From positions 180,023 to 244,022 of IMG/VR virus record IMGVR_UViG_3300043399_000297: a stretch of DNA of 64,000 nucleotides, one strand, 5' to 3'. Under the pieces are notes generated by a model, which was not told where the DNA came from, made no database searches, and worked only from the letters and a program-made list of their open reading frames with translations. Shown here one piece after another: positions 1-64,000 of this stretch (positions are counted from its first letter, which is position 1; every line of letters starts with the position of its first letter). The translations under genes and the position numbers were made by a program.

Positions 1-133
1 TTATGATAATAATCTTAATCCTCCCGCCTGGATAGGCTTGCCTAGTGCTACTCCTGTACCCGATCCTAAGGATTCTAAGAACTTTTATGTTTGGTTCCCT
101 AGGCAAACTATTTTATCCGATAAAACACAGTAA
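1..133 (+). CDS. 3' end of a CDS truncated by the window edge (probably virion structural)
   Basis: Frame 2 is open: YDNNLNPPAWIGLPSATPVPDPKDSKNFYVWFPRQTILSDKTQ*, stop at 131-133; followed by AATAAATA. Confidence 0.55.
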   Translation, partial: YDNNLNPPAWIGLPSATPVPDPKDSKNFYVWFPRQTILSDKTQ

Positions 134-157
134 TAAATACATTATGGAATTATTAAT

Positions 158-1438
158 ATGAGTCAGATTAACACTAACGGCATCAACGTAAATTATCCAA
201 TACCCGGGAAAAACAATAGTTCTCAGGGGTTCCGTGATAACTTTACTCAAATAAAAACCAACTTGAATACTGCCAGTGCGGAAATCACTGACCTGCAAAA
301 CAAAGTTGTATTGAAAGCTGCACTAGATAATTCGACATTAAACAATGATATGGCTAATACATTGATTAGCAATTTATCGACTAGAGGATTTAGAGCTACT
401 ACATATAATTTAGGAAACGCTCTTTCAGGTACAGTGTTAGTCGATGTTAACAAAGCAGATGTGCATTATGGTACTGTCACTCAGGATGTTTTGTTACAAT
501 TTGGCAGTTGGGCTCCTACTAACACAGAAAGTAATGTTGTTGTAAGACTTACTATAGCTAATACTGATGCTACTGTGTCGTTGCCCAGTCAATGTGTAAG
601 TAGTAACAATAACTTTGGTGTAACTTTACTTGAGAATTATGCTAATGTTGCAAACACTGCAACATTGACTGCGCCCGCAAATACTCAAATACTTGAATAC
701 ACATTCAGCACTATTGATTGTGGTAATACTATTACAGTATCACCTATTAATAGACCATTCCAATCAACACAGATAGTAAATAGAAATCCTCCCCCGACTG
801 GGATTCCAGGCGACGTAACAGGTACTGTTAGTGTAGGGACCTCACAATCTCAACTATCAATTACAAATACTTATGCAAATGATGAGATATTAACGTCAAG
901 CACTAGCAGTATGTATATTGATATGCCCGTAACATTTACCGGCGAACTACTAGGCGGTATCACAGAAGATACTACTTACTATATCAATAATATTGTAAAT
1001 GGAAACACTTTTACTATCTCATCAACTGCGGGAGGCGGAAACGTAAATCTTTCTGCTGACAGTGGTAATATGTATTTAAACCCTGTCAGCTATATGTATG
1101 TATGCACTAACAATTTTTCAGCAAACATCGAAGAAAAAGATGTAATTAACACTTATTCAACCGGCAACATCATCAAACTGAGCAGCACAGTTGATCTAAC
1201 TGAAAACTCTCCGATCATCTTTACTGGAAATACTGATAGTGGAAATACTAATATTCTTGAGAATGAAGTTTATTATATCAAGACTATTAGTTCACCCAAC
1301 ATTACTATAAGTCAAAGTCGCTTTAATGGTATTGCAGGAACTGAATACGCAGTTGGTAATAAAACAAATGTAGACGCTGTAGCAACTGTATACGTTGGTC
1401 CTGACATTTGGAAAAGAATACAACTGAATAACTGGTAA
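158..1438 (+). CDS. Virion structural protein (tail/fibre-like)
   Basis: 426 aa, Asn/Thr/Val-rich; two repeats of a 'YY(I)x(N/T)I...TIS' beta module; preceded by a late-type AATAAATA. Confidence 0.55.
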   Translation: MSQINTNGINVNYPIPGKNNSSQGFRDNFTQIKTNLNTASAEITDLQNKVVLKAALDNSTLNNDMANTLISNLSTRGFRATTYNLGNALSGTVLVDVNKADVHYGTVTQDVLLQFGSWAPTNTESNVVVRLTIANTDATVSLPSQCVSSNNNFGVTLLENYANVANTATLTAPANTQILEYTFSTIDCGNTITVSPINRPFQSTQIVNRNPPPTGIPGDVTGTVSVGTSQSQLSITNTYANDEILTSSTSSMYIDMPVTFTGELLGGITEDTTYYINNIVNGNTFTISSTAGGGNVNLSADSGNMYLNPVSYMYVCTNNFSANIEEKDVINTYSTGNIIKLSSTVDLTENSPIIFTGNTDSGNTNILENEVYYIKTISSPNITISQSRFNGIAGTEYAVGNKTNVDAVATVYVGPDIWKRIQLNNW

Positions 1439-1439
1439 T

Positions 1440-1682
1440 ATGGAACATCCATTCATTGATAAATCTACGCTTGCTGACAAGTCACTAGAAGAATTGCAAG
1501 ATACCATATCTGGATTAATGAACAAATTGACTTTTGCATATCGAACTGGTAATGGTCCATTAATTCATCAATTACAGATGGTGATTGAAAGCTATAGAGG
1601 TCAATATTCTAAAAAGATGGATGAGATGTTCGCTAAGCAAAAACTAAACAATCAAATCAACATTCAGTCGGATAAATTATGA
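1440..1682 (+). CDS. Hypothetical protein
   Basis: 80 aa ORF, tightly packed in the operon. Confidence 0.7.
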   Translation: MEHPFIDKSTLADKSLEELQDTISGLMNKLTFAYRTGNGPLIHQLQMVIESYRGQYSKKMDEMFAKQKLNNQINIQSDKL

Positions 1683-2230
1683 ACACTAGGATTGAACGAG
1701 ACTTCTATTTTCACGCTGCACTACACTTCAAAAAGGAGTTTTACGTTAATACCTATGACATTACGTTATCTATGCTCATAGATACAGACAGTGCAAGAGA
1801 ACAGCAAGTGGCTATGGACAGGATATTACATTATCTGAAATGTATATTCAGTGATTGTATCTTTGTTCACTGTTTAGATACTGAATCTATCAACAAATAC
1901 AAAATGGCGGGCATAAGAGTTTGTGAACTACCAGAAGAACCCTGGGACCAAGTTGTAGCAATGGTAGTTTTAAACAAGTTAAATGCTATAATGGAAAATA
2001 GAATACGTATTACTGATATGGTATTGGCTAGTGCGATGAGCGAGGGTGTTAGATATTCAATCGTCAGTGAAGAAGCAGAAAGTGTATTAGCTGGAAATAA
2101 CTGGTGGAATAACGCAAGTATGTCAATTACAAATGAGAATGGTTATCCTGGAGAGAACGTAGTCAAGTTATTTCACGAAGACGATTGGATTAGTTTGGGG
2201 TTATCCTGGAAAGAAATGGGTAAAACTTAA
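1679..2230 (+). CDS. Hypothetical protein, possibly a degenerate QueD/PTPS-like T-fold
   Basis: N-terminus RIERDFYFHAALHF..NTYDITLSM resembles the QueD N-terminal strand pattern but lacks HGH; ATGA overlap. Confidence 0.45.
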   Translation: MNTRIERDFYFHAALHFKKEFYVNTYDITLSMLIDTDSAREQQVAMDRILHYLKCIFSDCIFVHCLDTESINKYKMAGIRVCELPEEPWDQVVAMVVLNKLNAIMENRIRITDMVLASAMSEGVRYSIVSEEAESVLAGNNWWNNASMSITNENGYPGENVVKLFHEDDWISLGLSWKEMGKT

Positions 2231-2232
2231 TA

Positions 2233-2261
2233 TTGACATTATGTTAAGTTAGTGCTATCTT
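2233..2261 (+). promoter_or_regulatory. Sigma70-type promoter, probably giving a leaderless transcript
   Basis: TTGACA-N17-TATCTT; ATG at 2268 with no SD. Confidence 0.65.
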
Positions 2262-2267
2262 GACACT

Positions 2268-2774
2268 ATGGAAAGAGACAAGTTCGGCCAAATCATATAT
2301 AATGAGAATGACTTAATAGACTTGTATCTATCCAATCCTGACATTAGCTTAAATAACGTTATCGTAAATAAAAAAATAGTATTCAATAATGAATTGTCAC
2401 TAGAAAATATACCGGAACTGATTGACTACCTGGTTAGTGATAGTAGCATTGAAGATTTTGATAAAGAATGTCAGAACAATTGGTTTCTTCCTGACGAATA
2501 CAAAACTTTTGATATTGCACAGTTTGTATTAGATCAATGCACTAATCAGGAAGAACTACAACGTGCTGGTGAAGAGTTATTGCTTTACCAAGAACGTGAT
2601 ATGTTTATGTTACTTAGATATCTAAAATACTTTGTAGATACGATGAGGAAACATAAAATAGTATGGGGAGTTGGGAGAGGCTCTAGCGTTAGTAGTTTTG
2701 TATTGTTTTTAATTGGTGTCCATAAGATTAATTCATTATACTATGACCTTTCTGTTGATGAGTTTTTAAAGTAA
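2268..2774 (+). CDS. DNA polymerase III alpha (DnaE)-like fragment
   Basis: WGVGRGSSVSSFVLFLIGVHKINSLYYDL matches the DnaE GxGRGS motif region; only 168 aa. Confidence 0.75.
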   Translation: MERDKFGQIIYNENDLIDLYLSNPDISLNNVIVNKKIVFNNELSLENIPELIDYLVSDSSIEDFDKECQNNWFLPDEYKTFDIAQFVLDQCTNQEELQRAGEELLLYQERDMFMLLRYLKYFVDTMRKHKIVWGVGRGSSVSSFVLFLIGVHKINSLYYDLSVDEFLK

Positions 2775-2785
2775 GGTTTTCGCTG

Positions 2786-2793
2786 TATAAATA
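2786..2793 (+). promoter_or_regulatory. T4-like late promoter TATAAATA (representative of many (T/G/A)ATAAATA sites)
   Basis: Same motif recurs before genes at 6842, 6895, 12334, 16307, 25612, 26674, 36555, 43391, 52159, 53761 and 60745. Confidence 0.7.
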
Positions 2794-2814
2794 AAAATGA
2801 CAAGGAGTTAATTT

Positions 2815-3291
2815 ATGGGTGTTTATAGATCAGCACAAGGAAAAACAATTGATATGGCAAGACTTGCTGCAATGAACGAAAGAGTTCGTGCGGTAGGTAA
2901 TATGAACGTCAACGCTAGAGGTGATACTATTGACAGTAACGGTAGAGTTGTCGTTCCTGTTACTAAAAAGGTAGGAGAAGCTTACCAAAAGACTGTAGCA
3001 AATAGAGCGGCAAATCTTCTCAAGAAGAAAAGAGAAGCTGCCGAAATTGCTGCTGCAAACAAGGCTCAGTCTACTAACCAACAAAAAGTTAAAAATGAAG
3101 TTATTGCTGAACCCGTAGAAGAAGAAATCGAATTATTGGAAGAGGAATTTGAATTAGAAAATGACGAAGATGCACTTGCTATCGAAGTATTGAAGGCCGA
3201 AGAAAACAAAAAGAACTTTGTCGTTAAGCCTGCAAGTGAAGCTCCTGACTTCTTTGATCCAAATATTGATGTAACTACTAAGAAAAAGTAA
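2815..3291 (+). CDS. Hypothetical protein
   Basis: 158 aa, AAGGAG SD, acidic C-terminus. Confidence 0.75.
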   Translation: MGVYRSAQGKTIDMARLAAMNERVRAVGNMNVNARGDTIDSNGRVVVPVTKKVGEAYQKTVANRAANLLKKKREAAEIAAANKAQSTNQQKVKNEVIAEPVEEEIELLEEEFELENDEDALAIEVLKAEENKKNFVVKPASEAPDFFDPNIDVTTKKK

Positions 3292-3293
3292 AA

Positions 3294-3662
3294 ATGGCAA
3301 ATCAAATACACATTACAAAGCACAAGATTGAGAAGATTACTCCACTAAAGGATACTATTTTAGTTCACGGAATGGAGTTTAAAGAGCGTCTAAGTAGGGG
3401 TGGAATCATTCTTATGGACGACGATATGAAAAGCCAAGGCATTCGGCCAAGATGGGCGCAGGTCTACGCTGTTGGTCCGGATGTTACAGATATTAAAGTA
3501 GATGATTATATTATGATAGCACACGGTCGCTGGAGTCGTGGGATAGCAATTGAAGACGAAGACGGCGAGAAAACGATCCGTAAAGTAGATCCAAATGACA
3601 TTTTATTAATTAGTGATGAACCAGTAGAAGATTATACAATGAGTGATAAGGTTATTGCTTAA
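3294..3662 (+). CDS. groES: Co-chaperonin GroES-like
   Basis: PLKDTILV..ERLSRGGIIL..AQVYAVGP..IKVDDYI pattern of Cpn10. Confidence 0.85.
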   Translation: MANQIHITKHKIEKITPLKDTILVHGMEFKERLSRGGIILMDDDMKSQGIRPRWAQVYAVGPDVTDIKVDDYIMIAHGRWSRGIAIEDEDGEKTIRKVDPNDILLISDEPVEDYTMSDKVIA

Positions 3663-3794
3663 ACGAATATTGAGAAACATTTCTAGTAGGGCCGTGAGCC
3701 GAGAATCACTATTTGTTTAAGACTTTAAAGTGAGAAAAAAATACCCATATTAGTAAAATTCCGTACTATGGTCACTTTAAATAATGGAAAAATT

Positions 3795-3965
3795 ATGAAA
3801 AATCAAACTAAAAAAGAAATAGTTGCTCTTGCTGCATTAATAGGTGCAGCAGGAGCAGCAACCTATATGTTCTTAAAGACATACAAATCCATTCGTGATT
3901 TGGAGAACATTGATCTTGACATTGGCGATGATAGTGTGTTATCTTCTCTTTTTAAGAAGGATTAA
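3795..3965 (+). CDS. Small membrane-anchored protein
   Basis: Hydrophobic stretch IVALAALIGAAGAATYMFL; start uncertain (3768 or 3795). Confidence 0.55.
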   Translation: MKNQTKKEIVALAALIGAAGAATYMFLKTYKSIRDLENIDLDIGDDSVLSSLFKKD

Positions 3966-3968
3966 TCA

Positions 3969-4892
3969 GTGAAGAATCGGTTGTGGGTTGAGAAATATCG
4001 CCCATCTAAAATAGATGATTATGTGTTTGTTGACGATAGACAAAAGAACACAGTTGAGCAGTGGATCAAAGACGAGTCTATTCCCCATCTATTGCTTTCA
4101 GGCGATCCCGGCACAGGTAAAACTACATTAGCTAAGGTTCTTATCAATGAACTTAATGTAGAAGACTTTGACGTTCTAGAAATCAATGCTAGTAGAGAAA
4201 ATGGCATTGACAACCTTAGAGAAAAAATCAATGGCTTTGTGCAGACTATGCCTTTCGGCAAGTTCAAGGTTGTTTTGTTAGACGAAGCTGACTATCTTAC
4301 TCAGCCAGCACAGGCAGCATTGCGTAATGATATGGAAGCATATCACGAAACAGTCAGATACATTTTAACTTGTAACTATCAGCACAAAATTATTCCTGCG
4401 TTGAAAAGTCGTTGTCACGAATTCCATATCGCAAAGCCCGATATCACGGAATACACAACTCGTGCCGCTACTGTTCTTATAAACGAAAACATTGAGTTTG
4501 ATCTAGATGACCTTGACACATATGTTCGTGCCTGTTATCCCGATCTAAGAAAGTGTTTGAATCAGTTACAGCAGAATAGCATCACTGGTTCTCTTGCCAA
4601 GCCACAGTCAACTGGTAGTGGCGAAGATGAACTATTGGTCGCTGCTACAGAATTGTTCAAGAGTGGTAAGATTCTTGAAGGTCGTCAGCAATTGTTACAA
4701 TATATCAGTCTATATCCAACTCGGGTAGAAGATGTGGTAAGATGGGCATATGACAATCTTGATCTTTGGGGTAAGACTCAAGAGAGCAAAGATGCTTCAA
4801 TTGTGATCATTCGCAATACGTTAGCAAACCTGCCCTTAGTAGGGATACCTGAAATAAGCATTGCGGCCATGATGGTTGAATTATGTAGCTAA
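3969..4892 (+). CDS. Clamp loader ATPase subunit (RFC small / gp44-like)
   Basis: [17 protein letters not shown] Walker A, LLDEAD Walker B, SRC motif. Confidence 0.92.
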
Positions 4893-5552
4893 TTCCCAAC
4901 CCTTGACTGATTTGTAATATTTTGTGCGGTTGACCAAATTATAAATATTACTGGCTGAGGCACTGATGTAATTACAGAAATCGTATTTTGTCATGGTAAC
5001 TACTTCTTGAGTTTCTTTGTTTCTAAATGAATATAAAGTGTGATCATATTGGTGGTTACCGGCACCTGTTCTATTTCTACTTCTAGTCGCTCGTACTTCC
5101 GGAGAACTCATACGCTTCTTAAACGCCTCACGACTTTTTTGGCTTTTTGCAGGGTGTCTTTCACCCAAAGACAGCATTCTCTCGGATTGCAGTGTTCGGT
5201 ATTTTTCTAATTTGTTGTGACTGTTCTCGCCTGATATTCTTAGAATATGCTCTTCGGTATGCTTATATCCGCTACATCCGTCTCCACCGTCGGTGAGATT
5301 TCGTAGTATGCCGGTGTCATTATCTACTCTACCGTACCATCGTATCATCCGTCTTTCTAACGCAAACGCTCCGGTTTCGGTGAGATTTTGTTCAAGAAAT
5401 ACAATTCTTGAAAGGTCATCTGGAACCTTAAGTTTTCCGTGATTAGCAAACGCTCGGTTCCCGTTGCCTTTTCCTATGTAATAAGGGGTTCCTGCTTTAG
5501 CTGTAGTTGAGTCATTTTTTCGTAGATATGCGTAGACATAATAAATATTCAT
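4881..5552 (-). CDS. GIY-YIG-type free-standing homing endonuclease
   Basis: [33 protein letters not shown] followed by NUMOD3-like KHTEE. Confidence 0.8.
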
Positions 5553-5618
5553 GCTGATTCTCCTTAACAGAATTAGAGTGAGTAGGAATGCCAGTTCCGT
5601 GACTCACAACTATTTATA
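5541..5618. ncRNA. Conserved two-hairpin element copy A between convergent late promoters
   Basis: +ATAAATA 5541-5547; CTGATTCT-ccttaac-AGAATTAG; GTGAGT-A-GGAA-tgccag-TTCC-gTg-ACTCAC; -TATAAATA 5611-5618; homologous to three other copies. Confidence 0.75.
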
Positions 5619-5631
5619 CTAGGAGGTTATT

Positions 5632-5946
5632 ATCCGTTACTTATTGATTAGTTTCCTCAGAAAGATGGGTGGACAGATTGACGAAATGGTCAGTGTTGGC
5701 AAAAGAGTTCGTGATAGTGATAAGATCAATGCTAATGTCATTCTTGACTTTGCTGATAAAAAGATTATTAAGTGTATCATTGAGGGCAATGAACACGACT
5801 CTACCTTTGAGCAACTAAGAGATTATTATTATAAGGTCTATCCTAACTTAATTGATCAGTTAGAGCGTGAGGCTAATATTACTGCAATGCAAGAGCAGCC
5901 AATGAATAGACAGCAGCGTAGAGCGCAAGAAAGTAAAAAGAAGTAA
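5632..5946 (+). CDS. Hypothetical protein (start uncertain: ATC at 5632 or TTG at 5644)
   Basis: AGGAGG at 5621-5626; open frame IRYLLISFLRKMGGQIDE... Confidence 0.65.
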   Translation: MRYLLISFLRKMGGQIDEMVSVGKRVRDSDKINANVILDFADKKIIKCIIEGNEHDSTFEQLRDYYYKVYPNLIDQLEREANITAMQEQPMNRQQRRAQESKKK

Positions 5947-5970
5947 ATGGGGCTTTCGCCCCATTTACTT
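5941..5970. terminator. Bidirectional intrinsic terminator
   Basis: AAGTAAATGGGGC-TTTC-GCCCCATTTACTT between convergent genes. Confidence 0.8.
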
Positions 5971-6743
5971 TATGAATACATATTCAATATGTGTTCAATA
6001 ATTTCGTGACGCCTAATATCCTTATTAGTAAATTCACAAGATACCATACCTGGCACACGATACTCTATAATTTTAGATTTCAAATCTAATAATCCGTTGT
6101 CGGGAGTTTTTCTGTCGGTTTGTTCAACGTCGCCAGTAATGACAATCTTACTGCCCTCACCAATTCTTGTCATTAGCATTTTCATCTGACTAGGCGTTGC
6201 ATTCTGGGCTTCATCCAGAATAATCCAACTGTGCTTAAAGTTACGGCCTCTGCAAAAGGCTAGTGGGGTTATTTCAATAACTTGTTCATCTATCATATAC
6301 TCCAATTCTTTAGTTGAGTAAAACTCTTTCAAAACATCAAACAATGGTCTGACCCACGGTTCCATCTTTGAGTTCAAGTCGCCGGGTAAGAACCCGTGCT
6401 TTTCATCATCAACAGCAACCGCGGGTCTTGTTAGTAGAATCTTGTCACACTGACCACTACGCATAGCTTGAATTGCTGCAAGCATTGCAAGATATGTTTT
6501 ACCAGTTCCCGCAGGGCCACTCACCACGACTATATCTGTGTCAGGGTCAGTTAATGCGATTATATATTTTTCCTGATTTACCGATTGCGGTATTAGTTCG
6601 ATGGACTTTTTGGTCCTCTTGGGACTGGCTTGATTGAAGTCAATTGTCTTTGATTCATTACTATAGAAAGGTTTACTTTCATAATCTTTTTTCTGTGTGT
6701 ATCGTGTGTCTTTTCTTAGTGCGCTTGTTTTTCTCTTTGTCAA
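5970..6743 (-). CDS. phoH: PhoH-like ATPase
   Basis: GPAGTGKT, LTRPAV, GFLPG, RGRNF, DEAQN, GDVEQTD; likely TTG start at 6743 after AGGAGA. Confidence 0.92.
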   Translation of the reverse strand: MTKRKTSALRKDTRYTQKKDYESKPFYSNESKTIDFNQASPKRTKKSIELIPQSVNQEKYIIALTDPDTDIVVVSGPAGTGKTYLAMLAAIQAMRSGQCDKILLTRPAVAVDDEKHGFLPGDLNSKMEPWVRPLFDVLKEFYSTKELEYMIDEQVIEITPLAFCRGRNFKHSWIILDEAQNATPSQMKMLMTRIGEGSKIVITGDVEQTDRKTPDNGLLDLKSKIIEYRVPGMVSCEFTNKDIRRHEIIEHILNMYS

Positions 6744-6907
6744 GTATGGTCTCCTGATACCGTTTGAAAGCATTTGCTCTCAAACTTACTTAGATAGGGG
6801 ATAATGAGTAAACTATGAGTATGTGAAAAATAGTTTCCTATGATAAATATAAAGCTTATTGCTAAAGTTGTTTCCTTCTTATTATAGCTGGAGAGATAAA
6901 TACATAT

Positions 6908-7528
6908 ATGACTACTTTACCAGCAGATAAATTCTTTAACGATATTGACTTCGTTTCTATTGTAGATACTATCAAGGGTGTCTATATGAGCGACGGATCT
7001 ATGTCCACATTACTCGATTTTGAACGAGTATTAGATGAAGCCGACTTGTATGCCTTTAAAAATTGGATCGTCGGTGAATTAGTTGATGGTCCAGTTATCG
7101 GACGATACAATTGCAAATGCACATTCATGTGGCCATACAAGTTAATGCCAGACCCTAGAGGGGCATTACGTTTGGTAAACATAGGGTGCAAAGTTACATT
7201 TGGTAAAGGTAAAATCAAAGTTCCCGTTCAAGTTAAAGACTATGAAGACTTTGAGCCCGGTACAAGATATCCTAAGTGGAAAGAACATAAAGTTTGGTTC
7301 ATAGAGATTGTAGTACCTGCTGACTTAATGGATGACATTAAAGAAGGTTCTATTGATCTTGCTGACCAGTCTATTGACTTAAGTGAAATTGAAGACGCAT
7401 ACGATGAAGACCTAGACGATTCAACTAAAGAAGATGCAGGATCAGACACACAAGCAGAAGAAAATCAGCCACTAGGCGGAGCTCCTGGTGAAATGGCAGC
7501 GCCCGGTCCAGAAATGGGGATGATGTAA
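6908..7528 (+). CDS. Hypothetical late protein
   Basis: 206 aa; GATAAATA 5 nt upstream. Confidence 0.75.
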   Translation: MTTLPADKFFNDIDFVSIVDTIKGVYMSDGSMSTLLDFERVLDEADLYAFKNWIVGELVDGPVIGRYNCKCTFMWPYKLMPDPRGALRLVNIGCKVTFGKGKIKVPVQVKDYEDFEPGTRYPKWKEHKVWFIEIVVPADLMDDIKEGSIDLADQSIDLSEIEDAYDEDLDDSTKEDAGSDTQAEENQPLGGAPGEMAAPGPEMGMM

Positions 7529-7529
7529 T

Positions 7530-8054
7530 ATGAGCCTAGATTACATGGACCTTGAAGGTCAACTTAAAGACACTATTACAGTTGATGAGTATGCTGCTAA
7601 GATGGGTGAAGACAAAGATATTATCACCATAACATTTACTACTAATTCAAAATTAGCAGCAGAAGATTTAGTAACTTGGTTTGAATTGGGATATAAATTT
7701 GTTTTAGATGCAAGCGTCAGCGATGGTGAAATCGAACCCGGACAATGGTTAGTATTTGTTGAAATCAAACGTAGAAGTAAAGCTCCAGAACAAATAATTA
7801 GTTTGTTGACGGACCTAGAAACATTAACTGGTTATAAACTCAAAGATTGGAATATAATCATTGATGATGAAGAATATGACGCAGATGAGCATTTACTTCA
7901 TCAAACTATGATATTAAATCCAAACGAATACAAAAAAGATGATGAAGTAGAAGAAGAACTTAATGAGTTCAGAACAATTGCCGGACTAGATGTAGAATCG
8001 GTATACGAAGATGATGGACTTATTCAAAATATGAAAGAAATAGCGGGAATATAA
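7530..8054 (+). CDS. Hypothetical acidic protein
   Basis: 174 aa ORF in the operon. Confidence 0.75.
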   Translation: MSLDYMDLEGQLKDTITVDEYAAKMGEDKDIITITFTTNSKLAAEDLVTWFELGYKFVLDASVSDGEIEPGQWLVFVEIKRRSKAPEQIISLLTDLETLTGYKLKDWNIIIDDEEYDADEHLLHQTMILNPNEYKKDDEVEEELNEFRTIAGLDVESVYEDDGLIQNMKEIAGI

Positions 8055-8056
8055 TT

Positions 8057-8563
8057 ATGTGGTTAGCTCAGCAAAATACTAGCGAGGAACTTCAATTAGT
8101 CGCAAGAAACGATGAACACGAAGAATCGATGACCGGAGATTTAAACTTTATGGCACAGGTACAGCAAAGAAATCAAGAAGCTAACCAACTTATGAATTTA
8201 AACAACGCCGCTTTAACTCAAGCTGGCGACAATGCTGCACAGAATGCAGATGTTTTGGTTGCGAATGACAACGAAGACTGGATCAACAAAAAATGGCGAC
8301 CAGCAATGGGCTGGATGTATATGGCAGTCTGTATTTGCGACTTCATTATTTTCCCCATACTATGGTCTATATTACAAGTCGTAAGCAAGGGTAGTGTAAC
8401 TACTCCCTGGCAACCAATTAGTTTGCAAGGTGCTGGGTTATTCCACGTTGCAATGGGTGCTGTCCTAGGTATCGCTGCATATGGTCGCACTAAGGAAAAA
8501 ATCGAAGGTGTAACTCAGGTTACCACTACAGTAAATTCTGCTCCTAGCACATCATTAAAATAA
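8057..8563 (+). CDS. Holin-like membrane protein (GTA 3TM holin family-like)
   Basis: KWRPAMGWMYMAVCICDFIIFPILW...GAVLGIAAYGRTKEK. Confidence 0.65.
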   Translation: MWLAQQNTSEELQLVARNDEHEESMTGDLNFMAQVQQRNQEANQLMNLNNAALTQAGDNAAQNADVLVANDNEDWINKKWRPAMGWMYMAVCICDFIIFPILWSILQVVSKGSVTTPWQPISLQGAGLFHVAMGAVLGIAAYGRTKEKIEGVTQVTTTVNSAPSTSLK

Positions 8564-8566
8564 TTC

Positions 8567-8595
8567 TTGACATTTAACATACTATGTGTTAAATA
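8567..8595 (+). promoter_or_regulatory. Sigma70-type promoter with overlapping inverted repeat
   Basis: TTGACA-N17-TAAATA; ATTTAACA-N7-TGTTAAAT at 8572-8594. Confidence 0.55.
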
Positions 8596-8600
8596 TGATT

Positions 8601-9401
8601 ATGGATCATTATAACACACTAGGTGTCCCCAAGGATGCCTCGCCAGATCAAATTAAAAAAGCATATCGTAAACTTGCAATGGAGCATCATCCTGACAAGG
8701 GAGGTGATGTTAGTAAGTTCCAAGAAATAACTAACGCATATGAAACATTAAGTGATCCTCAAAAGCGAGCAGAATACGACAACCCACAACAACATAATAT
8801 ATTCAACCAGCATCCGGGAGGGTTCAGCTTTAATGTAAATGGGTTCGATCTTGATGGATTATTCAGTCAGGTATTCGGCAGGGGCGGAGACTTTAGACAA
8901 CAACCTAGACAGCAGGTTTATAGAACAAAAGTTCAAGTATCATTATTAGATGCATATAATGGAAACGATCACACCCTACAATTAAATACCGGCAACGTGC
9001 AAAAAATAATCAACGTAAAAATTCCTTTGGGAGTGCAAACAGGAGAATCACTTAGGCTCGATAATGTAATTGATAACGCACAACTTATTGTTGAGTTTTA
9101 TGTGTTGCCGGATCATAGATTTGAAAGGCACGGAAATGATTTGTATTCAATACAACCAATATCAGTATTGGACCTAATAGTAGGGACGCAAGTAGATATT
9201 AATACTATCAATGGTAAAACATTAAAAATTACGATTAAGCCAGGAACGCAGCCCACACAACATATACGAGTTCCCGGATATGGAATGCCACTTAGAAATG
9301 GGACTTTTGGTGACCAAATACTATTGCTAAAACCCTTCGTTCCTGATAATATACCAACTGAAGTCATAGAGACTATCAAACAACACCAAATAAATACTTA
9401 A
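8601..9401 (+). CDS. dnaJ: DnaJ/CbpA-type co-chaperone (no Zn finger)
   Basis: J domain with HPD motif (MEHHPDKGG), G/F region, C-terminal DnaJ_C (FERHGNDL). Confidence 0.9.
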   Translation: MDHYNTLGVPKDASPDQIKKAYRKLAMEHHPDKGGDVSKFQEITNAYETLSDPQKRAEYDNPQQHNIFNQHPGGFSFNVNGFDLDGLFSQVFGRGGDFRQQPRQQVYRTKVQVSLLDAYNGNDHTLQLNTGNVQKIINVKIPLGVQTGESLRLDNVIDNAQLIVEFYVLPDHRFERHGNDLYSIQPISVLDLIVGTQVDINTINGKTLKITIKPGTQPTQHIRVPGYGMPLRNGTFGDQILLLKPFVPDNIPTEVIETIKQHQINT

Positions 9402-9413
9402 AAGGAAAATACA

Positions 9414-11681
9414 TTGCAATCCTCACCTGAAATTGAAAACATTATCGAACACGCTATTGAATCTGCTAAGCAGAGGCAGCACGAATATGTGACCGTAGAA
9501 CACCTACTACACGCATTGGTCAATCATCCTCCGTTTAAGAAGTGTCTTAATGGGTTTAACGTAGACACTGATATGATGATTCAAGAAATTGAAGCATATT
9601 TGGGTGGATTGCAGTCAATCGTTTCCAAGGAAGCAGGTATCCAGCCCAAGCGCACTAATACACTTGAGCGAGTTATTAATCGCAGTGTTACGCAGGTGTT
9701 GTTTACTGGTCGTAGGCAAGTAGCTACTATCGATCTTTATATGAGCATTGCTAGCGAAAACAATAGCCACGCTCACTATTTCCTTCTCAAGTATGGTGTG
9801 ATTAAGGGTGATTTTCTTGTTCACTGGCAGAAGACTTATAAGGGCGGAGACTATTCCGGCGGCATTACAGACAATCAAGCTGATGAAATCCTCGAAGAAT
9901 ATACAATCAATCTAACTGATTTGGCTCGCAATGAAAAGCTTGAGCCAGTGATTGGACGCACTAAGGAAATTGACGATATTATCAATGTTCTTGCTAAGCG
10001 TTTCAAGAGCAACGTATTGATGGTCGGCGACCCGGGCGTTGGTAAGACTGCTATTGCAGAAGGAATCGCCAACGCAATCGTAGAAGGCAATGTCCCTGAG
10101 TTCCTTGAGGGCTTTGAACTTTACAGTCTTGAAGTAGGTTCATTGCTTGCAGGTAGTCGTTATCGCGGCGACTTCGAAGAAAAGGTCAAGCAGGTCATCG
10201 ATGCGCTTAACGTAAAGAAGAAGGCTATCCTTTTCATTGACGAAGCACACACTATGCAGGGTGCAGGTGGAGCAAGTAATGGTGCAGTTGATTTTGCGAA
10301 TATGCTTAAGCCCGCCATCACTAAGGGCACATTGAAAGTAATCGCAAGCACGACTTGGGAAGAGTTCTATGAGAGCTTTGAGAAGGACCGTGCATTGATG
10401 CGCAGGTTCTATCGCGTAAGCGTTGATGAGCCTAGCCGTGACAGCACAGTGCGTATTCTTAAGGGTCTTGCAGTCAGGCTAAATGATTTCCACGAAGTCC
10501 ATATCACTGACGAGGCGGTCGAGGCCGCAGTAGATAATGCTGCCCGTTATATTCACGATAGAAAGAATCCTGACAAGAGTATCGACCTATTGGATGCTGC
10601 CTGTGCTAAGCAGAAGGTGCTTGGTCGCAAGGGAGTAGACATTACTAAGGAGTTGATCTTTGAGCAGGTCGAGAAGTTCACTGGTGTCCCGGCTGACAAG
10701 TTGAATGGCGATAATATGGATCGTGTTCAGAATCTTGAAATGAACGTAAAGAACAAGCTTTATGGTCAGGACGAAGTTGTTGACAAGGTTCTTGAACGTG
10801 TTTATGTTTCGTTTGCTGGTATCGGTAACGATACTAAGCCTATCGCAAGTTTCTTGTTCTTGGGCCCAACTGGCACGGGTAAAACAGAATTGGCTAAGCT
10901 ATTGTCCAAGAATTTGGATATGCCATTGCTTAAGTATGATATGAGTGAATATTCAGAAAAGCATAGCGTAAGTAGCTTGATCGGTCCGCCCCCGGGTTAT
11001 GTAGGCTTCGGCGATTCGCAGGTGCAGGGTGGACGTTTGATTTCAGACTTGAGCAAGAACCCTCATTCAATTCTACTCTTTGATGAAGTTGAGAAGGCGC
11101 ACCCCGATATCTTCAATATCTTCTTGCAGATTTTGGATGAGGGAACAGTTACTGGTTCAAATGGTAAGCAGGTATCTTGCAAGAATACTCTTATTATCTT
11201 GACTAGCAATCTTGGTAGTGCAGACAATGAACGCAACACTATCGGCTTCGGTGATCTTGAACGCACCGGTGAAGACGATAAGGCACTTAAGCAGTTCTTC
11301 AAGCCTGAGTTTAGAAATCGTCTTGATATGGTCTGTAAGTTCAACAAGCTTGATACGCTTTCTATCAAGAAGATCGTTATCAAGTTCGTAGAAGAACTTA
11401 AGAAGCCACTACTTGACAAGCACGATATCACTCTCAATCTTTCCGAAGAAGTTGTTGATCATCTTGCTAAGGTAGGATATGATAACAAGATGGGCGCTCG
11501 TCCTTTAGCTCGTAAGATTGACGAGTTGATTCGTGTTCCATTGTCAAAGAAGATTCTTTTTGAGCGTATCAACAATGCGAATGTGCTAGCAGTAATGGAT
11601 AACGAAGATGTTACGTTTGAAATTACTGTCAAGCAGAATGCAAGGATCGGTGATGACGGCATCATTCAAATTGAAAACTGA
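9414..11681 (+). CDS. clpA: ClpA/ClpB family AAA+ chaperone
   Basis: Clp N domain (EHLL), GDPGVGKT, LFIDEAH, GPTGTGKTE, LFDEVEKAH, PEFRNRLD, MGARPL; no ClpB M-domain. Confidence 0.9.
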   Translation: MQSSPEIENIIEHAIESAKQRQHEYVTVEHLLHALVNHPPFKKCLNGFNVDTDMMIQEIEAYLGGLQSIVSKEAGIQPKRTNTLERVINRSVTQVLFTGRRQVATIDLYMSIASENNSHAHYFLLKYGVIKGDFLVHWQKTYKGGDYSGGITDNQADEILEEYTINLTDLARNEKLEPVIGRTKEIDDIINVLAKRFKSNVLMVGDPGVGKTAIAEGIANAIVEGNVPEFLEGFELYSLEVGSLLAGSRYRGDFEEKVKQVIDALNVKKKAILFIDEAHTMQGAGGASNGAVDFANMLKPAITKGTLKVIASTTWEEFYESFEKDRALMRRFYRVSVDEPSRDSTVRILKGLAVRLNDFHEVHITDEAVEAAVDNAARYIHDRKNPDKSIDLLDAACAKQKVLGRKGVDITKELIFEQVEKFTGVPADKLNGDNMDRVQNLEMNVKNKLYGQDEVVDKVLERVYVSFAGIGNDTKPIASFLFLGPTGTGKTELAKLLSKNLDMPLLKYDMSEYSEKHSVSSLIGPPPGYVGFGDSQVQGGRLISDLSKNPHSILLFDEVEKAHPDIFNIFLQILDEGTVTGSNGKQVSCKNTLIILTSNLGSADNERNTIGFGDLERTGEDDKALKQFFKPEFRNRLDMVCKFNKLDTLSIKKIVIKFVEELKKPLLDKHDITLNLSEEVVDHLAKVGYDNKMGARPLARKIDELIRVPLSKKILFERINNANVLAVMDNEDVTFEITVKQNARIGDDGIIQIEN

Positions 11682-12333
11682 ACATAGAGATAAGTTGTAT
11701 TGGAACAAATACAACTATAAAATGTCAGTTGAATATATTGGGTTAAGATGTGCCCATTATGCTAATACTCTTGCTGAGTTTGAAATGTATGTTAAGGACC
11801 GCGAGAAGTCAAAATGGTATCATACTCCAATTAAATATAAGGATTTAACTGGTAAAGACCTAAACACAATTGATAAAATCATTAAGTTTAAGACTAGATT
11901 TAAGACTATAGATGGAACTATTCGTAGAGAAAATGATAGTTTTGTATTCTATAGCGATGATCTTAAGTTCTTGAAAGAAATATTCAAGATTGATAACCTA
12001 TCACCTAAGTTGTATAAAGTAGAACTGATGCCAACTGGTATCAAGTATTTTGCTAAGGATCCTCCTAGTACCTTTAGGCTTTATTTAACTAATGGTAAAA
12101 TTGATTTAGAAACTAAGCGGGATATACTTGAATATATTAATAGAACACCCGACTTGGAACCTAGTAATAGATTATACGATTGGTTACATAGAGAGTCGAG
12201 CCGCTATAACTATACTTACTTGTGGGATAACTATTTTATCAATTACAATGATTCTAGTAATTATACTATGATGGCATTGAAGTTTCCAGAAATAATTGGT
12301 AAAAATTACAAGTTAGAAAAGAAGCCCAAGTAA
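11653..12333 (+). CDS. Hypothetical protein
   Basis: Long ORF; start uncertain (11608 or 11653). Confidence 0.7.
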   Translation: MTASFKLKTEHRDKLYWNKYNYKMSVEYIGLRCAHYANTLAEFEMYVKDREKSKWYHTPIKYKDLTGKDLNTIDKIIKFKTRFKTIDGTIRRENDSFVFYSDDLKFLKEIFKIDNLSPKLYKVELMPTGIKYFAKDPPSTFRLYLTNGKIDLETKRDILEYINRTPDLEPSNRLYDWLHRESSRYNYTYLWDNYFINYNDSSNYTMMALKFPEIIGKNYKLEKKPK

Positions 12334-12365
12334 GATAAATACTCTATATATTTTGGAGTATTATA

Positions 12366-12530
12366 ATGGCAAAAATGATCGAAGAGGTCATTGTTATCAA
12401 GTTATCAAAGCTTGTAAAAGACAGTGACGATACTGACCAGATCGTAACAGAAGATGCTCAAATTGCATTAGAGCAAGTTGCACAGGAACTTGCAGGTAAT
12501 GGGGTCTTAGTAGAGGTTGAGAAAGCTTAA
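12366..12530 (+). CDS. Small hypothetical protein not in the ORF track (54 aa)
   Basis: GATAAATA, GGAG SD, MAKMIEEVIVIKLSKLVKD...EVEKA*, TAATG overlap with the next gene. Confidence 0.7.
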   Translation: MAKMIEEVIVIKLSKLVKDSDDTDQIVTEDAQIALEQVAQELAGNGVLVEVEKA

Positions 12531-12916
12531 TGTCTCAAGTCACTACTCTGATCCTATTCCCACAAACCGTTTATCACAATCCTGGTAACGGTGCCCCCTA
12601 TACAGTAACTGGCAATAGCCAGGCTGCTGCTGCATATTATCTAGGAAATCAAGATTTACAAACAGTGAACATTGGATTATCTAATTGTTCAGGTAATATC
12701 GTATTGGAAGCTACATTAGCTAGTAACCCAAGTGAAACTGATTGGTTTAAAGTCTATGAATTGGAAGCAAACGCAAATGCTGCTAGTAATTCAGCACCTC
12801 AAATCGCAAGCAATGCTAAAATCTACACTAACGTTGAAGGTAACTTCGTCTATATGAGAGCAAAGATTGAGGACTTTCAGGGCGGCGTAGTAAATTACGT
12901 CAAATTATCATATTAA
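12530..12916 (+). CDS. Probable virion protein
   Basis: 128 aa, beta-rich, late operon. Confidence 0.5.
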   Translation: MSQVTTLILFPQTVYHNPGNGAPYTVTGNSQAAAAYYLGNQDLQTVNIGLSNCSGNIVLEATLASNPSETDWFKVYELEANANAASNSAPQIASNAKIYTNVEGNFVYMRAKIEDFQGGVVNYVKLSY

Positions 12917-12926
12917 GGAAAGTTAA

Positions 12927-13451
12927 ATGTCAGTTGAACTTTTTAGGAAATATATTGATATCATCAATGAAAATGCGGATGTTGATATAAATCAAATTGC
13001 AAGCCAACTTGAGTTTTTGCCAACCAAAAAGCAAGCAAAGCAATATAAGTTTGTCAACAACGGCAAGCCAGGACAATTACCTCCTATGACATATACTGTT
13101 TCTGCTATGGAACAGCCGGTTGTTACTATTACTAGCGATGGTAAAGAAACGCAGAATGTAGCAGAAAAGGGCGATATTATTATGAGTGGCCCGAGCAGAG
13201 AAAATTATGTGGTGAAGTCTGCTAAGTTTCCTAAGTTATATCAAGGTGAACTAGGGCAGACAGTTGTTCCAGAACAAAGTCCTAGAATGGTAGCAGTCTA
13301 TACAGCACAGCAGCCTATCACGTTCACTGCACCTTGGGGAGAATCAATGGTACTAAAGCCCGGCGACTATCTTGTTAAGGATGGGGATCAGGGATATTAT
13401 AGAATAGCCAAAGTAGAATACGAACAAACATATAATCCACCAGGAAAATAA
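12927..13451 (+). CDS. PGDYG-like domain protein with putative capsid-targeting N-terminus
   Basis: AEKGDIIM and LKPGDYLV repeats; N-terminus ends IINE. Confidence 0.55.
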   Translation: MSVELFRKYIDIINENADVDINQIASQLEFLPTKKQAKQYKFVNNGKPGQLPPMTYTVSAMEQPVVTITSDGKETQNVAEKGDIIMSGPSRENYVVKSAKFPKLYQGELGQTVVPEQSPRMVAVYTAQQPITFTAPWGESMVLKPGDYLVKDGDQGYYRIAKVEYEQTYNPPGK

Positions 13452-13454
13452 TCT

Positions 13455-14621
13455 ATGAGTCAAATTGTCATTATGCCAGGGGGATTTCACCCCTTTCACG
13501 CAGGACACGCTGCATTATATAATAGCGCCTTAAAAGCCTTCCCTAACGCAGAAGTTTATGTAGCAGCAACTAATGATACTAAGACTCGCCCATTTCCTTT
13601 TGAGATTAAAGAGAAACTAGCTAAAGTTGCGGGTGTAAAGCCTGGGCATTTCATACAAGTAAAGAGTCCGTTTCAAGCTAAAGAAATTACACAGAATTAT
13701 GATCCAGAACGCGACACACTAATTTTTGTTCGTAGCGAAAAAGATAGAACAGAACAACCACAGCCCGGCGGCACAAAGAAAGATGGGTCGCCTGCGTATT
13801 TTCAACCATATACAGGTAAGAATATGCAACCATTCGGCAAACACGCATATATGGCATATCTACCTACAGTAGAGTTTGGTCCTGGAATCAAGAGTGCAAC
13901 TGAGATACGAAATAGTTGGCCTAAATTAGATGATCGTCGTAAACTAGCTATGGTTATGAGTTTATATCCTGCTGCACAAGAAAATCAAAAATTAGCACAG
14001 AATATTATTAAGATGCTTGATTTGGGTATGGGAACAGAACAAATGAATGAATCAATTCTTCAAGAAAAGCCCGGTGATGTTTACTCTAAACGAATGGCTA
14101 ATATTGTTCAAGATTTAGGTAATAATTATTATTTAGGTGATGATAGTTATGATGATGACGAAGGATTCACTAAAGAAAGTTATTCTGTGTGGCATAGAGA
14201 AGGACCTGATGAATACAGGCACGTTGGGTATGTAAATATAAGTCCATATGGACGTTTCCGTAGACCCGGCCAACTAGAAGACGAAATTGAAAAACTAATT
14301 GTTCAAGATCAAAGTCTTGATGAAGAAAAATCTAGTGTAGAAGACTTATACAATGATCCAGAAACACATAGTATTCTTGCTTATGCCAAACAGCATTACC
14401 CAGAGGAACCTGATTTACAGACAGCATTCGTTAAGTTTGTTTTACGTAGTTTAAAGCACAGTGAAGAAGACGATAGAAACCAAGATCAAGAGCTAGAGCG
14501 TCATAGTAAAGATATTAATTTATTGATGAATCGGGTAAAATCGTTACATAATGAGTTGGAAAAAGTTAGTAAAAAATCTAATAAAGTAGATGAAAGTCGA
14601 GATTATTTAGAAGAAAAATAA
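13455..14621 (+). CDS. HIGH-motif nucleotidyltransferase-like protein with modular C-terminus
   Basis: IMPGGFHPFHAGH and ..SATEIR; C-terminal modules separated by MNE/LDE/VDE. Confidence 0.7.
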   Translation: MSQIVIMPGGFHPFHAGHAALYNSALKAFPNAEVYVAATNDTKTRPFPFEIKEKLAKVAGVKPGHFIQVKSPFQAKEITQNYDPERDTLIFVRSEKDRTEQPQPGGTKKDGSPAYFQPYTGKNMQPFGKHAYMAYLPTVEFGPGIKSATEIRNSWPKLDDRRKLAMVMSLYPAAQENQKLAQNIIKMLDLGMGTEQMNESILQEKPGDVYSKRMANIVQDLGNNYYLGDDSYDDDEGFTKESYSVWHREGPDEYRHVGYVNISPYGRFRRPGQLEDEIEKLIVQDQSLDEEKSSVEDLYNDPETHSILAYAKQHYPEEPDLQTAFVKFVLRSLKHSEEDDRNQDQELERHSKDINLLMNRVKSLHNELEKVSKKSNKVDESRDYLEEK

Positions 14622-14673
14622 TTTCACTGCCATAATTCCTCGTAAATATCATTATAATTTAAAAGAGGACCAA

Positions 14674-15573
14674 ATGGCACGTAAACCAACTACTACTAAG
14701 AATACCAAAAAGAACGAACAGAAGATTATTCCCGTAGAAGCCGTTCAGGAAATTGCTGAACAGGCTGCACAAGAGCAGCAGGAAGGCCCCAAGGAAGGTC
14801 AAGTTCAGGTTAACGTAGATTTTCTACGCACTACTAAGGTACATATCGCTATGCCTTGCTATGGCGGTATGCTTACAGAATCAACATTTATGAGTTTTAT
14901 CAAGTGGGCAAATACTGCCCGTCAGCTTGGCATTGACTGGACATTAGAAACTATGGTTAATGAAAGTCTCATTAGCCGCGCACGTAACACACTTACTGCG
15001 AAGTTTCTTGATATGCCCGACGCAACTCACTTATTCTTCGTTGACGCCGATATCGGCTGGGAGCCCTGGCATCTATTGGTCCTCTTGAACAGGGACGTTG
15101 ACGTTATCGGCGGACTATACCCAATGAAGACAATGCCTATCAAGTGGGTTGTTAACGGGTTTGAGGGTGCAGAAGAAGGTCCTGACGGATTGCAGGAAGT
15201 ATCAAAGGCAGGTACTGGTTTCTTATTGATGAAGAAGCACGTATTCGAAAAGCTTAATGTTCACCCGGCAGTCAAGCAGTATAAGAATGATATTGGCCTT
15301 GATCCAAAGTATGACCAATATCTAAAGACATATTTTGATACCGCAGTTCGTCAGAATCGTTATTATAGCGAGGATTGGACATTTTCAGAGAACTTTAGAG
15401 ATTTGGGAGGCAAGATTTATGTTGACAAAAGAGTATTATTGCGTCACAGTGGATCATATGTTTTCTGCTTAGAAAATCAACAGTATTTGCTTGATCAAAT
15501 CGGCCCCATGTGGGCTGAAGCTCAAAAAGCTAAAGGATTCAAGATTATTGATGAAAATGGAAACGAGATTTAA
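14674..15573 (+). CDS. GT-A fold glycosyltransferase-like protein
   Basis: IAMPCYGG, RARN, FFVDAD (DxD), GTGFLL, SEDWTF. Confidence 0.7.
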   Translation: MARKPTTTKNTKKNEQKIIPVEAVQEIAEQAAQEQQEGPKEGQVQVNVDFLRTTKVHIAMPCYGGMLTESTFMSFIKWANTARQLGIDWTLETMVNESLISRARNTLTAKFLDMPDATHLFFVDADIGWEPWHLLVLLNRDVDVIGGLYPMKTMPIKWVVNGFEGAEEGPDGLQEVSKAGTGFLLMKKHVFEKLNVHPAVKQYKNDIGLDPKYDQYLKTYFDTAVRQNRYYSEDWTFSENFRDLGGKIYVDKRVLLRHSGSYVFCLENQQYLLDQIGPMWAEAQKAKGFKIIDENGNEI

Positions 15574-15585
15574 GTTTCTATAACT

Positions 15586-15615
15586 AGAAAGGGTTAACTT
15601 AAGTTAACCCTTTCT
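15586..15615. terminator. Perfect 30-bp palindrome / bidirectional terminator
   Basis: AGAAAGGGTTAACTTAAGTTAACCCTTTCT between convergent genes, followed by a T-run. Confidence 0.65.
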
Positions 15616-16222
15616 TTTTACAATGATCAAAGTGATGTTTTCTCATTCCGCCGGACATCCCTGTTTTGTTACAATGAGGACAAGTTACTATTTCTCTAGC
15701 CGGATTCTTATCACCTAACTTAGATGCTGATAAGTTGGCTCGCGTTTCATCCGTTCGCTTCTGTCCTTTTCCTCCTTTTGATATGAGGGCTTTAGACTCT
15801 TCCGAATGAGTTCTGCCGTAAAAGGGATTGTTATTCCCTTTATTTTTACCCCTCATGAATTCACTATGAAATCGGGCTGCTTCTGCTCTAATATCAGAAT
15901 AGTCATTATTGAATGTTCGTTGTTGTGTTCTACTCTGCGGATTACACATTCTAACCGCCGCGGCTAGCATCTTTCTTTTGGGTTCAATGTTATTAACCAT
16001 ATTAGGTAACAACAAATGAACTTCCAGATGTTCGTTTGCTGTTAGCCACACTAGATTGTCCGCAGTATTTTCTCCTCCCAATGATTTAGGAATAATATGG
16101 TGTCGTTCTACATAGCCTACGATAGCTTTTGCTTGTTTCCTAGATAGATAGCCAGGTGCTCTTGTATTTGCTATATCTACTATACGATAGTATTGTTTTG
16201 TATAATCAGTGTCATTAAACAT
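15599..16222 (-). CDS. HNH homing endonuclease with NUMOD3 repeats
   Basis: ERHHIIPKSLGG..NLVWLT..EH..H; NPFYGRTHSEES; terminal CPHC. Confidence 0.85.
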   Translation of the reverse strand: MFNDTDYTKQYYRIVDIANTRAPGYLSRKQAKAIVGYVERHHIIPKSLGGENTADNLVWLTANEHLEVHLLLPNMVNNIEPKRKMLAAAVRMCNPQSRTQQRTFNNDYSDIRAEAARFHSEFMRGKNKGNNNPFYGRTHSEESKALISKGGKGQKRTDETRANLSASKLGDKNPAREIVTCPHCNKTGMSGGMRKHHFDHCKKKGLT

Positions 16223-16226
16223 AAAT

Positions 16227-16282
16227 ACCTCAGCTTTATTTATACTATAGTAACAATATTCAAATAAAACATTGTGTGAGGT
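16227..16282 (-). promoter_or_regulatory. RBS-sequestering hairpin with embedded late promoter
   Basis: Minus strand ACCTCA...TATAAATA(16244-16237)...TGAGGT just before the ATG. Confidence 0.5.
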
Positions 16283-16337
16283 TAGTATATGTTATTTAGG
16301 TTGGATGATAAATACTCTATAACAATGGGTTTCCAAT

Positions 16338-17723
16338 ATGAAAATTAAAGATATCTATGAAAGTACTACTAGTGGCGCTATCGCTACAGTAGCCTCTCCA
16401 ATGACCACACAATCTCGTAATGCTAGTATCTATGGTGGTAAGAAGGGCGGCAATCTACTTACTGGCACAAAAACTAAAAAGAAGTATGCTAACTCTATTT
16501 CAGAATCGCCAGCTACCGATAAGAGTAACTATTCGGTTGTAAAGGCAGAAGATCACAAGGGAAAGCCGTGTTTCAAAGTAGAATATAAAGGCAAGCCTGC
16601 GTTAAGCACTAGAATCTTTAGAACTAGAGAGGACGCTAATAAGGCGATTGCTAAGATGACAACTGTTAACGAAAGCAAGATGAAAGAGCTTTCTATGGAT
16701 CTTAAAGATATGGACAATGGCAATTTCAAAAAGAAATATGGCAAAAGCAAAGAACAAATGAGATTATCATTAGGTGATCCTGAATCAAAGAAGACGGTTC
16801 ACGAGGCACATCTAGAAGAAGATGATTCCAAGTATAAGCTGGCTAAATTTAATTACAAATCCAATCGGTTTGAACACCACAGTGATCACGACACTGCGGA
16901 TCAGGCCCGCACTGCGGCCCGGTCATTATTAGGCGGAAGACACGGTAATCAAATACGTATCACTGACCCAGCAGGAGAAAAGATTTCATTAAAAAAGAAG
17001 CCAGTAAAGGAAGCACATCTAGAAGAAGACGATTTGATTCTTGTGCCGGGGCAAGGTCATAAATTAAAGACAGGTTTTCATAAGTTTGATCCAGATAAAG
17101 CAGAACATGAGGGCGAAACATTAAAGAATAGTCTTAGAACTATTGCTCGCAATGCTAAAGAACTTCATAGTAGATTAGAAAATCACGATCAATTTCCAGA
17201 ATGGGTAAGTGAAAAGATTGGCACTATTAAGGGTATGATGACTAGTGTTACTGAATATCTCATTAGTCACCAAGAAGGTGATGCCCTAGATGAGCCAACT
17301 GAAATGGCAACTACAGCCGGCGTTATTGCAGGTGGCGGCGTTGGTGAGGCTGCTGACCCAATCGCAAAAAGAATCACTGTCAAAAAATGGGGCGGAAATG
17401 ACATGCATAGCTGGGCTGTTCTAGTCGACGGTAAGCCAGCAGTCACTGGATTGGGTAAGAACGAAGTCAACTATTACAAGAATATGGTAATGAAAAAATT
17501 ACGAGATAAGCCACATTTAACCGGAACTAATATTGAAGAAGCACAGACAATGAGCGGTGCATTAAAGAACACTCTCGCTAAAGCAGAGACTGGTTCTAAG
17601 CTAGATCAAAGTATCAAAAGACATAATGCTAATATCAAAGCCGGGCAATCTGGTACATTAAAGAATGCCCCAACTGGTTATCACTTTGATAGCAAGGGCT
17701 ATTGCAGATTGGGAGATAAGTGA
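16338..17723 (+). CDS. Putative internal head protein (modular, protease-processed)
   Basis: MKIKDIYE N-terminus; many (I/V/L)xE sites; GATAAATA upstream. Confidence 0.55.
   Translation: MKIKDIYESTTSGAIATVASPMTTQSRNASIYGGKKGGNLLTGTKTKKKYANSISESPATDKSNYSVVKAEDHKGKPCFKVEYKGKPALSTRIFRTREDANKAIAKMTTVNESKMKELSMDLKDMDNGNFKKKYGKSKEQMRLSLGDPESKKTVHEAHLEEDDSKYKLAKFNYKSNRFEHHSDHDTADQARTAARSLLGGRHGNQIRITDPAGEKISLKKKPVKEAHLEEDDLILVPGQGHKLKTGFHKFDPDKAEHEGETLKNSLRTIARNAKELHSRLENHDQFPEWVSEKIGTIKGMMTSVTEYLISHQEGDALDEPTEMATTAGVIAGGGVGEAADPIAKRITVKKWGGNDMHSWAVLVDGKPAVTGLGKNEVNYYKNMVMKKLRDKPHLTGTNIEEAQTMSGALKNTLAKAETGSKLDQSIKRHNANIKAGQSGTLKNAPTGYHFDSKGYCRLGDK
16806..17029 (+). repeat. 17-bp direct repeat GCACATCTAGAAGAAGA flanking a 69-codon module
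   Basis: Copies at 16806-16822 and 17013-17029, both encoding AHLEED. Confidence 0.8.
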
Positions 17724-17725
17724 GG

Positions 17726-18373
17726 TCACTTTGACTTACACTTGTCTCCGTGCCATCGCTTAAAGTTTGACGCTCCCTTACCGGAAGTTCCGCAATGTTC
17801 ACACTTCCAAAGTTGCTGGGATGGGTGAGTTCCGTTTTCTAACATTTCGCGGTTTCTTGCTTTATGGTAGCCTGCACCTTGCCAAGGATGAGTGCCGTTC
17901 TTTACGCGGTCACTAGCAACACTTGTTCCATCCGGCCTCTTTAAAAATGGATTAGTGCCATCTTTAACTCTATCACTAGTTCTACTAGTACCGTCGGCAC
18001 GCCTAAGAAAAGGATGAGTGCCGTTCTTAACTCTCTTTAAGTTTCGTTTAGTAGCAGCTTCTTTGTCTAAGAAATGATGGACGCCAGCCGCCAGCCTTTC
18101 GTATGCTGCCTTTCTTGACAATTCCGACTTTTCTTCCGGCGTTATTTGTATATGCCCGCTGATCTTTAAACAAGCGGACCAATCACCCTGTGAATAATGA
18201 ATGTCATAGTGTTCTTTGATAGATACCGCGATTAGATTATTAGGGTCATTATTTGAACGCTTACCGTCGATATGATGAATCTCATACTTTCTTCCGGTTT
18301 CGTCTTTCGGTATTTGACCATAATGATGTTCATATATTCTACGGTACTTGTCTGTACCACAATAAATACACAT
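17726..18373 (-). CDS. HNH endonuclease with GTHPF repeats
   Basis: YEIHHIDGKRSNNDPNNL..EHYDIH; repeated RVKNGTHPF; terminal CEHC..WHGDKCK; paralog of 53054-53653. Confidence 0.85.
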   Translation of the reverse strand: MCIYCGTDKYRRIYEHHYGQIPKDETGRKYEIHHIDGKRSNNDPNNLIAVSIKEHYDIHYSQGDWSACLKISGHIQITPEEKSELSRKAAYERLAAGVHHFLDKEAATKRNLKRVKNGTHPFLRRADGTSRTSDRVKDGTNPFLKRPDGTSVASDRVKNGTHPWQGAGYHKARNREMLENGTHPSQQLWKCEHCGTSGKGASNFKRWHGDKCKSK

Positions 18374-18448
18374 AGCTGATGCTCCTTGTAAGCGTTAGAG
18401 TAGTTGGGTATTACCAGTACCGTGAACTACATTATATTTCTATTTATA
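18362..18448. ncRNA. Conserved two-hairpin element copy B between convergent late promoters
   Basis: +ATAAATA 18362-18368; CTGATGCT-ccttgta-AGCGTTAG; GTAGTT-G-GGTA-ttaccag-TACC-gTg-AACTAC; -TATAAATA 18441-18448. Confidence 0.75.
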
Positions 18449-18483
18449 CTAAATACATAATAATGACATTTAAGGAGACCGGC

Positions 18484-19806
18484 GTGAGTTCAATAATGAA
18501 AGGGATCGTAGACGAAGGCGAGAGCGTATCCGTTCTTTACATTGACGGGAAACCATCAACAAAGTATTCTAAATCACACGAAGCAGAAGAAGATGCAAAA
18601 CGACTTCGCGTAAAGTTTCCGAACAAGAAGATTGAAATCAAGCAAGAAGTTCGTGAGGTTAAGCAGCGTTTAGACCCTAAGTGCTGGAAAGGTAAGCACA
18701 AAGAAGGCACAAAGATTAAAGGCGGTGTAAGAGTTAATAATTGCGTCCCAAATGAAAGTGTTGAAGAAGCGTCAAGTCCTGCACAACAGGCTGCTATTGC
18801 CATCAATATGAAAAAGCAAGGTAAAAAGCCAAAGAACGAAGATTATACCGGACAATTCACAGCAGAAAGAACAGCAGCAATTAATCCATACGGTGGATTA
18901 AAAGATCGTCAATATAGAGGTGCAATTAATGAAGGTGATGACAATTACGAAATTGGTTCTCAGCTTTTAGACATTGCATATGAAATGAAAGAACTTGCTG
19001 AAAGTGCAATGCGTTTAGTTAGAGGAACACCTGAAGAAGGTAGAGCTAAATCATATTGGTATCCTCATATCTTAATGGCAATCACTGATGATCATGGTTA
19101 TATGGGTAAGAATATGGCTACACTGATGGGGTCTGCTGAAGCACTTATGAGTGGTGATGAAGATGAGATAGGTGAGGCTCGCGACCCTGCAATGGTCAAA
19201 GCAGCAAACAAGAATCTAGTAGACTTAGCATCCGGTGAAGTTCGTCGCAGAGAAATAGCAAGAAGAAAAGCAGAAAAAGCACAAAGGCAAGCGTCAAAAT
19301 ACCTAGCTAGTCTAGATAGACCAAAGAAAAAATCTAAGCAAGATTTACAAATGCTTTGGTCTAAGATTGAGGGCGTAATTTCCAACTCTTTCCCAGACGG
19401 TGATCCATATGATCAATTATGGCCATATATGCAAAAGAATGGATTTACACAAGATGATGTAGAACGAGCATCAAAGATGAATGGCTATAAGGATCTATGG
19501 GACTATTGGGATACGTTAGCTAACGATATTGAAACAGATATGCGGTATGATTGGGAACATAGTGGTCGTCAAGGTCCTGAACCAAAGATACATAGATTTG
19601 GAATGAATGAAACACCAGACACTTCTGGGCCAATTGGCACTCAGCCCGGCGGTTGGCGCAGAACAGATATGGATGAAGATACTTCATTTGGAACTGGTAT
19701 GGGACAAGGTGGCAATGCCGGCCAATCATATCGTAAGTTCAGACCAAAAAGTGCAGGAACTTTCAAAGAAAGTGCAATCTTAAAAGGAATCACTAGTGAG
19801 AGCTAA
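18484..19806 (+). CDS. Putative internal head protein (modular)
   Basis: AAGGAG then GTG at 18484; modules such as CWKGKHKEGTK..NCVP and ASSPAQQAAIAI separated by VxE/INE/IGE/MNE. Confidence 0.55.
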   Translation: MSSIMKGIVDEGESVSVLYIDGKPSTKYSKSHEAEEDAKRLRVKFPNKKIEIKQEVREVKQRLDPKCWKGKHKEGTKIKGGVRVNNCVPNESVEEASSPAQQAAIAINMKKQGKKPKNEDYTGQFTAERTAAINPYGGLKDRQYRGAINEGDDNYEIGSQLLDIAYEMKELAESAMRLVRGTPEEGRAKSYWYPHILMAITDDHGYMGKNMATLMGSAEALMSGDEDEIGEARDPAMVKAANKNLVDLASGEVRRREIARRKAEKAQRQASKYLASLDRPKKKSKQDLQMLWSKIEGVISNSFPDGDPYDQLWPYMQKNGFTQDDVERASKMNGYKDLWDYWDTLANDIETDMRYDWEHSGRQGPEPKIHRFGMNETPDTSGPIGTQPGGWRRTDMDEDTSFGTGMGQGGNAGQSYRKFRPKSAGTFKESAILKGITSES

Positions 19807-22084
19807 AGAGTTCCTACTAGAAAATACTGTTGATGAAGCTAAGATGAATCCATCTAGCTTTGCCAACGCCATTAAAGAAGGCGGGGATAAAGGTGTATTG
19901 GTTGGCTTTGAGTTTGAAGTATGCATACCTAAAAAAACATTAAATATGGTACCTAAAGAAGAAAAAAAATATGATGAAATTATAGCTGAGGCATTCAAAT
20001 CAGAAATTAGCTTATATGATTGGTACTACACATCTAATGGCCCATATTATAGTATATCAATCACGCCTAGAAAATTTGATATATTATTCAAAGTTAAGCC
20101 TGGTATGGGTAAGTTTAACACTTTTAGTGATTTGTTAAGATCAATGTCTAAAGACGAAAAAGAAGAAAATGAAACATATGGCGATTTAATGAAGTTAATG
20201 TTTGATAAACATCCTGAGGCGATTGAAGAAAAGTTTTTTAAGTATTTTGACGTAGAAGATCCAAAGAAAGTATATAAATTCTTAGCAGGAACAGAACAGT
20301 TTAATCTTGATAATCAAGATGAATATGATTACTGGGATAATCATAATCCAAATTATGATAAAGCTGCTACTGTCTTAAAGCCTGCGGTTGAGCAAGCGAT
20401 GAACGCTGAAGTAGAGGTATTTCACGAATACCACGAATCTAGCAAAAACACTACAAGTTGGTACATTGAACCAGATGGCAGCTTAGAACCAAATAGTGGT
20501 GATGCCGCAGCAGAAATCGTAAGCCCGCCACTTCCAGCTGATCAAGCAATGAATGCGTTAAAAAGCTTTTATGCAATGGCTAAGCAACTTAAACTATATA
20601 CGAGCGCAGATAACAGCACAGGTTTGCATATCAATGTAAGTATTCCAGGAACATTAGATGTATTGAAACTTGCTGTGTTCTTAGGGGAACAATATGTATT
20701 AAAATATTTTGGTCGCGAAGATAATGAATATGTAAAAAGCGTAATACAAACTTTGCAAGGTTATACTCCATCACAAGTCTATAAACAAACAGCTAATCGC
20801 AGTAAAAAGAACAAAAAAGTTCAACATCAAATTAATTACAAAGCATTGCAAAAAATAATCAATAAGGAAACTGGTGATCACTTTGCAAGTATTAGCAGTA
20901 ATGGCAAATATATTAGCTTTAGGCACGCCGGCGGAAATTACTTAAGTGACTATAGTAGTATAGTCAACATTGTAGGTAGATTTGTTCAAGCAATGATTAT
21001 TGCAAGCGATCCTGAAATGTATAAGCAAGAATACTTAAAGAAGCTTGTTAAATTATTTGGTGCTCCTGTTACACAACCAACTGGCATTAAAGCTGTTAGA
21101 ACAACTATTGATCAAATAAAGCAAAATGGTATCCCTGTTATACAAATAGCTATGATGTATCCGAAGAAACGCACTGCAACAAATTGGGACAATCTAGAAC
21201 AAAACATAATTTATGGTCATACTCGTTCATATAAGGTAAATCAATATTTTAATGTGGGCGGCGAAGAAATACAGAAAAATAGCCAGCAAGCTAAAAATAT
21301 GATCTTGGAAAAACTCAGAGGTAATGCAAGGCAGGAAGTGTCTAAGTTAGGAGTAGAAAACTTTGCTCTTTCTATCATATATCCTAACTTAGACACATTG
21401 CCACAATTATATCAATTTTTTAAAGAAGGTGGTGAATTAATTTATACTACTTTCGGATCAACAATCACCGGTGACAAATACCCGGCAGCATTAAGTGAAG
21501 ATAGTCTACCCTACAATGATCCTATAGTGCAGCAATATGTCAGGAAATTGATTGCTCAAAGTAAATCTACTGTGGACGAAACAGTAAGCACTGGACAAGG
21601 TGGCGGAAGTGCTGGAAATAATGGTGGTCAAATGGTAGGTGGACCCACTACATATGAACAAGAATATAACAAGTTTAAAAGGAAGGGTCCTCGTCGTATC
21701 ATTGCGATGACTTATGAAGATCAAGGTGCTGAAACTATCACGTTGACTGACTTATATAAACAAGAGAAACCAGACGACAATGAGCAAATCTGGGACTACG
21801 GTACTATGATATGGGATACTCCATTTGAAATTAAAAAGATCACACCTAGAGAACTAGACTTTAATTTAGCGCATCAATATGATGTAGAAGGTATTGAAGA
21901 CTTGTTTGATAGGATGGAACCAGAACAACACGACATTGTTAATGCATACATCAAAGATCCTAATCTTTCAAATTATATTATCGTATTAGATAATGGGCAC
22001 ATTGTAGATGGTAATCATAGAGCTATTGCAGCGGTATTAACTAAAAAACCATTAAGATATATAGATATCGGGGAGGAAGGATAA
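19796..22084 (+). CDS. Putative amidoligase (amidoligase_2-like) fused to a C-terminal ParB/Srx-like domain
   Basis: GFEFEV, EPDGSL, EIVSPP, STGLHINVS, FRHAGG; C-terminal IVDGNHR. Confidence 0.7.
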   Translation: MRAKEFLLENTVDEAKMNPSSFANAIKEGGDKGVLVGFEFEVCIPKKTLNMVPKEEKKYDEIIAEAFKSEISLYDWYYTSNGPYYSISITPRKFDILFKVKPGMGKFNTFSDLLRSMSKDEKEENETYGDLMKLMFDKHPEAIEEKFFKYFDVEDPKKVYKFLAGTEQFNLDNQDEYDYWDNHNPNYDKAATVLKPAVEQAMNAEVEVFHEYHESSKNTTSWYIEPDGSLEPNSGDAAAEIVSPPLPADQAMNALKSFYAMAKQLKLYTSADNSTGLHINVSIPGTLDVLKLAVFLGEQYVLKYFGREDNEYVKSVIQTLQGYTPSQVYKQTANRSKKNKKVQHQINYKALQKIINKETGDHFASISSNGKYISFRHAGGNYLSDYSSIVNIVGRFVQAMIIASDPEMYKQEYLKKLVKLFGAPVTQPTGIKAVRTTIDQIKQNGIPVIQIAMMYPKKRTATNWDNLEQNIIYGHTRSYKVNQYFNVGGEEIQKNSQQAKNMILEKLRGNARQEVSKLGVENFALSIIYPNLDTLPQLYQFFKEGGELIYTTFGSTITGDKYPAALSEDSLPYNDPIVQQYVRKLIAQSKSTVDETVSTGQGGGSAGNNGGQMVGGPTTYEQEYNKFKRKGPRRIIAMTYEDQGAETITLTDLYKQEKPDDNEQIWDYGTMIWDTPFEIKKITPRELDFNLAHQYDVEGIEDLFDRMEPEQHDIVNAYIKDPNLSNYIIVLDNGHIVDGNHRAIAAVLTKKPLRYIDIGEEG

Positions 22085-22203
22085 TGAGAACTTACACCTT
22101 TAACGCACTATGCAAAAGCGGGGAATGGAAAACTACTACATTTGAAGCCGCTAGTTATAAAGAAGCAAGACAAATATTGCAAGACTTTATTGAGAACAAC
22201 TAA
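22084..22203 (+). CDS. 39-aa protein not in the ORF track
   Basis: MRTYTFNALCKSGEWKTTTFEAASYKEARQILQDFIENN*, TAATG overlaps at both ends. Confidence 0.65.
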   Translation: MRTYTFNALCKSGEWKTTTFEAASYKEARQILQDFIENN

Positions 22204-22418
22204 TGAAAGAGGGATTGATAAAAGATATATTAATGGCGATATTTCCTTTATTATTGACAGGAGTAGGTTACCTATTAATGACTGTCATTGACCTGCAGGA
22301 ACAAATACAATTAATACAAGATAATAACCAAATTGCAAGAGACCAACTCAAAGATGATATTGAAGATGAGATTCACGACTTGGACAAAAGAGTTGCTGTT
22401 CTTGAATCAAAACAATAA
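22203..22418 (+). CDS. Small TM + coiled-coil protein
   Basis: N-terminal hydrophobic helix, heptad C-terminus. Confidence 0.65.
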   Translation: MKEGLIKDILMAIFPLLLTGVGYLLMTVIDLQEQIQLIQDNNQIARDQLKDDIEDEIHDLDKRVAVLESKQ

Positions 22419-22439
22419 ATAGTCTATAGGACTTATATT

Positions 22440-22883
22440 ATGTTAGCAGATACACTTAAAACACTATTGGCAACAGCCTATGCCCTATCTATCAAGGCAC
22501 AGAATTTTCACTGGAACGTAGAGGGTCCAGACTTCCCCCAATATCACGAATTCTTTAGTAACTATTACTCAGAAGTATATGACAACACCATTGACAAGAT
22601 AGCTGAAATCATTCGCCAGCTTGATAGTTATACACCTGGCAGTATAACTCGTTATGCTGAACTAAGTCAAATTGAAGACCAAACGAAGATTCCACGAGCC
22701 GAATTAATGATGCAGGAATTATACTATGATAATGATATCATACTCGGGATGTATAAGCAAGCCTTCCACGTAGCAAATGATGCCGACGAACAGGGTATTG
22801 CTAACTTCATTGCAGAACGCATTGACGCCCACAGTAAACACAAGTGGATGTTAAGAAGCATTTTAAAAACAGCGAGGGCCTAA
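22440..22883 (+). CDS. dps: Dps / ferritin-like DNA protection protein
   Basis: HWNVEGPDFPQYHEFF, DKIAE, KHKWML. Confidence 0.9.
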   Translation: MLADTLKTLLATAYALSIKAQNFHWNVEGPDFPQYHEFFSNYYSEVYDNTIDKIAEIIRQLDSYTPGSITRYAELSQIEDQTKIPRAELMMQELYYDNDIILGMYKQAFHVANDADEQGIANFIAERIDAHSKHKWMLRSILKTARA

Positions 22884-22886
22884 CAC

Positions 22887-25562
22887 TTGCGCGCTAAAGA
22901 TTTCTTAATAGTTGAATCATACGAAGACTTATTTGAAGTCAAGATGAGTCCTAGCAACCTCAAAAAATTAGCTAGTGACATTGATGCTAAAGTTGGTATT
23001 GAGTTTGAGATGATCGTGCCTAATGTTGGCACAGTAGATGATGATGCCGATCCAGAAGAAGATATGAGTATGGATGAAGATGCTTATGACATTGACGATA
23101 TCATAAGGTTTTTTGACGATGGCGAATATAATTACGGTAGTGCTATAAATGATTTGCGCAATGAACTTCAAGAAAAGTTCTACGAATATCAAAGCGAACA
23201 AATTGACGATTTATGGAGTCAAGAAAGTGGAGAATATTTTACCAAGTGGTGTCGTGAAAATGTAAGCGATGACGAAGTTGCTGATTATGTAGGAACAGAA
23301 GAAGATTTATTAGGCGACCGAGTTCCTTCAAAGGAAGACTGGGAAAAATTCATTGAGGATGAATGGGAAGAACAAGGTTATAACTACAGTAAAGCATATG
23401 AAGAATTTCGTGATGAAAAACAAGAAGAAGGCGACTTTGATGAAAGACAATTTTTAAATAGTATCGGCATTTATAATATGTCGGATGTTCCCGGTGCCAC
23501 TAGTGGATATATTATGTGGCCATACTATACCGGCGGCGATAGTGAAATGAATCTTGAACAGGTAGCTAGCGAATTTTCACGAGCAGTAGGAATGCATGCC
23601 AATTATAGCACAAGTTATCACGGCGGTAATAGAGAAGATGATGCATACGATATTGAACCTGACTCAAGTTTACACGGTGAAGGTGGTGATACCGGTTTAG
23701 AGTTTATTAGTCCTCCGTTGTCATTAGACCAAGCAGTTGAACAAGTTAAGTTAGTTAAGAAATGGGCCGACGGAAGAGGTGCCTATACTAATCGCTCTAC
23801 CGGATTACATATGAATGTTAGTGTTCCTGATTTTGATCAAGACAAATTAGACTTTGTTAAGCTTACATTGTTATTAGGTGACAAATATCTATTAGATAGA
23901 TTTGGTCGCAGTGCAAATACATATTGTAAAAGTGCGATGGATGTTATTGCAGATGCTAGTCCGCAAGATAAAGAACTTTTATTTAAAAAATTAAAAAATA
24001 ATTTAGAAGAAATGGCAAGTAAAGTTATTCACTCGGGAAGAGTAGGTAAGTTCACTAGTATCAATCCAAAAGATAATCGTGTTGAATTCAGAGGCCCGGG
24101 CGGAGATTGGCTTGGTGATAATTTTGATAAGGTAGAAGATACACTATATCGCTGTGTTGTAGCACTTGATGCAGCAGTTGATCCTGACAAATATCGTAAG
24201 GAATACCTAAAGAAATTAACTAAGATGTTTGCTCCTACTAAAGGATCAATTGAGGATATATTTGTTCAGTATGCTGCCGGCACTATCACTAGAAGTGAAC
24301 TTAAGAATAAACTTAAGACTGCACAAGCAGAAAGAAAACAATCAAAATATACTGCACAGGGTATCATTGAAGTTCCAATCTATCAGGCAAGAGACGGTGA
24401 CTGGATTGTTGAATATGATAACCCAACCGGCGATAATCGCAGAATCATTCTCAAGCGAACAGAGCAAGTCAGTAATGATGATAAAGCATTACAAGCCGCA
24501 GTTAAGCTAGAGCCTAGCTGGTTCAAGCCAGACGATATAGAAAACATCTTAGTAACTGAGTTTACCGGCAATCACTACTATATTGTTCACGGTGACGACC
24601 CGGATAAGAGAGTTGAAATCTACGCCTTCAGCCCAATGCAAGCAGTTGAAATCGCGGTTGATATGTATCCTAATATGGTTAATCAAGGCGAACTTACTGC
24701 TAGATTGAAGGATGAGTTTGAGGAACCACAGCAATCATCTCCTAGAATGGCACCAGGTGAGCAATTATATATTGTTCGCAACAATGACACAGGACATGAG
24801 GTTAGATTAGCTGCTGGCAGTGAACAAAATGCTAGAGGGCGTGCAATTAGAAACGATCCACATAATTTTACTAGTGGCGCTGATATCACTGTTACTCCTG
24901 TAAGCTTGCAAACTGGCGCAGAACCTTCTAGTGACCTGGGTCAGGAATATCAGTTATACCGTGTGACTGGACAAACTCAACCTTACGTAACAGCTAGTGA
25001 ATATATTGCAGCTAGATCGGTTTCAGAAGCTAATCGCATTGCAATGACATTGTATCCTAACTTGTATAGAGTTCAAGAACCTGATATTGTATTGCAGGAT
25101 TCTGACAGAAGCACAGTCTCTATGTATCAAGCTAGACAAGCACAACAGATAGAACGAATGAATGAACCAAGTCAATCTTCTGATTGGAGAGATAGGTTGC
25201 GCGGTCATTTAGGTCAGGCTCAGCCAGCATTTGGCGGTAGTGACGAAGATAATACATTCGGAAGCTGGGTAGTATCTAATAGTAGAACTGGCGAAACTAT
25301 AAATGTTATGGCTAATAATGAGCAACACGCAAGAGATAGAGCCGAATCACATAGACCTATGTGGAGCCAGCAAGATTTAGAAGTTAGGCGACAACATCAG
25401 CCTTCTAGCAGCAGTGGTATGAATGTATATACCATCACCACTACGAGTGGCAGGCAGATTAATCTTTTAGGTTATGATCGTGATCACGCTGCTACCAGGG
25501 CCATAGAAATGGAGCCCGGACTATCTGGAAACATCGTGGATGTGAATTTGGCAACAGATTGA
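22887..25562 (+). CDS. Putative amidoligase with C-terminal tandem domain repeats
   Basis: GIEFEM, EPDSSL, EFISPP, STGLHMNVS, VEFRGPGG; paralog of 19796; about six ~45-aa repeats after 24400. Confidence 0.7.
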   Translation: MRAKDFLIVESYEDLFEVKMSPSNLKKLASDIDAKVGIEFEMIVPNVGTVDDDADPEEDMSMDEDAYDIDDIIRFFDDGEYNYGSAINDLRNELQEKFYEYQSEQIDDLWSQESGEYFTKWCRENVSDDEVADYVGTEEDLLGDRVPSKEDWEKFIEDEWEEQGYNYSKAYEEFRDEKQEEGDFDERQFLNSIGIYNMSDVPGATSGYIMWPYYTGGDSEMNLEQVASEFSRAVGMHANYSTSYHGGNREDDAYDIEPDSSLHGEGGDTGLEFISPPLSLDQAVEQVKLVKKWADGRGAYTNRSTGLHMNVSVPDFDQDKLDFVKLTLLLGDKYLLDRFGRSANTYCKSAMDVIADASPQDKELLFKKLKNNLEEMASKVIHSGRVGKFTSINPKDNRVEFRGPGGDWLGDNFDKVEDTLYRCVVALDAAVDPDKYRKEYLKKLTKMFAPTKGSIEDIFVQYAAGTITRSELKNKLKTAQAERKQSKYTAQGIIEVPIYQARDGDWIVEYDNPTGDNRRIILKRTEQVSNDDKALQAAVKLEPSWFKPDDIENILVTEFTGNHYYIVHGDDPDKRVEIYAFSPMQAVEIAVDMYPNMVNQGELTARLKDEFEEPQQSSPRMAPGEQLYIVRNNDTGHEVRLAAGSEQNARGRAIRNDPHNFTSGADITVTPVSLQTGAEPSSDLGQEYQLYRVTGQTQPYVTASEYIAARSVSEANRIAMTLYPNLYRVQEPDIVLQDSDRSTVSMYQARQAQQIERMNEPSQSSDWRDRLRGHLGQAQPAFGGSDEDNTFGSWVVSNSRTGETINVMANNEQHARDRAESHRPMWSQQDLEVRRQHQPSSSSGMNVYTITTTSGRQINLLGYDRDHAATRAIEMEPGLSGNIVDVNLATD

Positions 25563-25637
25563 TAAAATAGGTTGACAATGCTAGCTAACTATGCTAAAAC
25601 AGTGATTCACTGATAAATACACAAAAGGTGATATAAT

Positions 25638-25952
25638 ATGAAAATTAATGAAATCTTGTTTGAATCGTTTGAAGATGACAACATTGAAGATCCGGATACT
25701 GAAAAGGTTCCCAACCTTGTCGTTCAGATTCGCAAGAGTATGGATACTGGCGGCAATCGCCCTATCGCCTTTCGTGATGGTTCCAGAGTTGAGCTTCCTG
25801 TAAATGCAATGATTGCATTCTTGAATCGCTATGAAACGCTCAAGCCCATGGACCGTGAAGAAATGCAGAACCTTGCTATTCAGAGTAAGGAAGCATTCAT
25901 TGATACCGTGAAGAATTATAACAAGCCACGTGCTCCGAAAAGCATTTATTGA
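25638..25952 (+). CDS. Hypothetical protein with putative capsid-targeting N-terminus
   Basis: MKINEILFES; GATAAATA upstream. Confidence 0.7.
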   Translation: MKINEILFESFEDDNIEDPDTEKVPNLVVQIRKSMDTGGNRPIAFRDGSRVELPVNAMIAFLNRYETLKPMDREEMQNLAIQSKEAFIDTVKNYNKPRAPKSIY

Positions 25953-25967
25953 GTTTACCCAATAAAT

Positions 25968-25996
25968 TTGACATACACCTACACACCTGTTAAATA
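25968..25996 (+). promoter_or_regulatory. Sigma70-type promoter for the porin gene
   Basis: TTGACA-N17-TAAATA followed by a GCAA-tetraloop hairpin in the 5' UTR. Confidence 0.55.
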
Positions 25997-26051
25997 TATA
26001 ACTGACTATGCAAATAGTCGGACTTTAACTATGAAAAAGGAAAGTTAATTT

Positions 26052-26618
26052 ATGAAGAAGCTAATTGCAATCGCAGCACTCGCCTCGGCAGTCGTTGCAA
26101 CTCCTGCTCTTGCAGCAGGAACACTCACTGGCGAAGTTCGTCTTGGCGATGTTCGCGGTGGCGCACACACTGACTCTACCGAACTTAAGGTTGAATACTG
26201 GGGTAATGTATACGGCAATGTAGTTGCTGGTGCAGAGCTACAGGCTAAGCAGGCGCAGAATGCTGGTGCAGTTGATGCTAAGTTTTCTGGTAAGATTGGA
26301 TACAATCTCCCAGAAGTAGCTGGTATTAAGACCACTGCTTATGCCGAGCTTGGTGAATCTTTCAAGCAGGGCAATACCAGTGAATTCTGGGGTCTTGGAA
26401 TCAAGGGTTCGCGTCAGGTATATGGTCCGGTTTCAGTAACTGCTGGTTATCGCCATCGTCAGGGATTTGAATATCTCGACAATATTAACGAGGAGCGAGT
26501 TCACGCTGGTCTCACCTACGCAATCAGTGATAGAACTGGGGTAGGCGCTACTTATTATCGCACTCGCGGAACTACCGATAGCGATACTGTTGGTATTTCC
26601 ATCAGCCAGAAGTTTTAA
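26052..26618 (+). CDS. Outer-membrane beta-barrel (porin-like) protein
   Basis: Sec signal MKKLIAIAALASAVVATPALA; alternating beta strands; C-terminal Phe (ISISQKF). Confidence 0.75.
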   Translation: MKKLIAIAALASAVVATPALAAGTLTGEVRLGDVRGGAHTDSTELKVEYWGNVYGNVVAGAELQAKQAQNAGAVDAKFSGKIGYNLPEVAGIKTTAYAELGESFKQGNTSEFWGLGIKGSRQVYGPVSVTAGYRHRQGFEYLDNINEERVHAGLTYAISDRTGVGATYYRTRGTTDSDTVGISISQKF

Positions 26619-26631
26619 TTAATTTATAAAA

Positions 26632-26663
26632 GAAATGGCGGCGAAGTAATTCGTCGCCATTTC
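26632..26663 (+). terminator. Intrinsic terminator
   Basis: GAAATGGCGGCGAA-GTAA-TTCGTCGCCATTTC. Confidence 0.7.
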
Positions 26664-26685
26664 CATATCCAATGATAAATATAAT

Positions 26686-27270
26686 ATGCTCGGTGATGAA
26701 ATCTTAGTAGAATCTGCTGCCTCGGAATTAGCCAAAAAACTACCTAGTTTGGCTAAGCACGATTATGATACCATTGATAAACTTATGCGTAAAGTTGCAC
26801 AAAAGCATCATATTACTGGTAAGGCATTACACGACTTGTTTGTTAAAAAATACAAAAGAACTCCTGATACCTGGATTAAAAACAAGTTAGATGAAGTAGA
26901 TGTTGACATTGAAAATCTAGACATTCCTGACGAAGTGAATAAGTTTGCTGAATGGGCAATGCGTAGGGTTCATCTTAAGAATCCAATAAAAATTGAACTG
27001 AGTATGGACACAGAAGATGCTCAGCAAAATCATCATACTGGTAGGCACACTGAAGGTTCAGATACTATATGGGTTTATGCAAAGAACCGAAATTTAGTCG
27101 ATATCTTAAGAACAGTATTCCACGAAATTGTTCATTGTCGCCAAAGTGAACTGGGTATGATTCAGCCCGGCGATAGTTATCCCGGCAGTCCCATTGAAGC
27201 GATGGCTGATATGTTAGCTGGCAAGTATATCAAAATCTATGGCGAGAAGAACCATCACATATTTCAGTAA
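26686..27270 (+). CDS. Zincin-like metallopeptidase domain protein
   Basis: LRTVFHEIVHCRQ (HExxH) with downstream PIEAMAD; N-terminus ends ILVE. Confidence 0.65.
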   Translation: MLGDEILVESAASELAKKLPSLAKHDYDTIDKLMRKVAQKHHITGKALHDLFVKKYKRTPDTWIKNKLDEVDVDIENLDIPDEVNKFAEWAMRRVHLKNPIKIELSMDTEDAQQNHHTGRHTEGSDTIWVYAKNRNLVDILRTVFHEIVHCRQSELGMIQPGDSYPGSPIEAMADMLAGKYIKIYGEKNHHIFQ

Positions 27271-27922
27271 CTACTTCTTTCTTTTGTATATTCTTCCCGG
27301 AACATAATCCGGGGGACAGGTATCAGAAACAACAGAGAGGATACCGTTATTATACCACTTCATTCCGGTTGATCCGCGGGTCTTCTCTCTTTTCTTGCCA
27401 AACATAGGGTTTCCGGCCCCCTTCATTTTTTCGCTATGATCTGGACGTTTGGTTCCTCTTTTTAATTCCCGAGCTTTTCGTAGGTTTTCTAATCCTCGCC
27501 CTGTTATTTTCTTTCCTTTTTTTGCAATGCTAATTGCCTTTTTTCTTTCTTCAGTGTGAGGACCTTTAGGTACACCAAGTTGAGCTATACTTCTTGCACG
27601 ATTGGATTCTTCACTTTGTATCATTCCAGATACGCCATCGCCGCCGTCAGTGCGATTCTGTAATATGCCGGTACCTATATCTTTTCGACCGTGCCACTTA
27701 ATGTACCTCCTCTCTAGTGCGAATGCTCCTATTTCAGTCAATCCTGCTTCTAATATAATTACTCTAGAATAGTCAGATGGAGTTTTGAATTGTTCGTGTT
27801 TGTTATGTTTCCACCTTCTACCTTTTCCTTTACCAATATAATAAGGTGTTCCGTTTTTTTCGGATAAACGCATATACATAAAAACCATCAGGCTTGTTGG
27901 AATAGAAATAAATAGTGTTCAT
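27271..27922 (-). pseudogene. GIY-YIG-type homing endonuclease with a frameshift in an A7 run
   Basis: ATG 27922 gives MNTIYFYSNKPDGFYVYAFIRK; the catalytic [10 protein letters not shown] continues in another frame after A7 (plus-strand T7, 27854-27860). Confidence 0.7.
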
Positions 27923-27992
27923 CGCTGATACTCCGTTTCAGTATTAGAGAGAATGGGTATTACCAGTACCGCGATTCTCAACTATATTTATA
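27908..27992. ncRNA. Conserved two-hairpin element copy C between convergent late promoters
   Basis: +ATAAATA 27908-27914; CTGATACT-ccgtttc-AGTATTAG; GAGAAT-G-GGTA-ttaccag-TACC-gCg-ATTCTC; -TATAAATA 27985-27992. Confidence 0.75.
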
Positions 27993-28055
27993 CCAAACCA
28001 GTTGTGTTGCTACACAAAATACTGTAATATAGTTAAACAAATAAGGAGATAAAAT

Positions 28056-28310
28056 TTGTCACGAACATTTAATGCTGAAGCAAAGGTCAAATTGGTTCAA
28101 TTAGTAAACGAAGGTATTTCGGTCCTTGTTGAAGTGGAAACACTCAACGAAGGTCTTAATGATACAATTAAGGCTATTGCAGAAGAATTAGAAATCAAGC
28201 CCTCTATCCTCAAGAAGGCAATTAAGGTCGCACACAAGTCCCGTTTGAACGAAACGAACGAGGAAAATGAGGAACTCAACAACATTCTACTTACGGTGGG
28301 CAAAGCCTAA
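28056..28310 (+). CDS. Small dsDNA-binding protein (T4 DsbA-like)
   Basis: 84 aa helical; IKAIAEELEIKPSILKKAIKVAHK; AAGGAG SD. Confidence 0.5.
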   Translation: MSRTFNAEAKVKLVQLVNEGISVLVEVETLNEGLNDTIKAIAEELEIKPSILKKAIKVAHKSRLNETNEENEELNNILLTVGKA

Positions 28311-28313
28311 TTA

Positions 28314-31031
28314 ATGTCATATATTGACGCCGTTCTTGACGGAAAAAGTGATAGGATATTTGTCGTAGAGCGTAGTTCTGAGGGCAAACGCCTCTACAAG
28401 GAATATCCTACCAACTATACTTTCTATTACACAGATCCTCGAGGAAAATATCGCAGTATCTTTGGAGACAGCGTATCTCGTTTCTCTACTCGCAAGAAAG
28501 CAGAGTTTGAGAAAGAGCGTAGAATACATCGTGGTAAAACTCTGTTCGAAAGTGATATCAATGTAGTTTTTAGGTGTCTCAGTGACAACTACTTAAACGC
28601 TGAACCGCCTAAGCTTCATACTTGCTTTTTCGATATTGAGGTCGACTTTGATCCTGATAGAGGATTCAGTCCTACCGATGATCCATTCAATAGTGTAACA
28701 GCAATAAGTATGTATTTGGATTGGCTTGATCAATTGATTACATTGGTTATGCCTCCAAGACATATGACAGATGAAACTGCAAAAGAATTAACCAAAGACT
28801 TTGAGAATTGTTTCTTATTTCGTAATGAGATAGAAATGTTTGAAACATTCTTTGAATTGATTGAAGATGCAGATGTTTTGACTGGTTGGAACTCAGAAGG
28901 GTACGATATTCCCTATCTAGTAAATCGTGTTACCCGTATTATGAGTAAGGACGATACTAGAAAGTTTTGTTTGCTTGGTCAACTTCCAAAGTCTAGAACA
29001 TATGAGCGATATGGTAAAGAAGAAACAACTTATGACCTAGTTGGTCGCATTCATATGGACTATCTACAGTTGTATAAGAAGTATAACTATGAAAGTCGCC
29101 ATAGCTATAGTCTAGATGCTATTGGTGAAATGGAAGTTGGTGAGCGCAAGACTCAATATGAAGGTAGTCTTGACCAGTTATACAACAAAGATTTCAAGAC
29201 ATTCGTGCAGTATAATCGTCAGGATACAATGCTGATGGTTAAGATTCATAATAAACTAAAGTTTCTTGATCTTGCAAATGCTCTAGCACACGAAAACACT
29301 GTATTGATGCCCACTGTTATGGGTTCAGTAGCAATGATTGAAATGGCTATCTATAACGAAGCACATAATCGTGATTTAGTCGTGCCTGACAAAAAGCGCA
29401 GAGATAGTTTCGGTGATGAGCAACAAGCAGCGGGTGCATATGTTGCTGTTCCTAAGAAGGGCATTCACGAATGGGTCGGTGCAGTTGACATTAACAGTCT
29501 ATATCCATCTACAATTCGCGCATTGAATATGGCTCCTGAAACTATCATTGGTCAGGTTAGACAGACATTGACTAATCAATATATGCGTGAAAAGAGCCTT
29601 GCACTTGCTAAAGACAAGCGTAAAAAGAAGAACGGTGATGATGCAGATGCAGTCACTGGCGCTATTCTTTGGGAAAACTTGTTTGGTTCATTAGAATATA
29701 CTGCTATTATGAACCAAGAACGTGGTACTATGCTTACCATTGATTATGAAGATGGTCGTAGCGTAGAAATGAGTGCTGCTGAAATCTGGAAACTAATCTT
29801 TGACAGTCATAAGCCCTGGATGATTAGTGCTAATGGCACCATCTTTACATATGAACAAGAAGGTGTCATTCCCGGATTGTTGTCTCGTTGGTATACTGAA
29901 CGAAAAAGTATTCAGAAAGAAGCCAAAGAAGCATATGGCACAGATATGTTTGACTATTATGATAAGCGTCAGCTTGTTCGCAAGATTTTGCTTAACTCAG
30001 CATATGGTGCATTGTTGAACGAACATTGTCGTTTCTATGATAAAAGAATCGGGCAGTCAGTTACATTAAGCGGTCGTCAAGTTGTGAAACATATGATGAG
30101 CCAAATTAATGAAATCATCACGGAAAAGTATGAACACGACGGCGAAGCTATTGTGTATGGTGATACTGACTCCTGTTATTTTAGTGCATATCCTCTTGTC
30201 AAGGGTCAGATTGAACGAGGAGAACTTGTTTGGAACAAAGAAACTTGTATTGAACTATATGACACTATCGCGGACCATGTCAATCTAAGCTTCCCTTCAT
30301 TTATGGAACGAGCATTTCATTGTCCTATCAAAAACGGTGAAGTTATTAAGGCAGGTCGTGAACTTATCGGTGATAGAACATTGTTCATCACAAAGAAAAG
30401 ATATGCCATCAACATCTTTGACAAAGAAGGCAAAAGAAAAGATACAGGGAACAAGATGGGCGAGATTAAGGCAATGGGTCTTGATCTTAAGCGGGCAGAC
30501 ACTCCCAAGTATGTTCAAGCATTCTTGATGGAAGTTCTTGAAATTGTGCTTGCTGGTGCGCCAAGAGACGAAGTTGTAAGCAAGATTCGTGAATTCAAGA
30601 ATTGGCTAAGCGAGCAAGATAGCTGGACTAAGGGTTCTCCCAAGAGTGTTAATAAACTCACATATTATGGTGAATTAGAAGCTCGTAGCAAGACAGGCAA
30701 AGCTAATATGCCCGGACATGTTAGAGCAGCACTTAACTATAACTATCTTCGTAAGATGAACAATGATCAATATAGTCAAAAGATAGTTGATGGAATGAAG
30801 ATTATTGTTTGTAAAGTAAAGGATAATCCACTTGGATTTACAAGTGTTGCATATCCTACAGACGAATTGAGATTGCCCAAATGGTTTATTGATCTTCCAT
30901 TTGATGACTTAGAAATGGAACGAACATTAGTTGATGAAAAGATTGACAACTTATTGGGCGTATTGAATTGGAACATTAGAACCGATACCAATACTAATAG
31001 CAAGGTCGATGACTTCTTTAGTTTCGGATAA
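28314..31031 (+). CDS. Family B DNA polymerase
   Basis: FDIE, GWNSEGYDIPY, YNRQD exonuclease motifs; DINSLYPS, KILLNSAYG, YGDTDS polymerase motifs. Confidence 0.95.
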   Translation: MSYIDAVLDGKSDRIFVVERSSEGKRLYKEYPTNYTFYYTDPRGKYRSIFGDSVSRFSTRKKAEFEKERRIHRGKTLFESDINVVFRCLSDNYLNAEPPKLHTCFFDIEVDFDPDRGFSPTDDPFNSVTAISMYLDWLDQLITLVMPPRHMTDETAKELTKDFENCFLFRNEIEMFETFFELIEDADVLTGWNSEGYDIPYLVNRVTRIMSKDDTRKFCLLGQLPKSRTYERYGKEETTYDLVGRIHMDYLQLYKKYNYESRHSYSLDAIGEMEVGERKTQYEGSLDQLYNKDFKTFVQYNRQDTMLMVKIHNKLKFLDLANALAHENTVLMPTVMGSVAMIEMAIYNEAHNRDLVVPDKKRRDSFGDEQQAAGAYVAVPKKGIHEWVGAVDINSLYPSTIRALNMAPETIIGQVRQTLTNQYMREKSLALAKDKRKKKNGDDADAVTGAILWENLFGSLEYTAIMNQERGTMLTIDYEDGRSVEMSAAEIWKLIFDSHKPWMISANGTIFTYEQEGVIPGLLSRWYTERKSIQKEAKEAYGTDMFDYYDKRQLVRKILLNSAYGALLNEHCRFYDKRIGQSVTLSGRQVVKHMMSQINEIITEKYEHDGEAIVYGDTDSCYFSAYPLVKGQIERGELVWNKETCIELYDTIADHVNLSFPSFMERAFHCPIKNGEVIKAGRELIGDRTLFITKKRYAINIFDKEGKRKDTGNKMGEIKAMGLDLKRADTPKYVQAFLMEVLEIVLAGAPRDEVVSKIREFKNWLSEQDSWTKGSPKSVNKLTYYGELEARSKTGKANMPGHVRAALNYNYLRKMNNDQYSQKIVDGMKIIVCKVKDNPLGFTSVAYPTDELRLPKWFIDLPFDDLEMERTLVDEKIDNLLGVLNWNIRTDTNTNSKVDDFFSFG

Positions 31032-31106
31032 CAACACTATTGCTTTTTGCAAAAAATTCCACTATTATACACTATATACGAACCTAAATACTATAAAGGA
31101 AACAAA

Positions 31107-31838
31107 ATGAAAGATAATTTACTAGATTTGATCCAACATACTCAGGGACTAGGTGTCATTGAACTTGTAAAGGTCGAGGGCTCCGATACAGAAACTAAGA
31201 TTTCTGCATATTCTGATGACAAGACTGTTATCGTCACTGGGACATTTAAGACTCCCATTGATGGATTTCAGGGAACTTTCGGTATGCCTAACTTGTCAAA
31301 GCTTAAGACAATTCTAAGCTTTGATGATTACGATGACACTTCAGTTATCAATGTGACTAAGGAAAACAGAGACGGAGCTGATGTTCCTGCTGCAATTCAC
31401 TTTGAAACTAAGGTAGGTGACTTTGTTAACGACTATCGCTTGATGTTGAAGAATGTAGTTGAAGATAAGATTAAGAATGTCACATTCAAGGGCGCTAGCT
31501 GGGATGTTGAGTTTGAACCAACAGTTGCTGGTGTTATGCGTCTTAAGAAGCAGGCTAGTGCTAACAGCGAAGAACTTAACTTTAAGACCAAGACAGACAA
31601 TGGCGATCTAAAGATTTATTTCGGTGATCATTCTACACACAGTGGTAACTTTGTGTTTCATTCAGATGTGACTGGAAATCTTACTAAGGCTTGGAACTGG
31701 CCTGTTAAGGTCTTTCTTGCTATTATGGATCTACCCGGTGATAAGGTAGTTCGTTTTGCTGATGCAGGCGCTGCTGAAATCACAGTTGATAGTGGCATTG
31801 CAAACTATCGTTATCTATTACCAGCACAGACTAAGTGA
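31107..31838 (+). CDS. Sliding clamp (gp45/PCNA-like)
   Basis: ~243 aa directly after polB, two-domain alpha/beta pattern, ends YRYLLPAQ; clamp loader also present. Confidence 0.6.
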   Translation: MKDNLLDLIQHTQGLGVIELVKVEGSDTETKISAYSDDKTVIVTGTFKTPIDGFQGTFGMPNLSKLKTILSFDDYDDTSVINVTKENRDGADVPAAIHFETKVGDFVNDYRLMLKNVVEDKIKNVTFKGASWDVEFEPTVAGVMRLKKQASANSEELNFKTKTDNGDLKIYFGDHSTHSGNFVFHSDVTGNLTKAWNWPVKVFLAIMDLPGDKVVRFADAGAAEITVDSGIANYRYLLPAQTK

Positions 31839-31839
31839 T

Positions 31840-32217
31840 ATGATTAGGACGATTAACGGTGGTCGTTATATGGTGGTCAACGGTGGAATGCCAGCGACCA
31901 CATATGTCAATAGCTATACAGGCGCTATGTGTCTTGGGGATATGCGATTTAATACTTCTACTCAGAATATAGAAGTGTATGACGGCAATAGTTGGATCCA
32001 GTTAAATATGAGTCACGCTCAGGTTAACTTGACTCCTGATGCTGAAACAGCATTGGATTGGGCTATCAAAAAAGCAACAGAAGATGCTGAACTTGAAAAA
32101 CTAGCAAAAACTAATCCTACTATTGCTGATCTTGTAAACCAAAAGAAAGAAATTGATCAAAAGATTAAAGTCGTACAGACTTTAATCAAAGATGAGGTAA
32201 AAATTGGATCAAATTAA
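31840..32217 (+). CDS. Hypothetical protein
   Basis: GDMRFNTSTQNIEVYDGNSW motif plus coiled-coil. Confidence 0.65.
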   Translation: MIRTINGGRYMVVNGGMPATTYVNSYTGAMCLGDMRFNTSTQNIEVYDGNSWIQLNMSHAQVNLTPDAETALDWAIKKATEDAELEKLAKTNPTIADLVNQKKEIDQKIKVVQTLIKDEVKIGSN

Positions 32218-33832
32218 TCTCTCTGATTATCACAATGATGATTGGGCATTGTTTCTGCCTGCAATCTCGTCCTTCTTCATTAGCGGCTTAGGTAAGCAGC
32301 GTGAAGGTGAAAACTATTTTGACCCTACGAGAATTCCTGCAGGATTTAATGGTGATGTTGAATGTTTGAATTTCTTCAACAGTAAAGCAGGATTATTCAC
32401 ATATAAGTGGGGCTTATATTCTGCTGGTCACGCGAATCTAGATATTACTAAGGATGACAATAACGAATCTATCATCCGCAAAAGAGAAGAAGGTACATTT
32501 CTTCTAGGAGACAGCGGTGGATTCCAGATTCTTAAATGTCAGTGGCCCGCAGATTGGAAGGATCCTAACTGCCCTCGTGCAATGAAGAAAAGAACAGAAG
32601 TTCTTAAGTGGATGGATGAATATATGGACTATGGTATGTGTCTTGATATTCCATCACAGAGCCTGACAACTTATCATATCAAGGATAAGAAGACTAGTAC
32701 CTCGGCACATGGTATCAGCACCATTGAAGAAGCAATTACTGCTACCCATATCAATAACGAATACTTCATCAACAATCGTGATGGTCGCTGCAAGTTCTTA
32801 AATGTTTTGCAGGGCCGCAATCATAAGCAGAGTGATGACTGGTACGAGGAGATGAAGAAGTATTGCGATACCAACATCTATGGGGATCGTGCATTTAATG
32901 GCTGGGCGTTCGGTGGTCAAAACAAGATTGACATTCATTTGATGCTTAAGCGTTTAGTGGGTATTATTCACGATGGTTTCTTAGAAGAAGGCAAGCACGA
33001 CTTAATTCACTGTCTCGGCACTAGTATTATGGAATATGCAGTATTGTTTACTGATATTCAGAAGGCGATTCGCAAATATCATAATAGCAAGTTCAAGATT
33101 ACATTTGATTGTGCAAGCCCATTCTTTGCTGCTGCTAAAGGTCTAGCATACAACAACAATACATTTGAACACGATACAAAGTGGACTTATGCTATGGAGA
33201 AAACTGCTGAGAATAAAAAGTATGCAACTGACAATCGCAAGTATAGTCAAGGTTGCTTAGAAGATAATATTCATCAATTGTTTACTGATAGTCCAATAAC
33301 TGATAGATTGTTGATGAAAGATATCTGCTATCGTGGTGTAGGTTTTCTTGGTCAGCACGGTAAAGAAACTAAGACTAGCTGGGATACTCTTAGCTATACA
33401 TTGATACAAGCACATAATGTCTATCAGCATATCTATGCTGTTCAGGAAGCCAATCGTCGTTACGAGACAGGCATTCTTCCTAATATGGTTATAGACAAGT
33501 TTGATCATACAACTTTTGGTGAAATTGTTGACGAGATTTTTAGCCTTAAAGATAGACAAAGTAGCTTGGATTTGATAGAACATTATAGTAAGTTCTGGAC
33601 TCAGATGAAAGCAGGCCAAGGATTCTCTGGTAAGAAGGCAGTTAATTCTGAAACACAATCTACTGAATTATTCGATGGTAAGTTTGGTTCTAGTAAAGTT
33701 GAAAAAGTAAAGAAGGAGCCACTGAAATCTATGTTTGATGATTTGTTTTCAGTTGATGAAAGTGATATAGAAGTTGATGAAGAAATCATTGATAGCGATG
33801 ATGCTATACAAGATATGGTAGATGAATTATGA
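32204..33832 (+). CDS. dpdA: tRNA-guanine transglycosylase-fold protein, probable DNA 7-deazaguanine transglycosylase (DpdA-like)
   Basis: GDSGGFQ, MCLDIP, NVLQG, GWAFGG, IHCLG, TFDCAS, AHN motifs of the TGT family; clustered with folE/queD/queE. Confidence 0.75.
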   Translation: MDQINLSDYHNDDWALFLPAISSFFISGLGKQREGENYFDPTRIPAGFNGDVECLNFFNSKAGLFTYKWGLYSAGHANLDITKDDNNESIIRKREEGTFLLGDSGGFQILKCQWPADWKDPNCPRAMKKRTEVLKWMDEYMDYGMCLDIPSQSLTTYHIKDKKTSTSAHGISTIEEAITATHINNEYFINNRDGRCKFLNVLQGRNHKQSDDWYEEMKKYCDTNIYGDRAFNGWAFGGQNKIDIHLMLKRLVGIIHDGFLEEGKHDLIHCLGTSIMEYAVLFTDIQKAIRKYHNSKFKITFDCASPFFAAAKGLAYNNNTFEHDTKWTYAMEKTAENKKYATDNRKYSQGCLEDNIHQLFTDSPITDRLLMKDICYRGVGFLGQHGKETKTSWDTLSYTLIQAHNVYQHIYAVQEANRRYETGILPNMVIDKFDHTTFGEIVDEIFSLKDRQSSLDLIEHYSKFWTQMKAGQGFSGKKAVNSETQSTELFDGKFGSSKVEKVKKEPLKSMFDDLFSVDESDIEVDEEIIDSDDAIQDMVDEL

Positions 33833-34290
33833 ATATAGATGACAATATAGAAATGGCCAGAGCTACGCAAAGATTGCGTATTGTTGATCAGGCTAAACGA
33901 ATGATTTGGGTTACCTTTCGTAAAGAAGGAATTCATAAGTATCCTGATGCATTAGAAAACATTGATCTTGCTACAGGGAATGAATACGATGTAAGTTTTC
34001 TTGGATACCCACATAGGCATATCTTTCATTTTAAAGTGGGTATTCAAGTTAAGCACAATGACCGAGAAATTGAGTTCATTCAATTCAAACGCTATCTAGA
34101 AAATCTATATGGCAAGGGAGTTATTGATCTTGATTATCAGTCTTGTGAAATGATTTGTGATAGCTTGTATGAGCATATTGCAAGTCGTTACCCCGAGCGT
34201 GACATTGAAATCACAGTCAGCGAAGACGGTGAGAACGGTGCCACTATTTATTACAACACAACAAAACCTTATCAATCACTTGCCATCTAA
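33829..34290 (+). CDS. QueD-paralog T-fold protein, DpdL-like (putative CDG decarboxylase)
   Basis: LGYPHRHIF fits LxxxHRHxF; SCEM; VSEDGENGA. Confidence 0.6.
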   Translation: MNIDDNIEMARATQRLRIVDQAKRMIWVTFRKEGIHKYPDALENIDLATGNEYDVSFLGYPHRHIFHFKVGIQVKHNDREIEFIQFKRYLENLYGKGVIDLDYQSCEMICDSLYEHIASRYPERDIEITVSEDGENGATIYYNTTKPYQSLAI

Positions 34291-34300
34291 GGAGTATATA

Positions 34301-34522
34301 ATGGCTAAGACTAATATCAATCAGATTTTTGAAGATTTGGACACTCTACGCAATTTTTGCGTAGAATATGGTTATCGCTTTGATGAGCGCGACCTTTATA
34401 ATAACAAGAGCAACACTTATAAGGTGTTCCAGAGACATATGTCCGGGAAGCCAGTTAAGAACAATTGGGAAGCTGACCTAGCAAAGTTTAAGGAACAGGA
34501 AGTTCTAGGGACTCATAGGTAA
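34301..34522 (+). CDS. Hypothetical protein
   Basis: AAGGAG SD before ATG at 34301. Confidence 0.7.
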   Translation: MAKTNINQIFEDLDTLRNFCVEYGYRFDERDLYNNKSNTYKVFQRHMSGKPVKNNWEADLAKFKEQEVLGTHR

Positions 34523-34576
34523 AGTTGTTTGTAATATCTAGTGGCTTCGTTTACAGTTGGTGAAAGAAAATAACAA

Positions 34577-35755
34577 ATGAGAAAACTATTTTATATGGGC
34601 CTTGAAGCCTATAATGCTCGGTATACACTACAATTAACAGAATGGAATCGTCGAGTATTCGCTAGGCGGGGCCTTGATGTAGTGTATGTTTTGGGGCGCG
34701 AACTTGATAACAGTCAGAAGATCGTGACTGGTCAGGTGCTTGATGCACACGGTCGCTCTTACTATGCTATGAGTCAGATGATGAATCTTGTTCAGCTTAT
34801 GCAGCAGGGTGAAGTCACTAGCGAAGACGTAATCTACTTTGAAGATATGTTTCAGCCCGGTTTTGAATCACTGCCCTACATCATTGATCAGCTTCCCGAA
34901 GACAAGTGTCCTCACATCTTTGTTCGTTGTCTAGCACAGACTATTGATCCTGATGATTTTGTCCACGTTTGGGGAATGGATCGTTGGATGAGAGCATATG
35001 AACAAATGGTATGCGCTAGTGTGTCCGGTGTTCTTGCGACTAACGAAGAAATGGTTGCACATATGCGAGTAGCTGGATGGGACGTTCCTATCTATAATAT
35101 CTCAGGTCTTGCATTTGGTAAGGATGAGGTAATTGAAAGAGTAGACAATTATATTCGTCCCTTCAACAGTCGTAGGATGCGTGTAGTATTCTCAGCAAGA
35201 TGGGATCAAGAAAAGCAACCTGATTTCTATATGGATGTTATTGAGGAGTATAGAACTCGTCATCCAAAGGTTGACATTGAGTTTGTTGTTTGTAGTGGAG
35301 GAGAACTTCGTTCAAATAACGAAACTTATATGGCTCGCACTCGCAAGATGGTTGAAGACGGTAAGTTGATTATCTATGATAATCTTGACAAGAACAAGTA
35401 TTATGAGATTCTTAACGAAAGCCGTGTTGTATTCAATTGTGCGTTGCAGGATTGGGTGAGTAACACTGTAAGTGAAGCAGATGCACTGGGATGCAATGTA
35501 TTATACCCTGCCTATCGCAGTTTTCCTGAAACATTTGCCAATGATCACGAAAGAATGTATGTTCCTTGGTCTATTGATGACGCGGTAAATAAGCTTGATG
35601 TATTGTTGAAGAAGGCTCATCCTAATATGGGCAAGATCAGTGATTATACTGATGGAACCATTGATCGTATCTGTGACATTCTTGAGGGTAAGGGTGATCA
35701 ATATCGTCGTTATACTACAGATTATCGTAAGCACACTAGAGAGGCAAAGTATTAA
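34577..35755 (+). CDS. GT-B (GT4-like) glycosyltransferase
   Basis: VVFSARWDQEKQP, FNCALQDWVSNTVSEADALG, YRSFPE. Confidence 0.75.
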   Translation: MRKLFYMGLEAYNARYTLQLTEWNRRVFARRGLDVVYVLGRELDNSQKIVTGQVLDAHGRSYYAMSQMMNLVQLMQQGEVTSEDVIYFEDMFQPGFESLPYIIDQLPEDKCPHIFVRCLAQTIDPDDFVHVWGMDRWMRAYEQMVCASVSGVLATNEEMVAHMRVAGWDVPIYNISGLAFGKDEVIERVDNYIRPFNSRRMRVVFSARWDQEKQPDFYMDVIEEYRTRHPKVDIEFVVCSGGELRSNNETYMARTRKMVEDGKLIIYDNLDKNKYYEILNESRVVFNCALQDWVSNTVSEADALGCNVLYPAYRSFPETFANDHERMYVPWSIDDAVNKLDVLLKKAHPNMGKISDYTDGTIDRICDILEGKGDQYRRYTTDYRKHTREAKY

Positions 35756-35880
35756 TGAATAAGTATGCAGCGTGGCTTCACAAATGGTTTGGTATCCATC
35801 ATTGGGTATTAATTGATAGCTGCGGAACCACTAATCCGCACCGATGCACTATCTGCGGAGAGATAAGGATGATGCGATAA
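35755..35880 (+). CDS. 41-aa His/Cys protein not in the ORF track
   Basis: MNKYAAWLHKWFGIHHW..HRCTICGE; TAATG overlaps at both ends. Confidence 0.55.
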   Translation: MNKYAAWLHKWFGIHHWVLIDSCGTTNPHRCTICGEIRMMR

Positions 35881-36284
35881 TGAAAGTTATCATCGCTGGT
35901 ACTCGTTACAAAGACAAAGAGAATAAGATTCCATTCAATGATTTCAAGTTAGTTCTTGAAGCAGTTGACCGTAGTGGAATAGAACGCAATGGCATTCAAG
36001 TTACTGAAATTGTCTCCGGAAAAGCAATAGGTGTTGATCAGTTAGGTGAACAGTATGCTAATATGCGAGGAATTCCAATTAAGGAAATGCCGGCGGATTG
36101 GAATACATATGGCAAAAGAGCTGGCCCTATTCGCAATCGTCAGATGGCCGAATACGCAGATATAGCAATTATTATATGGGACGGTGAAAGTAACGGAACT
36201 AGAAATATGATCAATGAAATGATTCGCAAGAATAAACCCTATTTCATTGTTATGACCGAATCAAAAGATGTACCACCGGAGTAA
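35880..36284 (+). CDS. SLOG/YspA (DUF2493-like) protein
   Basis: MKVIIAGTR, IVSGKAIGVD, AGPIRNRQMA, WDGESNGT. Confidence 0.8.
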   Translation: MKVIIAGTRYKDKENKIPFNDFKLVLEAVDRSGIERNGIQVTEIVSGKAIGVDQLGEQYANMRGIPIKEMPADWNTYGKRAGPIRNRQMAEYADIAIIIWDGESNGTRNMINEMIRKNKPYFIVMTESKDVPPE

Positions 36285-36546
36285 TGATGCAGTGATTATT
36301 CACACCATAGAAGAACAAGTCAAGCGGGTTATATTGAAATATTTATATGACACTATTGATGATTTTACCTGTATGCGTTTAATGAAGGAAATACTCCCCA
36401 TCACTGGAGAAGGGGCTAATGTTCTAGTCTTAGCAGATAGCAAAACGGATTCACTTGAAGTATCGTTTGTCAACAATGGAATATTAAACAAGTTCGTGTT
36501 ATTAAATGGTGAAGTTAAGCACGAAACTAAAAGAATAAATGAGTAG
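36268..36546 (+). CDS. Hypothetical protein
   Basis: 92 aa ORF; start uncertain. Confidence 0.55.
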   Translation: MYHRSNDAVIIHTIEEQVKRVILKYLYDTIDDFTCMRLMKEILPITGEGANVLVLADSKTDSLEVSFVNNGILNKFVLLNGEVKHETKRINE

Positions 36547-36624
36547 TTATTTGGGATAAATAGTAATGTTGAAATATGATAGATTTCAACATCATTTATA
36601 TTATATAAGGAGTTAGGAACTTAT

Positions 36625-37464
36625 ATGTCACATTACTATGTATATGCTTACCTTGATCCGCGAGAACCGGGCCAATTCATAACTGAGAATATTTCATTTC
36701 TCTACAAACCTTTCTATATAGGAAAGGGCAAAGATGGAAGAATGTACGATCATTTAAAGGATGCTCGTCCTACCCGAAAATTTAAAAACAGCCATAAGCT
36801 TAACACTATCCGGCAAATGTGCGCTGAGGGTATACCACCTACAATCATTAAATTACACGAAGGTCTTACAGAAGATGAGGCTGTGCGAATAGAGGAAACT
36901 TTAATCAAGCGCCTCAAGGAAGAATATGGGTTGACTAATATTAGAACCTCTTCTTGGTCTTCCGGTAATTCTCACAGCAATAGCGGCAAAGAATTCAATA
37001 ATCCTAGAAAAGATACAATAACAATTTACAACACTTTGCTAGGTGAACATACTGTCATTAAAAAACCTCAACTTGGCCTATTCATTGAAATATACGGAAA
37101 AGACAATATAATTAACACTTCTGCTATTAAAACCAGAGTGGGTAAGAAACAAACCAAAGCCAGACACGGAACTACAAATGGAATGTACGGTAAATCCGCA
37201 GTCAGAGGAAAACGATGGTGTATCGTTAACTGTGAGGAAAAGTTTTTATCACCCAAAGAAATTGACAGATACATTGCGCTTGATTATAATGTGGAGTACG
37301 GAAGAAAGTATAAACCTTCCGGAAAGAGAGTTATATTTGAAGGGGAATTAAAGGGTAAATATAGATCGGATGATGACATATCTGCTTTCCCTAACAGAAA
37401 ATATCAGTATGGTTTAGTGTGGAACTCTACTAAACCTACATTTATGAACCATAAACAATTATGA
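36625..37464 (+). CDS. GIY-YIG (LEM-3-like) endonuclease
   Basis: YYVYAYLDPR..PFYIGKGK..RMYDH..EE.LI..LTN; preceded by GATAAATA and hairpin ATGTTGAAAT/ATTTCAACAT. Confidence 0.75.
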   Translation: MSHYYVYAYLDPREPGQFITENISFLYKPFYIGKGKDGRMYDHLKDARPTRKFKNSHKLNTIRQMCAEGIPPTIIKLHEGLTEDEAVRIEETLIKRLKEEYGLTNIRTSSWSSGNSHSNSGKEFNNPRKDTITIYNTLLGEHTVIKKPQLGLFIEIYGKDNIINTSAIKTRVGKKQTKARHGTTNGMYGKSAVRGKRWCIVNCEEKFLSPKEIDRYIALDYNVEYGRKYKPSGKRVIFEGELKGKYRSDDDISAFPNRKYQYGLVWNSTKPTFMNHKQL

Positions 37465-37479
37465 GTAAGGAGAATCATT

Positions 37480-38160
37480 GTGAGTTTTGATAAGACTAAA
37501 ACAGACCCTAAGTTGGGAAAGAAGATTAGAGAACACCTTATTAACAAAGGTGTAGAATGCCCTATTGTTGAATCAGCACTTGAAGTAGAAAACAAGAAAA
37601 AAATTGATATTCTTGAAGAGGCATTTACTACTATTTGGAAGACGGTGGGGCTGGATCTGAATGATGATAGTCTTGCGGAAACTCCCAACAGAATGGCCAA
37701 AATGTATATTAATGAGATTTATTTCGGTCTCAAAGAAGAAAACTTCCCCAAATGTACCGTTGTAGAAAACAAGATGGGTCACGATGAAATGGTAGTTGAA
37801 CGCAATGTGGTTGTGATGAGTAACTGTGAACATCACGGCGTTGTCATCGATGGTCTTGCTACCGTTGCATATGTTCCGACTACTAAGGTGCTTGGTCTAT
37901 CAAAGATAAATCGTATCGTTGAATACTTCAGTAAGCGTCCTCAGATTCAGGAACGATTGACCGAGCAGGTGTTCTATGCATTGCAGTATATCCTTGAAAC
38001 AGAGAATGTGGCTGTTATGATTGATGCTAAGCATTATTGCGTAGCCAGCCGTGGCGTTGAAGATACTGGTTCTCGCACTATCACTAGCCGTCTCGGTGGT
38101 GGATTCAAGACTGACCCTGCTGCAAGAGCAGAGTTCCTCAGTATTGCGAGAATGAAATGA
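37480..38160 (+). CDS. folE: GTP cyclohydrolase I
   Basis: ETPNRMAKMY, SNCEHH, GLSKINRIV, RPQIQERLT, HYCVASRG. Confidence 0.95.
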   Translation: MSFDKTKTDPKLGKKIREHLINKGVECPIVESALEVENKKKIDILEEAFTTIWKTVGLDLNDDSLAETPNRMAKMYINEIYFGLKEENFPKCTVVENKMGHDEMVVERNVVVMSNCEHHGVVIDGLATVAYVPTTKVLGLSKINRIVEYFSKRPQIQERLTEQVFYALQYILETENVAVMIDAKHYCVASRGVEDTGSRTITSRLGGGFKTDPAARAEFLSIARMK

Positions 38161-38447
38161 GCAATATTCCTAAGTTTGAAATTATTAAAACCAAAGTCAA
38201 TGCGCCTACTAGAAAACTAAACGCTAGTTGGACAGTTGAACCGCTAATACTCAAACCCTGGACTAAACTTTCCGCTTTGCATTGTGGAAAAAATGTATAT
38301 GCTATTCGTGATAGAGAAATTCAAAATTGGATAGAATCCTACCCCAAAGACAAGTGGACCTATGTAGACTATGATTTTGTCAATCATTCGGCTGGATATA
38401 CATTCACAGAAGATTTAGAATCGTGGTTCTTATTGAGGTGGTCGTGA
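38157..38447 (+). CDS. Small protein of the 'WFxLxW' paralog family
   Basis: Ends ESWFLLRWS. Confidence 0.65.
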   Translation: MSNIPKFEIIKTKVNAPTRKLNASWTVEPLILKPWTKLSALHCGKNVYAIRDREIQNWIESYPKDKWTYVDYDFVNHSAGYTFTEDLESWFLLRWS

Positions 38448-38692
38448 CAGTAAGAATGTATCTGCCATTTAGTATGGGAAAAGTAACACACACTGATCCT
38501 TTTACATTTGAACCAGTAATTGAACATCCTATCTTAGACATTGGTAGTAGCTATAGCTTGATAAAGCCGCACATAGAAGATTGGGTAGATGAACACTGTC
38601 CTGATCGGGCTATAGGTCTTGAAGACGGTAACTACTACATTGATTTCCCCACAGAAGAAGATATGGTTTGGTTTAAGTTGAGGTGGTTGTGA
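38444..38692 (+). CDS. Small protein of the 'WFxLxW' paralog family
   Basis: GTGA overlap start; ends FPTEEDMVWFKLRWL. Confidence 0.65.
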   Translation: MTVRMYLPFSMGKVTHTDPFTFEPVIEHPILDIGSSYSLIKPHIEDWVDEHCPDRAIGLEDGNYYIDFPTEEDMVWFKLRWL

Positions 38693-38988
38693 CTGACAAA
38701 TACCAAAAAATTATTGATATTATGCGCAAACAGACCGCAGAACGCTTAGCCGATCCTGTTAAACTACGCGAATGGATTCGTCAGGTTCATGGTCCTGAAA
38801 TGCGAGAACTTATTGGTGAAGAGGCAGAGCAAATGCTTGTCGTCCTCAAGTTAGTAGGTCATCATAGTGATTCAAACAATCAAATAACGCATACTTATTT
38901 TTACAAGTATAATGATAAAGAATATAGAATAACATATGGAGCGGGAGACGATCCATTAATAGAAGAGGTATTACCATATGATCTTTAA
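38689..38988 (+). CDS. Hypothetical protein
   Basis: GTGA overlap start after GAGGTGG. Confidence 0.65.
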   Translation: MTDKYQKIIDIMRKQTAERLADPVKLREWIRQVHGPEMRELIGEEAEQMLVVLKLVGHHSDSNNQITHTYFYKYNDKEYRITYGAGDDPLIEEVLPYDL

Positions 38989-39451
38989 TAAGATTAAGGA
39001 ACTTAAGGAAGAAGGTAGGAAGATAGGTATTACTTTCAGCACCTTTGATATGCTTCACGCGGGTCATATCGCAATGCTCGCCGAAGCTAAAAATCATTGT
39101 GATTACTTGATTGCTGGTTTACAGACTGATCCTACTATTGATCGCCCTGATACCAAGAACAAACCTATTCAATCAATTGTTGAACGGCAGATTCAATTAG
39201 CAGCAGTTAAGTATGTTGATGAAGTTGTAATATACCAGACCGAACAAGATTTAATTGATCTATTACTTATTTTACCCGTTGATGTTCGTATTTTAGGAAT
39301 TGAATATGAAGGTAAAGCATTTACTGGCCGTAAAGAATGTATTCAACGAGGCATAGAGTTAGTATATAACAGTCGTGATCATAGCTTTAGTTCAAGCAGC
39401 TTAAGAAAGCGTGTTGCGGATGCGCAGATAGTGGATAAATTAAATGCGTGA
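38978..39451 (+). CDS. Cytidylyltransferase (TagD/RfaE-like)
   Basis: TFSTFDMLHAGH, LIAGLQTD, KYVDEV, FSSSSLR. Confidence 0.85.
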   Translation: MIFNKIKELKEEGRKIGITFSTFDMLHAGHIAMLAEAKNHCDYLIAGLQTDPTIDRPDTKNKPIQSIVERQIQLAAVKYVDEVVIYQTEQDLIDLLLILPVDVRILGIEYEGKAFTGRKECIQRGIELVYNSRDHSFSSSSLRKRVADAQIVDKLNA

Positions 39452-39662
39452 CAATGAGTTAGACTTACACGGAGTAAAACATCAGGATGTTGACTTATTG
39501 GTAGAAAATTTTATTTTTACCAATCAGGATAGATTTCCCTTGACAATCATCTGCGGAAATAGTATAAAGATGATAGAACGAGCCAACTCCGTGATAAATA
39601 GGATTGGCTGCGAAACTGTCTCACTTAGATATGGTGTGATAACAATAAGGAAGTTTAAGTAA
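39444..39662 (+). CDS. Smr/MutS2-domain small protein
   Basis: ELDLHG...LTIICGNS. Confidence 0.65.
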   Translation: MRDNELDLHGVKHQDVDLLVENFIFTNQDRFPLTIICGNSIKMIERANSVINRIGCETVSLRYGVITIRKFK

Positions 39663-40100
39663 TTGTTGTATCTAGCATACGGAATGAATACTAATATCGA
39701 TCAGATGGCTTATCGCTGTCCAGCCGCCGTTTCACTTGGTCGCTATGATTTGCCTGATCATCGTTTAGTTTTCCGTGGCGTAGCTGATGTTGTTTATAGC
39801 CAGGGTGATACATTGCAAACTGTATTGTGGGACATTACACGAAATTGCGAAGAAGCATTAGATATTCTTGAGGGCTATCCACATCTTTATGATAAGAAAG
39901 AGGTACCTATTGAGTTTATGAATATCAATGATTACGCTATGATTTATTATATGGTTAATCCATATGTTCCTTCTCATCCTAGCATAACCTATCAAGAAAT
40001 GCTAAAAGAAGGATATTATGATCACAGTTTAGATTTAGAACAAATCTATAACGCTGAAGGATATTGTGATATATACAACATTAATTACAGTGGTCTCTGA
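39663..40100 (+). CDS. Gamma-glutamylcyclotransferase-like (GGCT/AIG2) protein
   Basis: YLAYGMN..QM..RCP, LVFRGVAD, LDILEGYPHLY. Confidence 0.8.
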   Translation: MLYLAYGMNTNIDQMAYRCPAAVSLGRYDLPDHRLVFRGVADVVYSQGDTLQTVLWDITRNCEEALDILEGYPHLYDKKEVPIEFMNINDYAMIYYMVNPYVPSHPSITYQEMLKEGYYDHSLDLEQIYNAEGYCDIYNINYSGL

Positions 40101-40143
40101 CGCTCATCCCACTCAAAACATTCTGCGTGTCATCTTATAAGGA
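40089..40143 (+). promoter_or_regulatory. PreQ1-I-like riboswitch candidate (H-type pseudoknot) upstream of queD
   Basis: P1 AGTGG/CCACT, loop ending CATC, A-rich CAAAACA tail, loop TGACGC complementary to GCGTGTCA, then AAGGA SD. Confidence 0.55.
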
Positions 40144-40150
40144 AATAAAG

Positions 40151-40621
40151 ATGGCAAAATATATTAGTACTAAAACATATAACCAAATAGGACCAGTAGC
40201 ATATCGTCAGTGGAAGGCAGATAGCCACTGTAATTTGATTCACGGTTATGCACTTAGTTTTCATTTTGAGTTTGAATCAAATACATTAGACGCAAGAAAC
40301 TGGGTAGTAGACTTTGGTGGATTAAAGCCACTTAAGGCATTGCTTGAAGACTGGTTTGATCACACATTGCTTGTTGCTGTTGATGATCCTCAGCGTGAAG
40401 AACTACTTAGACTAGGTGAGTTGAAGCTTGCTAAGATTACTGAAGTTGAAAAGACAGGATGCGAAGGCATCGCAGACTTTCTTTATGAATATGTGAATAC
40501 TATTTTTCTTCCAACATATGGTTGGGGAGACAATGTTTGGTGTTGTAAGGTAGCAGTACGCGAGACCGACAGCAATATGGCGATGCGTGTTGGTCACAGA
40601 GAAGATAAGGAGTTTGATTAA
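40151..40621 (+). CDS. queD: 6-carboxytetrahydropterin synthase
   Basis: HCNLIHGY, WVVDFGGLK, FDHTLL, GCE, VRET; AAGGA SD supports ATG at 40151. Confidence 0.85.
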   Translation: MAKYISTKTYNQIGPVAYRQWKADSHCNLIHGYALSFHFEFESNTLDARNWVVDFGGLKPLKALLEDWFDHTLLVAVDDPQREELLRLGELKLAKITEVEKTGCEGIADFLYEYVNTIFLPTYGWGDNVWCCKVAVRETDSNMAMRVGHREDKEFD

Positions 40622-41499
40622 TGCCAATTCAACAACAAAAAATTTCAATTTTACTTCCTACTAGAGGAAGGCCTGATCTATTAAAGAGAAGCGTCTTTTC
40701 TCTTTTGGATACTGCAAGTAATACAGACGGTATTGAAATATTGTTGGCAATTGATGATGATGATCCATTGACCATTGATTATGTCAATAATGAATTGGTT
40801 CCAGAATTGAATGACCGCGATGTTGCAATGCGAGCCTTTACATTTAAAAGATTGGGTTATCTTAATCTTCATCTATATGTTAATCATTTAGCCCGTGAAA
40901 GTATGGGTGAGTGGATGATATTATGGAATGATGATGCAGTGATGCAAACTGACAACTGGGACCTTGAAATTGCTAAGTATAATGGACAATTTAAGGTACT
41001 ACGATTTAAAGATAATCATAATGAACACCCTAATGCAATATTTCCTTGCATACCAAAAGACTGGGTAGCATTATTTGATGTTTTGACTCCTCATCAAGTA
41101 ACTGATTCTTGGGTAAGTCAAGTTGCATACATCGTAGGTATCATTCAAAATGTTCCTAGTGTTTATGTTTATCACGATAGACACGATTTGACCGGTAATA
41201 ATAACGATCAAACTGCTCAAGAAAGAATGTTTGACGATAATAATCCACACCAACCCACTGATTTGAATCACCCTGACCAATTAAGGTTGAAGTTAGCGTG
41301 GGGTAAGAAACTGAATTGGTATCTACAAAGAATTGGACAGAGCCCGGGCTGGCTAGATCAGTGGTTAAAGGATCCAAAAAACTTTGACTTGTGGTCTACA
41401 TTCAAAGAAAACGACCCGAATAATCAATGTTTTACTAGTTTGGAAGAAAGAGAAGAAATTGTCAAGAATAAAAAGAATTTGGTTCAAGGCTCTGGGTGA
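40621..41499 (+). CDS. GT-A (GT2-like) glycosyltransferase
   Basis: ISILLPTRGRP, EILLAIDDDD, WNDD. Confidence 0.8.
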   Translation: MPIQQQKISILLPTRGRPDLLKRSVFSLLDTASNTDGIEILLAIDDDDPLTIDYVNNELVPELNDRDVAMRAFTFKRLGYLNLHLYVNHLARESMGEWMILWNDDAVMQTDNWDLEIAKYNGQFKVLRFKDNHNEHPNAIFPCIPKDWVALFDVLTPHQVTDSWVSQVAYIVGIIQNVPSVYVYHDRHDLTGNNNDQTAQERMFDDNNPHQPTDLNHPDQLRLKLAWGKKLNWYLQRIGQSPGWLDQWLKDPKNFDLWSTFKENDPNNQCFTSLEEREEIVKNKKNLVQGSG

Positions 41500-41623
41500 G
41501 AAGGCAAGCGATTGTGATAATGAAAGTGATAGTGTAGCTTGGGTAAGAACATTCTTGATTTTTCAAGCAATAGTCACTAATATGTTCATTATCGCAAACG
41601 CATTGAGGCATTGGAATGGTTAA
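41459..41623 (+). CDS. Small membrane protein
   Basis: WFKALGEKA..ESDSVAWVRT..IIANALRHW; start uncertain. Confidence 0.55.
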   Translation: MSRIKRIWFKALGEKASDCDNESDSVAWVRTFLIFQAIVTNMFIIANALRHWNG

Positions 41624-41855
41624 GATATATTCTAGTTGGAGTACCTCTCCTATAGGAAAAGCATCTAGATGGAAATTAGTATTAGCCAAATTTTGGTTTC
41701 TCACGCATCCATATATTAGTGTTACTCCTAGTTCAAGTACTTCCGGTTGGGGATTTGACAAAACACCCTACGGATTCATTCTTTGGTTACCCGGAAAGAA
41801 ACATAAAAGGTGTGGAAAAAGAATTCATATTTCTTGGAGAATGTTAATTGATTAA
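41616..41855 (+). CDS. Hypothetical protein
   Basis: 79 aa, overlaps its neighbours by a few nt. Confidence 0.5.
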   Translation: MVKIYSSWSTSPIGKASRWKLVLAKFWFLTHPYISVTPSSSTSGWGFDKTPYGFILWLPGKKHKRCGKRIHISWRMLID

Positions 41856-42351
41856 AAAAGTATATTACACAGACAAACAGATTGACGCATTGATTCATAA
41901 CATCCTTCGTCAGATCATAAAGGATCAGTGGGTGCCTGACTATATCGTGGGTCTTACTCGCGGCGGTCTAGTTCCCGCAGTCAAGATCAGTCAGTATCTT
42001 GACATTCCATTAGAAACTGTTAAAGTCAGTTTGCGTGACGGAAGTGATGATGGGTGTGAAAGTAACTGTTGGATGGCAGAAGATGCATACGATGGTAAGA
42101 AGATTCTCATTGTTGATGACATTAACGATACTGGTGCTACATTAGAATGGATCAAGAAAGATTGGCAATCAAGTGCATTCCCCGGTGATGAAAAATGGGA
42201 TGGTATTTGGAATGAAAGTGTTCGCTTTGCAGCATTGATTGACAATGATCAAAGTTTAACGCAGATAAATTATATTGGTAAGAGTATCAACAAGGCTGAA
42301 GATCCACACTGGGTAATTTTTCCTTGGGAAAATTGGTGGGAAAATGACTGA
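41848..42351 (+). CDS. Type I purine phosphoribosyltransferase (Gpt-like)
   Basis: GLTRGGLVPA, ILIVDDINDTGAT PRPP motif, WVIFPWE. Confidence 0.88.
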   Translation: MIKKVYYTDKQIDALIHNILRQIIKDQWVPDYIVGLTRGGLVPAVKISQYLDIPLETVKVSLRDGSDDGCESNCWMAEDAYDGKKILIVDDINDTGATLEWIKKDWQSSAFPGDEKWDGIWNESVRFAALIDNDQSLTQINYIGKSINKAEDPHWVIFPWENWWEND

Positions 42352-42514
42352 CTTAATTATAGTTATAAGTGTTTCTGTATTGTGCGCTATACTTTCTTTT
42401 ATTGTGTATGGATGTTGGCGTTGGGAACAAGATAGATATGAATATAGAAAAAAGTATGGGATTGATCCCAAATATCACGGTTGGAAAATAGATGACAAAA
42501 ATCAAGATAAGTGA
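42344..42514 (+). CDS. 56-aa membrane protein not in the ORF track
   Basis: MTDLIIVISVSVLCAILSFIVYGCW... Confidence 0.55.
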   Translation: MTDLIIVISVSVLCAILSFIVYGCWRWEQDRYEYRKKYGIDPKYHGWKIDDKNQDK

Positions 42515-43361
42515 ATTATTTTACTCAATCCAAGGTGAGGGTAGATATATGGGAGTCCCAAGTATCTTCCTGAGAACATTTGGATGCAACTTTACTTGTA
42601 GCGGCTTTGGAATGCCAAAAGGAGAATTATCAAATGAGCGGGAAAAAATTGAAGCAAACGAATACAACGAATACGGACAGCTTCCTCTCGTCACTACGGG
42701 CTGCGACTCCTACGCATCCTGGGATCCTCGCTTCAAGCATCTTTCTCCCAGCAGGGACATTGATACTATTGTCAGCGACATTATGGAACTACTACCGTTT
42801 AAAGAATGGAAAGAAGAACACCTCGTCATCACAGGAGGAGAACCACTCCTCGGATGGCAACGATCCTACCCAGAACTCTTAAGTCACGAAAAGATGAAAA
42901 GTCTCAGAGAGATTACCTTTGAGACAAACGGCACACAACCGATTACAGATGAGTTTATCAAATATCTTGACGATTGGCGTTGGGAAGCTGTTCTGGGTGA
43001 AAAGACTGGCTATGCATTTGATCGTGAGATTACATTTAGCGTAAGTCCCAAACTATCTTGTTCCGGACATACTACAGAAGAAGCTATCAAGCCCGAGGTA
43101 GTGTGCCGGTATGAAGATGTTGGTTATACCTATCTCAAGTTTGTTATCGCAACAGAAGACGATGCTAATGAAGCATTAGAAATGATTAAGCGTTATCGTC
43201 AAGAAGGCTTTATAGGTCCTGTTTACTTTATGCCTGTCGGCGGAGTAGAGAGTGTATATCATCTTAACAATCGCACAGTTGCAGACCTTGCTATAAAAAA
43301 TGGTGTTCGTTATAGTGATCGGCTGCATTTGCCATTGTTCGGCAACAGGTGGGGTACCTAA
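42492..43361 (+). CDS. queE: 7-carboxy-7-deazaguanine synthase (radical SAM)
   Basis: ELFYSIQGEG, FLRTFGCNFTC..CDS, ITGGEP, ETNGT, SPKL, RLH. Confidence 0.9.
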   Translation: MTKIKISELFYSIQGEGRYMGVPSIFLRTFGCNFTCSGFGMPKGELSNEREKIEANEYNEYGQLPLVTTGCDSYASWDPRFKHLSPSRDIDTIVSDIMELLPFKEWKEEHLVITGGEPLLGWQRSYPELLSHEKMKSLREITFETNGTQPITDEFIKYLDDWRWEAVLGEKTGYAFDREITFSVSPKLSCSGHTTEEAIKPEVVCRYEDVGYTYLKFVIATEDDANEALEMIKRYRQEGFIGPVYFMPVGGVESVYHLNNRTVADLAIKNGVRYSDRLHLPLFGNRWGT

Positions 43362-43378
43362 ATAGTAAAAGTTTATTA

Positions 43379-43425
43379 CCCCTCGTATTGTATAAATAAT
43401 GAAGACTATTTAATAATACGAGGGG
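43379..43425 (+). promoter_or_regulatory. RBS-sequestering hairpin with a late promoter in its loop
   Basis: CCCCTCGTATT...TATAAATA(43391-43398)...AATACGAGGGG then ATG 43429. Confidence 0.75.
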
Positions 43426-43428
43426 AAT

Positions 43429-44184
43429 ATGACAAATCCTATTAATAAGAAAACCACAGAACAGTTCATAAGCGAAGTAAATCCGGAATTAGGTATTACG
43501 ATATTAGGAGAGTATCTTAATACCGACACCAAGATTGAATATCAATGTAAGCACGGGACCTTCTATTCATTGCCTTGGCAAATATTAAAGTTAAAACATT
43601 GTTGTCGCAAGGGATATTACGAAAGTGGCAAGATGTGGGAAAAAAGAACCAACACCTTGTTTGAACTCAAGAACAGGGCTCTTAAGGACAGACCCAACAT
43701 TGATGTTACAGAGTGTTATATTGACACTTCCGGAAGATACAAAAGATTAGCAAATATTAGATGCACCAAACATAATGTATATTATAGTTCTATAGCAAGT
43801 AACAAGATGGGACAATGCCCTGAATGTTACAAAGAAGACAATATGGAACGCCTAAAGTTAGCGCAGGTTGCGGCATGGACAAGTCAGTCGGTCGGTAGTT
43901 TTGTTAGTGACAGTGAAACAAAATGGTTAGATTCTTTGGGGATTAAAGGTAGACAAGTATGGTTAAAGGATGTACAATACAAAGTAGACGGGTATGACGA
44001 GACCACAAACACTGTTTATTTATACCATGGTAGATTTTGGCATGGGTGTCCAGAAACATTTGATCCAAACTTGATTCATCCGGTAGTGAAGATACCGATG
44101 AAGGATTTATATGAGAAAACGATTATGTATGAAAATAAGATCAAAGATGCAGGGTACAACCTCGTAGTAGAGTGGGGAAGATAA
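43429..44184 (+). CDS. Vsr/EDxHD-like endonuclease with Zn-binding repeats
   Basis: Cys/His repeats; C-terminal SDSE..WLD..KVDGYD..YLYHGRFWHG..GYNLVVEW. Confidence 0.7.
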   Translation: MTNPINKKTTEQFISEVNPELGITILGEYLNTDTKIEYQCKHGTFYSLPWQILKLKHCCRKGYYESGKMWEKRTNTLFELKNRALKDRPNIDVTECYIDTSGRYKRLANIRCTKHNVYYSSIASNKMGQCPECYKEDNMERLKLAQVAAWTSQSVGSFVSDSETKWLDSLGIKGRQVWLKDVQYKVDGYDETTNTVYLYHGRFWHGCPETFDPNLIHPVVKIPMKDLYEKTIMYENKIKDAGYNLVVEWGR

Positions 44185-44245
44185 TGTTACGTCTAGAATA
44201 TCCAATTGGGTTGACAAGTATGAATATATTAAATGGAAGTTAAAA

Positions 44246-45019
44246 ATGACTGATAACTTAGAACAAAAGATTGTTGACTATTGGAATCGTCAACCCTGTA
44301 ACATTAAGCATAGTACCAGTGAGATTGGTACACTAGAGTTCTTTGAAGAAAACTCTAACAAGCGATATAAGGTCGAGCCACATCTCCGTGAACTTGCGCA
44401 ATTCCACTTATATCAAGGCAAACGAGTGCTTGAAATTGGTTGTGGGTTAGGCGCAGATGCAGCAGAATTTGTGAAAAACGGTGCTGAATATGTGGGAATT
44501 GACATTAGTGACGAAAGTGTTAAGCTTGCACAAAAGCGTTTTGAAGTAATGGGATTGCAAGGTCAATTTTTTGTTGACAACGCAATTAATGACCTATCTA
44601 AATATGGCAAGTTTGATCTTGTTTATAGTTGCGGTGTGCTACATCATTATCCGGATATTCAAAAGATTTTTAATAACATTCATAATGTTTTAGTTGACGG
44701 CGGTGATTTGAGATTTTTTGTTTACGCAAAGAATAGCTGGAAATATGCTATGATTAAAGCTGGATTAGATCAATATGAGGCTCAAGCAGGATGCCCATAT
44801 GCAAAAGCATATACGCACGATGAAATTTATGAATTGCTTGAAGGTAAGTTTGAAATAGCAAGAATACGCCAAGCTCATTGTTTTATGTGGAATGTAGAAA
44901 AATACAAACAACATATCTATGAACTTGAACCCTGGTTTGCAGCAATGTCTACTGAAATGCGAGAGGCAGTGAGTGAATACCTAGGTTGGCATCTATTAGT
45001 AAAAGCAAATAAGATATGA
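44246..45019 (+). CDS. Class I SAM-dependent methyltransferase
   Basis: VLEIGCGLG, GIDIS, FDLVYSCGVLHH. Confidence 0.85.
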   Translation: MTDNLEQKIVDYWNRQPCNIKHSTSEIGTLEFFEENSNKRYKVEPHLRELAQFHLYQGKRVLEIGCGLGADAAEFVKNGAEYVGIDISDESVKLAQKRFEVMGLQGQFFVDNAINDLSKYGKFDLVYSCGVLHHYPDIQKIFNNIHNVLVDGGDLRFFVYAKNSWKYAMIKAGLDQYEAQAGCPYAKAYTHDEIYELLEGKFEIARIRQAHCFMWNVEKYKQHIYELEPWFAAMSTEMREAVSEYLGWHLLVKANKI

Positions 45020-46344
45020 AAAGAATCGGATTCCTAGTTAGTTCGCAGACATTAATACCGCACGGTGGTATTGGTCAATTCACAAAAAGTTTCTGCGAGT
45101 TAATGAATAGTCAAGGACTATATGTGGATGTTATCACCGATAAAAGCCCTCAAGGTATTGCGGATGATTTTGTTAGAGAACTCAAAGCAAATATCATCTA
45201 TCCAGACAATCCATTAAAATACACTGACCACAGTGCCATCTTTATGTATGGTGATAGTTATTGCTATGAGCGTATGGCTAACTTTCGTGATGCTACTATT
45301 AAGGCTCTTACATCTAACTTGTATGATGTTTTTGTTTGCAATACATACGAGACTATTCAGGTAATATCTACTCTCGGATTAACAGATTATATCCAAACCA
45401 TTGCATATACCCATTTGGAAAGTCAAATCTTCAAGGATACTAAGAATCCTTTCTTAGATAGTGTCAACGATATGATGAGGTTGCAATTACAGATGCCAAA
45501 CATCACTATCGGCACTCAAAGTGTGTTCAATCGTCTTCGTTTTGAAAATGCATATCATCTACCCATTCCTCTCCCCGAACCAAACTTGTTGAAAGAATAC
45601 GATAAAAATCGTGAAGGTGTGTTGTTCATCGGTCGTTGGGAAGAAGGTAAGAATCCCGAGTTGTTTCTTGACTTGATTGAGCAGACTAGACTTCCCGCTC
45701 GTATTATGACTAGTAGCAATGGTGCTAAAAAGTTTGATGAGAGACTAAAGAAGCTTGGAGTTGACTATCAGATTAAAGTTGGAATCATTGGGCAGGAAAA
45801 GGTAGATTTTATCACTGGATGTAGAGTAGCTTTTAATCCAAGCACGGTAGAAAGTTATGGAATTGCTTTTCTAGAACAGATTATTCAATTGCCTACATTT
45901 GCGTTAATCAACCAGCGTTGGACAGATAATTTCCCAAGCACACAATTTTTTACGACAAGTAAGCGTAATATGGCTGAGGATGTAAAAAAAGTTTATGATC
46001 AGTATCCTACTGCAAAAGATTGGTATAAAGAATATGACTCAGTGAACCATTTTAAAGTTCACGAAGAGGCGGTGTTTCATAAGTGGAATCATTGCTTCAA
46101 TGAATTTGAATCTCGCAAGAGTAATAGTAATACTGCTAAGATTTGCAATGAAACCACCGTCAAATATAGCGATTACATCACTGACTTAAAGCGTAGAATC
46201 ATTTGTATTGACGATGTGAAAAGTGTATTGTCCAATAAACATAAGTTTAGAGTAATATACACTGACACTGATACTTATTTGACAAAGGACCCTTCTTTTG
46301 AACCCAAAGAAGAAGTAATAGGAACAGGATTGTTTGAGTTTTGA
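45016..46344 (+). CDS. GT-B (GT4-like) glycosyltransferase
   Basis: PHGGIG, LFIGRWEEGKNP, NPSTVESYGIAFLE. Confidence 0.8.
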   Translation: MKRIGFLVSSQTLIPHGGIGQFTKSFCELMNSQGLYVDVITDKSPQGIADDFVRELKANIIYPDNPLKYTDHSAIFMYGDSYCYERMANFRDATIKALTSNLYDVFVCNTYETIQVISTLGLTDYIQTIAYTHLESQIFKDTKNPFLDSVNDMMRLQLQMPNITIGTQSVFNRLRFENAYHLPIPLPEPNLLKEYDKNREGVLFIGRWEEGKNPELFLDLIEQTRLPARIMTSSNGAKKFDERLKKLGVDYQIKVGIIGQEKVDFITGCRVAFNPSTVESYGIAFLEQIIQLPTFALINQRWTDNFPSTQFFTTSKRNMAEDVKKVYDQYPTAKDWYKEYDSVNHFKVHEEAVFHKWNHCFNEFESRKSNSNTAKICNETTVKYSDYITDLKRRIICIDDVKSVLSNKHKFRVIYTDTDTYLTKDPSFEPKEEVIGTGLFEF

Positions 46345-46345
46345 T

Positions 46346-47215
46346 ATGAAAAAGATACTAGTTACTGGAAGTTCAGGGTATATTGGTTCGCACCTTTGTA
46401 AGTTGCTTGAGAAGGATTATATAGTTCACGGACTTGATATTCGTGAGCCACAACATCCAGTCAAGGAATTCTACAAGATTGATATTAATCGTCCTTTTGA
46501 TTCAGACGAGGAATACGATGCAGTTATTCATCTTGCTGCATTAGTTAATATTTCTGAAAGCGAAAAGCACCCCATAATTCATTATATTACCAATTTAAAC
46601 GGAACAATGAATGTAATCAATAGGATAAAGACTAAGAACTTTATCTTTGCATCTACTGGAGCGGCTGTATTATGTGATAGTGCATATGGAATTAGCAAGA
46701 GAGCAGCAGAAGATGTAGTAAGAGAATATTGCACAGAACACGACAACATTCCATATACCATTTTTAGATTTTACAATGTAATTGGTACAAGCGGGTATGG
46801 TCCTACTAATATAGATGGACTTATGTATAATTTAATGAAGATGAGAGAGACTAGAGAATTCACTATATATGGTAACGATTATCCTACTGGGTTTGACGGA
46901 ACCTGTGTTAGAGATTATGTTCACGTTGACGAAATCTGTTATGCGCTTAAGCTAGCAATTGAAAAGCCAGCTAACACTGTTGAATCGTTAGGACACGGTG
47001 TGGGATATAGTGTCAAGGAAATCTTTGAGATTTTTGAAAGAGTGAATCAAAATTATCTGTATCCCACTGGAGAAGAAGATGCTATCACAATGAAGATAGG
47101 TCCTCGCAGAAAGGGAGACACTCCCCATAGCGTTTTGGAAGATGTGTCTAAATATATGGTTGATATGTTTACGATAGATGAGCTTTTAAAGGTTGACACA
47201 CTCACTAAACAATGA
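46346..47215 (+). CDS. NAD-dependent nucleotide-sugar epimerase (GalE-like)
   Basis: ILVTGSSGYIG, IHLAA, YGISK, FRFYNV, DGTCVRDYVHV, RRKGD. Confidence 0.88.
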   Translation: MKKILVTGSSGYIGSHLCKLLEKDYIVHGLDIREPQHPVKEFYKIDINRPFDSDEEYDAVIHLAALVNISESEKHPIIHYITNLNGTMNVINRIKTKNFIFASTGAAVLCDSAYGISKRAAEDVVREYCTEHDNIPYTIFRFYNVIGTSGYGPTNIDGLMYNLMKMRETREFTIYGNDYPTGFDGTCVRDYVHVDEICYALKLAIEKPANTVESLGHGVGYSVKEIFEIFERVNQNYLYPTGEEDAITMKIGPRRKGDTPHSVLEDVSKYMVDMFTIDELLKVDTLTKQ

Positions 47216-47221
47216 TATAGT
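47193..47221 (+). promoter_or_regulatory. Sigma70-type promoter (leaderless uvsE)
   Basis: TTGACA-N17-TATAGT; ATG at 47229. Confidence 0.65.
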
Positions 47222-47228
47222 GGATACT

Positions 47229-48257
47229 ATGAACACATTTAATTCAGATATCCGCCGCATTGGTTTCGCTTGTAAGTGGGCTGAAATCAATAAGAAAGGT
47301 GAAATCGCTAGTGCTGAGGGACTCAACACTGGCGGAACTACCTATGCTTGGGCTAAGCGTAATACACGCAATAAGGTCGAAGACAAGTTGATTGAAGTTG
47401 CTAAACGCAACAGTATCAATACGCACAATCTTGTCAAAAAGGTAGCTACTCTTCCTATTGAACAGCGTATGTTGCGTCTTACTAGCGATATGCTATCATT
47501 CTATACTATGGATGAATACAAAGACTTCTGGACTCGGCAGGATGTGCAGGATAGTCTTGCTCGTTGGTTCGCTCCGATCGGCAAGACTGCTCGTGACAAT
47601 GATGTTCGCTTGTCGTTTCATCCCGATCAGTTTGTAGTTCTTGCTAGTGATCGCGAGGAAGTGGTCAATAAGTCAATCGAAGAATTCGAGTATCACGTTG
47701 ACTTGGCTCGTTTTATGGGTTATGGTAACAACTTTCAGGATATCAAGATCAACGTTCATATCAGTGGTCGTCAAGGACCTGACGGCATCAAGCGTGTTAT
47801 GTCTCGCCTTAGTCCCGAGGCTCGTAACAGTCTCACAATCGAGAATGACGAAATGACTTGGGGTATTGATGCAAGTCTTGAGCTTGTAGACACTTGCCCG
47901 CTCGTGTTAGACATTCATCATCACTGGGTAAAAACAGGAGAATACATTGAACCTACTGACGACCGCATTAAGAGGATTATTGATAGCTGGAATGGTAATC
48001 GTCCTGTTATCCATTATTCAGTTTCCCGTGAAGACTTGCTCACAGACCACTGTAGGAACACTAGACCCCATATTGACACACTGTTAGAAAGTGGTCACAA
48101 CAAGCAGAGGCTTCGTGCCCATAGTGACTATTATTGGAATAAGGAAGTCAACGACTGGGCAATGACCCACAATGAGTGGGCTGATATTATGTGCGAGAGT
48201 AAGGCTAAGAATCTAGCCACACAACTACTCTATGATACATATATCAAGAAAGGTTGA
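47229..48257 (+). CDS. uvsE: UV damage endonuclease
   Basis: RIGFAC, RLSFHPDQFVVL, TIENDE, VLDIHHH, IHYS, RAHSD, IMCESKAK. Confidence 0.9.
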   Translation: MNTFNSDIRRIGFACKWAEINKKGEIASAEGLNTGGTTYAWAKRNTRNKVEDKLIEVAKRNSINTHNLVKKVATLPIEQRMLRLTSDMLSFYTMDEYKDFWTRQDVQDSLARWFAPIGKTARDNDVRLSFHPDQFVVLASDREEVVNKSIEEFEYHVDLARFMGYGNNFQDIKINVHISGRQGPDGIKRVMSRLSPEARNSLTIENDEMTWGIDASLELVDTCPLVLDIHHHWVKTGEYIEPTDDRIKRIIDSWNGNRPVIHYSVSREDLLTDHCRNTRPHIDTLLESGHNKQRLRAHSDYYWNKEVNDWAMTHNEWADIMCESKAKNLATQLLYDTYIKKG

Positions 48258-48259
48258 TT

Positions 48260-48736
48260 ATGTTTGAAAAATTAAAAAGATTTTTAGCACCTGAATTATA
48301 TGATATTGGTTCTGGAGGAAGTGGGGCACCACAACCTATACCTGAACCAGTCGTTGAAGAAAAGCCCAAAAAGCCGAGAAAGCCTCGTAAGCCAAAACCC
48401 AAGCCGGTTGAATTAACTGCTAAAGAAAAAGCTACTTTAGCAGGTGAACCCTATATCGCAATCTTGAGCGTTGATCTTGATCCTAAAGATATTAACAATG
48501 GATCATTTGAGCTTGATTGGAATGATAAGTTTGTCGTAAATCTTGTTAAGCAGGGATATAAGCTTAGCAATAGCGACACCGATGCTATGATCGTTGATCG
48601 TTGGTTCCAAACTGTTTGTCGCAATATTGCCCTTGAAGTGTATGAACAAGAGCAAGCTGATCCGGAAAAGCGTGATAGTGATTTGAGAATCATCCAGCAG
48701 CGTGATTTGGGTGATGGGTATACTGAGGTAAGTTAA
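48260..48736 (+). CDS. Hypothetical protein
   Basis: Pro/Lys-rich N-terminus; FELDWNDKFV. Confidence 0.75.
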   Translation: MFEKLKRFLAPELYDIGSGGSGAPQPIPEPVVEEKPKKPRKPRKPKPKPVELTAKEKATLAGEPYIAILSVDLDPKDINNGSFELDWNDKFVVNLVKQGYKLSNSDTDAMIVDRWFQTVCRNIALEVYEQEQADPEKRDSDLRIIQQRDLGDGYTEVS

Positions 48737-48748
48737 GGAAAGTTGATA

Positions 48749-49399
48749 ATGTCAGAAGTCCAAAGTCATGGTCTGTTATTTGAGAATGTAGTAATTGAGG
48801 CTATTACCGGGTTGTCTAAGGCTGAATATCAAAGACTGCTGCCAAATTCCTATACTAATTCAATGGATATTGCTAGAGGCTATCTAAGCGAGGTAGACAG
48901 ATCAATAAAGGCCACTAGCGGCTCCGGAGTAGGTTGCGGAGACATATTGCGGTTCCTACGCCATTGTAGAGATGACGATTTTGTTATGGTTGTAGGTATT
49001 TGGAAGCAGATCACACCTAAGCTGAAACTATATCACGAAATCTACGAATTTCAGTTTTCACCCAAGCATTATGCTACGTTGTTCGCAGATTTGACCGAAG
49101 AAACTTTGACACCGTTTGTGGAATATGTCAAGGCGATCCCATATGGTAGAGAGGGGCAGTTATCAAATCGTAAGGTCTGGAAGGAGCGGCGTTCTACAAT
49201 TTATGAGACATACGGTAAAGGTATAGTTGCTATTGATGCCAAGATCGATAGTAAAACACAGCGCAGAGTCCAATGTTCAGTAAAGATCAATGATTTGATT
49301 AGCTCTGACATACCCTTTAGTAAATACACTACTGATTATAAAGGAATAAGTTTACCATATGAGCAAGAAAGCACACCAAGAACGTTCTCGGGAGCTTGA
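48749..49399 (+). CDS. Putative restriction endonuclease-like (PD-(D/E)xK) protein
   Basis: HGLLFE..MDI..SIK pattern; overlaps an N6-adenine MTase gene. Confidence 0.45.
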   Translation: MSEVQSHGLLFENVVIEAITGLSKAEYQRLLPNSYTNSMDIARGYLSEVDRSIKATSGSGVGCGDILRFLRHCRDDDFVMVVGIWKQITPKLKLYHEIYEFQFSPKHYATLFADLTEETLTPFVEYVKAIPYGREGQLSNRKVWKERRSTIYETYGKGIVAIDAKIDSKTQRRVQCSVKINDLISSDIPFSKYTTDYKGISLPYEQESTPRTFSGA

Positions 49400-50201
49400 T
49401 CAGTTTTATACTGATCCTAAATACGCAGAACATTTCTACAATAAAATTAAGGAAGTAATAGATATAAGTGCAGCAGATATTCTTTTGGAGCCCTCGGCGG
49501 GAACAGGTAGCTTCTATAATCTCCTTGATGTCAACAAGCGGATTGGACTTGATTTAGAACCAAAGGCGGTAGGTGTTATACAGCAAGATTTCTTCTGGTG
49601 GAACGTCCCTAAAGACAAAAGTATTATTACACTTGGGAATCCTCCGTTCGGGAAAAATTCTAACCTAGCAATACAATTCTTCAATCGAGCAGCCATATTC
49701 AGTGATGCTATTGCGTTTGTCCTTCCGAGAACATTTAAGAAAGACAGTGTTATTAACCGTTTGGATAAAAATTTTCATCTTATATATGAGGAAATTGTTC
49801 CCGAAAATAGTTTTATCTTTAATGGAAATCCTTATAGCGTATGGTGTTGTGCCCAAGTATGGGTTAAGAAAGACGTAGTTCGTCCCAAAATTCAGACATT
49901 TTCTATTAAAGACGTATCTGAATGGTTCACTATCACTGAACCTGATGATGCCGACTTTTCTATTCAGCGCGTCGGCGGAAAAGCCGGTACCATTCGTACC
50001 GAAGAATTCAAGAGTTATAGTAGGCAAAGTCATTATTTCTTTAAACAACACGATTCAAGAGTCTTGGAAATTTTCAAGGGCATCGACTTTGATGAGGTTC
50101 GATATAACACAGCTGGAAACCCTTCAGTTAGCCCAAGTGAACTGGTTAAACTTTGGATAAAAAATGCCAAATTGGCTGGAATTATTAAAGATGCAGCTTG
50201 A
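49359..50201 (+). CDS. DNA amino (N6-adenine) methyltransferase
   Basis: DQFYT, LEPSAGTGSF (motif I), GNPPFG (motif IV). Confidence 0.85.
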   Translation: MSKKAHQERSRELDQFYTDPKYAEHFYNKIKEVIDISAADILLEPSAGTGSFYNLLDVNKRIGLDLEPKAVGVIQQDFFWWNVPKDKSIITLGNPPFGKNSNLAIQFFNRAAIFSDAIAFVLPRTFKKDSVINRLDKNFHLIYEEIVPENSFIFNGNPYSVWCCAQVWVKKDVVRPKIQTFSIKDVSEWFTITEPDDADFSIQRVGGKAGTIRTEEFKSYSRQSHYFFKQHDSRVLEIFKGIDFDEVRYNTAGNPSVSPSELVKLWIKNAKLAGIIKDAA

Positions 50202-50226
50202 CAACTGCTACTATATCGTGTAATAT
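50198..50226 (+). promoter_or_regulatory. Sigma70-type promoter
   Basis: TTGACA-N17-TAATAT. Confidence 0.6.
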
Positions 50227-50254
50227 GTCTATATATTAACAGACAGGATACCGC

Positions 50255-51256
50255 ATGAAATACGCACTTATTGACACTGCTAACACTTTCTTCCGCGCTC
50301 GGCACGTTGCTAATCGCAATACTGACACTTGGGAGAAGATTGGTATGGCATTGCATCTTACATTCTCATCAGTCAATATGATTGTGCGTAACTATGGCAT
50401 AGACCACGTTGTGTTCTGTCTTGAGGGTCGCAGTTGGCGTAAGGATTATTATCCCAGATATAAGGCTCATCGCAAGCTTGACGAAAGTGCGATGACGCAA
50501 AAAGAAGTTGAAGAAAATCAGATGTTCTGGGAAACGTATGATATCTTCACTACCTACCTGCGTGATAAGACTAATGCTAGCGTGTTGCGTTGTCCTAATG
50601 CAGAAGCAGACGACCTTATTGCTCGTTTCATTGACCTTCATCCCGATGATGAACATTATATCATTTCTAGCGACAGTGACTTTGTCCAGCTTATCAGTGA
50701 CAATGTGAAGCAGTATAATGGTGTTAGCAACCAGCTTATCACTAAAGATGGTTACTTCAATGATCGTGGTAAGCCTGTTAAGGACAAGAAGACTGGCGAG
50801 CATAAGTTGCTTGAGGATCCCGAGTATCTACTGTTCAAGAAGATCATTCGCGGTGACGCTACTGACAATGTGTTCAGTGCATATCCCGGCGCTCGTGAGA
50901 AGGGTTCTAAGAATACAGTAGGTATTCGTGAGGCTTTTGAGGACCGTAACAAGCAAGGGTTCAATTGGAATAACTTTCTGTTGCAGCGTTGGGTTGATCA
51001 CGATGGTATTGAGCATCGTGTTAAGGATGACTATGAGCGCAACCGCACACTAATTGATCTTCGCGCCCAGCCCGATGAAATCAAGGAGGCTGTTGACAAT
51101 GTGATCAAGGCTGAAGTTCGCACCAACATTAATTCAATGGTTGGCATTCATCTTATGAAGTTCTGCGGTAAGTATGAACTTACTCGTATCAGTGAGCAGG
51201 CTGAGACTTTCAGTAAGTGGCTGAATACATCATATAAGGGTGTTCTTAATGACTGA
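50255..51256 (+). CDS. rnh: RNase H / 5'-3' exonuclease (T4 rnh, FEN family)
   Basis: LIDTAN, WRKDYYPRYKAHR, EADDLI, SSDSDFVQL, GDATDNV. Confidence 0.88.
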   Translation: MKYALIDTANTFFRARHVANRNTDTWEKIGMALHLTFSSVNMIVRNYGIDHVVFCLEGRSWRKDYYPRYKAHRKLDESAMTQKEVEENQMFWETYDIFTTYLRDKTNASVLRCPNAEADDLIARFIDLHPDDEHYIISSDSDFVQLISDNVKQYNGVSNQLITKDGYFNDRGKPVKDKKTGEHKLLEDPEYLLFKKIIRGDATDNVFSAYPGAREKGSKNTVGIREAFEDRNKQGFNWNNFLLQRWVDHDGIEHRVKDDYERNRTLIDLRAQPDEIKEAVDNVIKAEVRTNINSMVGIHLMKFCGKYELTRISEQAETFSKWLNTSYKGVLND

Positions 51257-51545
51257 ATTCACTTGTAAATCTTGTATTCATTCTCGTTGCAGCAAGTTAG
51301 CTACATTCTTTAGCTATCTGATGGAATGGAAAGGCCCGGAGTCACATTGGTACAAGTGTGCTAAATCTTTTAGTCCCGCCCACGAAATTAGCCATCCGGT
51401 TGTGGGTACTCAAAAGGTTAAGGCCAAAATGGATTATTGTGAAGTATATCGCAATCACGGTAAATGTGGTCCCGATGCTAAATACTGGGCTCCTAAGAAA
51501 AAGAAAGATTTATTCAAAATGCTAACAAAGGAATACAATGACTGA
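51249..51545 (+). CDS. Cys-rich hypothetical protein
   Basis: CKSCIH..C..C..CGP. Confidence 0.65.
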   Translation: MTEFTCKSCIHSRCSKLATFFSYLMEWKGPESHWYKCAKSFSPAHEISHPVVGTQKVKAKMDYCEVYRNHGKCGPDAKYWAPKKKKDLFKMLTKEYND

Positions 51546-51723
51546 CAAGACTGAAAAAGCCCTCAAGCTTTATGATATTGTAGAACAATTCATTGAAGAT
51601 CAGGATATTTGGGGCGAGGAAAGCGTTTATCAATGCGACCGGGTAATTGAAAACGCATATGATTTTATTGCCCAACTATGCGATATCGTAGGATACCGAG
51701 AATTGGAGCCTGAGGATGACTGA
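51538..51723 (+). CDS. Hypothetical protein
   Basis: 61 aa, AAGGA SD. Confidence 0.65.
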   Translation: MTDKTEKALKLYDIVEQFIEDQDIWGEESVYQCDRVIENAYDFIAQLCDIVGYRELEPEDD

Positions 51724-52171
51724 ATTAGTAGCAAAACCAATCGTTAAAAACCAATTTTGGATCGTCACTGATGGTCACAAGAAAGTAGGTAATATTGAAG
51801 CAAACAATGCTGGTTATGGGGTGCAATTGAACGGAAATTTCCTGCAATTCAACAACACCGATGATCTAAAGAAAACCACAAAAATTAAGTTTGAGAGTAT
51901 TTCAGATACTATCAGCAAACCTACTCATCCATATCCAGAGTATCCTACTACGAAACGAGTATATAACAGTATACTTGATATTCAGCGTGGATTGCATCTG
52001 TTCACTAAAACTAAAAAGAGCAAGTGCCTTCACGCAGCCGGATATTATGTTATGGAGCAGAATAATGTTAAGCAAGTATTATTCTGTCCCAAGTATATCT
52101 TCATTCAGCGGTATCCATATCAAGGACCTTTTAAAACTGAATCAGAAGCACAGGCAGTGATAAATACTTGA
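51716..52171 (+). CDS. Hypothetical protein
   Basis: 151 aa, GAGG SD. Confidence 0.75.
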   Translation: MTELVAKPIVKNQFWIVTDGHKKVGNIEANNAGYGVQLNGNFLQFNNTDDLKKTTKIKFESISDTISKPTHPYPEYPTTKRVYNSILDIQRGLHLFTKTKKSKCLHAAGYYVMEQNNVKQVLFCPKYIFIQRYPYQGPFKTESEAQAVINT

Positions 52172-52377
52172 TGTTACATATTAAGCGTTTCATTGATAAG
52201 ATGGCTGTTGTAGAATCCAAGATGAATAAGGATGTGGTTCTGCCTATTAATGATGCTCGGGGATTACGTGACGATATCACTAGGTTGCTTGCTGATTTAC
52301 AAGAATTGAATGATAACTCAAAAAACAAAAACGATGACGTAATACAGATTGAAATTAAAGGCGGAACATTTAAATGA
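52171..52377 (+). CDS. Hypothetical protein
   Basis: GATAAATA just upstream. Confidence 0.7.
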   Translation: MLHIKRFIDKMAVVESKMNKDVVLPINDARGLRDDITRLLADLQELNDNSKNKNDDVIQIEIKGGTFK

Positions 52378-52673
52378 GCAGAACACAGCCAACTGTGTTG
52401 CTAGAATATGTTGATAAGAAAACATATAAGTGCGACCAAATTGTGGAGGCAGCAGGAATCTGGGCTGTGTTCTATGATGACCAGCCTATCAATCTCAAAT
52501 CAAGTCATTATCTTGCTAATGATGCTGCACCTAAATATAAGAAAACTAGTTTTTCTAATCCTGGACATGCAAGAAATCTATGTCGCAAGTTGAACGCACA
52601 GTTTAAAACTGATAAGTTCACTGTTGTCTTTATGAACTCGGGTAGAACAGTCTATCCTGATGACCTATCCTAA
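52374..52673 (+). CDS. Hypothetical protein
   Basis: 99 aa, ATGA overlap. Confidence 0.75.
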   Translation: MSRTQPTVLLEYVDKKTYKCDQIVEAAGIWAVFYDDQPINLKSSHYLANDAAPKYKKTSFSNPGHARNLCRKLNAQFKTDKFTVVFMNSGRTVYPDDLS

Positions 52674-53061
52674 AACCAAGACTGATATAATCAAACTCAT
52701 ACTTGATGAAGCCAAGGATAACCCAGACTTTCCTTGGAAGGATGTAGCGTCGGATAAGCTGATCTTTGACTGGTTTGTTACCGGCAGAGCAGGATCAGGA
52801 CTAAGACTTACTGATGCAGGAGCTAAAGCATTTGAGACTGCAAAGATAGCGCACTATGACTTTGACTTCACCCCTCCTAACAATACTAAGGGCGCTGCTA
52901 ACTGGGGAAGATATACTCTCATACTTGACAAAAAGGTCAAATGCCCTTACTATGTTGGCGTGGGTAAGAAACAACCTTACATTAGATTATACGACCATCG
53001 TACTGCGATGATGTTAACTCTTTATGGAGACCTTGAGAGTTATTTGGAATCTGTCAAGTGA
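52660..53061 (+). CDS. Hypothetical protein
   Basis: 133 aa; GLRLT..G pattern suggests a winged helix. Confidence 0.7.
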   Translation: MTYPKTKTDIIKLILDEAKDNPDFPWKDVASDKLIFDWFVTGRAGSGLRLTDAGAKAFETAKIAHYDFDFTPPNNTKGAANWGRYTLILDKKVKCPYYVGVGKKQPYIRLYDHRTAMMLTLYGDLESYLESVK

Positions 53062-53653
53062 CACGGTGCTTACAGCTATCACCGTGAAACCTAGTATAGT
53101 TTCCTCTCCCTTTGCCAATTTTACCACAATGTGGACAGGTCCACATTATTTGACTAGGTGCATGTGGCCCTGCAAATGGATGATTGCCGTTCTGTAATTG
53201 AGTATACACTGGGTTGGAATTACCGATAAAATGATGAGAGCCGCTTGCTAGTCGTCTTTGTGTAGTTGCTCTACTAATCTCGCCGCCCAGAAACGGATGA
53301 GTCCCTTCGATCACTCGTTTCTGACCGCTTCTGCGTTGAATCTCTCCTCCCAAAAAGTTATGAGTTCCGTTTTTTACCTGCTCTTTTGCGTTCCGACTAG
53401 CCAGGTCTGATATTTCTTTTGCAGTTAGTCCTAGTTTAAAACTCAGACGATGGCAGGCAGCCCAGTCACCTTGTGAATAATGAATGTCGTAATGCTCCTG
53501 CATTGATACTGCTTTGAGGTTTAAGGGAGAGTTATTTGAACGGTCGCCGTCGATATGATGAATATCATATGACCGACCTTGGTCATCTTTGGGAATAGGA
53601 CCATAGTGGTTTTCGTATATTTTGCGGTAATTGGTTTTTCTATAAATAGTCAT
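53054..53653 (-). CDS. HNH endonuclease with GTHPF repeats
   Basis: YDIHHIDGDRSNNSPLNL..EHYDIH; repeats NGTHNFLGG/EGTHPFLGG; CPHC..FHGDSCK. Confidence 0.85.
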   Translation of the reverse strand: MTIYRKTNYRKIYENHYGPIPKDDQGRSYDIHHIDGDRSNNSPLNLKAVSMQEHYDIHYSQGDWAACHRLSFKLGLTAKEISDLASRNAKEQVKNGTHNFLGGEIQRRSGQKRVIEGTHPFLGGEISRATTQRRLASGSHHFIGNSNPVYTQLQNGNHPFAGPHAPSQIMWTCPHCGKIGKGRGNYTRFHGDSCKHRVT

Positions 53654-53722
53654 CGCTGATGCTCCTTGTAAGCGTTAGAGTAGTTGGGAACGCCAATTCC
53701 GCGAACTACATCTTTATTTATC
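53641..53722. ncRNA. Conserved two-hairpin element copy D between convergent late promoters
   Basis: +TATAAATA 53641-53648; CTGATGCT-ccttgta-AGCGTTAG; GTAGTT-G-GGAA-cgccaa-TTCC-gCg-AACTAC; -GATAAATA 53715-53722. Confidence 0.75.
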
Positions 53723-53811
53723 ATTTACCCAAAATCGTTTACTTTTATAGTACTAGCATGTATAAATAAATATGCGGAACTTAGTTCCGTTAACACACAC
53801 GGAGAAAAAAT

Positions 53812-54090
53812 ATGTTTAAGATGATGATTAATAATACCACTGATATTGTGGAAACCTCAAAGAGAATGTATATTGATACGTTCTTCAAGCACGAAGGTCT
53901 GAATAAGGCTTTTCACGATTTTGTTAATGCACAGTCAGAATATACAAGAAAAGCCATTGACACTATGTTTAAAGCAGGTGATGATGTAACTAAGATTGTT
54001 ACTGACAAACAGTTTTATACACAGTCTTATAATGATATCAAGAATCGTTTTAAGAGAGATAAGACAGATACACAGAAGAAGGGAAAGTAA
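53812..54090 (+). CDS. Helical hypothetical protein (possibly phasin-like)
   Basis: TATAAATA, small 5' hairpin, GGAG SD; amphipathic helices. Confidence 0.55.
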   Translation: MFKMMINNTTDIVETSKRMYIDTFFKHEGLNKAFHDFVNAQSEYTRKAIDTMFKAGDDVTKIVTDKQFYTQSYNDIKNRFKRDKTDTQKKGK

Positions 54091-54091
54091 A

Positions 54092-54187
54092 ATGCAGACA
54101 GAGAACATTGTTTTAGTATCGCGCGGACTTGCCGCAACCGTTTTAATCGGTATGGGCTTTTTGTTTTGCGCATTGTTTGGAATTTAA
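54092..54187 (+). CDS. 31-aa membrane peptide
   Basis: MQTENIVLVSRGLAATVLIGMGFLFCALFGI*. Confidence 0.45.
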   Translation: MQTENIVLVSRGLAATVLIGMGFLFCALFGI

Positions 54188-54197
54188 GGATTATACT

Positions 54198-54467
54198 ATG
54201 AATGAGAATAAGATTCCGGGAATGCCCGAAATTAAGTTTAACAAGAATGGATATGAGATTCGTTCTGATATTTTGGGCCTCGCCAACAAGCTGGTTCTTG
54301 AGGAATACAAGATGAAATTCGCTGGATGGGAAATGACTCAGTACCGTGATCCAGAAACCAAGCAAGTTGTTGCTAAGGTTGATATGCCAGAATTTCCGGG
54401 TCTTGAAAAGGTCCTAGAGACCGCTCAAAAAATGTATGATTTTGTAAATCAGAATCCAAAAAAGTAA
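54198..54467 (+). CDS. Hypothetical protein
   Basis: AAGGA SD; KNGYEIRSDIL..AQKMYDFV. Confidence 0.75.
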   Translation: MNENKIPGMPEIKFNKNGYEIRSDILGLANKLVLEEYKMKFAGWEMTQYRDPETKQVVAKVDMPEFPGLEKVLETAQKMYDFVNQNPKK

Positions 54468-54476
54468 AATAAACGG

Positions 54477-54532
54477 TTGACAAAAGGTCTCCTTGGAGCT
54501 ATATTCTAATATAGCTTCTAAGGAGATTTTTT
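54477..54532 (+). promoter_or_regulatory. Sigma70 promoter nested in a terminator-like hairpin
   Basis: TTGACA-N17-TATATT; TCTCCTTGGAGCTATATT / AATATAGCTTCTAAGGAGA followed by a T-run. Confidence 0.6.
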
Positions 54533-54713
54533 ATGTTTACGGATATCTTAAAAATTAATGCTGAACGTAAAATGGATAAGTTTGACCGGCTTTCTCCTGA
54601 GTGGCGAGAGTTAGTTCGTGAATAATAATCGTTTCCCCGAACACAACGAATCCGTTGAAAATTATCTGTACCGTGTTCGTGTTGTGAATGTTGCGGATAG
54701 GAGCCTGATCTAA
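54533..54713 (+). pseudogene. Small ORF interrupted by a 1-nt frameshift (or an intact 30-aa ORF)
   Basis: MFTDILK..RELVRE* stops at 54623; the +1 frame continues NRFPEHNES..RSLI* to a TAATG overlap at 54711-54715. Confidence 0.4.
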
Positions 54714-54937
54714 TGACTCGTGAAGAAGCTATGAAGCCCTTGGGCTCAGGGGAAGCACGTTTTCCCTGCTCAGCCGGCGCTCTCCTCCGTGGCCAAGTCC
54801 GCAATGCTGCTATAATGTATGGCGTAGACTACTATGAAGAAAAAGGTTGGCTTGAGTCAACTTTTATCTTGCGTGGCGATGCATTTCGTGTTATTAAACT
54901 TCAGCGGGCACTTAAAGCTCAGCTTGGAGATGACTAA
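54713..54937 (+). CDS. Hypothetical early protein
   Basis: AGGAG SD, TAATG coupling. Confidence 0.7.
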   Translation: MTREEAMKPLGSGEARFPCSAGALLRGQVRNAAIMYGVDYYEEKGWLESTFILRGDAFRVIKLQRALKAQLGDD

Positions 54938-55122
54938 TGCAACGATATATCACAGTATGGCGTAAGGCGACGCCCGACAATGTCCTTGATTGGGATCATT
55001 ATGTCAGCTTCGATCTTGACGATGTTGCTACTGTTGTAGAGAACATCAAGAAGCAGGGTGTGCATCAGTATCACACCTATCCAATCGGCGATGTAATTCC
55101 TGAATATTCATCGGAGTATTGA
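54937..55122 (+). CDS. Hypothetical early protein
   Basis: TAATG coupling. Confidence 0.7.
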   Translation: MQRYITVWRKATPDNVLDWDHYVSFDLDDVATVVENIKKQGVHQYHTYPIGDVIPEYSSEY

Positions 55123-55331
55123 CAATGGATAAGGAAGATTTTGTCAACTATGTTCTCTCCTTCTATAACGGTAAGGATGGTGTCTACAAGGATGTTGATG
55201 CTACTTATCACGAAGTAGTTGACGCTACCCGTAAGCTTGAATATATGTATCGTAGTCACGGTGATCAGCCTGTCTATGATAGCATTGACCGAGAGCGTGT
55301 TCGTGACTTTATACTGGAGTCTAGGAAGTGA
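55119..55331 (+). CDS. Hypothetical early protein
   Basis: GGAG SD; overlaps the previous stop. Confidence 0.7.
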   Translation: MTMDKEDFVNYVLSFYNGKDGVYKDVDATYHEVVDATRKLEYMYRSHGDQPVYDSIDRERVRDFILESRK

Positions 55332-55510
55332 GTCTTAAAATCTTATACCTGTCTGCTGCTGTTGCACAGTTGGTAATTTTCTTCCTCATTGGCTGTTTTT
55401 ATCTAGGGGTTAATGTGGTAGTCGCTGGTTTATCGGGCGCTATTTTTGCTTATATTTTGGCTCTAGTAACTGTTAAATTGAATCTTTTTGGAGTTAGAAA
55501 TGAAGTATAA
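55328..55510 (+). CDS. Small two-TM membrane protein
   Basis: Two hydrophobic stretches. Confidence 0.6.
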   Translation: MSLKILYLSAAVAQLVIFFLIGCFYLGVNVVVAGLSGAIFAYILALVTVKLNLFGVRNEV

Positions 55511-55658
55511 AGAAATCACACTGCCGGGCGGTATCTTTCGTCAGTATGAGGACCGTCCTAATGTTTGGGTTCAGGTTCTGGAGGAAGGTGAAAAGAGCCT
55601 GGTTGACAAGATCGTAGATGCCTTTGAGTCCGGGCGTGTTAAAAAGGATAATAACTAA
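55500..55658 (+). CDS. 52-aa protein not in the ORF track
   Basis: GGAG SD; MKYKEITLPGGIFRQYEDRP...DNN*. Confidence 0.6.
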   Translation: MKYKEITLPGGIFRQYEDRPNVWVQVLEEGEKSLVDKIVDAFESGRVKKDNN

Positions 55659-55681
55659 TTACGGTACTACTGATTAAATAA

Positions 55682-56623
55682 TTGATGACTATACGAACCT
55701 GGTATGTTGGAAAAAACAACTATAAAAAGTTAACGCTTGAATCCATCAGTGAAAATGAAAACTTGTTCACTATGGAATTTCTTGATGTTGATTGTGAAAA
55801 TTTCCCAAATGGTATAGATGCTTTAGCATCTAATATACCTGACATAAAAAAGTCAGCAGAAGTATTATATAGTGGTGGTCTTGATAGTGAGGCCACCATT
55901 GTATCTTGTTTAAAACACAACATTCCTGTTATTGCAGTAACTATGAAGTTAATGTATAAAGGTAGCCCCTTTAATACGCACGATTTATATTATGCTGAAA
56001 AATTTTGCAGAGAACATAACGTTAGACAAGTTTTCTATGAATTGGATGTTGAAAATTTTTTCACAAACGGAGATCACGTACCATATATGGAGCCATATGG
56101 TATAACTTATACTATGGTCCCTACACATATGTGGTTGATACAGCAGTGTCACAATTTCCCAATCATTGGCGGAGATTATAGTTGGCCGCAAACTGAAATC
56201 AATAAACCACAATATAGCCCGCATAGGCACGAATTTGCGTTTTATGATATTTTTATGCGAGAACAAGGCATACCTGGAATAGGCAATATGCTTAGTCATA
56301 GTTTAGAGTCAAACTTGTTCTTTATCAAAGAGCATATTAAACTTGTATCTGAAAACCCGTTTGATATGGGAGGAGATAACCTACGTATCAAAAACTTAAA
56401 ACATCAAATGCTATACAATCTAGGGTTTGGTCGTTTGGAACTAAGACACAAAAGTCACGGTTGGGAAAATATCACGATGTTAAAAGATTGGTTTGATGGT
56501 GTTAAAATCAAAAAAGATATGGAAGAGCTATGCGGTACAACAGCTAGTATCATTAAATGGAATACTAGTATGGGTAGAATGTTGGGCGTTGAGCCCGGAA
56601 AAAATGACAATTTTGGAATTTAA
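55682..56623 (+). CDS. PP-loop (adenine nucleotide alpha-hydrolase-like) protein
   Basis: VLYSGGLDSE..IIGGD; lacks the QueC C-terminal Cys cluster. Confidence 0.6.
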   Translation: MMTIRTWYVGKNNYKKLTLESISENENLFTMEFLDVDCENFPNGIDALASNIPDIKKSAEVLYSGGLDSEATIVSCLKHNIPVIAVTMKLMYKGSPFNTHDLYYAEKFCREHNVRQVFYELDVENFFTNGDHVPYMEPYGITYTMVPTHMWLIQQCHNFPIIGGDYSWPQTEINKPQYSPHRHEFAFYDIFMREQGIPGIGNMLSHSLESNLFFIKEHIKLVSENPFDMGGDNLRIKNLKHQMLYNLGFGRLELRHKSHGWENITMLKDWFDGVKIKKDMEELCGTTASIIKWNTSMGRMLGVEPGKNDNFGI

Positions 56624-56626
56624 CAC

Positions 56627-56655
56627 TTGACATAGGTTACCCAAAATGCTATAAC
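56627..56655 (+). promoter_or_regulatory. Sigma70-type promoter
   Basis: TTGACA-N17-TATAAC with TGC extension. Confidence 0.7.
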
Positions 56656-56679
56656 AAATATATAGCAAGGAGATATCAG

Positions 56680-57330
56680 ATGGCTCGTTATACCCGTCCC
56701 GTTTACAATGTTAGTGATGTTTTTGCTGCTGCTTGTGCTGCTCACCGTGTCAATGGTGGCTACTTTAAGTATGATGAGAACACTTATCACGATGATGGTA
56801 ATGTTACCGTCGACAAGACTGCCAACAAGACTCTCATCCGTATGTTTCTGAACGGCACTTATGATATCTCCGACGCCGATCGTGAAATGGGCGATAAGGT
56901 CCGTCAATATTGTCACGGTCTTTCCTTCAAGATTATCACTGGCAAGACCCTCAGCGATTTTGAGCAGGCTATGCTCAACATTGCCGACAAGGAAACTACC
57001 GATAGCAATTATGATATTGCTGTTGCTTCCTCACTTCCTGCTAGCTATGAGCGTTCTTTGGTTCGTAATGAACAGAATGTTCGTCTTCGTGAAACTAGCG
57101 GCACACTGAACAACAGTGTTGGTTCGAAGGTTGAGCTTGACATTGAAGTTGTTCGCTGCAACTATTCTAACAACTGGGATACCAACTTTGTCACTGCTAT
57201 CACTGATGGTGCCGTAGTGTTCTTCGCTTCGCGCAAGAGTTTAGATGTTGGTTCTAAGCTTCGTATCAAGGGTAAGGTTAAGAGCCATAAGGAAGATCGC
57301 ACCCAGCTTAGCCACGTGAAGGTTCTGTAA
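56680..57330 (+). CDS. Hypothetical protein with C-terminal OB-fold-like domain
   Basis: VGSKVELDIEVV...IKGKVKSH..TQLSHVK. Confidence 0.6.
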   Translation: MARYTRPVYNVSDVFAAACAAHRVNGGYFKYDENTYHDDGNVTVDKTANKTLIRMFLNGTYDISDADREMGDKVRQYCHGLSFKIITGKTLSDFEQAMLNIADKETTDSNYDIAVASSLPASYERSLVRNEQNVRLRETSGTLNNSVGSKVELDIEVVRCNYSNNWDTNFVTAITDGAVVFFASRKSLDVGSKLRIKGKVKSHKEDRTQLSHVKVL

Positions 57331-57567
57331 GTGTCATTCCTAGTCATACTTTCTGAAAAACCCGAAGATCGTCCTAAGTGGTTCAGAGACAAATACCGTG
57401 ATTTGCTTGTTGAAAATATAATGTTCGGTAATGGTTTTCGTGACAAGCCATGGACTTGGTATTGGAATGACAAATATGAACACAAGGTTCGGCTGAGACA
57501 GGGTAGAATTCATATTGATTTCGAAAACGAAGAAATGTATACTTGGTTCATATTAAAGGAACTATGA
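57331..57567 (+). CDS. 'WFxLxW' family small protein
   Basis: Ends FENEEMYTWFILKEL. Confidence 0.65.
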   Translation: MSFLVILSEKPEDRPKWFRDKYRDLLVENIMFGNGFRDKPWTWYWNDKYEHKVRLRQGRIHIDFENEEMYTWFILKEL

Positions 57568-57758
57568 TGAGATTATATTTCAGTGACACCAAACTCTCGT
57601 ATAATGAGATTAACGCACTGTTGAACAGCCATATTGGACCTTCTGGTCCTGACACTTGGCAAAACGGTGTTAGCGAACCCAGTGAGGGATTTAAGGGTTA
57701 TGTAGAAATATACAATGATCCGCCATCATTGTCATTTATAGTGTTGAAGTGGTCGTGA
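57564..57758 (+). CDS. 'WFxLxW' family small protein
   Basis: Ends LSFIVLKWS. Confidence 0.6.
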   Translation: MMRLYFSDTKLSYNEINALLNSHIGPSGPDTWQNGVSEPSEGFKGYVEIYNDPPSLSFIVLKWS

Positions 57759-57964
57759 AATTCACAGCTATTCAGCATAGAGAGCCTATGCTTAAAAATA
57801 TAGCACCTATGCTCGTTATTAAAGACTGGCGTTATTATGTCGACCATCAGATGGAAATTGAAGATTGGACAAACAAGTATACTCCGGGTTGGTTACTAAC
57901 TGGGCTAATTCTTACATTCAAGAATGAAGCTGATAGATTAGCATTTTTGTTGAGGTGGGAATGA
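57755..57964 (+). CDS. 'WFxLxW' family small protein
   Basis: Ends FKNEADRLAFLLRWE. Confidence 0.65.
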   Translation: MKFTAIQHREPMLKNIAPMLVIKDWRYYVDHQMEIEDWTNKYTPGWLLTGLILTFKNEADRLAFLLRWE

Positions 57965-58347
57965 TAGAAAAACTTAAACAACGCTATAAAGGTTATAAGG
58001 AAAAGCGTTTCCTAGAAACTCACGGCTGTAAGACCTGGCGTGAGTATGAACTTAAACACGACCCTGATATAGGATATCTAGCACGACAGTCGCATACTTT
58101 CTATCACGGGTATGCTCAGGTGTTTCCGGTTGAACCGCTAGGCTACGATCCGTATATGAATCGTATTAATCAAATGGTAAAATGGTGCGAAAAGAATTGT
58201 CAAGGTAAATGGCGCAACGATTGGCTGCGAGGCTTTTATGATCAACAAGGCAACTTTGAGTTTAATGGTATCGGCGGTGTTGACCTTATGTTCTTCGCCT
58301 TCAAAGAAGAAAGTGACTATGTTTGGTTTACATTGGTGTGGTCGTGA
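57961..58347 (+). CDS. 'WFxLxW' family protein
   Basis: WCEKNCQGKW..FKEESDYVWFTLVWS. Confidence 0.7.
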   Translation: MIEKLKQRYKGYKEKRFLETHGCKTWREYELKHDPDIGYLARQSHTFYHGYAQVFPVEPLGYDPYMNRINQMVKWCEKNCQGKWRNDWLRGFYDQQGNFEFNGIGGVDLMFFAFKEESDYVWFTLVWS

Positions 58348-58583
58348 TCAAGTATAAGCTAGTTAGGCGTGGTCCCAAATATTGTGTTAGGGTCAAGGGC
58401 ACTATTAACACCACTAAGGCATTTAGATTTTGTCACGACCGTAAAATGAGCTATAGTATTAAGAAACGCTGGCCCTTCACCGCTCCGCACTATGAAGATT
58501 ATTATGGTAGAGAGTTATGGGACTATGATTTTATCTTTGACAAAGAATATGAAGCTACCGCTTTTATAATAGGTTTCTTATAA
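58344..58583 (+). CDS. 'WFxLxW' family small protein (divergent)
   Basis: Ends FDKEYEATAFIIGFL. Confidence 0.6.
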   Translation: MIKYKLVRRGPKYCVRVKGTINTTKAFRFCHDRKMSYSIKKRWPFTAPHYEDYYGRELWDYDFIFDKEYEATAFIIGFL

Positions 58584-58585
58584 TA

Positions 58586-58807
58586 ATGTGCATTTTACCC
58601 ATAACAGGCGATGATTATAAGCCCAAAACTTGGTGGTTTAATTTCTTATATCAGTTACCATCTGAAAAGATTATCCGTGACTTATCGACAGAATTTGCCA
58701 AGTGGAATGCTGAATTGATATCTACAACTGGTATCCCCGAGGTTAAAGACAGTCTTGCGTTTCAAAATGAGAATGATATGACCTGGTTCCTATTACATTG
58801 GTCTTGA
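58586..58807 (+). CDS. 'WFxLxW' family small protein
   Basis: Ends FQNENDMTWFLLHWS. Confidence 0.65.
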   Translation: MCILPITGDDYKPKTWWFNFLYQLPSEKIIRDLSTEFAKWNAELISTTGIPEVKDSLAFQNENDMTWFLLHWS

Positions 58808-58832
58808 CAACAGTGTTTGTCTGTGATATAGT
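58804..58832 (+). promoter_or_regulatory. Sigma70-type promoter
   Basis: TTGACA-N17-TATAGT. Confidence 0.65.
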
Positions 58833-58866
58833 TAGAAACTAAGTTAAATAAATTATAGGATAATAT

Positions 58867-60198
58867 ATGTCAGCCGCGTGGATCAAAAAGCTTAACGAAG
58901 ACAATGGGCGTCTTCATAAAGAAGATGTTCTTAAGCAAGCACTTGAGGCTGCTAAGCTTGGCAGCGAGATATCACATTTCTTTCTCAAGGGGCTTTATCT
59001 CTGCTATAATCCATATGTTACATTTGGTGTAAAGCAGATTCCAGACAGTTTAGGTATCGTTGACGCTGAAAATCCTTGGGATGAATTCGTTGAACTTATC
59101 GATGACCTTAGTCAGCGCAGGATCACTGGTAATGCTGCTCGTGATGCTATCAGTGATATCTCCTATCGTTTTGACAGTGACGAGTGGAATCTATTTCTTG
59201 CTCCCATTCTTCGTCGTGATATGCGTTGCGGAGTAAGCACTACTACCATAAACAAGATTGTTAAAAAGACGGAATATGAGATTCCCGTATTCAGTTGCCA
59301 ACTTGCTACTAACAGCGAGGGCCGCCCTGAAATGAAGGGCATCAAGCGTCTTGAACCCAAGCTTGACGGTGTTCGTGTTCTGATGACTGTTGGCTTCCCC
59401 GATTATGGTGGTGTCAATATCAACTGTTACAGTCGCAATGGTAAAATTTTTGAAAATTTCCGTCATATTGAAGAACAGATTGAAAATTATGCAATTGACC
59501 TGCTTGAAGCAGAAGGTGTGACTGGGCAAGGATTTGTTCTTGACGGTGAGGTTGTAGGCAATAGTTTTCAGGAACTGATGCGGCAGGCTCGTCGTAAGGA
59601 AGATGTTCAGAATGATGATAGTGTCTTCCATATTTTTGATGTTATTCCTATGAATAATTTCCTAGAGGGGCATCATAACGCACAGTTGCATAAGCGTCTT
59701 GCTATTCTTGACAAGATGCGTCCTACCATTGATAAGATGCCCAATGTTGAACTGCTTCCTCATATTGAAGTTGACCTTGACACCGAAGAAGGACAAAATG
59801 AACTTCATAAGTATGCACAGAATATGGTTGCTGCTGGATTTGAGGGCATTATGATCAAGGACCTTGATGCTCCTTATGAATGCACTCGTAGCAAGTTTTG
59901 GCTCAAGTGGAAGCCCACGATCACTGTTGACTTGCAGGTTATCGGTATTGAAGAAGGTACTGGTCGCAATAAGGGTCGTCTTGGTGCATTGGTTTGTGCA
60001 GGACACGATCACGGTAAGGATATTGTTGTCAATGCTGGTAGTGGGTTCAGTGATAGCGAACGCAAGCAACTTTGGGAAGACCGTTCGTTTATCTTTGGTC
60101 GCACTGTGGAAATTATGGCTGATGCTATTACGCAGAATCAGGATGGTAGCTATAGTCTTCGGTTCCCCCGTTTTGTTCGTTTTAGGGATGATAAGTGA
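58867..60198 (+). CDS. lig: ATP-dependent DNA ligase
   Basis: EPKLDGVR, VLDGE, FHIFD, EGIMIK, WLKWK, SLRFPRF..RDDK. Confidence 0.95.
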   Translation: MSAAWIKKLNEDNGRLHKEDVLKQALEAAKLGSEISHFFLKGLYLCYNPYVTFGVKQIPDSLGIVDAENPWDEFVELIDDLSQRRITGNAARDAISDISYRFDSDEWNLFLAPILRRDMRCGVSTTTINKIVKKTEYEIPVFSCQLATNSEGRPEMKGIKRLEPKLDGVRVLMTVGFPDYGGVNINCYSRNGKIFENFRHIEEQIENYAIDLLEAEGVTGQGFVLDGEVVGNSFQELMRQARRKEDVQNDDSVFHIFDVIPMNNFLEGHHNAQLHKRLAILDKMRPTIDKMPNVELLPHIEVDLDTEEGQNELHKYAQNMVAAGFEGIMIKDLDAPYECTRSKFWLKWKPTITVDLQVIGIEEGTGRNKGRLGALVCAGHDHGKDIVVNAGSGFSDSERKQLWEDRSFIFGRTVEIMADAITQNQDGSYSLRFPRFVRFRDDK

Positions 60199-60353
60199 TG
60201 AATGATACTAAGTGGCTAGCTATTATGGTTATAGGGTTTGCTTTAGCTATATTCGGTGCTTTAGCAATAGATAGTATGGCAAAGTCAAACTGCCGTATAG
60301 AAGGGTTCGCACAGCATACACCTGCCGATCAAATTGAAAGAATCTGTAAATGA
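60198..60353 (+). CDS. 51-aa membrane protein not in the ORF track
   Basis: MNDTKWLAIMVIGFALAIFGALAI..C..ICK*; TGATG and ATGA overlaps. Confidence 0.6.
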   Translation: MNDTKWLAIMVIGFALAIFGALAIDSMAKSNCRIEGFAQHTPADQIERICK

Positions 60354-60532
60354 CTATTTTTAAAATTATTATTGAAGAACCACCTCATCGTTGTGAAGGA
60401 TGTGGTCTTATCACGACTACACGCCCATATGGTATCAAACACGAAGAAATTTGTGAAGAATGCGCTCTCAAGGATCCTATGATCACAGAGATTCGTATGA
60501 AAGAAAATATGTTCGGAGAAAATAATGAATGA
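60350..60532 (+). CDS. Small Zn-finger protein
   Basis: CEGCG..RPYG..ICEEC. Confidence 0.65.
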   Translation: MTIFKIIIEEPPHRCEGCGLITTTRPYGIKHEEICEECALKDPMITEIRMKENMFGENNE

Positions 60533-60749
60533 AGAACTTCCTAAAGTGGAAGACTATCAACATCTTGTAGGCGAAATTTATACATTTGAAGATGGCGATA
60601 GCATTGAAGTAGTTCAAGTTAAGCGCAGAGAGGAAGGCGCCTGGATCACTTATCATATTCATCAAGGACCAGGAATTCCCAGAAAATTGGTTATGTTTGC
60701 ACCTGAGTTTATAAGTAACTATGGTCATTTATTTGGTGTAACCGAATAA
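60525..60749 (+). CDS. Hypothetical protein
   Basis: GGAG SD, 74 aa. Confidence 0.65.
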   Translation: MNEELPKVEDYQHLVGEIYTFEDGDSIEVVQVKRREEGAWITYHIHQGPGIPRKLVMFAPEFISNYGHLFGVTE

Positions 60750-60756
60750 ATACATT

Positions 60757-62247
60757 ATGAATTTTAGAAAAGTATTCAGTTTTGCAACATTAACCTTATT
60801 GGTTGCACTTAGTCTTAGCGCAATAGCGGCTTATTACAGTATACAGGGATTAATAGCAATATTTGCTGCTGCTGTTATCCCTATCATCATTATGGGTGGT
60901 TCCCTAGAACTCGCCAAAGTTGTAACTACGGTTTGGTTACATAGATATTGGAATAGAGCAGGATGGAATCTTAAACTATATCTTGTTCCTGCTGTAGTAG
61001 CTCTTGCGTTTCTAACTAGTATGGGTATATTTGGTTTCTTGAGTAAAGCACACAGTGACCAAACATTGGTCAGTGGTGATGTTGGCGCTAAAGTAGCAGT
61101 ATATGATACTAAGATTCAAACTGCTAAAGAAAACATAGATGCTAACCGCAAAGCACTACAACAGATGGATGCGCAAGTTGACCAGCTTCTAGGTAGAACA
61201 ACTGACGATAAGGGTGCAAATCGTGCTGTTTCAGTTAGAAATCAGCAGAAGAAAGAACGTGCCCGAATCCAAGCTGAAATCGCAGCCGATCAAGAAACGA
61301 TAGCTAAATTAAACGAAGACGCTGCTCCCATTCGTGCCCAGGTTCGTAAGGTAGAAGCAGAAGTTGGCCCAATCAAATATATAGCAGCATTGATCTATGG
61401 TGATAATCCTGATAGTAACTTACTTGAAAGAGCGGTTAGATGGGTAATCATACTTATAGTGTTTGTATTTGATCCACTAGCTCTTACATTAGTTCTTGCT
61501 GCACAAAGTAGTTATAAGTGGTTAGAAGAAGACTTGAAAAAGCGTGAGGAAGAAGAGGAAGAGGATAAGTTTAAAGAAACGTTCTCAACCAATAAACTTG
61601 ACGAAGATACTAGTAAGTTCTTAGATGAAGTTCTTGATGATGTATTAACCGAAACTCCTTACGAGGTTAAGGAGAAGCCTAATGTTGAAATTGAGATACA
61701 GCCGGTGGTTGTTGAACCAGTTGGAGAATTACGACCGAGTGAGCTGGAGATACACGATCCCTCTGATGATGAAATTGATGGGGAACTACCAGGACAAGAA
61801 GAAAAGATTGAGGGACACATTAGGGGAGAGGCACGACAGCCCGAAGCCGCACCGGAAATCAGAACTGAAGGAATAACACTTCAAGAAACCGACACCGGAT
61901 ATATAAAATATCAGGGGAAAAGCGTGAGCAAGAGTGCATTACAAGAAATGCATCCTGAATTGTTTATCGCAAAACCCGATGAAACTCTGTCTAATGCAAA
62001 CTTTGGAATAGAATTTCCTAAATTCGCAAAAAAAGGTGATACGTTTGTTAGAGTAGATATGCTTCCTAACCGAGCATATAAGTTTGGTGGTGATAGATGG
62101 TTTGAAATAAACAAAGAACAAACTTTATTTGACGAAGAATATATTCGTCATTTGATAACCAAACTTGATTCGGGCGAGTATGATCCAGAGTTATTGTCTG
62201 ATAACGAGCGTGATCAAATCGAAGAATATCTAAGCAAAAATAGTTAG
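60757..62247 (+). CDS. Membrane protein with long coiled-coil
   Basis: Three N-terminal TM segments, coiled-coil, a fourth TM, acidic tail. Confidence 0.7.
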
Positions 62248-62261
62248 TAATAAGTAAACAT

Positions 62262-63461
62262 ATGTCTGATAAAAAATTACATCACTGCTCTTTCTGCGGG
62301 AGCCACAAAGATGAAGTTAAAAAATTAATCGTAGGTGAAGATGTTGCTATCTGCACCACTTGCATTGATTTGTGCAATCAACTAGTAATAGAAGAAAAGA
62401 ACGTTAAACCAATCAAACTTGATGAACAGAAGATGTTTGATGCATATAGCATCAAAGATCACCTTGATAAGCACGTTATAGGACAGGATAACGCTAAGAA
62501 AGTATTAGCAGTTGCTATTGCCAATCACTATAAACGCATTAATAATCCTCCTAAGGACCTTGACATACAGAAGGGCAACGTATTGTTCGTTGGACCAACT
62601 GGTTCTGGTAAGACATTGCTTGCACGTAGCGTAGCAAAGTATCTCAACGTTCCCTTCGTAGTAGCTGATGCAACTAACCTTACCGAAGCTGGGTATGTAG
62701 GCGAAGACGTAGAAAGTATGATCAATATGCTATTAAGCTTGGCCAACTATGATGTATCTTTGGCAGAGCGCGGCATTGTATTCATTGACGAAATTGATAA
62801 GATTGCTCGTAAGAGCGAACATACTAGCATTACAAGAGACGTTAGCGGAGAAGGCGTGCAGCAGGCATTGCTTAAATTAGTAGAAGGAACTAAGTGCAGA
62901 GTCAATCCTGCCGGAAAGAGGAAGCATCCGCAAGCAGAAAATATTGAGGTAGATACCAAAAATATATTGTTTATTGCTGGCGGGGCTTTCGTGGGACTTG
63001 ACAAGATTATCAAAACTAGAACTGAAAGCAGTGCAATTGGTTTTGGCGCTGTAGTTAAAAACAAAGATGAAGCAGTCGATATCTCGAAAGTTACTCCAGA
63101 CGATTTAACAAGATTTGGTATGATTCCTGAGTTTATCGGACGATTTACTACCACTATCACTTTAGAAGAACTCACTTTAGACCAATTGGTGTCAGTGTTG
63201 ACTGAGGTTAAGAATAGTTTCATTGAACAATACAAATATTTGTTCTCCGTCGACGGAATTGACTTAGTATTCACTGATGGTGCATTAAGAAAAATTGCTC
63301 AAAACTGCATTGATCTAAAGACCGGAGCAAGAGGATTACATACTGAAATTGAAAAAGTATTGATGCCTCATATGTTCCACATAAGGTTATACAAAGAACG
63401 AGGGCTTGTTCAACTTATCATCGATGAAGATTTAGTTAATGCTCCCGAATCATTGTATTGA
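62262..63461 (+). CDS. clpX: ClpX ATPase
   Basis: CSFCG..ICTTC zinc domain, [42 protein letters not shown] loop, TGARGL. Confidence 0.95.
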
Positions 63462-63505
63462 CCAAAAAACTAGTATTTTTTGCGAAAAAGTAGTATATAA
63501 GTATC

Positions 63506-63570
63506 GTTGTAGATGCTCAGTGAGGTCTACAACAAAATAGTCTTGCTTAATAAAGGAGATAGAAACAATG
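63506..63570 (+). promoter_or_regulatory. ROSE-like RNA thermometer leader
   Basis: 5' hairpin GTTGTAGA/TCTACAAC then TCTTGCTT-aata-AAGGAGA (UUGCU opposite the SD) before a small heat-shock gene. Confidence 0.6.
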
Positions 63571-64000
63571 ACTAGAGAATTAAGCCTTCGTTCCCTCGAT
63601 ATCCCATCAATTCATAAGTTCGGTATCGGATTTGACAACATCTTTGATGAATTGATGCGAGCTAACCAACAACAAACCAGCGTCAATTATCCACCTTACA
63701 ATATTATAAAATATAGCGAGGACTCATTCGAAATTGAGTTAGCTGTTGCTGGTTTCCGCGAAGGTGATATCAACATCACGGTTGAAAAGAATGTTCTAAC
63801 TATTTCAGGCGAACAAACGATTGAGTATAATAGGGAATTTGAGTACCTACATCGTGGTATTAGTGCCCGCACATTCGGTCGCACATTCACGCTTGCTGAT
63901 TACGTTGAAGTTATCGGTGCAAAGGTTGAAAACGGCATTCTCAAGATCGGACTTGAACGACAAGTTCCTGAAGAGCAAAAGCCCAAAACGATTGCTATTA
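63568..64000 (+). CDS. Small heat-shock protein Hsp20/IbpA (runs off the window; not in the ORF track)
   Basis: IGFD..NYPPYNIIK..ELAVAGF..YLHRGISARTF..ENGIL..PEEQKPK. Confidence 0.9.
   Translation, partial: MTRELSLRSLDIPSIHKFGIGFDNIFDELMRANQQQTSVNYPPYNIIKYSEDSFEIELAVAGFREGDINITVEKNVLTISGEQTIEYNREFEYLHRGISARTFGRTFTLADYVEVIGAKVENGILKIGLERQVPEEQKPKTIAI

What the first reader, a model, noticed from the sequence alone, without database searches (positions are those of the whole stretch)
5541..53722. Four-copy covarying two-hairpin RNA between convergent late promoters, shared by HNH and GIY-YIG nucleases: candidate antisense control system
Seen: a ~56-nt element at 5553-5607, 18375-18430, 27924-27979 and 53655-53709. 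It always lies immediately upstream of a minus-strand nuclease ATG (two GIY-YIG, two HNH), and each nuclease is inserted antisense into a plus-strand operon. Hairpin 1 is CTGAT(T/G/A)CT-N7-AG(A/C/T)RTTAG. Hairpin 2 has compensatory stems (GTGAGT/ACTCAC, GTAGTT/AACTAC, GAGAAT/ATTCTC; GGAA/TTCC vs GGTA/TACC), an R-Y pair flanked by two invariant bulged Gs, and an RCCA loop. Most non-Watson-Crick positions are G-U on the PLUS strand but A-C on the nuclease mRNA strand (the loop-closing pair of copy D is an exception), so the selected fold appears to be the antisense one. A plus-strand ATAAATA is written into the first codons of each nuclease (MNIY, MCIY, MNTIY, MTIY), ending 6-10 nt before the element; a minus-strand (T/G)ATAAATA lies on the other side. 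Hairpin 1 displays the anti-SD CTCC(TT). Inference: a portable cassette in which a cis-antisense RNA limits expression of a toxic nuclease, possibly cross-silencing the family in trans, while its outward promoter restores transcription of the downstream gene. Alternatives: a nuclease-bound RNA, or an ssDNA hairpin with extrahelical bases acting as a mobility site. I do not recognise it as a described family.
Basis: partly seen in the sequence, partly recalled or inferred. Interest (0 to 1): 0.88.

Follow-up and report, generated by a model that had tools for sequence, protein, structure and literature searches.

The report
Antisense RNA cassette of phage nucleases
A portable ~100-bp control module sits in front of selfish DNA-cutting enzyme genes in hundreds of uncultured T4-like phages: two facing late-promoter motifs bracket a two-hairpin RNA that folds on the strand opposite the gene, it probably restrains those enzymes, and no RNA catalogue lists it.

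Summary
The four copies are the only ones in the window (covariance-model scores 78-95 bits; next best 16.6).

In 151 of 170 testable cases the element abuts the ATG of an intact minus-strand ORF. Where Pfam recognises that ORF it is a nuclease: several HNH types, GIY-YIG, TnsA-like, DUF559, PvuRts1I-like.

Covariation is strong (98.7% of cells paired; 12 of 19 pairs change on both sides). G-U pairs occur almost only on the plus strand: helix 1 has 159-171 against 0, or 99% against 78% pairing. The selected fold is therefore antisense to the nuclease mRNA.

Synonymous sites of codons 2-4 are constrained to spell the plus-strand late-promoter motif. This holds even where no plus-strand gene follows.

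Rfam 15, cultured phages and the literature gave no match.

Best reading: a mobile, IS10-like cis-antisense module for homing endonuclease genes. Repression itself is inferred, not shown.

The parts
4881..5552 (-). Nuclease A ORF (223 aa), GIY-YIG-like. Its 3' end overlaps the convergent clamp-loader gene 3969-4892.
   Evidence: No Pfam hit at E<=0.001. Weak PDB GIY-YIG match, E 0.095. 40-49% identical to many element-associated ORFs. Clamp loader identified.
5541..5547 (+). Copy A plus-strand ATAAATA late-promoter-like motif, written in codons 2-4 (N-I-Y). The predicted plus start is G5553.
   Evidence: Family-wide synonymous-site constraint. Spacing.
5554..5576 (+). Copy A hairpin 1: 8-bp stem, 7-nt loop, anti-SD CUCC at the stem-loop junction.
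5578..5607 (+). Copy A hairpin 2: 6-bp outer stem, an R-Y pair flanked by two bulged Gs, and an inner stem-loop.
5611..5618 (-). Copy A minus-strand TATAAATA, the predicted late promoter of the nuclease mRNA.
17726..18373 (-). Nuclease B ORF (215 aa), HNH_3.
   Evidence: E 2.9e-11.
18362..18368 (+). Copy B plus-strand ATAAATA in codons 2-4 (C-I-Y).
18376..18398 (+). Copy B hairpin 1, identical to that of copy D.
18400..18430 (+). Copy B hairpin 2. The outer stem equals D and the inner stem-loop equals C, so the copies are mosaic.
18441..18448 (-). Copy B minus-strand TATAAATA. Its 10-nt spacer is longer than the usual 3-5 nt.
27271..27922 (-). Nuclease C, GIY-YIG/NUMOD3-like. It is broken or recoded by a +1 frame change at the T7 (mRNA A7) run at 27854-27860. 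The ATG at 27922 opens a 30-codon frame, and the main frame runs 27271-27888.
   Evidence: The sequence is identical in two other assemblies.
27908..27914 (+). Copy C plus-strand ATAAATA (codons for T-I-Y in M-N-T-I-Y).
27925..27947 (+). Copy C hairpin 1.
27949..27979 (+). Copy C hairpin 2.
27985..27992 (-). Copy C minus-strand TATAAATA.
53054..53653 (-). Nuclease D ORF (199 aa), HNH_3.
   Evidence: E 6.3e-12.
53641..53648 (+). Copy D plus-strand TATAAATA in codons 2-4 (T-I-Y).
53656..53678 (+). Copy D hairpin 1.
53680..53709 (+). Copy D hairpin 2.
53715..53722 (-). Copy D minus-strand GATAAATA.

Best explanation
The element is the core of a mobile expression-control cassette for free-standing homing-endonuclease-type genes in uncultured T4-superfamily phages. 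Two T4-type late-promoter boxes, (N)ATAAATA, face each other across about 55-60 bp.

The leftward box drives the nuclease mRNA. Its predicted first base is the first base of hairpin 2', so the mRNA would carry a 5'-terminal hairpin followed by a weakly structured ribosome-binding region.

The rightward box is written into codons 2-4 of the nuclease. It would start an RNA at the G just before CUGAU. That RNA is complementary to the whole nuclease 5' UTR. It folds into hairpin 1, which is stable only on this strand because of its G-U pairs and shows the anti-SD CUCC beside an open 7-nt loop. It also folds into hairpin 2, which is followed by a U-rich tail.

I propose that this RNA pairs with the nuclease mRNA over the Shine-Dalgarno sequence. 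Together with head-on promoter interference, this would keep nuclease synthesis low, as RNA-OUT does for the IS10 transposase. Transcripts that read on can also serve a downstream plus-strand gene.

Shown: the architecture, its spread, its link to nuclease genes, strand-specific selection on the fold, and selection on both promoter motifs. Inferred: promoter activity, start sites, existence and length of the RNA, and repression.
For: Same architecture in about 190 distinct variants from about 200 IMG/VR contigs. 151 of 170 are followed by an intact ORF of at least 100 aa starting 1-2 nt away. The ORFs fall in HNH, HNH_3, HNH_5, GIY-YIG, TnsA-like, DUF559 and PvuRts1I-like families.

In an independent set 98.7% of cells are paired, 12 of 19 pairs change on both sides, and 0 of 500 shuffles reach the observed values.

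Strand test. Helix 1 forms standard pairs in 99.3% of cells on plus against 77-79% on minus, with G-U 159-171 against 0. The R-Y pair is G-C 74, G-U 22, A-U 10 and never A-C. Intermediates are always G-U on plus, for example C-G, U-G, U-A at pair 5-19. The plus strand has the lower MFE in 106 of 106 variants (-17.4 against -12.9 kcal/mol). Window copies give z -2.2 to -3.2 on plus against -1.0 to -1.3 on minus.

Promoters. Plus ATAAATA is perfect in 126 of 183 and 6 of 7 in another 52. The minus motif is perfect in 139 of 183. Spacing is fixed, and variants are not mutually compensated (2 of 56), so the two motifs are not a helix. Synonymous-site tests give p 6e-30 and 6e-59. The plus motif is kept where no plus gene follows. 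TATAAATA is enriched in the 7% of the window that is intergenic, 6 of 11, p 4e-5. The motif equals the T4, KVP40 and cyanophage late promoter, which lies about one helical turn upstream of the start (PMC2988020; PMC2984593). The window carries T4-type replication genes. The loop of plus hairpin 1 is 97% unpaired. 91% of copies have at least 5 T in the 8 nt after hairpin 2.
Against: There are no transcript data, so promoter activity, start sites and RNA length are predictions from motif and spacing. No gp55, gp33 or gp45 homologue was identified in the parts of the window that were scanned.

Both promoters are of the same late class, so the antisense RNA would not give temporal control, only dosage control.

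If the start prediction is right, the plus RNA stops 0-2 nt short of the AUG and covers the SD and spacer only.

The SD in the mRNA is itself only about 36% unpaired in silico, so some control may be intrinsic to the mRNA.

The U-rich tail is not independent evidence for termination, because ordinary late promoters in these contigs also have A-rich downstream spacers.

G-T wobbles are also tolerated in single-stranded DNA, so the strand test cannot separate RNA from ssDNA. Sequences in the alignments are related, so cell counts overstate the number of independent events.
Confidence: 0.5

Rival explanations
1. Outward-promoter patch. The plus-strand box and its structured 5' leader exist to re-start and stabilise transcription of the phage gene downstream of the inserted nuclease gene. 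A 5'-terminal stem-loop protects that mRNA. Any effect on the nuclease is incidental.
For: 43 of 70 cassettes lie antisense between two plus-strand genes, with a plus gene usually starting about 30-120 nt after the element. T4 is known to keep promoters for downstream genes inside seg and mob ORFs (PMC2988022). The predicted plus start leaves 0-1 unpaired nt before hairpin 1, the geometry of known 5' stabilisers (my knowledge). Plus-strand neighbours in the window include virion and holin genes.
Against: The plus motif is just as conserved where the right-hand neighbour is a large co-oriented minus-strand gene abutting the cassette (L002, L004, L010, L019, L048, L111). Copy D is followed by another TATAAATA at 53761 in front of the next gene. 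This reading does not explain why the leader must be the exact complement of the nuclease 5' UTR, or why hairpin 1 is nearly invariant.
Confidence: 0.2
2. Sense-strand 5' UTR. The hairpins act on the nuclease mRNA, with hairpin 2' as a 5' stabiliser and hairpin 1' as a weak RBS-occluding hairpin as in T4 I-TevI, segB and mobE. The plus-strand signals are by-products.
For: T4-family precedent (PMC2988022). Hairpin 2 forms on both strands, 98% against 95.6%. The SD is only about 36% unpaired in the modelled mRNA.
Against: Helix 1 has 159-171 G-U cells on plus and none on minus, and mean stability is -6.0 against -2.2 kcal/mol. The R-Y pair is never A-C on plus. The late box lies upstream of both hairpins rather than inside one, so the T4 early/late switch cannot operate. 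Synonymous-site constraint on the plus box is left unexplained.
Confidence: 0.1
3. DNA-level element. The conserved segment is a recombination or exchange site, analogous to PeSL cassettes or, as a single-stranded plus-strand hairpin with extrahelical Gs, to integron attC sites. It moves or swaps nuclease genes.
For: Near-identical cassettes precede unrelated nucleases: L203 and L232 share an identical 56 nt, and L172 (HNH) and L184 (GIY-like) share a cassette. The four window copies are mosaic. Cassettes with 11-13-codon relic leaders sit in front of other ORFs. G-T wobbles are compatible with ssDNA folding.
Against: Exchange by homologous recombination needs only sequence identity. It does not need compensatory stem changes or a G-U strand bias. 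No common recombinase accompanies the cassette, whose only gene is a nuclease from at least five families. No matching repeat lies at the 3' end of the nuclease genes, which abut or overlap the neighbouring gene. The element's edges coincide with the two predicted transcription starts.
Confidence: 0.1
4. Pure transcriptional device. Face-to-face promoters limit each other by polymerase collision, and hairpin 2 with its T-run acts as a terminator or insulator. No RNA-RNA pairing is involved.
For: The promoter boxes are only about 70 bp apart and convergent. 91% of copies have a T-rich tail after hairpin 2.
Against: This does not explain strand-specific selection on hairpin 1 or its near-invariant sequence. 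The T-rich tail is a general property of late-promoter spacers here. The simple terminator scan did not flag copies B and C.
Confidence: 0.1

Closest known systems
IS10/Tn10 RNA-OUT / RNA-IN (pOUT facing pIN); from my knowledge of the system
   Same: A mobile element's DNA-cleaving enzyme gene carries an outward-facing promoter just inside its 5' end, convergent with its own promoter. The short overlap covers the ribosome-binding region. The antisense product is a stable stem-loop RNA. The outward promoter can also read into neighbouring genes.
   Different: No sequence or Rfam relationship. Here there are two hairpins, T4-type late-promoter boxes, phage homing-endonuclease-type genes from several families rather than one transposase, and a predicted overlap that ends just short of the AUG. 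Nothing here has been shown experimentally.
T4-family homing-endonuclease regulation: late promoters, RBS-sequestering hairpins of I-TevI, I-TevII, I-TevIII, segB and Aeh1 mobE, and downstream-gene promoters embedded in seg and mob ORFs (Edgell, Gibb & Belfort 2010, PMC2988022)
   Same: Free-standing nuclease genes sit between conserved phage genes. A TATAAATA late promoter lies immediately upstream, a hairpin involves the SD, and a promoter lies inside the nuclease ORF.
   Different: In T4 the hairpin acts on the sense mRNA, and the late start lies inside it so late transcripts escape. Here the late box lies upstream of both hairpins and the SD hairpin is selected on the opposite strand. In T4 each gene has its own sequence. 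Here one conserved cassette serves many families.
PeSL mobile regulatory cassettes of T4-type phages (PMC2839356; PMC4122927)
   Same: Short composite stem-loop plus promoter motifs are repeated in a genome and mark the points where unrelated genes are exchanged.
   Different: PeSLs combine a terminator stem-loop with an early promoter and flank assorted ORFs in hyperplastic regions. This cassette uses two facing late-type boxes, has a different and far more conserved sequence, and is tied to nuclease genes (89% intact ORFs).
CfrI, the ~225-nt antisense RNA of cyanophage S-PM2 linking psbA and the homing endonuclease gene F-CphI (Millard et al. 2010, as summarised in PMC2984593 and PMC12197685)
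   Same: An antisense RNA associated with a homing endonuclease gene in a T4-like phage. Those phages use a NATAAATA late promoter.
   Different: CfrI is longer, specific to one locus (the psbA 3' end) and of a different sequence. It is not a repeated cassette shared by unrelated nucleases. No Rfam or BLAST relationship was found here.
Short cis-antisense repressors started from inside or next to the target's 5' end: SymR/SymE of E. coli (my knowledge) and P22 sar (68-69 nt, listed in PMC12197685)
   Same: A 60-80-nt antisense RNA covers the RBS of a potentially harmful gene, and its promoter sits close to or within the first codons.
   Different: Those are single-copy chromosomal or prophage loci. 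They are not mobile multi-family cassettes, use no late-promoter boxes, and have unrelated sequence and structure.

Membership tests
Any Rfam 15 family (including RNA-OUT, SymR, sar, c4, HEARO) | Covariance-model match at or near the family's gathering score | tested here: not met
   0 matches in the window at gathering thresholds. No match at the elements of L006, L021 or L030 at E<=1 with permissive filters.
IS10 RNA-OUT-type cis-antisense control | Outward promoter inside the 5' end of the enzyme gene, facing the gene's own promoter | tested here: met
   Met at motif level only. ATAAATA lies in codons 2-4 in 126 of 183 copies, with 52 more at 6 of 7, and under synonymous-site constraint. 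TATTTAT lies 3-5 nt beyond hairpin 2 in 139 of 183. Promoter activity was not measured.
IS10 RNA-OUT-type cis-antisense control | The antisense RNA is a stable, conserved stem-loop structure | tested here: met
   Two hairpins with 98.7% of cells paired and 12 of 19 pairs changed on both sides. The G-U bias places the fold on the antisense strand.
IS10 RNA-OUT-type cis-antisense control | Antisense RNA pairs with the mRNA over the RBS and start and lowers translation | not testable with these tools
   Complementarity is automatic for a cis-antisense RNA. The predicted overlap covers the SD and spacer but ends 0-2 nt before the AUG. No expression data are available.
T4-type RBS-sequestering hairpin switch (I-TevI, segB, mobE) | A very stable hairpin on the sense mRNA sequesters the SD | tested here: not met
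   On the mRNA strand helix 1 averages -2.2 kcal/mol and 77-79% standard pairs, against -6.0 kcal/mol and 99% on the other strand.
T4-type RBS-sequestering hairpin switch (I-TevI, segB, mobE) | The late promoter is placed so that late transcripts lack the 5' arm of the inhibitory hairpin | tested here: not met
   The minus-strand box lies 3-5 nt outside hairpin 2', upstream of both hairpins.
T4-type late promoter | An 8-bp TATAAATA box about one helical turn upstream of the start, with an A/T-rich segment downstream (PMC2988020) | tested here: inconclusive
   The motif, its fixed spacing and its intergenic enrichment (6 of 11 in 7% of the window, p 4e-5) all fit. No start-site data exist, and no gp55 or gp33 homologue was found in the ORFs scanned.
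PeSL mobile regulatory cassettes | Composite terminator stem-loop plus early (sigma-70-type) promoter | tested here: not met
   The boxes are of the late (TATAAATA) type. The sigma-70 scan gave only chance-level 9-of-12 matches in the region, 32 found against 37 expected.
PeSL mobile regulatory cassettes | Repeated in a genome and located at junctions where unrelated genes are exchanged | tested here: met
   Four copies in 64 kb and up to three per 10-kb locus. Identical or near-identical cassettes lie upstream of unrelated nucleases.
Intrinsic terminator (hairpin 2 on the plus strand) | G+C-rich hairpin immediately followed by a U run | tested here: inconclusive
   91% of copies have at least 5 T in the 8 nt starting 0-2 nt after the stem. 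The stem is interrupted and modest (about -9.9 kcal/mol). The tail is explained by the promoter complement, and the scan did not flag B or C.
Free-standing homing endonuclease genes (the associated ORFs) | HNH or GIY-YIG type catalytic domain plus a DNA-binding module, inserted between conserved phage genes | tested here: met
   Pfam hits among the 95 unique ORFs scanned: NUMOD3 29, HNH 14, HNH_5 6, HNH_3 5, GIY-YIG 5, plus TnsA-like, DUF559 and PvuRts1I-like. Copy A lies between the clamp loader and the next ORF, and copy C lies upstream of the PolB operon. Homing activity was not tested.

The most novel reading that the evidence does not exclude
The plus-strand RNA is a shared, trans-acting governor. 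Hairpin 1 with its anti-SD is almost invariant across unrelated nuclease families and across phages whose DNA polymerases are only about 35% identical. RNA from any one cassette could therefore silence every cassette-bearing nuclease gene in the cell, including those of a co-infecting phage. That would be an RNA-based truce, or an immunity device, in homing-endonuclease warfare. The hypervariable inner stem-loop of hairpin 2 would set cognate specificity by loop-loop kissing, as in plasmid incompatibility groups.
Probability: 0.15. Interest if true: 0.9.

Novelty: new variant of a known kind. Interest (0 to 1): 0.75.

Why it matters
Homing endonuclease genes are the commonest selfish elements of large lytic phages. 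How they are kept harmless is known only for a few T4 genes, each with its own sense-strand hairpin.

Here one compact, strongly conserved module serves at least five nuclease families in hundreds of uncultured phages. The comparative signal points to the antisense strand.

If the module works as proposed, it would be the first family-wide antisense RNA control system for phage homing endonucleases. It would also be an unusually clear case of G-U pairs being used to make a hairpin strand-specific, and of a promoter written into synonymous sites of the first codons.

It gives Rfam a new, well-supported family. It is a marker for finding nuclease cassettes in viral metagenomes. It is a directly testable model, because T4-type late promoters can be driven in T4-infected E. 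coli. It is also a candidate small bidirectional control part for phage engineering.

Tried and rejected
(1) Three collection scans were wasted on patterns with an off-by-one spacer. They returned only chance hits, plus L123 and L124. The corrected patterns are.

(2) A strict hairpin-2 pattern found only one contig because the loop is too variable.

(3) Hammerhead idea, prompted by CUGAUG. Rejected because the position that would have to be the invariant G8 varies among G, A and U, the GAAA core is absent, and Rfam gives no hit.

(4) The two promoter boxes as a closing helix of a three-way junction. Rejected because variants of one box are compensated in the other in only 2 of 56 cases.

(5) A plus-strand ORF starting at the ATG inside CTGATG. 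Rejected because that ATG is absent in about 40% of copies and has no SD.

(6) The RCCA loop as a conserved feature. It holds in only 19 of 106 relatives.

(7) The U-rich tail as independent evidence for a terminator. Ordinary late promoters in these contigs have the same A-rich spacer.

(8) Cultured relatives. There is no megablast or blastn match in 50,697 phage records. In 185,579 species genomes only 7 MAG contigs match, all phage-like.

(9) Literature. Searches by topic and by sequence string found no description.

(10) The T4 late-transcription genes (gp55, gp33, gp45) were looked for in 20 window ORFs. None was found. The rest of the window and of the roughly 244-kb genome was not scanned.

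(11) Single-linkage BLAST clustering of the nucleases lumped 154 of 166 together through shared DNA-binding modules, so it was useless for counting families. Pfam domains were used instead.

Full report
WHAT IS IN THE WINDOW

The four copies are real. In plus-strand orientation each reads as follows. ATAAATA comes first, followed by 6-10 nt that contain CAT, the start codon of a minus-strand ORF. Next is hairpin 1: stem CTGATNCT / AGNNTTAG around a 7-nt loop that begins CC. A single A follows. Then comes hairpin 2: a 6-bp outer stem, an R-Y pair flanked by two bulged Gs on the 3' side, and an inner stem-loop. After 3-10 nt comes TATTTAT(A/C).

A degenerate pattern finds exactly these four sites, against 0.04 expected. 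A covariance model built from relatives scores them 78-95 bits, and nothing else in the window exceeds 16.6 bits.

The adjoining minus-strand ORFs are as follows.
- B and D are HNH_3 proteins.
- A has no Pfam match and only a weak GIY-YIG match in the PDB, with E 0.095.
- C is related to A, carries NUMOD3, and is frameshifted at a T7 run.

All four ORFs lie antisense between plus-strand genes. Their 3' ends abut or overlap the convergent upstream gene, with no spacer and no terminator. Copy A sits between the clamp-loader gene and the next ORF. Copy C sits just upstream of a small regulator gene and the family-B DNA polymerase.

The polymerase is 42-47% identical to those of T4-superfamily jumbo phages. 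The window has no close relative among 50,697 deposited phage genomes.

THE ELEMENT IS A LARGE, UNCATALOGUED FAMILY

Every hit showed the full architecture, including both flanking motifs and hairpin 2, which were not part of the pattern.

The covariance model then found 102 more copies in the new loci, all scoring at least 59 bits. Together these give about 190 distinct 100-nt variants.

Some carrier contigs share replication genes with the window at only 28-42% amino-acid identity; the polymerase median is 35%. Locus G+C ranges from 0.31 to 0.46. The element itself is far better conserved than that.

Nothing matched in the other resources:
- Rfam 15 gives no match at gathering thresholds, or at E<=1 on three carrier loci.
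- blastn finds nothing in cultured phages.
- One genome per 185,579 bacterial and archaeal species yields only seven MAG contigs, all with phage-like genes.
- Literature searches by topic and by sequence string found no description.

LINK TO NUCLEASE GENES

A start codon lies 1-2 nt from CTGAT in 122 of 130 instances. An intact ORF of at least 100 aa follows in 151 of 170 testable cases. Most of the rest are frameshifts near the N-terminus, use GTG or TTG starts, or are short relic leaders in front of another ORF.

Pfam places the ORFs in HNH, HNH_3, HNH_5, HNH_4, GIY-YIG (including SegE- and T5orf172-like), TnsA-like, DUF559 and PvuRts1I-like families, often with NUMOD3.

Identical or near-identical cassettes precede unrelated nucleases. 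L203 and L232 share all 56 nt. L172 is an HNH and L184 is GIY-like. The four window copies are mosaics of each other. Dozens of homologous nuclease ORFs in the same loci lack the cassette, as does the HNH gene at 15599-16222 in the window. The cassette is therefore a module that has been exchanged among nuclease genes. No clear solo element was seen.

STRUCTURE, AND WHICH STRAND FOLDS

On the second set of 90 distinct sequences, 98.7% of cells form standard pairs against 82.6% in shuffles. Twelve of 19 pairs change on both sides. None of 500 shuffles reaches the observed values, and sliding the partners drops pairing to 27-48%.

Watson-Crick covariation cannot tell the strands apart, but wobble pairs can.
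- In helix 1 there are 159-171 G-U cells read on the plus strand and none read on the minus strand. Helix 1 forms standard pairs in 99.3% of cells on plus but in only 77-79% on the nuclease mRNA strand.
- With the 5' arm left free, the variants are CTGGTGCT/AGCATTAG, CTGGCACT/AGTGTTAG, CTAATACT/AGTATTAG and CTGAATCT/AGATTTAG. Every step passes through G-U on plus and never through A-C.
- The R-Y pair between the bulged Gs is G-C 74, G-U 22, A-U 10 and never A-C.
- Helix 2 forms on both strands (98% against 95.6%) with a milder plus bias.
- The plus strand has the lower MFE in 106 of 106 variants. The whole element gives -17.4 against -12.9 kcal/mol, and helix 1 gives -6.0 against -2.2.
- The window copies give z -2.2 to -3.2 on plus against -1.0 to -1.3 on minus.

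One caveat applies: G-T wobbles are also tolerated in single-stranded DNA, so this test does not by itself prove that the folded molecule is RNA.

THE TWO FLANKING MOTIFS BEHAVE AS PROMOTERS, NOT AS A HELIX OR A CODING ACCIDENT

The plus motif is a perfect ATAAATA in 126 of 183 variants and 6 of 7 in another 52. The minus motif is perfect in 139 of 183.

Spacing is tight. There are 6 nt (118 cases) or 7 nt (39 cases) from the plus box to CTGAT. There are mostly 5 nt (also 3 or 4) from the end of hairpin 2 to the minus box. Deviations in one box are matched in the other in only 2 of 56 cases, so the inverted repeat is not kept as a helix.

The plus box lies in codons 2-4 (M-x-I-Y), and synonymous sites are constrained to spell it:
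- Ile at codon 3 is ATT in 107 of 120 cases, against 39% in ORF bodies (p 6e-30).
- The third base of codon 2 is T in 154 of 166, against 33% (p 6e-59).
- Tyr at codon 4 is TAT in 124 of 136, against 74%.

Where the reading frame differs (M-Y-L..., M-N-T-I-Y), the box keeps its distance from the element rather than from the ATG.

TATAAATA is the T4 and KVP40 late promoter, and NATAAATA is that of T4-like cyanophages. It lies about one helical turn upstream of the start and is followed by an A/T-rich segment (PMC2988020; PMC2984593). In the window, 6 of 11 TATAAATA occurrences fall in the 7% of sequence that is intergenic (p 4e-5), correctly oriented upstream of ORFs.

With T4 spacing, both predicted starts fall on the outermost bases of the element: the G before CUGAU, and the G that opens hairpin 2'. 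The two RNAs would therefore overlap over exactly the nuclease 5' UTR. This step is an inference. No transcript data were available, and I did not find gp55, gp33 or gp45 homologues in the 20 ORFs I scanned.

WHAT THE PLUS-STRAND PROMOTER IS FOR

That fits the commonest layout, a nuclease antisense between two plus genes (43 of 70), and the T4 precedent of host promoters embedded in seg and mob ORFs (PMC2988022).

But in about 32 instances the right-hand neighbour is on the minus strand, co-oriented with the nuclease. Several of these are 400-700-aa genes abutting the cassette. There the plus box is conserved just as well: 22 strict, 6 loose and 4 absent, against 52, 15 and 5 where the neighbour is on the plus strand. 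A role independent of any downstream gene is therefore needed. The strand-specific fold of the RNA that would start there supplies one.

PROPOSED MECHANISM

The leftward late promoter would make a nuclease mRNA with a 5'-terminal hairpin and a weakly structured RBS. The SD is about 36% unpaired in silico, so it is not fully open.

The rightward late promoter would make an RNA complementary to the entire 5' UTR. Its hairpin 1 is stable only on this strand and displays CUCC beside a loop that is 97% unpaired. Its hairpin 2 is followed by a U-rich tail; 91% of copies have at least 5 T in 8 nt.

Pairing over the SD, probably helped by head-on promoter interference about 70 bp apart, would hold nuclease synthesis down. 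This is the logic of IS10 RNA-OUT, SymR/SymE or P22 sar. The G-U pairs would make hairpin 1 strong in the regulator and weak in the target.

Whether the RNA ends at hairpin 2 or continues is open. The U-rich tail is not independent evidence, because ordinary late promoters in these contigs also have A-rich spacers. I put 0.5 on this model as a whole. Confidence is higher for the architecture, the mobility and the antisense-strand fold, and lower for repression.

RIVALS

- An outward-promoter patch with a stabilising leader (0.2).
- A sense-strand 5' UTR device like those of T4 (0.1; contradicted by the wobble asymmetry and by the promoter position).
- A DNA-level exchange or ssDNA site (0.1; exchange clearly happens, but it does not need compensatory stems, and no common recombinase is present).
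- A purely transcriptional collision or terminator device (0.1; this does not explain hairpin 1).

COMPARISON WITH KNOWN SYSTEMS

The cassette works most like IS10 pOUT/RNA-OUT, but it is not a member of that or any other Rfam family.

It shares with T4 homing-endonuclease genes the late promoter, the involvement of the SD in a hairpin, and promoters inside the ORF. It fails the two defining features of the T4 hairpin switch.

It resembles PeSL cassettes in being a repeated promoter plus stem-loop module at exchange junctions (PMC2839356, PMC4122927), but it uses late-type boxes and is tied to nucleases.

CfrI of cyanophage S-PM2 shows that antisense RNAs against homing endonuclease genes exist in T4-like phages, but CfrI is a different, locus-specific RNA.

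I rate this a new variant of a known kind: a new, large RNA and cassette family within the class of cis-antisense controls of mobile-element enzymes.

Noticed in passing
window 27854-27860 (T7 run; A7 on the mRNA) within 27271-27922(-): Nuclease C changes frame at a homopolymer run. The ATG at 27922 opens only 30 codons, and the catalytic frame continues from 27888. The same sequence, with 0 mismatches over 655 nt, is present in contigs from two different IMG samples (L059 from 3300043399, L074 from 3300047548). A chance assembly error is therefore unlikely. It is either a pseudogene or depends on slippage for expression.
   Followed up: partly
L019:~1100-1194, L186:~1480-1580, L228:~8640-8740 (oriented as): In several relatives the cassette and an 11-13-codon M-x-I-Y leader end at a stop. 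A different ORF with its own start, and in L186 its own SD, follows a few bases later. These look like relics of cassette exchange, or like leader peptides. N-terminal frame breaks recur in at least 7 of 170 cassettes.
   Followed up: partly
window 15599-16222(-) with 16237-16244 and 15575-15612: A fifth nuclease gene (HNH/HNH_5 plus NUMOD3) has a minus-strand TATAAATA and a short SD leader but no two-hairpin element and no plus-strand box in its first codons. Its 3' end carries a perfect palindromic terminator-like hairpin. Homologues of this protein in other contigs do carry the cassette.
   Followed up: partly
window 53760-53790(+): A second plus-strand TATAAATA lies about 50 nt downstream of copy D. 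It is followed at once by a small hairpin (GCGGAAC...GTTCCGT) and then by the SD and ATG of the 53812 gene. That gene therefore has its own late-type promoter and 5' hairpin.
   Followed up: no
window 4881-4892, 17721-17728, 27268-27273, 53054-53061: All four cassette nucleases end within 0-12 nt of, or overlapping, the stop of the convergent upstream plus-strand gene, with no terminator between them. Each nuclease mRNA would run antisense into its neighbour, and the neighbour's mRNA would run antisense into the nuclease gene.
   Followed up: no
window 18376-18430, 27925-27979, 53656-53709: The copies are mosaic. B and D share an identical hairpin 1 and hairpin-2 outer stem. B and C share an identical hairpin-2 inner stem-loop. 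This suggests recombination among copies within one genome.
   Followed up: partly
window 9414-11681(+), 5970-6773(-), 8057-8563(+): The phage encodes a full-length ClpB/ClpA-type double AAA+ chaperone (755 aa), a PhoH-like ATPase on the minus strand, and a holin-like protein next to virion structural genes. Replication and virion genes are interleaved on the same strand.
   Followed up: no
L237-L243 (genome contigs): The only hits among 185,579 species genomes are seven contigs in metagenome-assembled genomes labelled Bacteroidetes, Haliscomenobacter, Luteolibacter and Nitrosomonadales. All carry the full cassette and phage-like genes. They are probably phage contigs binned with bacteria, which may hint at hosts or may simply be contamination of those MAGs.
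   Followed up: partly

What the first reader, a model, noticed from the sequence alone, without database searches (positions are those of the whole stretch)
12927..27270. Late region of putative capsid-packaged polyprotein cargo with shared targeting leaders and (I/L/V/M)xE cut sites
Seen: unrelated proteins share short N-termini ending in hydrophobic-x-E (MSVELFRKYIDIINE, MKIKDIYE, MRAKEFLLE, MRAKDFLIVE, MKINEILFE, MLGDEILVE). Several are strings of small modules separated by VNE/VHE/LEE/VGE/IEE/INE/MNE/VDE. Established: T4 internal proteins carry a ~10-aa capsid-targeting sequence ending IAE, cleaved by the prohead protease at (I/L)xE. Inference: amidoligases, a nucleotidyltransferase, a metallopeptidase, a ParB-like domain and many peptides are loaded into the head, released by processing and injected, forming an unexplored effector or anti-defence payload.
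Basis: partly seen in the sequence, partly recalled or inferred. Interest (0 to 1): 0.62.

Follow-up and report, generated by a model that had tools for sequence, protein, structure and literature searches.

The report
Capsid-address leaders on phage cargo proteins
An uncultured giant T4-related phage puts short N-terminal tags resembling phage T4's capsid-targeting sequence on many unrelated proteins and joins small protein modules by protease-type cut sites, which suggests a large, sequence-readable set of proteins packed into the head and injected with the DNA.

Summary
All six N-termini are at the stated coordinates, and comparison with 83 related viral contigs shows real, protein-level signals.

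- **Leaders:** there are three classes. A is M[RK]AxEF[LIV]xE, B is MSSI[MLI]KG[IL]xxE, C is MSxELFRKYIDxxNE. Each sits on non-homologous cargo.
- **Class A:** it closely resembles the tested T4 capsid-targeting sequence MKTYQEFIAE and heads 59 cargo families.
- **Junctions:** 18 of those families recur inside larger proteins. In 72 of 87 junctions the residue-exact boundary follows hydrophobic-x-E, against 2.1% background.
- **Machinery:** the genome has a gp21-type prohead protease, a gp55-type late sigma factor and T4-like late-promoter motifs before these genes.
- **Experimental anchor:** the one cultured homologue of the two amidoligases, Atu_ph07 gp196, was found in purified virions.

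- Raw hydrophobic-x-E density is at background, and 31% of all proteins have one near the N-terminus.
- The nucleotidyltransferase, glycosyltransferase-like, Dps-like and outer-membrane-like ORFs carry no leader.
- The two amidoligases are paralogues.

Packaging, cleavage and ejection are inferred, not shown. I rate it a new variant of the T4 internal-protein system, interest about 0.7.

The parts
12334..12342 (+). Late-promoter-like motif GATAAATAC ahead of the operon 12366-15573
   Evidence: The motif is 16-fold enriched upstream of genes and precedes the portal, baseplate wedge and virion protein genes; a gp55-like sigma factor is encoded.
12927..13451 (+). Cargo ORF with class-C leader (aa 1-15, nt 12927-12971, MSVELFRKYIDIINE|N) and a PGDYG domain
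   Evidence: Pfam PGDYG, E 2.7e-5. The same leader heads an unrelated 146-147-aa cargo in L045, L050 and L062. It resembles the N-terminus of the genome's own gp67-like core protein, MDIRKYEQLINLVINE.
13455..14621 (+). Cytidylyltransferase-like nucleotidyltransferase, NO leader; C-terminal extension begins after QMNE199|S (nt 14043-14051)
   Evidence: Pfam CTP_transf_like. 13 HSPs with relatives end at residue about 199. Orthologues in L014 and L016 are 230-269 aa.
14674..15573 (+). phrog_1574 protein, function unknown, no leader
   Evidence: conserved full-length in relatives.
16307..16315 (+). Late-promoter-like motif GATAAATAC, 22 nt before ATG 16338
16338..17723 (+). Multi-module cargo ORF with class-A leader (aa 1-8, nt 16338-16361, MKIKDIYE|S) followed by an MCP-N-terminus-like STTSGAIATVASPM segment
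   Evidence: Orthologues keep MKI[KST]D[IF]..E|STT[SA]G. Modules 198-310 and 342-391 hit separate proteins of cyanophages and of Rhodobacter/Stenotrophomonas phages. HSP ends cluster after ISE56 and LDE319.
18484..19806 (+). Multi-module cargo ORF with class-B leader (aa 1-11, nt 18484-18516, MSSIMKGIVDE|G); true start is GTG behind AAGGAG
   Evidence: Sequence. The same leader occurs at N-termini and, flanked by xxE on both sides, inside polyproteins of relatives. HSP ends fall after VEE and INE.
19796..22084 (+). Cargo polyprotein: class-A leader (nt 19796-19822, MRAKEFLLE|N), Amidoligase_2 (about nt 20387-20680), junction VDE595|T (nt 21572-21580), Gly-rich module, ParB/Srx-like domain (nt 21713-22081)
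   Evidence: Pfam. The module after VDE595 is a stand-alone ORF with its own leader in relatives, MRANEFIFE|TVSTG in L012 and MRASEFLPE|SVSTG in L018. DGNHRAxAA is invariant. ParB-N/Srx are the top fold hits at weak E.
22414..22883 (+). Late-promoter-like motif (22414-22422) and Dps/ferritin-like gene 22440-22883, no leader; conserved anchor of the locus
   Evidence: Pfam Ferritin, 4e-21; 165 relatives in IMG/VR.
22887..25562 (+). Cargo ORF: class-A leader (nt 22887-22916, MRAKDFLIVE|S), Amidoligase_2 (about nt 23547-24107), long C-terminal part of about 6 small repeats seen by eye only
   Evidence: Paralogue of ORF19796. Homologue of virion protein Atu_ph07 gp196. BLAST does not confirm the repeats.
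25612..25952 (+). Late-promoter-like motif (25612-25620) and a 104-aa acidic cargo ORF, 25638-25952, with class-A leader (nt 25638-25664, MKINEILFE|S)
   Evidence: orthologues with the leader in at least 10 distinct sequences.
26674..27270 (+). Late-promoter-like motif (26674-26682) abutting the start; cargo ORF 26686-27270 with degenerate class-A leader (nt 26686-26712, MLGDEILVE|S), helical N-domain, junction LDE70|V (nt 26887-26895), zincin domain with HEIVH (nt 27121-27135)
   Evidence: Orthologues carry MRANEFITE|S, MRAIEFLSE|S and MKANDFVNE|T. H146, E147, H150 and E171 are invariant. The linker at residues 67-77 has low pLDDT. Top fold hits are selecase, Wss1 and abylysin, prob 0.9-0.99.
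15599..16222 (-). HNH/NUMOD3 homing endonuclease, inserted element, not cargo
   Evidence: Pfam; paralogues elsewhere in the genome.
17726..18373 (-). HNH_3 homing endonuclease, inserted element, not cargo
   Evidence: Pfam; paralogues.
26052..26618 (+). ORF with a signal-peptide-like N-terminus, beta-barrel-like by eye; no leader, not part of the cargo set
   Evidence: Translation; no Pfam hit; no relatives in genome contigs.

Best explanation
The region is a late-expressed, fast-evolving cargo locus of an uncultured jumbo phage with a T4-type head.

Proposed mechanism:
1. Cargo proteins carry a 8-15-residue N-terminal leader of one of three classes. All classes end in hydrophobic-x-Glu.
2. 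The leader works like the T4 capsid-targeting sequence. It docks the protein onto the scaffolding core while the prohead forms.
3. The gp21-type prohead protease then cuts after the Glu. It also cuts the accessible hydrophobic-x-Glu junctions between modules of the longer proteins. This releases enzymes (amidoligases, a ParB/Srx-like domain, a small zincin) and many mini-proteins inside the head.
4. These products leave with the DNA at infection.

Shown here: the leaders, their protein-level conservation on non-homologous cargo, the junction motif, the protease and late-sigma genes, the late-promoter motifs, and the likeness to T4's tested sequence.

Shown by others: T4 CTS function, and virion presence of the amidoligase homologue in Atu_ph07.

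Inferred: targeting, cleavage, ejection and any host-takeover or anti-defence role in this phage.
For: 1. Leader specificity. There are 7 hits in six frames of the 244-kb genome, all at gene starts and 6 in the finding.
2. Spread in relatives. 75 of 83 related loci carry 1-8 class-A leaders, with 189 of 191 hits on the gene strand. Five related genomes (three estimated 95-100% complete) hold 3-6 strict copies each and none of the reversed pattern.
3. Protein-level selection. The consensus is M-R/K-A-x-E/D-F-L/I/V-x-E, with free synonymous variation (GCA/GCC/GCT/GCG, GAA/GAG, TTT/TTC, AGA/CGA).
4. Modularity. 59 N-terminal cargo families carry class A. Pfam finds zeta-toxin/AAA_33 kinase, GH19 and Hydrolase_2 wall hydrolases, a deaminase, GNAT, ASCH and LRV/HEAT repeats among them. 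Class C heads two unrelated cargos. Class B occurs both at N-termini and internally between xxE sites.
5. Likeness to T4. IPII and IPIII start MKTYQEFIAE|A and IPI starts MKTFKEF...ITE|A. One DNA pattern, M-[KR]-x(2-3)-EF-phi-x-E, hit only ipII, ipIII and gene 61.1 in T4; the clade's leaders fit the same motif but were scanned with other patterns. The review PMC9026906 says targeting depends mainly on residues 4 and 7 of the IPIII sequence and processing on 8 and 10; the F, the hydrophobic residue and the E conserved here line up with IPIII F7, I8 and E10.
6. Junction test. 77 of 87 junctions have E at P1 and 72 of 87 have phi-x-E, against 6.6% and 2.1% background. 17 of 18 module families show it. 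P2 prefers D/N/E at junctions but T at leaders, so junctions are not leader relics.
7. Machinery. The gp21 homologue has the His and Ser motifs aligned (32% identity, E 1e-21). The MCP aligns to T4 gp23 from LLAE|STAG. Scaffold and gp67-like core proteins have phi-x-E-rich N-termini.
8. Late-promoter motif (G/A)ATAAATA lies before ORFs 12366, 16338, 22440, 25638 and 26686, as before the portal and baseplate genes.
9. Atu_ph07 gp196, homologous to both window amidoligases (E 8e-30 and 3e-25), was detected in purified virions with 14 unique peptides and 30% coverage, and lies two genes from the portal (PMC6102473 Table S5).
Against: - There is no virion proteome or N-terminal sequencing for this phage or any close relative. 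The best cultured DNA polymerase match is 47% identical.
- Raw phi-x-E density is at background.
- The strict class-A pattern is absent from the nearest cultured jumbo phages Phosso, Atu_ph07, XaC1 and PBECO4. The likeness to T4 could therefore be convergence.
- The Atu_ph07 data show virion association but say nothing about head location or cleavage.
- Several genes in the same late operons lack any leader.
- The late-promoter call rests on a motif and a sigma-factor homologue, not on transcripts.
- Several cargos in relatives are 750-990 aa, larger than the T4 internal proteins.
Confidence: 0.66

Rival explanations
1. The proteins are ordinary late cytoplasmic multidomain proteins. The N-terminal motif is a favoured translation-start or first-helix sequence. 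The phi-x-E junctions are just the usual ends of acidic interdomain linkers. Nothing is packaged or cut.
For: Raw phi-x-E density is at background and 31% of proteins have one near the N-terminus. The codons after ATG are A-rich (AGA GCA AAA GAA). There is no direct virion evidence for this phage.
Against: - F6, the hydrophobic residue 7 and E9 are conserved through synonymous change.
- The junction is residue-exact in 72 of 87 cases across 17 module families.
- Class-B leaders recur internally bracketed by xxE.
- The match to the tested T4 sequence is close.
- The Atu_ph07 homologue is in virions.
Confidence: 0.12
2. The cargo is packaged, but the cuts are made by the leader-tagged zincin (the ORF26686 family), possibly after ejection. 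This would follow the self-processing proposed for polyvalent proteins, rather than cutting by the gp21-type prohead protease.
For: The zincin has invariant HExxH plus E and is present in most related loci, as a separate ORF or inside polyproteins. Iyer et al. 2017 (PMC5512222) describe multidomain 'polyvalent' proteins of phages and plasmids, and Iyer et al. 2021 (PMC7824862) describe them as injected with the DNA.
Against: - Cleavage after Glu with a hydrophobic P3 is the hallmark of the T4 prohead protease; giant-phage (phiKZ-group) proteases also cleave after Glu (PMC9026906).
- P1' at the junctions is A/K/S/N/T/G, not hydrophobic as thermolysin-like zincins prefer. That preference is from my own knowledge.
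- The closest folds, Wss1/SprT and selecase, are not known polyprotein processors.
Confidence: 0.1
3. The leader is a recognition tag for the adjacent DnaJ and ClpA-like chaperone pair. That pair unfolds or holds the tagged proteins, either for loading or for timed removal.
For: DnaJ (8586-9401) and the ClpA-like ATPase (9414-11681) lie directly upstream and are syntenic in L014 and L016. Iyer et al. 2021 suggested that phage ClpA may translocate unfolded proteins or aid virion assembly (PMC7824862).
Against: No ClpP was found in the contig, which is 71% complete. This idea does not explain the internal phi-x-E junctions or the T4 likeness. It is compatible with the main model as an accessory step rather than a replacement.
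Confidence: 0.07
4. The shared starts are nucleotide-level recombination or regulatory cassettes (promoter, ribosome site and first codons) that shuffle genes. They carry no meaning in the protein.
For: The locus is hyperplastic, with homing endonucleases between the genes and heavy module shuffling.
Against: Upstream sequences differ widely between copies. Third codon positions vary freely while the residues stay. Internal junctions have no start context.
Confidence: 0.03

Closest known systems
Phage T4 internal proteins IPI, IPII, IPIII and Alt with their capsid-targeting sequence (CTS), processed by the gp21 prohead protease
   Same: - A short N-terminal propeptide ends in hydrophobic-x-Glu.
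- The core E-F-(I/L)-x-E is shared (T4 MKTYQEFIAE against MRAxEF[LIV]xE).
- The same leader sits on unrelated cargo.
- A gp21-family protease is present, late-type promoters precede the genes, and the loci are hypervariable.
   Different: - There are three leader classes, not one.
- The class-A leader is one residue shorter than T4's.
- Cargo is far more diverse (59 N-terminal families) and includes proteins of 750-990 aa.
- Long strings of shuffled mini-modules are joined by cut-site-like junctions, with internal copies of a leader.
- The phage is a 350-kb-class uncultured jumbo phage only distantly related to T4.
- None of it has been tested experimentally.
Ejection / inner-body proteins of phiKZ-like giant phages (201phi2-1, SPN3US), cleaved at several sites by a gp21-like protease
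   Same: Many head-internal proteins are cut after Glu at several sites, and the fragments stay in the head and enter the cell (PMC9026906, PMC7411985).
   Different: The review says cleavage is after Glu with very few other determinants. From my own knowledge the motif is S/A/G-x-E, and no common N-terminal address tag is known. Those phages form a different lineage with virion RNA polymerases. Here P3 is L, V or I.
Polyvalent proteins of phages and conjugative elements (Iyer et al. 2017, PMC5512222)
   Same: Several conflict-type domains lie in one polypeptide. Here these are amidoligase with a ParB-like domain, and in relatives a deaminase with GH19, a zincin and a GNAT. The domains shuffle extensively and are proposed to be delivered with the DNA.
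   Different: No linkage to a portal gene or a MuF-type domain was seen here (that association of polyvalent proteins is from my own knowledge). Delivery here is predicted through N-terminal leaders plus prohead-protease sites. Many modules are 30-60-residue mini-proteins without enzyme folds.
Atu_ph07 gp196 (AUZ94978.1), a virion-associated Amidoligase_2 protein next to the portal gene
   Same: It is homologous to both window amidoligases, including the stretch before the first GxEFE strand. Its N-terminus, MRWQDISSKKLTE, also ends in phi-x-E.
   Different: It is 500 aa, with no ParB-like or repeat extension. Its leader does not match class A. It lies in the head-gene cluster, not in a cargo locus.

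Membership tests
T4-type CTS / internal-protein system | A gp21-family (Peptidase_S77) prohead protease is encoded by the same phage | tested here: met
   PF03420 hit, 98 bits, above cut-off. 32% identity to T4 gp21 with the His (GEVDHP) and Ser (GVSSRG) motifs aligned.
T4-type CTS / internal-protein system | A 7-19-residue N-terminal propeptide ending in (L/I/V)-x-E | tested here: met
   Leaders of 8-15 residues on seven window ORFs all end in phi-x-E.
T4-type CTS / internal-protein system | The same leader on non-homologous mature proteins | tested here: met
   59 N-terminal cargo families for class A, two for class C, several for class B.
T4-type CTS / internal-protein system | Sequence likeness to the tested T4 CTS (key residues F7, I8, E10 of MKTYQEFIAE) | tested here: met
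   The consensus M-R/K-A-x-E-F-(L/I/V)-x-E keeps F, the hydrophobic residue and E in register, one residue shorter. The DNA pattern for this motif hit T4 ipII and ipIII; the clade's leaders fit it in sequence but were scanned with other patterns.
T4-type CTS / internal-protein system | Expression with the head genes (late) | tested here: inconclusive
   (G/A)ATAAATA motifs precede the genes and a gp55-like sigma factor is encoded. No transcript data were examined.
T4-type CTS / internal-protein system | Physical presence in the head, removal of the leader, ejection into the host | not testable with these tools
   Only indirect support: the Atu_ph07 gp196 homologue is in virions (PMC6102473 Table S5). 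The protease-substrate co-fold gave no verdict.
Polyvalent proteins (Iyer et al. 2017) | Two or more conflict-related domains in one polypeptide | tested here: met
   ORF19796 has Amidoligase_2 plus a ParB/Srx-like domain. L092 has a deaminase plus GH19.
Polyvalent proteins (Iyer et al. 2017) | Association with head-morphogenesis genes or MuF-type packaging domains (a defining feature taken from my own knowledge; the paper was not read here) | tested here: not met
   The locus lies between the DnaJ/ClpA-like genes and the DNA polymerase, about 175 kb from the portal on this contig. No MuF-type domain appeared in the Pfam scans.
Amidoligase_2 (PF12224) | Profile match above the curated cut-off | tested here: met
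   29.2 and 34.8 bits against a cut-off of 22.
ParB/Srx fold | DGxHR motif and ParB-N-like fold | tested here: inconclusive
   DGNHRAxAA is invariant in 10 homologues. ParB-N, Srx, Noc and KorB are the top Foldseek hits, but E is 0.3 or worse and TM about 0.3. There is no Pfam hit.
Zincin metallopeptidase (minigluzincin / SprT-like) | HExxH plus a downstream Glu on a zincin fold | tested here: met
   H146, E147, H150 and E171 are invariant in 24 sequences. Selecase, Wss1 and abylysin are the top hits, prob 0.9-0.99. Foldseek E-values are weak (0.2 or worse) and no Pfam family matches.

The most novel reading that the evidence does not exclude
A whole clade of uncultured aquatic jumbo phages uses a readable grammar for its injected proteome. 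The grammar has three interchangeable address leaders plus hydrophobic-x-Glu cut sites, and it lets the phages assemble, shuffle and load dozens of enzymes and mini-proteins as cleavable polyproteins. Some modules copy the mature N-terminus of the capsid protein. If so, the injected proteome of these phages can be listed from sequence alone, and the T4 leader would be an ancient, portable signal rather than a T-even peculiarity.
Probability: 0.45. Interest if true: 0.8.

Novelty: new variant of a known kind. Interest (0 to 1): 0.7.

Why it matters
Proteins that phages inject with their DNA act first in an infection, for example in anti-restriction, host takeover and wall penetration. They are hard to recognise from sequence.

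If these leaders and junctions work as in T4, they mark such proteins directly in metagenomic genomes. That would give a catalogue of candidate early effectors in phages that cannot be grown. The catalogue would include amidoligases, ParB-like, zincin, GNAT, deaminase, zeta-type kinase and wall hydrolases, plus many unknown mini-proteins.

It would also widen the T4 'expression-packaging-processing' tool with new leaders, and it would show how polyprotein cargo evolves by module shuffling.

Tried and rejected
- **Megablast of the region against phage records:** no match.
- **Raw phi-x-E enrichment:** none, so I dropped it as evidence.
- **Pfam on sub-fragments of the multi-module ORFs:** nothing significant.
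- **PDB sequence search for the ParB-like and zincin parts:** nothing.
- **BLAST self-comparison of the ORF22887 C-terminal half:** no repeats detected. The roughly six repeats are seen by eye only.
- **Co-fold of the gp21-like protease with ORF25638:** no verdict, score 0.00. This is evidence neither for nor against.
- **tblastn of ORF25638 against cultured phages:** no match.
- **RsoM2USA proteomics:** only ten abundant bands were identified, so it is uninformative for its amidoligase homologue, ORF26.
- **'Moraphage' paper (PMC12619734):** from its abstract, a different lineage (predicted Bacteroidota hosts, lacking much of the machinery of other large phages); not this clade.
- **Host clue from the signal-peptide ORF:** no relatives in genome contigs.
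- **Single-linkage clustering of whole cargo proteins:** it collapses 87 proteins into one cluster because of shared modules. I replaced it by clustering the first 70 residues.
- **Not used:** the large protein searches and the read-mapping tools, because the claims do not rest on them.

Full report
**What the window is.** The window is the last 64 kb of a 244,022-bp IMG/VR viral contig estimated 71% complete.
- It is a jumbo phage with a T4-type core. Its DNA polymerase is at best 47% identical to Sinorhizobium phage Phosso and 42-45% identical to Atu_ph07, XaC1 and PBECO4.
- The head module, at genome 2-8 kb on the minus strand, encodes a gp23-like capsid protein, a gp22-like scaffold, a gp21-like protease, an acidic gp67-like core protein and the portal.
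- A gp55-like late sigma factor is present.
- The octamer (G/A)ATAAATA is up to 16-fold enriched upstream of genes. It precedes the portal, baseplate wedge and several virion-protein genes.
- Within the finding it precedes ORFs 12366, 16338, 22440, 25638 and 26686. A copy at 18361 lies 115 nt before the corrected start 18484.
- 'Late region' is therefore a reasonable reading, although it rests on a motif and not on transcripts. The locus lies between DnaJ and ClpA-like genes and the DNA polymerase, not in the head cluster.

**The observation.** All six quoted N-termini are there.
- A strict pattern for M[KR]x[KN][ED][FI]..E, tried at every possible start in six frames of the whole genome, hits only ORFs 16338, 19796, 22887 and 25638.
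31% of all proteins have hydrophobic-x-E in their first 16 residues. The density of that tripeptide in the finding's proteins equals the genome mean.
- ORF19796 and ORF22887 are paralogues.

**Relatives.** Using the Dps-like gene in the middle of the locus as an anchor, I fetched 80 related loci. Searches with two of the cargo proteins added four usable ones.
- These belong to a large uncultured clade with complete genomes of 350-360 kb.
- Scanning all starts gave 191 class-A leaders, 189 of them on the gene strand, in 75 of 83 loci, with up to 8 per locus.
- The consensus is M-R(72%)/K-A(64%)-x-E(86%)/D-F(80%)-L/I/V-x-E. Synonymous codons vary freely, so selection acts on the peptide.
- The leader heads 59 families of cargo N-termini.
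- Pfam finds a zeta-toxin/AAA_33 kinase, GH19 and Hydrolase_2 wall hydrolases, a cytidine/dCMP deaminase, a GNAT, ASCH, LRV/HEAT repeats and DUF6934 among them.
- ORF26686's odd MLGDEILVE is a decayed copy. Its orthologues start MRANEFITE|S, MRAIEFLSE|S or MKANDFVNE|T.

**Two more leader classes.**
- The ORF listed from 18379 really starts at GTG 18484, behind AAGGAG, and reads MSSIMKGIVDE|G.
- This class-B leader heads different proteins in relatives. It also occurs inside polyproteins bracketed by xxE on both sides, for example NE|SSILEGIEQVDE|NLHKWF.
- ORF12927's MSVELFRKYIDIINE (class C) is shared with an unrelated 146-147-aa cargo in three relatives, where the similarity stops about 10 residues after the leader.
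- Class C also resembles the N-terminus of the phage's own gp67-like core protein, MDIRKYEQLINLVINE.

**Comparison with T4.**
- From the T4 record, IPII and IPIII start MKTYQEFIAE|A and IPI starts MKTFKEFTSTTTPVSTITE|A.
- The review PMC9026906 reports that the first ten residues of IPIII suffice for packaging. Targeting depends mainly on residues 4 and 7, and processing on residues 8 and 10.
- Class A keeps the F, the hydrophobic residue and the E in the same register, one residue shorter.
- The DNA pattern for M-[KR]-x(2-3)-EF-phi-x-E finds ipII, ipIII and gene 61.1 in T4. It finds nothing in Phosso, Atu_ph07, XaC1 or PBECO4.

**Cut sites between modules.** I took the first 70 residues after each leader and searched them against all ORFs of the related loci.
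- Where such a module lies inside a larger protein and the alignment starts at its first residue, the residue before it is Glu in 77 of 87 distinct contexts.
- The triplet is [ILVMFY]-x-E in 72 of 87, against 6.6% and 2.1% at other positions of the same proteins.
- 17 of 18 module families show this.
- P3 is L, V or I, and P2 is mostly D, N or E. Leaders prefer T at P2, so junctions are not fossil leaders.
- The clearest case in the window is ORF19796. There ...STVDE595|TVSTGQGGGSAG... continues with a module that is a separate ORF with its own leader in L012 (MRANEFIFE|TVSTG) and L018.
- Further window junctions with support from alignment ends are MNE199|S in ORF13455, ISE56|S and LDE319|P in ORF16338, and VEE|A and INE|G in ORF18484.
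- LDE70|V in ORF26686 also qualifies, and the predicted structure has a low-confidence linker there.
- Separate modules of ORF16338 hit separate proteins of cyanophages and of Rhodobacter and Stenotrophomonas phages.
- A cyanophage protein next to a small terminase gene is a string of the same Cys-rich mini-modules.

- Both amidoligases pass Pfam's cut-off.
- The C-terminus of ORF19796 has an invariant DGNHRAxAA. ParB-N and sulfiredoxin are its best fold matches, at weak scores.
- ORF26686 has invariant HExxH plus Glu, and minigluzincins and Wss1 are its best matches.
- The nucleotidyltransferase is real but has no leader. The same holds for ORF14674, the Dps-like ferritin and the signal-peptide ORF.

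**Experimental anchor.** Only two cultured phages in the collection, Atu_ph07 and RsoM2USA, have a homologue of the amidoligases.
- The Atu_ph07 protein AUZ94978.1 weighs 57.93 kDa by calculation and lies two genes before the portal. That identifies it as gp196.
- Table S5 of PMC6102473 lists gp196 (57.94 kDa) among proteins of purified virions, with 14 unique peptides and 30.2% coverage.
- It aligns to both window proteins at E 8e-30 and 3e-25.
- This shows virion association of the family, not head location or cleavage.

**Mechanism and rivals.** The best reading is a T4-type internal-protein system expanded into three leaders and cleavable polyproteins (confidence about 0.66).

The rivals are:
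- no packaging at all (0.12);
- cutting by the tagged zincin instead of the prohead protease (0.10);
- a tag for the neighbouring DnaJ/ClpA-like chaperones, with no ClpP found (0.07);
- a DNA-level cassette (0.03).

A co-fold of the protease with ORF25638 gave no verdict.

**Novelty.** The principle is known from T4, and CTS-like leaders in T-even relatives have been noted. I found no description of the following in the papers searched:
- the spread of the signal to a distant uncultured jumbo clade;
- three leader classes;
- the junction grammar;
- the module shuffling;
- the enzyme repertoire.

I rate it a new variant of a known kind.

Noticed in passing
window 8586-11681: A DnaJ gene (DnaJ plus DnaJ_C) and a 755-aa ClpA-like AAA+ gene lie directly upstream of the cargo locus. 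A late-promoter-like motif sits at 9389, and the pair is syntenic in relatives L014 and L016. No ClpP was found in the contig. They may help load or refold cargo.
   Followed up: partly
window 26052-26618: A 188-aa ORF with a signal-peptide-like N-terminus, beta-barrel-like by eye, sits inside the cargo locus. It has no Pfam or PHROG match and no relatives in the species-genome collection.
   Followed up: partly
window 15599-16222, 17726-18373, 27271-27888 (minus strand): Three homing-endonuclease genes (HNH/NUMOD3, HNH_3, NUMOD3 with a GIY-YIG-like N-terminus by eye) are wedged between cargo genes. Each has TATAAATA upstream on its own strand and paralogues elsewhere in the genome.
   Followed up: partly
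window 16362-16420; L071:9847, L076:9829, L078:3617: The segment right after the ORF16338 leader, E|STTSGAIATVASPM...R, copies the predicted mature N-terminus of the capsid protein, LLAE|STAGTTTAGNIATL...RR. The same module appears in 54-60-aa leader-bearing ORFs of relatives. It could be a capsid-arm mimic or a protease-docking motif.
   Followed up: no
window 26674-26688 and orthologues (L043:14401, L048:11507, L096:15312): In the zincin family the late-promoter motif ends only 3-9 nt before the start codon. This suggests leaderless or near-leaderless mRNAs.
   Followed up: no
L105 (T4 NC_000866 18966-19130): T4 gene 61.1, a 54-aa hypothetical protein next to the primase gene, starts MKTFKEFIKE. 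That is a CTS-like N-terminus outside the known ip genes.
   Followed up: no
own genome 34949-55207 (outside the window): An ORF of 6,752 aa lies directly behind a GATAAATA motif, next to the baseplate wedge gene.
   Followed up: no
L006:13927-14304 (own genome 106927-107304): This is the only class-A leader gene of the genome outside the finding. It reads MRASEFINE|SYDAAK..., is 126 aa, and has no Pfam match.
   Followed up: partly
L099:859-3033 (Synechococcus phage S-SCSM2R_117): A 724-aa cyanophage protein next to the small terminase gene is a string of the same Cys-rich mini-modules (CWKGY...NCV, WFK...C...C, SAYASGALVKCRK) found in this clade's polyproteins. It does not have the class-A leader.
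   Followed up: no
window 22203-22418: A 71-aa ORF with one hydrophobic helix and a coiled-coil tail lies just before the Dps-like gene. Its function is unknown.
   Followed up: no

What the first reader, a model, noticed from the sequence alone, without database searches (positions are those of the whole stretch)
32204..47215. 7-deazaguanine DNA-modification cluster interleaved with sugar-transfer enzymes: possible glycosylated deazaguanine base
Seen: TGT-fold DpdA-like gene directly downstream of the polB-clamp block, a T-fold LxxxHRHxF protein, FolE, QueD and QueE. Interspersed are three glycosyltransferases (34577, 40621, 45016), a cytidylyltransferase, a GalE-like epimerase and a SAM methyltransferase. 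Established: FolE-QueD-QueE make CDG, and DpdA proteins insert deazaguanines into phage DNA; from recall, QueD paralogs with LxxxHRHxF (DpdL) are linked to dDG. Inference: the GT-B enzyme close behind dpdA/dpdL and the nucleotide-sugar enzymes could hypermodify dCDG/dDG (or another base) with a sugar, a modification I do not know to be described. The GTs could instead glycosylate virion or host-surface components.
Basis: partly seen in the sequence, partly recalled or inferred. Interest (0 to 1): 0.72.

Follow-up and report, generated by a model that had tools for sequence, protein, structure and literature searches.

The report
Glycosyltransferase-coupled 7-deazaguanine DNA modification cluster
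A freshwater jumbo-phage contig carries a queC-less 7-deazaguanine DNA-modification cluster containing a sugar-transferring enzyme that, across about 200 loci in phages and 3 in bacteria, lies beside one kind of DNA base-swapping enzyme, which points to an undescribed sugar-bearing deazaguanine, though no chemistry has been measured.

Summary
The window encodes a TGT-fold DpdA (32204-33832), a DpdL with the exact LxxxHRHxF motif, FolE, QueD and QueE. It also encodes three glycosyltransferases, a sugar-phosphate nucleotidyltransferase, a GalE-like epimerase and a SAM methyltransferase. No QueC was found.

The key result is comparative. The GT-B enzyme at 34577-35755 ("GTB1", retaining GT4 fold) belongs to a family found almost only inside DpdL/DpdA clusters.
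- It lies next to DpdL in PA5oct, ACP17, BUCT-ZZ01, X1/BUDD, BCSR5 and Phosso.
- It is present in 172 of 173 evaluable metagenomic or isolate loci that hold a long-form DpdA.
- It is absent from all 6 loci with the short DpdA3, including phiST, the only DpdL phage with measured DNA (plain dDG).
- In three bacterial genomes the pair GTB1 + DpdA sits beside a YhhQ-family deazapurine transporter, without DpdL.

GTB1 is therefore a dedicated partner of this DpdA. It most likely makes a glycosylated 7-deazaguanine. Whether it acts before or after insertion into DNA, the attachment atom and the sugar are all unknown.

A second GT-B (45016) is also inside BUCT-ZZ01's cluster. The GT-A and the sugar-nucleotide genes are lineage-specific. 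No paper found describes such a base.

The parts
28314..31031 (+). Family-B DNA polymerase. Context only: it begins the conserved order PolB-clamp-x-DpdA-DpdL-GTB1.
   Evidence: Pfam DNA_pol_B 7e-39. The gene order is conserved in 80 related contigs.
31047..31838 (+). Sliding-clamp-like protein (context).
   Evidence: No Pfam hit. It is homologous to the Phosso gene annotated as sliding clamp beta and to a PA5oct gene.
32204..33832 (+). DpdA-like DNA transglycosylase, long form 'type a'. It has a TGT-fold core (about residues 1-470) and an acidic disordered tail.
   Evidence: AlphaFold2 pLDDT 88. Foldseek top 50 are all TGT. GDSGGFQ motif and invariant Asp residues. hhalign 96.7% to ACP17 DpdA.
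33829..34290 (+). DpdL, the T-fold QueD paralogue proposed to be a CDG decarboxylase.
   Evidence: FLGYPHRHIF motif. phrog_17812 at 1e-32. Homologous to phiST and ACP17 DpdL.
34302..34522 (+). Small ORF (73 aa) between DpdL and GTB1, function unknown.
   Evidence: Read from the sequence. No family hit for the longer frame 34157-34522.
34577..35755 (+). GTB1: a GT-B glycosyltransferase of retaining GT4 type, the conserved partner of long-form DpdA.
   Evidence: AlphaFold2 pLDDT 83. Foldseek matches MshA, BshA and PimA at E 1e-12. Family-wide synteny.
35844..36284 (+). SLOG/YAcAr-family protein (predicted nucleotide-binding). Its link to the pathway is unproven.
   Evidence: Pfam YAcAr 1e-9; phrog_289. 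Present in only 2 of 207 GTB1 loci.
36625..37464 (+). GIY-YIG homing-endonuclease-like insert.
   Evidence: Pfam LEM-3_GIY-YIG 4e-13. Present in only 2 of 80 related loci.
37480..38160 (+). FolE, GTP cyclohydrolase I.
   Evidence: Pfam 3e-58.
38978..39451 (+). Small sugar- or polyol-phosphate nucleotidyltransferase. It is a candidate maker of the glycosyl donor.
   Evidence: Pfam CTP_transf_like. NCBIfam rfaE_dom_II 82 bits and TagD 63 bits, both below their cut-offs. It often lies directly between DpdL and GTB1 in relatives.
39663..40100 (+). GGACT/AIG2-like protein, role unknown.
   Evidence: Pfam GGACT 2e-7.
40127..40621 (+). QueD-like CPH4 synthase.
   Evidence: Pfam PTPS 5e-15; phrog_2389 9e-40.
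40621..41499 (+). GT-A (GT2-like) glycosyltransferase whose start overlaps the QueD stop. It is an accessory specific to this lineage.
   Evidence: Pfam GT2 0.002; phrog_14945 7e-17. The QueD-GT2 adjacency is seen in 9 of 80 relatives. Isolate-phage homologues are unrelated to deazaguanine genes.
41848..42351 (+). Purine phosphoribosyltransferase (Gpt/Hpt-like).
   Evidence: Pfam Pribosyltran 2e-18; NCBIfam xanthine PRTase. It lies next to QueE in PA5oct and BUCT-ZZ01 and occurs in 54 of 207 GTB1 loci.
42492..43361 (+). QueE, radical-SAM CDG synthase.
   Evidence: phrog_2076 4e-56; Pfam Radical_SAM.
43429..44184 (+). HNH-type homing-endonuclease-like insert.
   Evidence: phrog_559 and phrog_681.
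44246..45019 (+). Class I SAM methyltransferase (closest to small-molecule O-methyltransferases), overlapping GTB2.
   Evidence: Pfam Methyltransf_12/25/11; NCBIfam UbiG-like. Present in 5 of 207 GTB1 loci.
45016..46344 (+). GTB2: a second GT-B glycosyltransferase.
   Evidence: Pfam GT1 2e-4. It is 42% identical over 435 aa to a BUCT-ZZ01 gene lying between FolE and DpdA. Atlas neighbours are GT4.
46334..47215 (+). GalE-like NDP-sugar epimerase or dehydratase.
   Evidence: Pfam Epimerase 8e-33; NCBIfam galE 138 bits, below cut-off. It lies directly after GTB1 in many relatives.
55682..56623 (+). PP-loop ATPase of the AsnB/QueC-like kind. A possible accessory acting on the CDG carboxylate; unproven.
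   Evidence: QueC HMM 16 bits over the N-terminal PP-loop only. Atlas structural neighbours are Asn_synthase/QueC proteins. It lies between FolE and QueD in L090.

Best explanation
The region is a queC-less 7-deazaguanine DNA-modification system of a previously undescribed architecture.

Proposed pathway:
1. FolE, QueD and QueE make CDG from GTP. This step is established chemistry.
2. DpdL converts CDG to 7-deazaguanine. This was proposed in the literature and is consistent with dDG in phiST.
3. A long-form TGT-fold DpdA exchanges guanine in phage DNA for the deazaguanine. This is inferred from the fold and the gene context.
4. A dedicated retaining GT4-type glycosyltransferase (GTB1) attaches a sugar to the deazaguanine. 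It co-inherits with this DpdA type in phages and bacteria. This step is inferred.

The end product would be a glycosylated deazaguanine in DNA.

My leaning is that GTB1 acts on the free base, as HuiG does in huimycin synthesis, and that the long DpdA inserts the glycosylated base. Post-insertion glycosylation of DNA is the close alternative.

Accessory genes in this phage:
- The nucleotidyltransferase and epimerase plausibly supply the donor sugar.
- GTB2, the GT-A and the methyltransferase plausibly extend or decorate the sugar.
- The Gpt-like PRTase plausibly salvages the guanine that DpdA releases.
For: The parts are real:
- DpdA has a TGT fold and the GDSGGFQ motif.
- DpdL has the LxxxHRHxF motif.
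- FolE, QueD and QueE are present.
- GTB1 has a GT4 fold. It keeps an invariant R...EK motif and the second Glu of an E/D-x7-E motif.

GTB1 is tied to the cluster:
- It lies next to DpdL and DpdA in seven isolate-phage lineages.
- Of 57 IMG/VR loci recruited through the GT alone, 49 hold DpdL within 10 kb. Seven of the other eight have the GT within about 1 kb of a contig end; L128 has full flanks and no DpdL.
- GTB1 and DpdL are less than 1 kb apart in 166 of 199 loci.

GTB1 follows the DpdA type:
- Long DpdA goes with GTB1 in 172 of 173 evaluable loci. DpdA3 goes with GTB1 in 0 of 6.
- Whole-genome searches, with positive controls, confirm this.
- DpdL sequences from both architectures are interleaved in the tree, so the modules were exchanged repeatedly.
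- Three bacterial islands hold a YhhQ-family transporter, GTB1 and DpdA without DpdL.

Other support:
- No QueC in five complete genomes that carry GTB1.
- No hydroxymethyl-pyrimidine route. ThyA is canonical (PFNIASY) and lies beside DHFR.
- PA5oct carries the same module. Its DNA resists restriction enzymes in a pattern pointing to modified G, and its chemistry is undetermined (PMC12191111).
- ACP17 dpdA + dpdL expressed without the GT gave no dDG in E. coli (PMC10516641).
- Precedent: HuiG, a GT4-domain enzyme, glycosylates a 7-deazapurine base using UDP-GlcNAc (bioRxiv 10.64898/2026.04.15.718813).
Against: - No chemical data exist for any phage that carries GTB1.
- 7-Deazaguanine offers no hydroxyl, which is the usual acceptor of retaining GT4 enzymes. 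N-, C- or O6-glycosylation would have to be assumed.
- GTB1 is acidic (family median pI 5.6) and lacks conserved basic residues in its N-terminal domain. This fits DNA binding poorly.
- A TGT pocket would have to accept a glycosylated base, which is not known to occur.
- Structure search does not place GTB1 near the T4 DNA glucosyltransferases. Pfam QTMAN_N is not matched.
- Complex prediction of DpdA + DpdL + GTB1 gave no answer.
- Many of the counted loci are related to one another. There are about 28 DpdL clusters at 70% identity that carry GTB1.
- One locus (L209) has long DpdA and DpdL but no GTB1 within 10 kb.
Confidence: 0.55

Rival explanations
1. This is a plain dDG (or dCDG) system as in phiST. 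GTB1 has a role linked to DpdA that leaves no sugar on the final DNA base. For example, it could glycosylate DpdA or another protein, or make a transient glycosylated intermediate or carrier form of the base that is removed on insertion.
For: - DpdL is orthologous in both architectures, and phiST DNA holds plain dDG (PMC10516641).
- GTB1 is acidic and resembles small-molecule GT4 enzymes.
- DG has no obvious hydroxyl acceptor.
Against: - DpdA3 systems work without any such GT.
- No deglycosylating enzyme is conserved in the module.
- GTB1 is under strong conservation, 83-89% identity across the lineage, which is higher than for DpdA.
- PA5oct is attacked by END nucleases, which in that study restricted only hypermodified phages.
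Confidence: 0.2
2. The glycosyltransferases and sugar-nucleotide genes glycosylate virion proteins or host surface polymers. They sit among the deazaguanine genes only because this is the early/replication gene block.
For: - GT-A (40621) homologues occur in Pelagibacter and Streptomyces phages with no deazaguanine context.
- The epimerase, nucleotidyltransferase, methyltransferase, GT-A and GTB2 are present in only some of the loci.
- GTB2 homologues in Xanthomonas phages lie about 40 kb (X1) and about 157 kb (BUDD) from the cluster, and Erwinia jumbo phages also carry homologues.
Against: - For GTB1 this fails. The family is essentially confined to DpdA/DpdL clusters in unrelated phage backbones: T4-like phages, jumbo phages, and bacterial islands that hold no virion genes.
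- GTB2 lies between FolE and DpdA in BUCT-ZZ01.
- The nucleotidyltransferase and epimerase often directly flank GTB1.
Confidence: 0.15
3. A nucleotide-level route operates. The PRTase converts the deazaguanine base to a nucleotide, which is incorporated by the adjacent PolB. The 'DpdA' and the GT then have other roles.
For: - A purine PRTase is conserved beside QueE in several lineages.
- Tubercidin biosynthesis uses a PRTase on CDG.
- The PolB-DpdA synteny is conserved.
Against: - The PRTase is present in only 54 of 207 GTB1 loci and is absent from the ACP17 operon.
- DpdA is retained everywhere.
- Guanine salvage explains the PRTase more simply.
Confidence: 0.07

Closest known systems
Cellulophaga phage phiST dDG system (FolE-QueD-QueE-DpdL-DpdA3; Cui et al. 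2023, PMC10516641)
   Same: - Same queC-less biosynthetic core.
- DpdL is orthologous and carries LxxxHRHxF.
   Different: - phiST uses the short DpdA3 (259 aa) with a kinase-like gene and MazG, and it has no GT.
- The window uses a 542-aa DpdA of another subfamily. hhalign gives only 66% probability to DpdA3.
- The window adds GTB1.
Acidovorax phage ACP17 and Pseudomonas jumbo phage PA5oct clusters
   Same: - Same module: long DpdA, GTB1, DpdL, QueE and FolE.
- PA5oct also has the PRTase and the PolB-clamp synteny.
   Different: - Neither phage has been analysed chemically.
- The GT in them is annotated as a hypothetical protein and was not discussed in the papers read.
- They lack the window's extra GT-A, GTB2, methyltransferase and nucleotidyltransferase.
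HuiG of huimycin biosynthesis (glycosylation of a 7-deazapurine base)
   Same: A GT4-domain glycosyltransferase that uses an NDP-sugar on a 7-deazaguanine-derived free base, accompanied by a SAM methyltransferase.
   Different: - It belongs to a secondary-metabolite pathway with QueC and no DpdA, and its product is not placed in DNA.
- Direct homology to GTB1 was not tested.
T4 alpha- and beta-glucosyltransferases (5-hmC DNA glucosylation)
   Same: - GT-B fold.
- Phage-encoded sugar hypermodification of a non-canonical base that counters restriction.
   Different: - They are not among the 50 best structural matches of GTB1.
- The acceptor route is absent here, because ThyA is canonical.
- GTB1 is acidic.
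QTMAN/GTDC1 (mannosyl-queuosine in tRNA)
   Same: - A GT4 enzyme that glycosylates a 7-deazaguanine derivative in a nucleic acid.
- QTMAN clusters appear among the Atlas language-model neighbours of GTB1.
   Different: - The defining QTMAN_N domain (PF12038) is not matched by any of 7 family members.
- Its acceptor hydroxyls (the cyclopentenediol) cannot be made by this cluster.
Bacterial Dpd system (dpdA-K; dPreQ0/dADG)
   Same: - A DpdA-type transglycosylase inserting a deazaguanine into DNA.
- The bacterial relatives of this module sit in defence islands.
   Different: - The bacterial GTB1 loci hold a YhhQ-like transporter, GTB1 and DpdA only.
- Homologues of DpdB, DpdC or the restriction components were not looked for.

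Membership tests
DpdA (TGT-fold DNA deazaguanine transglycosylase) | TGT (TIM-barrel transglycosylase) fold | tested here: met
   AlphaFold2 pLDDT 88 and pTM 0.85. The Foldseek PDB top 50 are all TGT, at E about 1e-7 and probability 1.00.
DpdA (TGT-fold DNA deazaguanine transglycosylase) | Catalytic Asp in a DSGGFQ-type motif, plus further conserved Asp residues | tested here: met
   GDSGGFQ at residues 102-108. D103, S104, G106, D148 and D302 are invariant in 57 homologues. The assignment of catalytic roles rests on my knowledge of Zymomonas TGT, not on a residue-level superposition.
DpdA (TGT-fold DNA deazaguanine transglycosylase) | Sequence-level membership (Pfam TGT PF01702, or similarity to solved TGTs) | tested here: not met
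   No Pfam, PHROG or PDB sequence hit with the single sequence or with the profile. Recognised phage DpdAs of the ACP17/X1 type also miss Pfam TGT.
DpdA (TGT-fold DNA deazaguanine transglycosylase) | Homology to a DpdA already accepted in the literature | tested here: met
   hhalign gives 96.7% probability (E 4e-10) to ACP17 DpdA, and 66% to phiST DpdA3. Which named subfamily (DpdA1-4) it belongs to could not be settled, because the paper's supplement is not held.
DpdA (TGT-fold DNA deazaguanine transglycosylase) | Base-exchange activity on DNA | not testable with these tools
   Needs an enzyme assay or nucleoside analysis of the DNA.
DpdL (proposed CDG decarboxylase) | LxxxHRHxF in place of the QueD motif CxxxHGH | tested here: met
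   FLGYPHRHIF. H62, H64 and F66 are invariant in 12 DpdLs.
DpdL (proposed CDG decarboxylase) | Occurs with FolE, QueD, QueE and a DpdA, without QueC | tested here: met
   No QueC in five complete related genomes. The window's own contig is only 71% complete.
DpdL (proposed CDG decarboxylase) | Decarboxylase activity | not testable with these tools
   This activity has also not been shown experimentally in the literature (PMC10516641).
Retaining GT4-type GT-B glycosyltransferases | Two-Rossmann GT-B fold closest to GT4 members | tested here: met
   Model pLDDT 83. MshA, BshA, PimA and OtsA match at E 1e-12 to 1e-9 with TM up to 0.68.
Retaining GT4-type GT-B glycosyltransferases | Pfam Glycos_transf_1 C-terminal domain with donor-binding R/K and the E-x7-E glutamate | tested here: met
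   All 7 family members match PF00534, best E 8e-12; the window's own protein is below the cut-off. R208, K213, K272 and E300 are invariant in 38 sequences.
Retaining GT4-type GT-B glycosyltransferases | Identity of the donor and the acceptor | not testable with these tools
   Needs biochemistry.
T4-type DNA glucosyltransferases | Closest structural kinship to T4 AGT or BGT, and a hydroxymethyl-pyrimidine acceptor pathway | tested here: not met
   Neither enzyme is in the top 50 PDB matches. ThyA is canonical and lies beside DHFR.
QTMAN (tRNA-queuosine mannosyltransferase) | QTMAN_N domain (PF12038) | tested here: not met
   0 of 7 family members match at E <= 1. The only link is language-model similarity.
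phiST-type dDG system | DpdA3 transglycosylase with a neighbouring kinase-like gene | tested here: not met
   DpdA3 and dNMP-kinase profiles hit only the loci that lack GTB1. The window has the long DpdA.
HuiG-like deazapurine glycosyltransferases | Sequence homology to HuiG | not tested
The analogy rests on the paper.

The most novel reading that the evidence does not exclude
Phages of many lineages (PA5oct-like, ACP17-like, T4-like cyanophages, Xanthomonas and Burkholderia phages, and this abundant freshwater jumbo lineage), and some bacteria, carry a glycosylated 7-deazaguanine in their DNA. That would be the first sugar-bearing purine analogue known in any genome. It would be made by a two-enzyme core of a long-form DpdA plus a GT4-type glycosyltransferase. 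The sugar could be put on the free base before the transglycosylase inserts it, which is a mode of DNA hypermodification not seen before. In this phage the sugar would be extended or methylated by further enzymes.
Probability: 0.45. Interest if true: 0.9.

Novelty: new variant of a known kind. Interest (0 to 1): 0.8.

Why it matters
All glycosylated DNA bases known so far are pyrimidines: glucosyl- or arabinosyl-hmC, and base J. The eight known deazaguanine DNA bases carry only small substituents.

A conserved glycosyltransferase tied to one class of DpdA would add a new chemical class of DNA modification. It would also explain two open observations:
- PA5oct behaves as a "hypermodified G" phage.
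- ACP17 dpdA + dpdL alone failed to reconstitute dDG.

It would also give a genomic marker (long DpdA + GTB1) for predicting the modification in hundreds of uncultured phages and in some bacterial defence islands.

This bears on restriction, CRISPR and END-nuclease evasion, on the sequencing behaviour of such DNA, and on enzyme tools for DNA labelling. Several carriers are cultured phages, so the question can be tested directly.

Tried and rejected
- **Near-identical DNA in isolate phages.** None found.
- **Sequence and profile searches of DpdA against Pfam, PHROGs and PDB.** No TGT hit. Only structure and hhalign reach it.
- **QTMAN lead from the Atlas.** Not supported by Pfam.
- **T4-like DNA glucosyltransferase kinship.** Not supported by fold search.
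- **hmC or hmU as the sugar acceptor.** Rejected: ThyA is canonical and lies beside DHFR.
- **QueC elsewhere.** Only a 16-bit PP-loop match, in a 313-aa AsnB/QueC-like protein. No homologue in isolate phages.
- **Complex prediction of DpdA + DpdL + GTB1.** No answer, so it is neither support nor evidence against.
- **The search for related loci with the 7-member GT alignment.** It was redone with three sequences.
- **Sequencing runs.** Only two runs of the same freshwater sample hold the region, and they are kept as contigs. No read-level evidence of modification was possible, and read laying was not used.
- **Supplementary tables of Cui et al. 2023.** Not held.
- **One literature search.** Wasted on the ambiguous term 'dDG'.

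Full report
**Where the window lies.** The window is the last 64 kb of a 244,022-bp IMG/VR viral contig. CheckV estimates it as 71% complete. It comes from a freshwater metagenome. The lineage is very abundant. The DpdA-like and GT proteins each have thousands of metagenomic relatives at 70-89% identity, on contigs of up to about 360 kb.

**Checking the observation.** All genes lie on the + strand.
- Pfam, PHROGs and NCBIfam confirm PolB (28314), FolE (37480), a QueD-like PTPS (40127), QueE (42492), a small nucleotidyltransferase (38978; closest to RfaE domain II or TagD), a class I SAM methyltransferase (44246) and a GalE-like epimerase (46334).
- The three glycosyltransferases (34577, 40621, 45016) give weak but consistent signals.

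**The 542-aa ORF at 32204 is a DpdA.** It has no sequence-level family hit at all. With a 57-sequence alignment it folds confidently (pLDDT 88), and its 50 best PDB matches are all tRNA-guanine transglycosylases. It carries GDSGGFQ, and three Asp residues are invariant. Profile comparison links it to the ACP17 DpdA at 96.7% probability and only weakly to phiST DpdA3 at 66%.

**The 153-aa ORF at 33829 is a DpdL.** It has FLGYPHRHIF, exactly the DpdL signature. It is homologous to the DpdL genes of phiST and ACP17.

**What is known.** Cui et al. 2023 (PMC10516641) showed that phiST, which has FolE, QueD, QueE, DpdL and DpdA3 but no QueC, replaces G completely by dDG. DpdL is a proposed CDG decarboxylase that has not been demonstrated. 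Co-expressing dpdL and dpdA of phiST or ACP17 in E. coli gave no dDG, and the authors noted that other enzymes may be required. PA5oct DNA resists several restriction enzymes in a pattern suggesting modified G, and END nucleases restrict it, but its modification has not been identified (PMC12191111). I found no paper describing a glycosylated deazaguanine in DNA.

**The main finding: the GT-B behind dpdL is part of the system.**
- tblastn and HMM searches place a GTB1 homologue within the deazaguanine cluster of seven isolate lineages. These are PA5oct-like Pseudomonas jumbo phages (DpdA-GT-DpdL), ACP17 (DpdA-GT-DpdL-QueE, with abutting or overlapping ORFs), the cyanophage BUCT-ZZ01 (63% identity; DpdA-DpdL-GT), Xanthomonas X1/BUDD, Burkholderia BCSR5 and Sinorhizobium Phosso.
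- In 80 contigs of the window's own lineage the core order is PolB-clamp-x-DpdA-DpdL-GTB1-FolE.
- I then recruited 57 IMG/VR loci through the GT alone, at 31-49% identity to the ACP17 enzyme. Of these, 49 have DpdL within 10 kb. Of the other eight, seven have the GT within about 1 kb of a contig end. L128 has full flanks and no other cluster gene.
- Over all 207 loci with GTB1, DpdL is present in 199, and it is less than 1 kb away in 166.

**GTB1 follows the type of DpdA.** Five isolate phages with DpdL have no GTB1 anywhere in their genomes: phiST, RHph_I1_18, Ahp1, D479 and Bakedbeans. All five carry a homologue of phiST DpdA3 instead, usually beside a dNMP-kinase-like gene.

| Architecture (loci with enough flanking sequence) | GTB1 present |
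|---|---|
| Long DpdA, type a (window, PA5oct) or type b (ACP17, BUCT-ZZ01, X1, BCSR5) | 172 of 173 |
| DpdA3 | 0 of 6 |

The 12 other apparent absences are contig ends less than 900 bp after DpdL, and L209 is the one real exception. In a DpdL tree the DpdA3 rows are scattered among the GTB1 rows. For example, Ahp1 is sister to a GT-carrying contig with 100/97 support. DpdL is therefore one function, and the two insertion modules were exchanged repeatedly. The loci are not all independent. They fall into 35 DpdL clusters at 70% identity, of which 28 have GTB1 only and 6 lack it.

**Bacterial relatives.** A scan of 185,579 species genomes found three loci, in Azospirillum isscasi, a Rhizobiales isolate and Ochrobactrum sp. 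MYb379. In each, GTB1 lies beside a type-a DpdA and a Vut_1/YhhQ-family protein, which is the family of the preQ0 transporter. No DpdL, FolE, QueD or QueE lies within 10 kb. The loci sit in islands with integrases, GmrSD, Mrr and AAA_15 genes. The minimal module is therefore DpdA + GTB1 plus a supply of base.

**What GTB1 looks like.** The model (pLDDT 83) is a GT-B fold. It is closest to retaining GT4 enzymes that act on small acceptors, namely MshA, BshA, PimA and OtsA at E down to 1e-12. T4 AGT and BGT do not appear among the matches. The donor-side residues R208, E212-K213, K272 and E300 are conserved. The N-terminal domain has a family-specific LEPxExRYT motif and mostly acidic or aromatic invariant residues. 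The family is acidic, with median pI 5.6. Pfam QTMAN_N is not matched, although QTMAN clusters appear among language-model neighbours.

**Other possible acceptors and QueC.** The genome's only thymidylate-synthase homologue is canonical (PPCH, PFNIASY) and lies beside DHFR, so a hydroxymethyl-pyrimidine acceptor is unlikely. No QueC is present in the contig or in the complete genomes of PA5oct, BUCT-ZZ01, ACP17, BCSR5 and Phosso. A 313-aa PP-loop protein at 55682 is AsnB/QueC-like by structure neighbours. In one relative it lies between FolE and QueD, but it has no homologue in isolate phages. It remains an open lead.

**The other sugar genes.**
- GTB2 (45016) has a 42%-identical homologue between FolE and DpdA in BUCT-ZZ01 and in two similar contigs. 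Its homologues in Xanthomonas phages lie about 40 kb (X1) and about 157 kb (BUDD) from the cluster, and Erwinia jumbo phages also have homologues.
- The nucleotidyltransferase and the epimerase often flank GTB1 directly in relatives, as DpdL-CTPt-GTB1 and GTB1-Epim-FolE. This suggests they supply the donor sugar.
- The GT-A overlaps the QueD stop codon and keeps that position in 9 of 80 relatives. Its isolate-phage homologues have no deazaguanine context.
- The methyltransferase is rare, in 5 of 207 loci.
- These genes are therefore accessories specific to this lineage, and a virion or surface role cannot be excluded for them.

**Mechanism.**
- *Shown here:* the parts, their folds and their co-inheritance.
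- *Established elsewhere:* FolE, QueD and QueE make CDG, and TGT-fold DpdAs exchange G for deazaguanines.
- *Inferred:* DpdL gives DG, the long DpdA inserts the base, and GTB1 glycosylates it.

Two orders of events are possible. A free-base route is favoured by four points: the small-molecule GT4 neighbours, the acidic protein, the co-variation with DpdA type, and the overlap of transporter and GT genes in bacteria. It also has a precedent in HuiG, a GT4-domain enzyme that glycosylates a 7-deazapurine base with UDP-GlcNAc, alongside a SAM methyltransferase. A DNA-level route follows the T4 paradigm. Complex prediction gave no answer.

The Gpt-like PRTase is conserved beside QueE in several lineages. 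It is most simply read as salvage of the guanine released by base exchange. A nucleotide-level route is a minor rival.

**Verdict.** This is a new variant of a known kind of system, and the predicted product, a sugar-bearing deazaguanine in DNA, has not been described. Several carriers are cultured phages, so it can be tested directly.

Noticed in passing
L231:7902-11103; L232 and L233 about 8000-11050: Three bacterial genomes (Azospirillum isscasi, Rhizobiales bacterium AFS055504, Ochrobactrum sp. MYb379) carry an adjacent trio of YhhQ/Vut_1-family transporter, GTB1 and type-a DpdA. The trio sits in islands with integrase, GmrSD, Mrr_cat and AAA_15 genes. This looks like an undescribed bacterial deazaguanine DNA-modification module.
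   Followed up: partly
window 55682-56623 (+): A 313-aa viral PP-loop ATPase whose structural neighbours are asparagine-synthase and QueC-like enzymes. In contig L090 its homologue lies between FolE and QueD. It could amidate or otherwise activate the CDG carboxylate, which would change the predicted base.
   Followed up: partly
window 41848-42351 (+); L002:15925-16359; L003:4093-4554: A Gpt/Hpt-like purine phosphoribosyltransferase is conserved beside QueE in distant phages and occurs in 54 of 207 GTB1 loci. It may recycle guanine released by DpdA back to GTP, or make a deazaguanine nucleotide.
   Followed up: partly
window 36625-37464, 43429-44184, 53054-53653 (-): GIY-YIG and HNH homing-endonuclease-like genes interrupt the cluster. 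In PA5oct the PolB gene itself is split by a Hef-like homing endonuclease (L002:7988-9670).
   Followed up: no
window 40127-40621; L003:4884-5351; L004:5801-6277: The QueD proteins of these phages read C-x3-H-G-Y where the published QueD signature is CxxxHGH, so the second zinc histidine of the motif is replaced by Tyr.
   Followed up: no
window 33620-33832 (DpdA residues about 473-542): DpdA ends in a low-confidence, strongly acidic tail (DESDIEVDEEIIDSDDAIQD). It could mimic DNA or dock a partner.
   Followed up: no
L012:11236-12387: In Vibrio phage Bakedbeans the DpdL domain is the C-terminal third of a 383-aa ORF (gp176). This suggests a fusion with an unknown N-terminal domain.
   Followed up: no
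L009:12408-13232 and 14071-15339: Rhizobium phage RHph_I1_18 has a macro-domain (Appr-1-p processing) gene directly after DpdL. Its DpdA3-like protein carries a DUF3310 domain.
   Followed up: no
window 48254-48736 (+): A 160-aa protein of unknown function has homologues directly downstream of QueE in PA5oct, in Phosso and in about 11 of the 80 contigs scanned. It may belong to the module or to the replication genes that follow it.
   Followed up: no
L209 (IMGVR_UViG_3300020477_000990, 31887-52243): This is the only evaluable locus with long DpdA and DpdL but no GTB1, FolE or QueE within 10 kb downstream. The cluster may be rearranged, or it may be a natural GT-less variant useful as a control.
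   Followed up: no
G000:C1:101053-103204 (L150:1031-3182): DHFR, a canonical ThyA and a 262-aa putative class I methyltransferase (judged by eye from its translation; no family search was run) form a tight gene string outside the window.
   Followed up: partly
window 47193-48257, 58867-60198, 62262-63461: A UvdE UV-damage endonuclease, an ATP-dependent DNA ligase and a ClpX-like AAA+ unfoldase lie downstream of the cluster.
   Followed up: no
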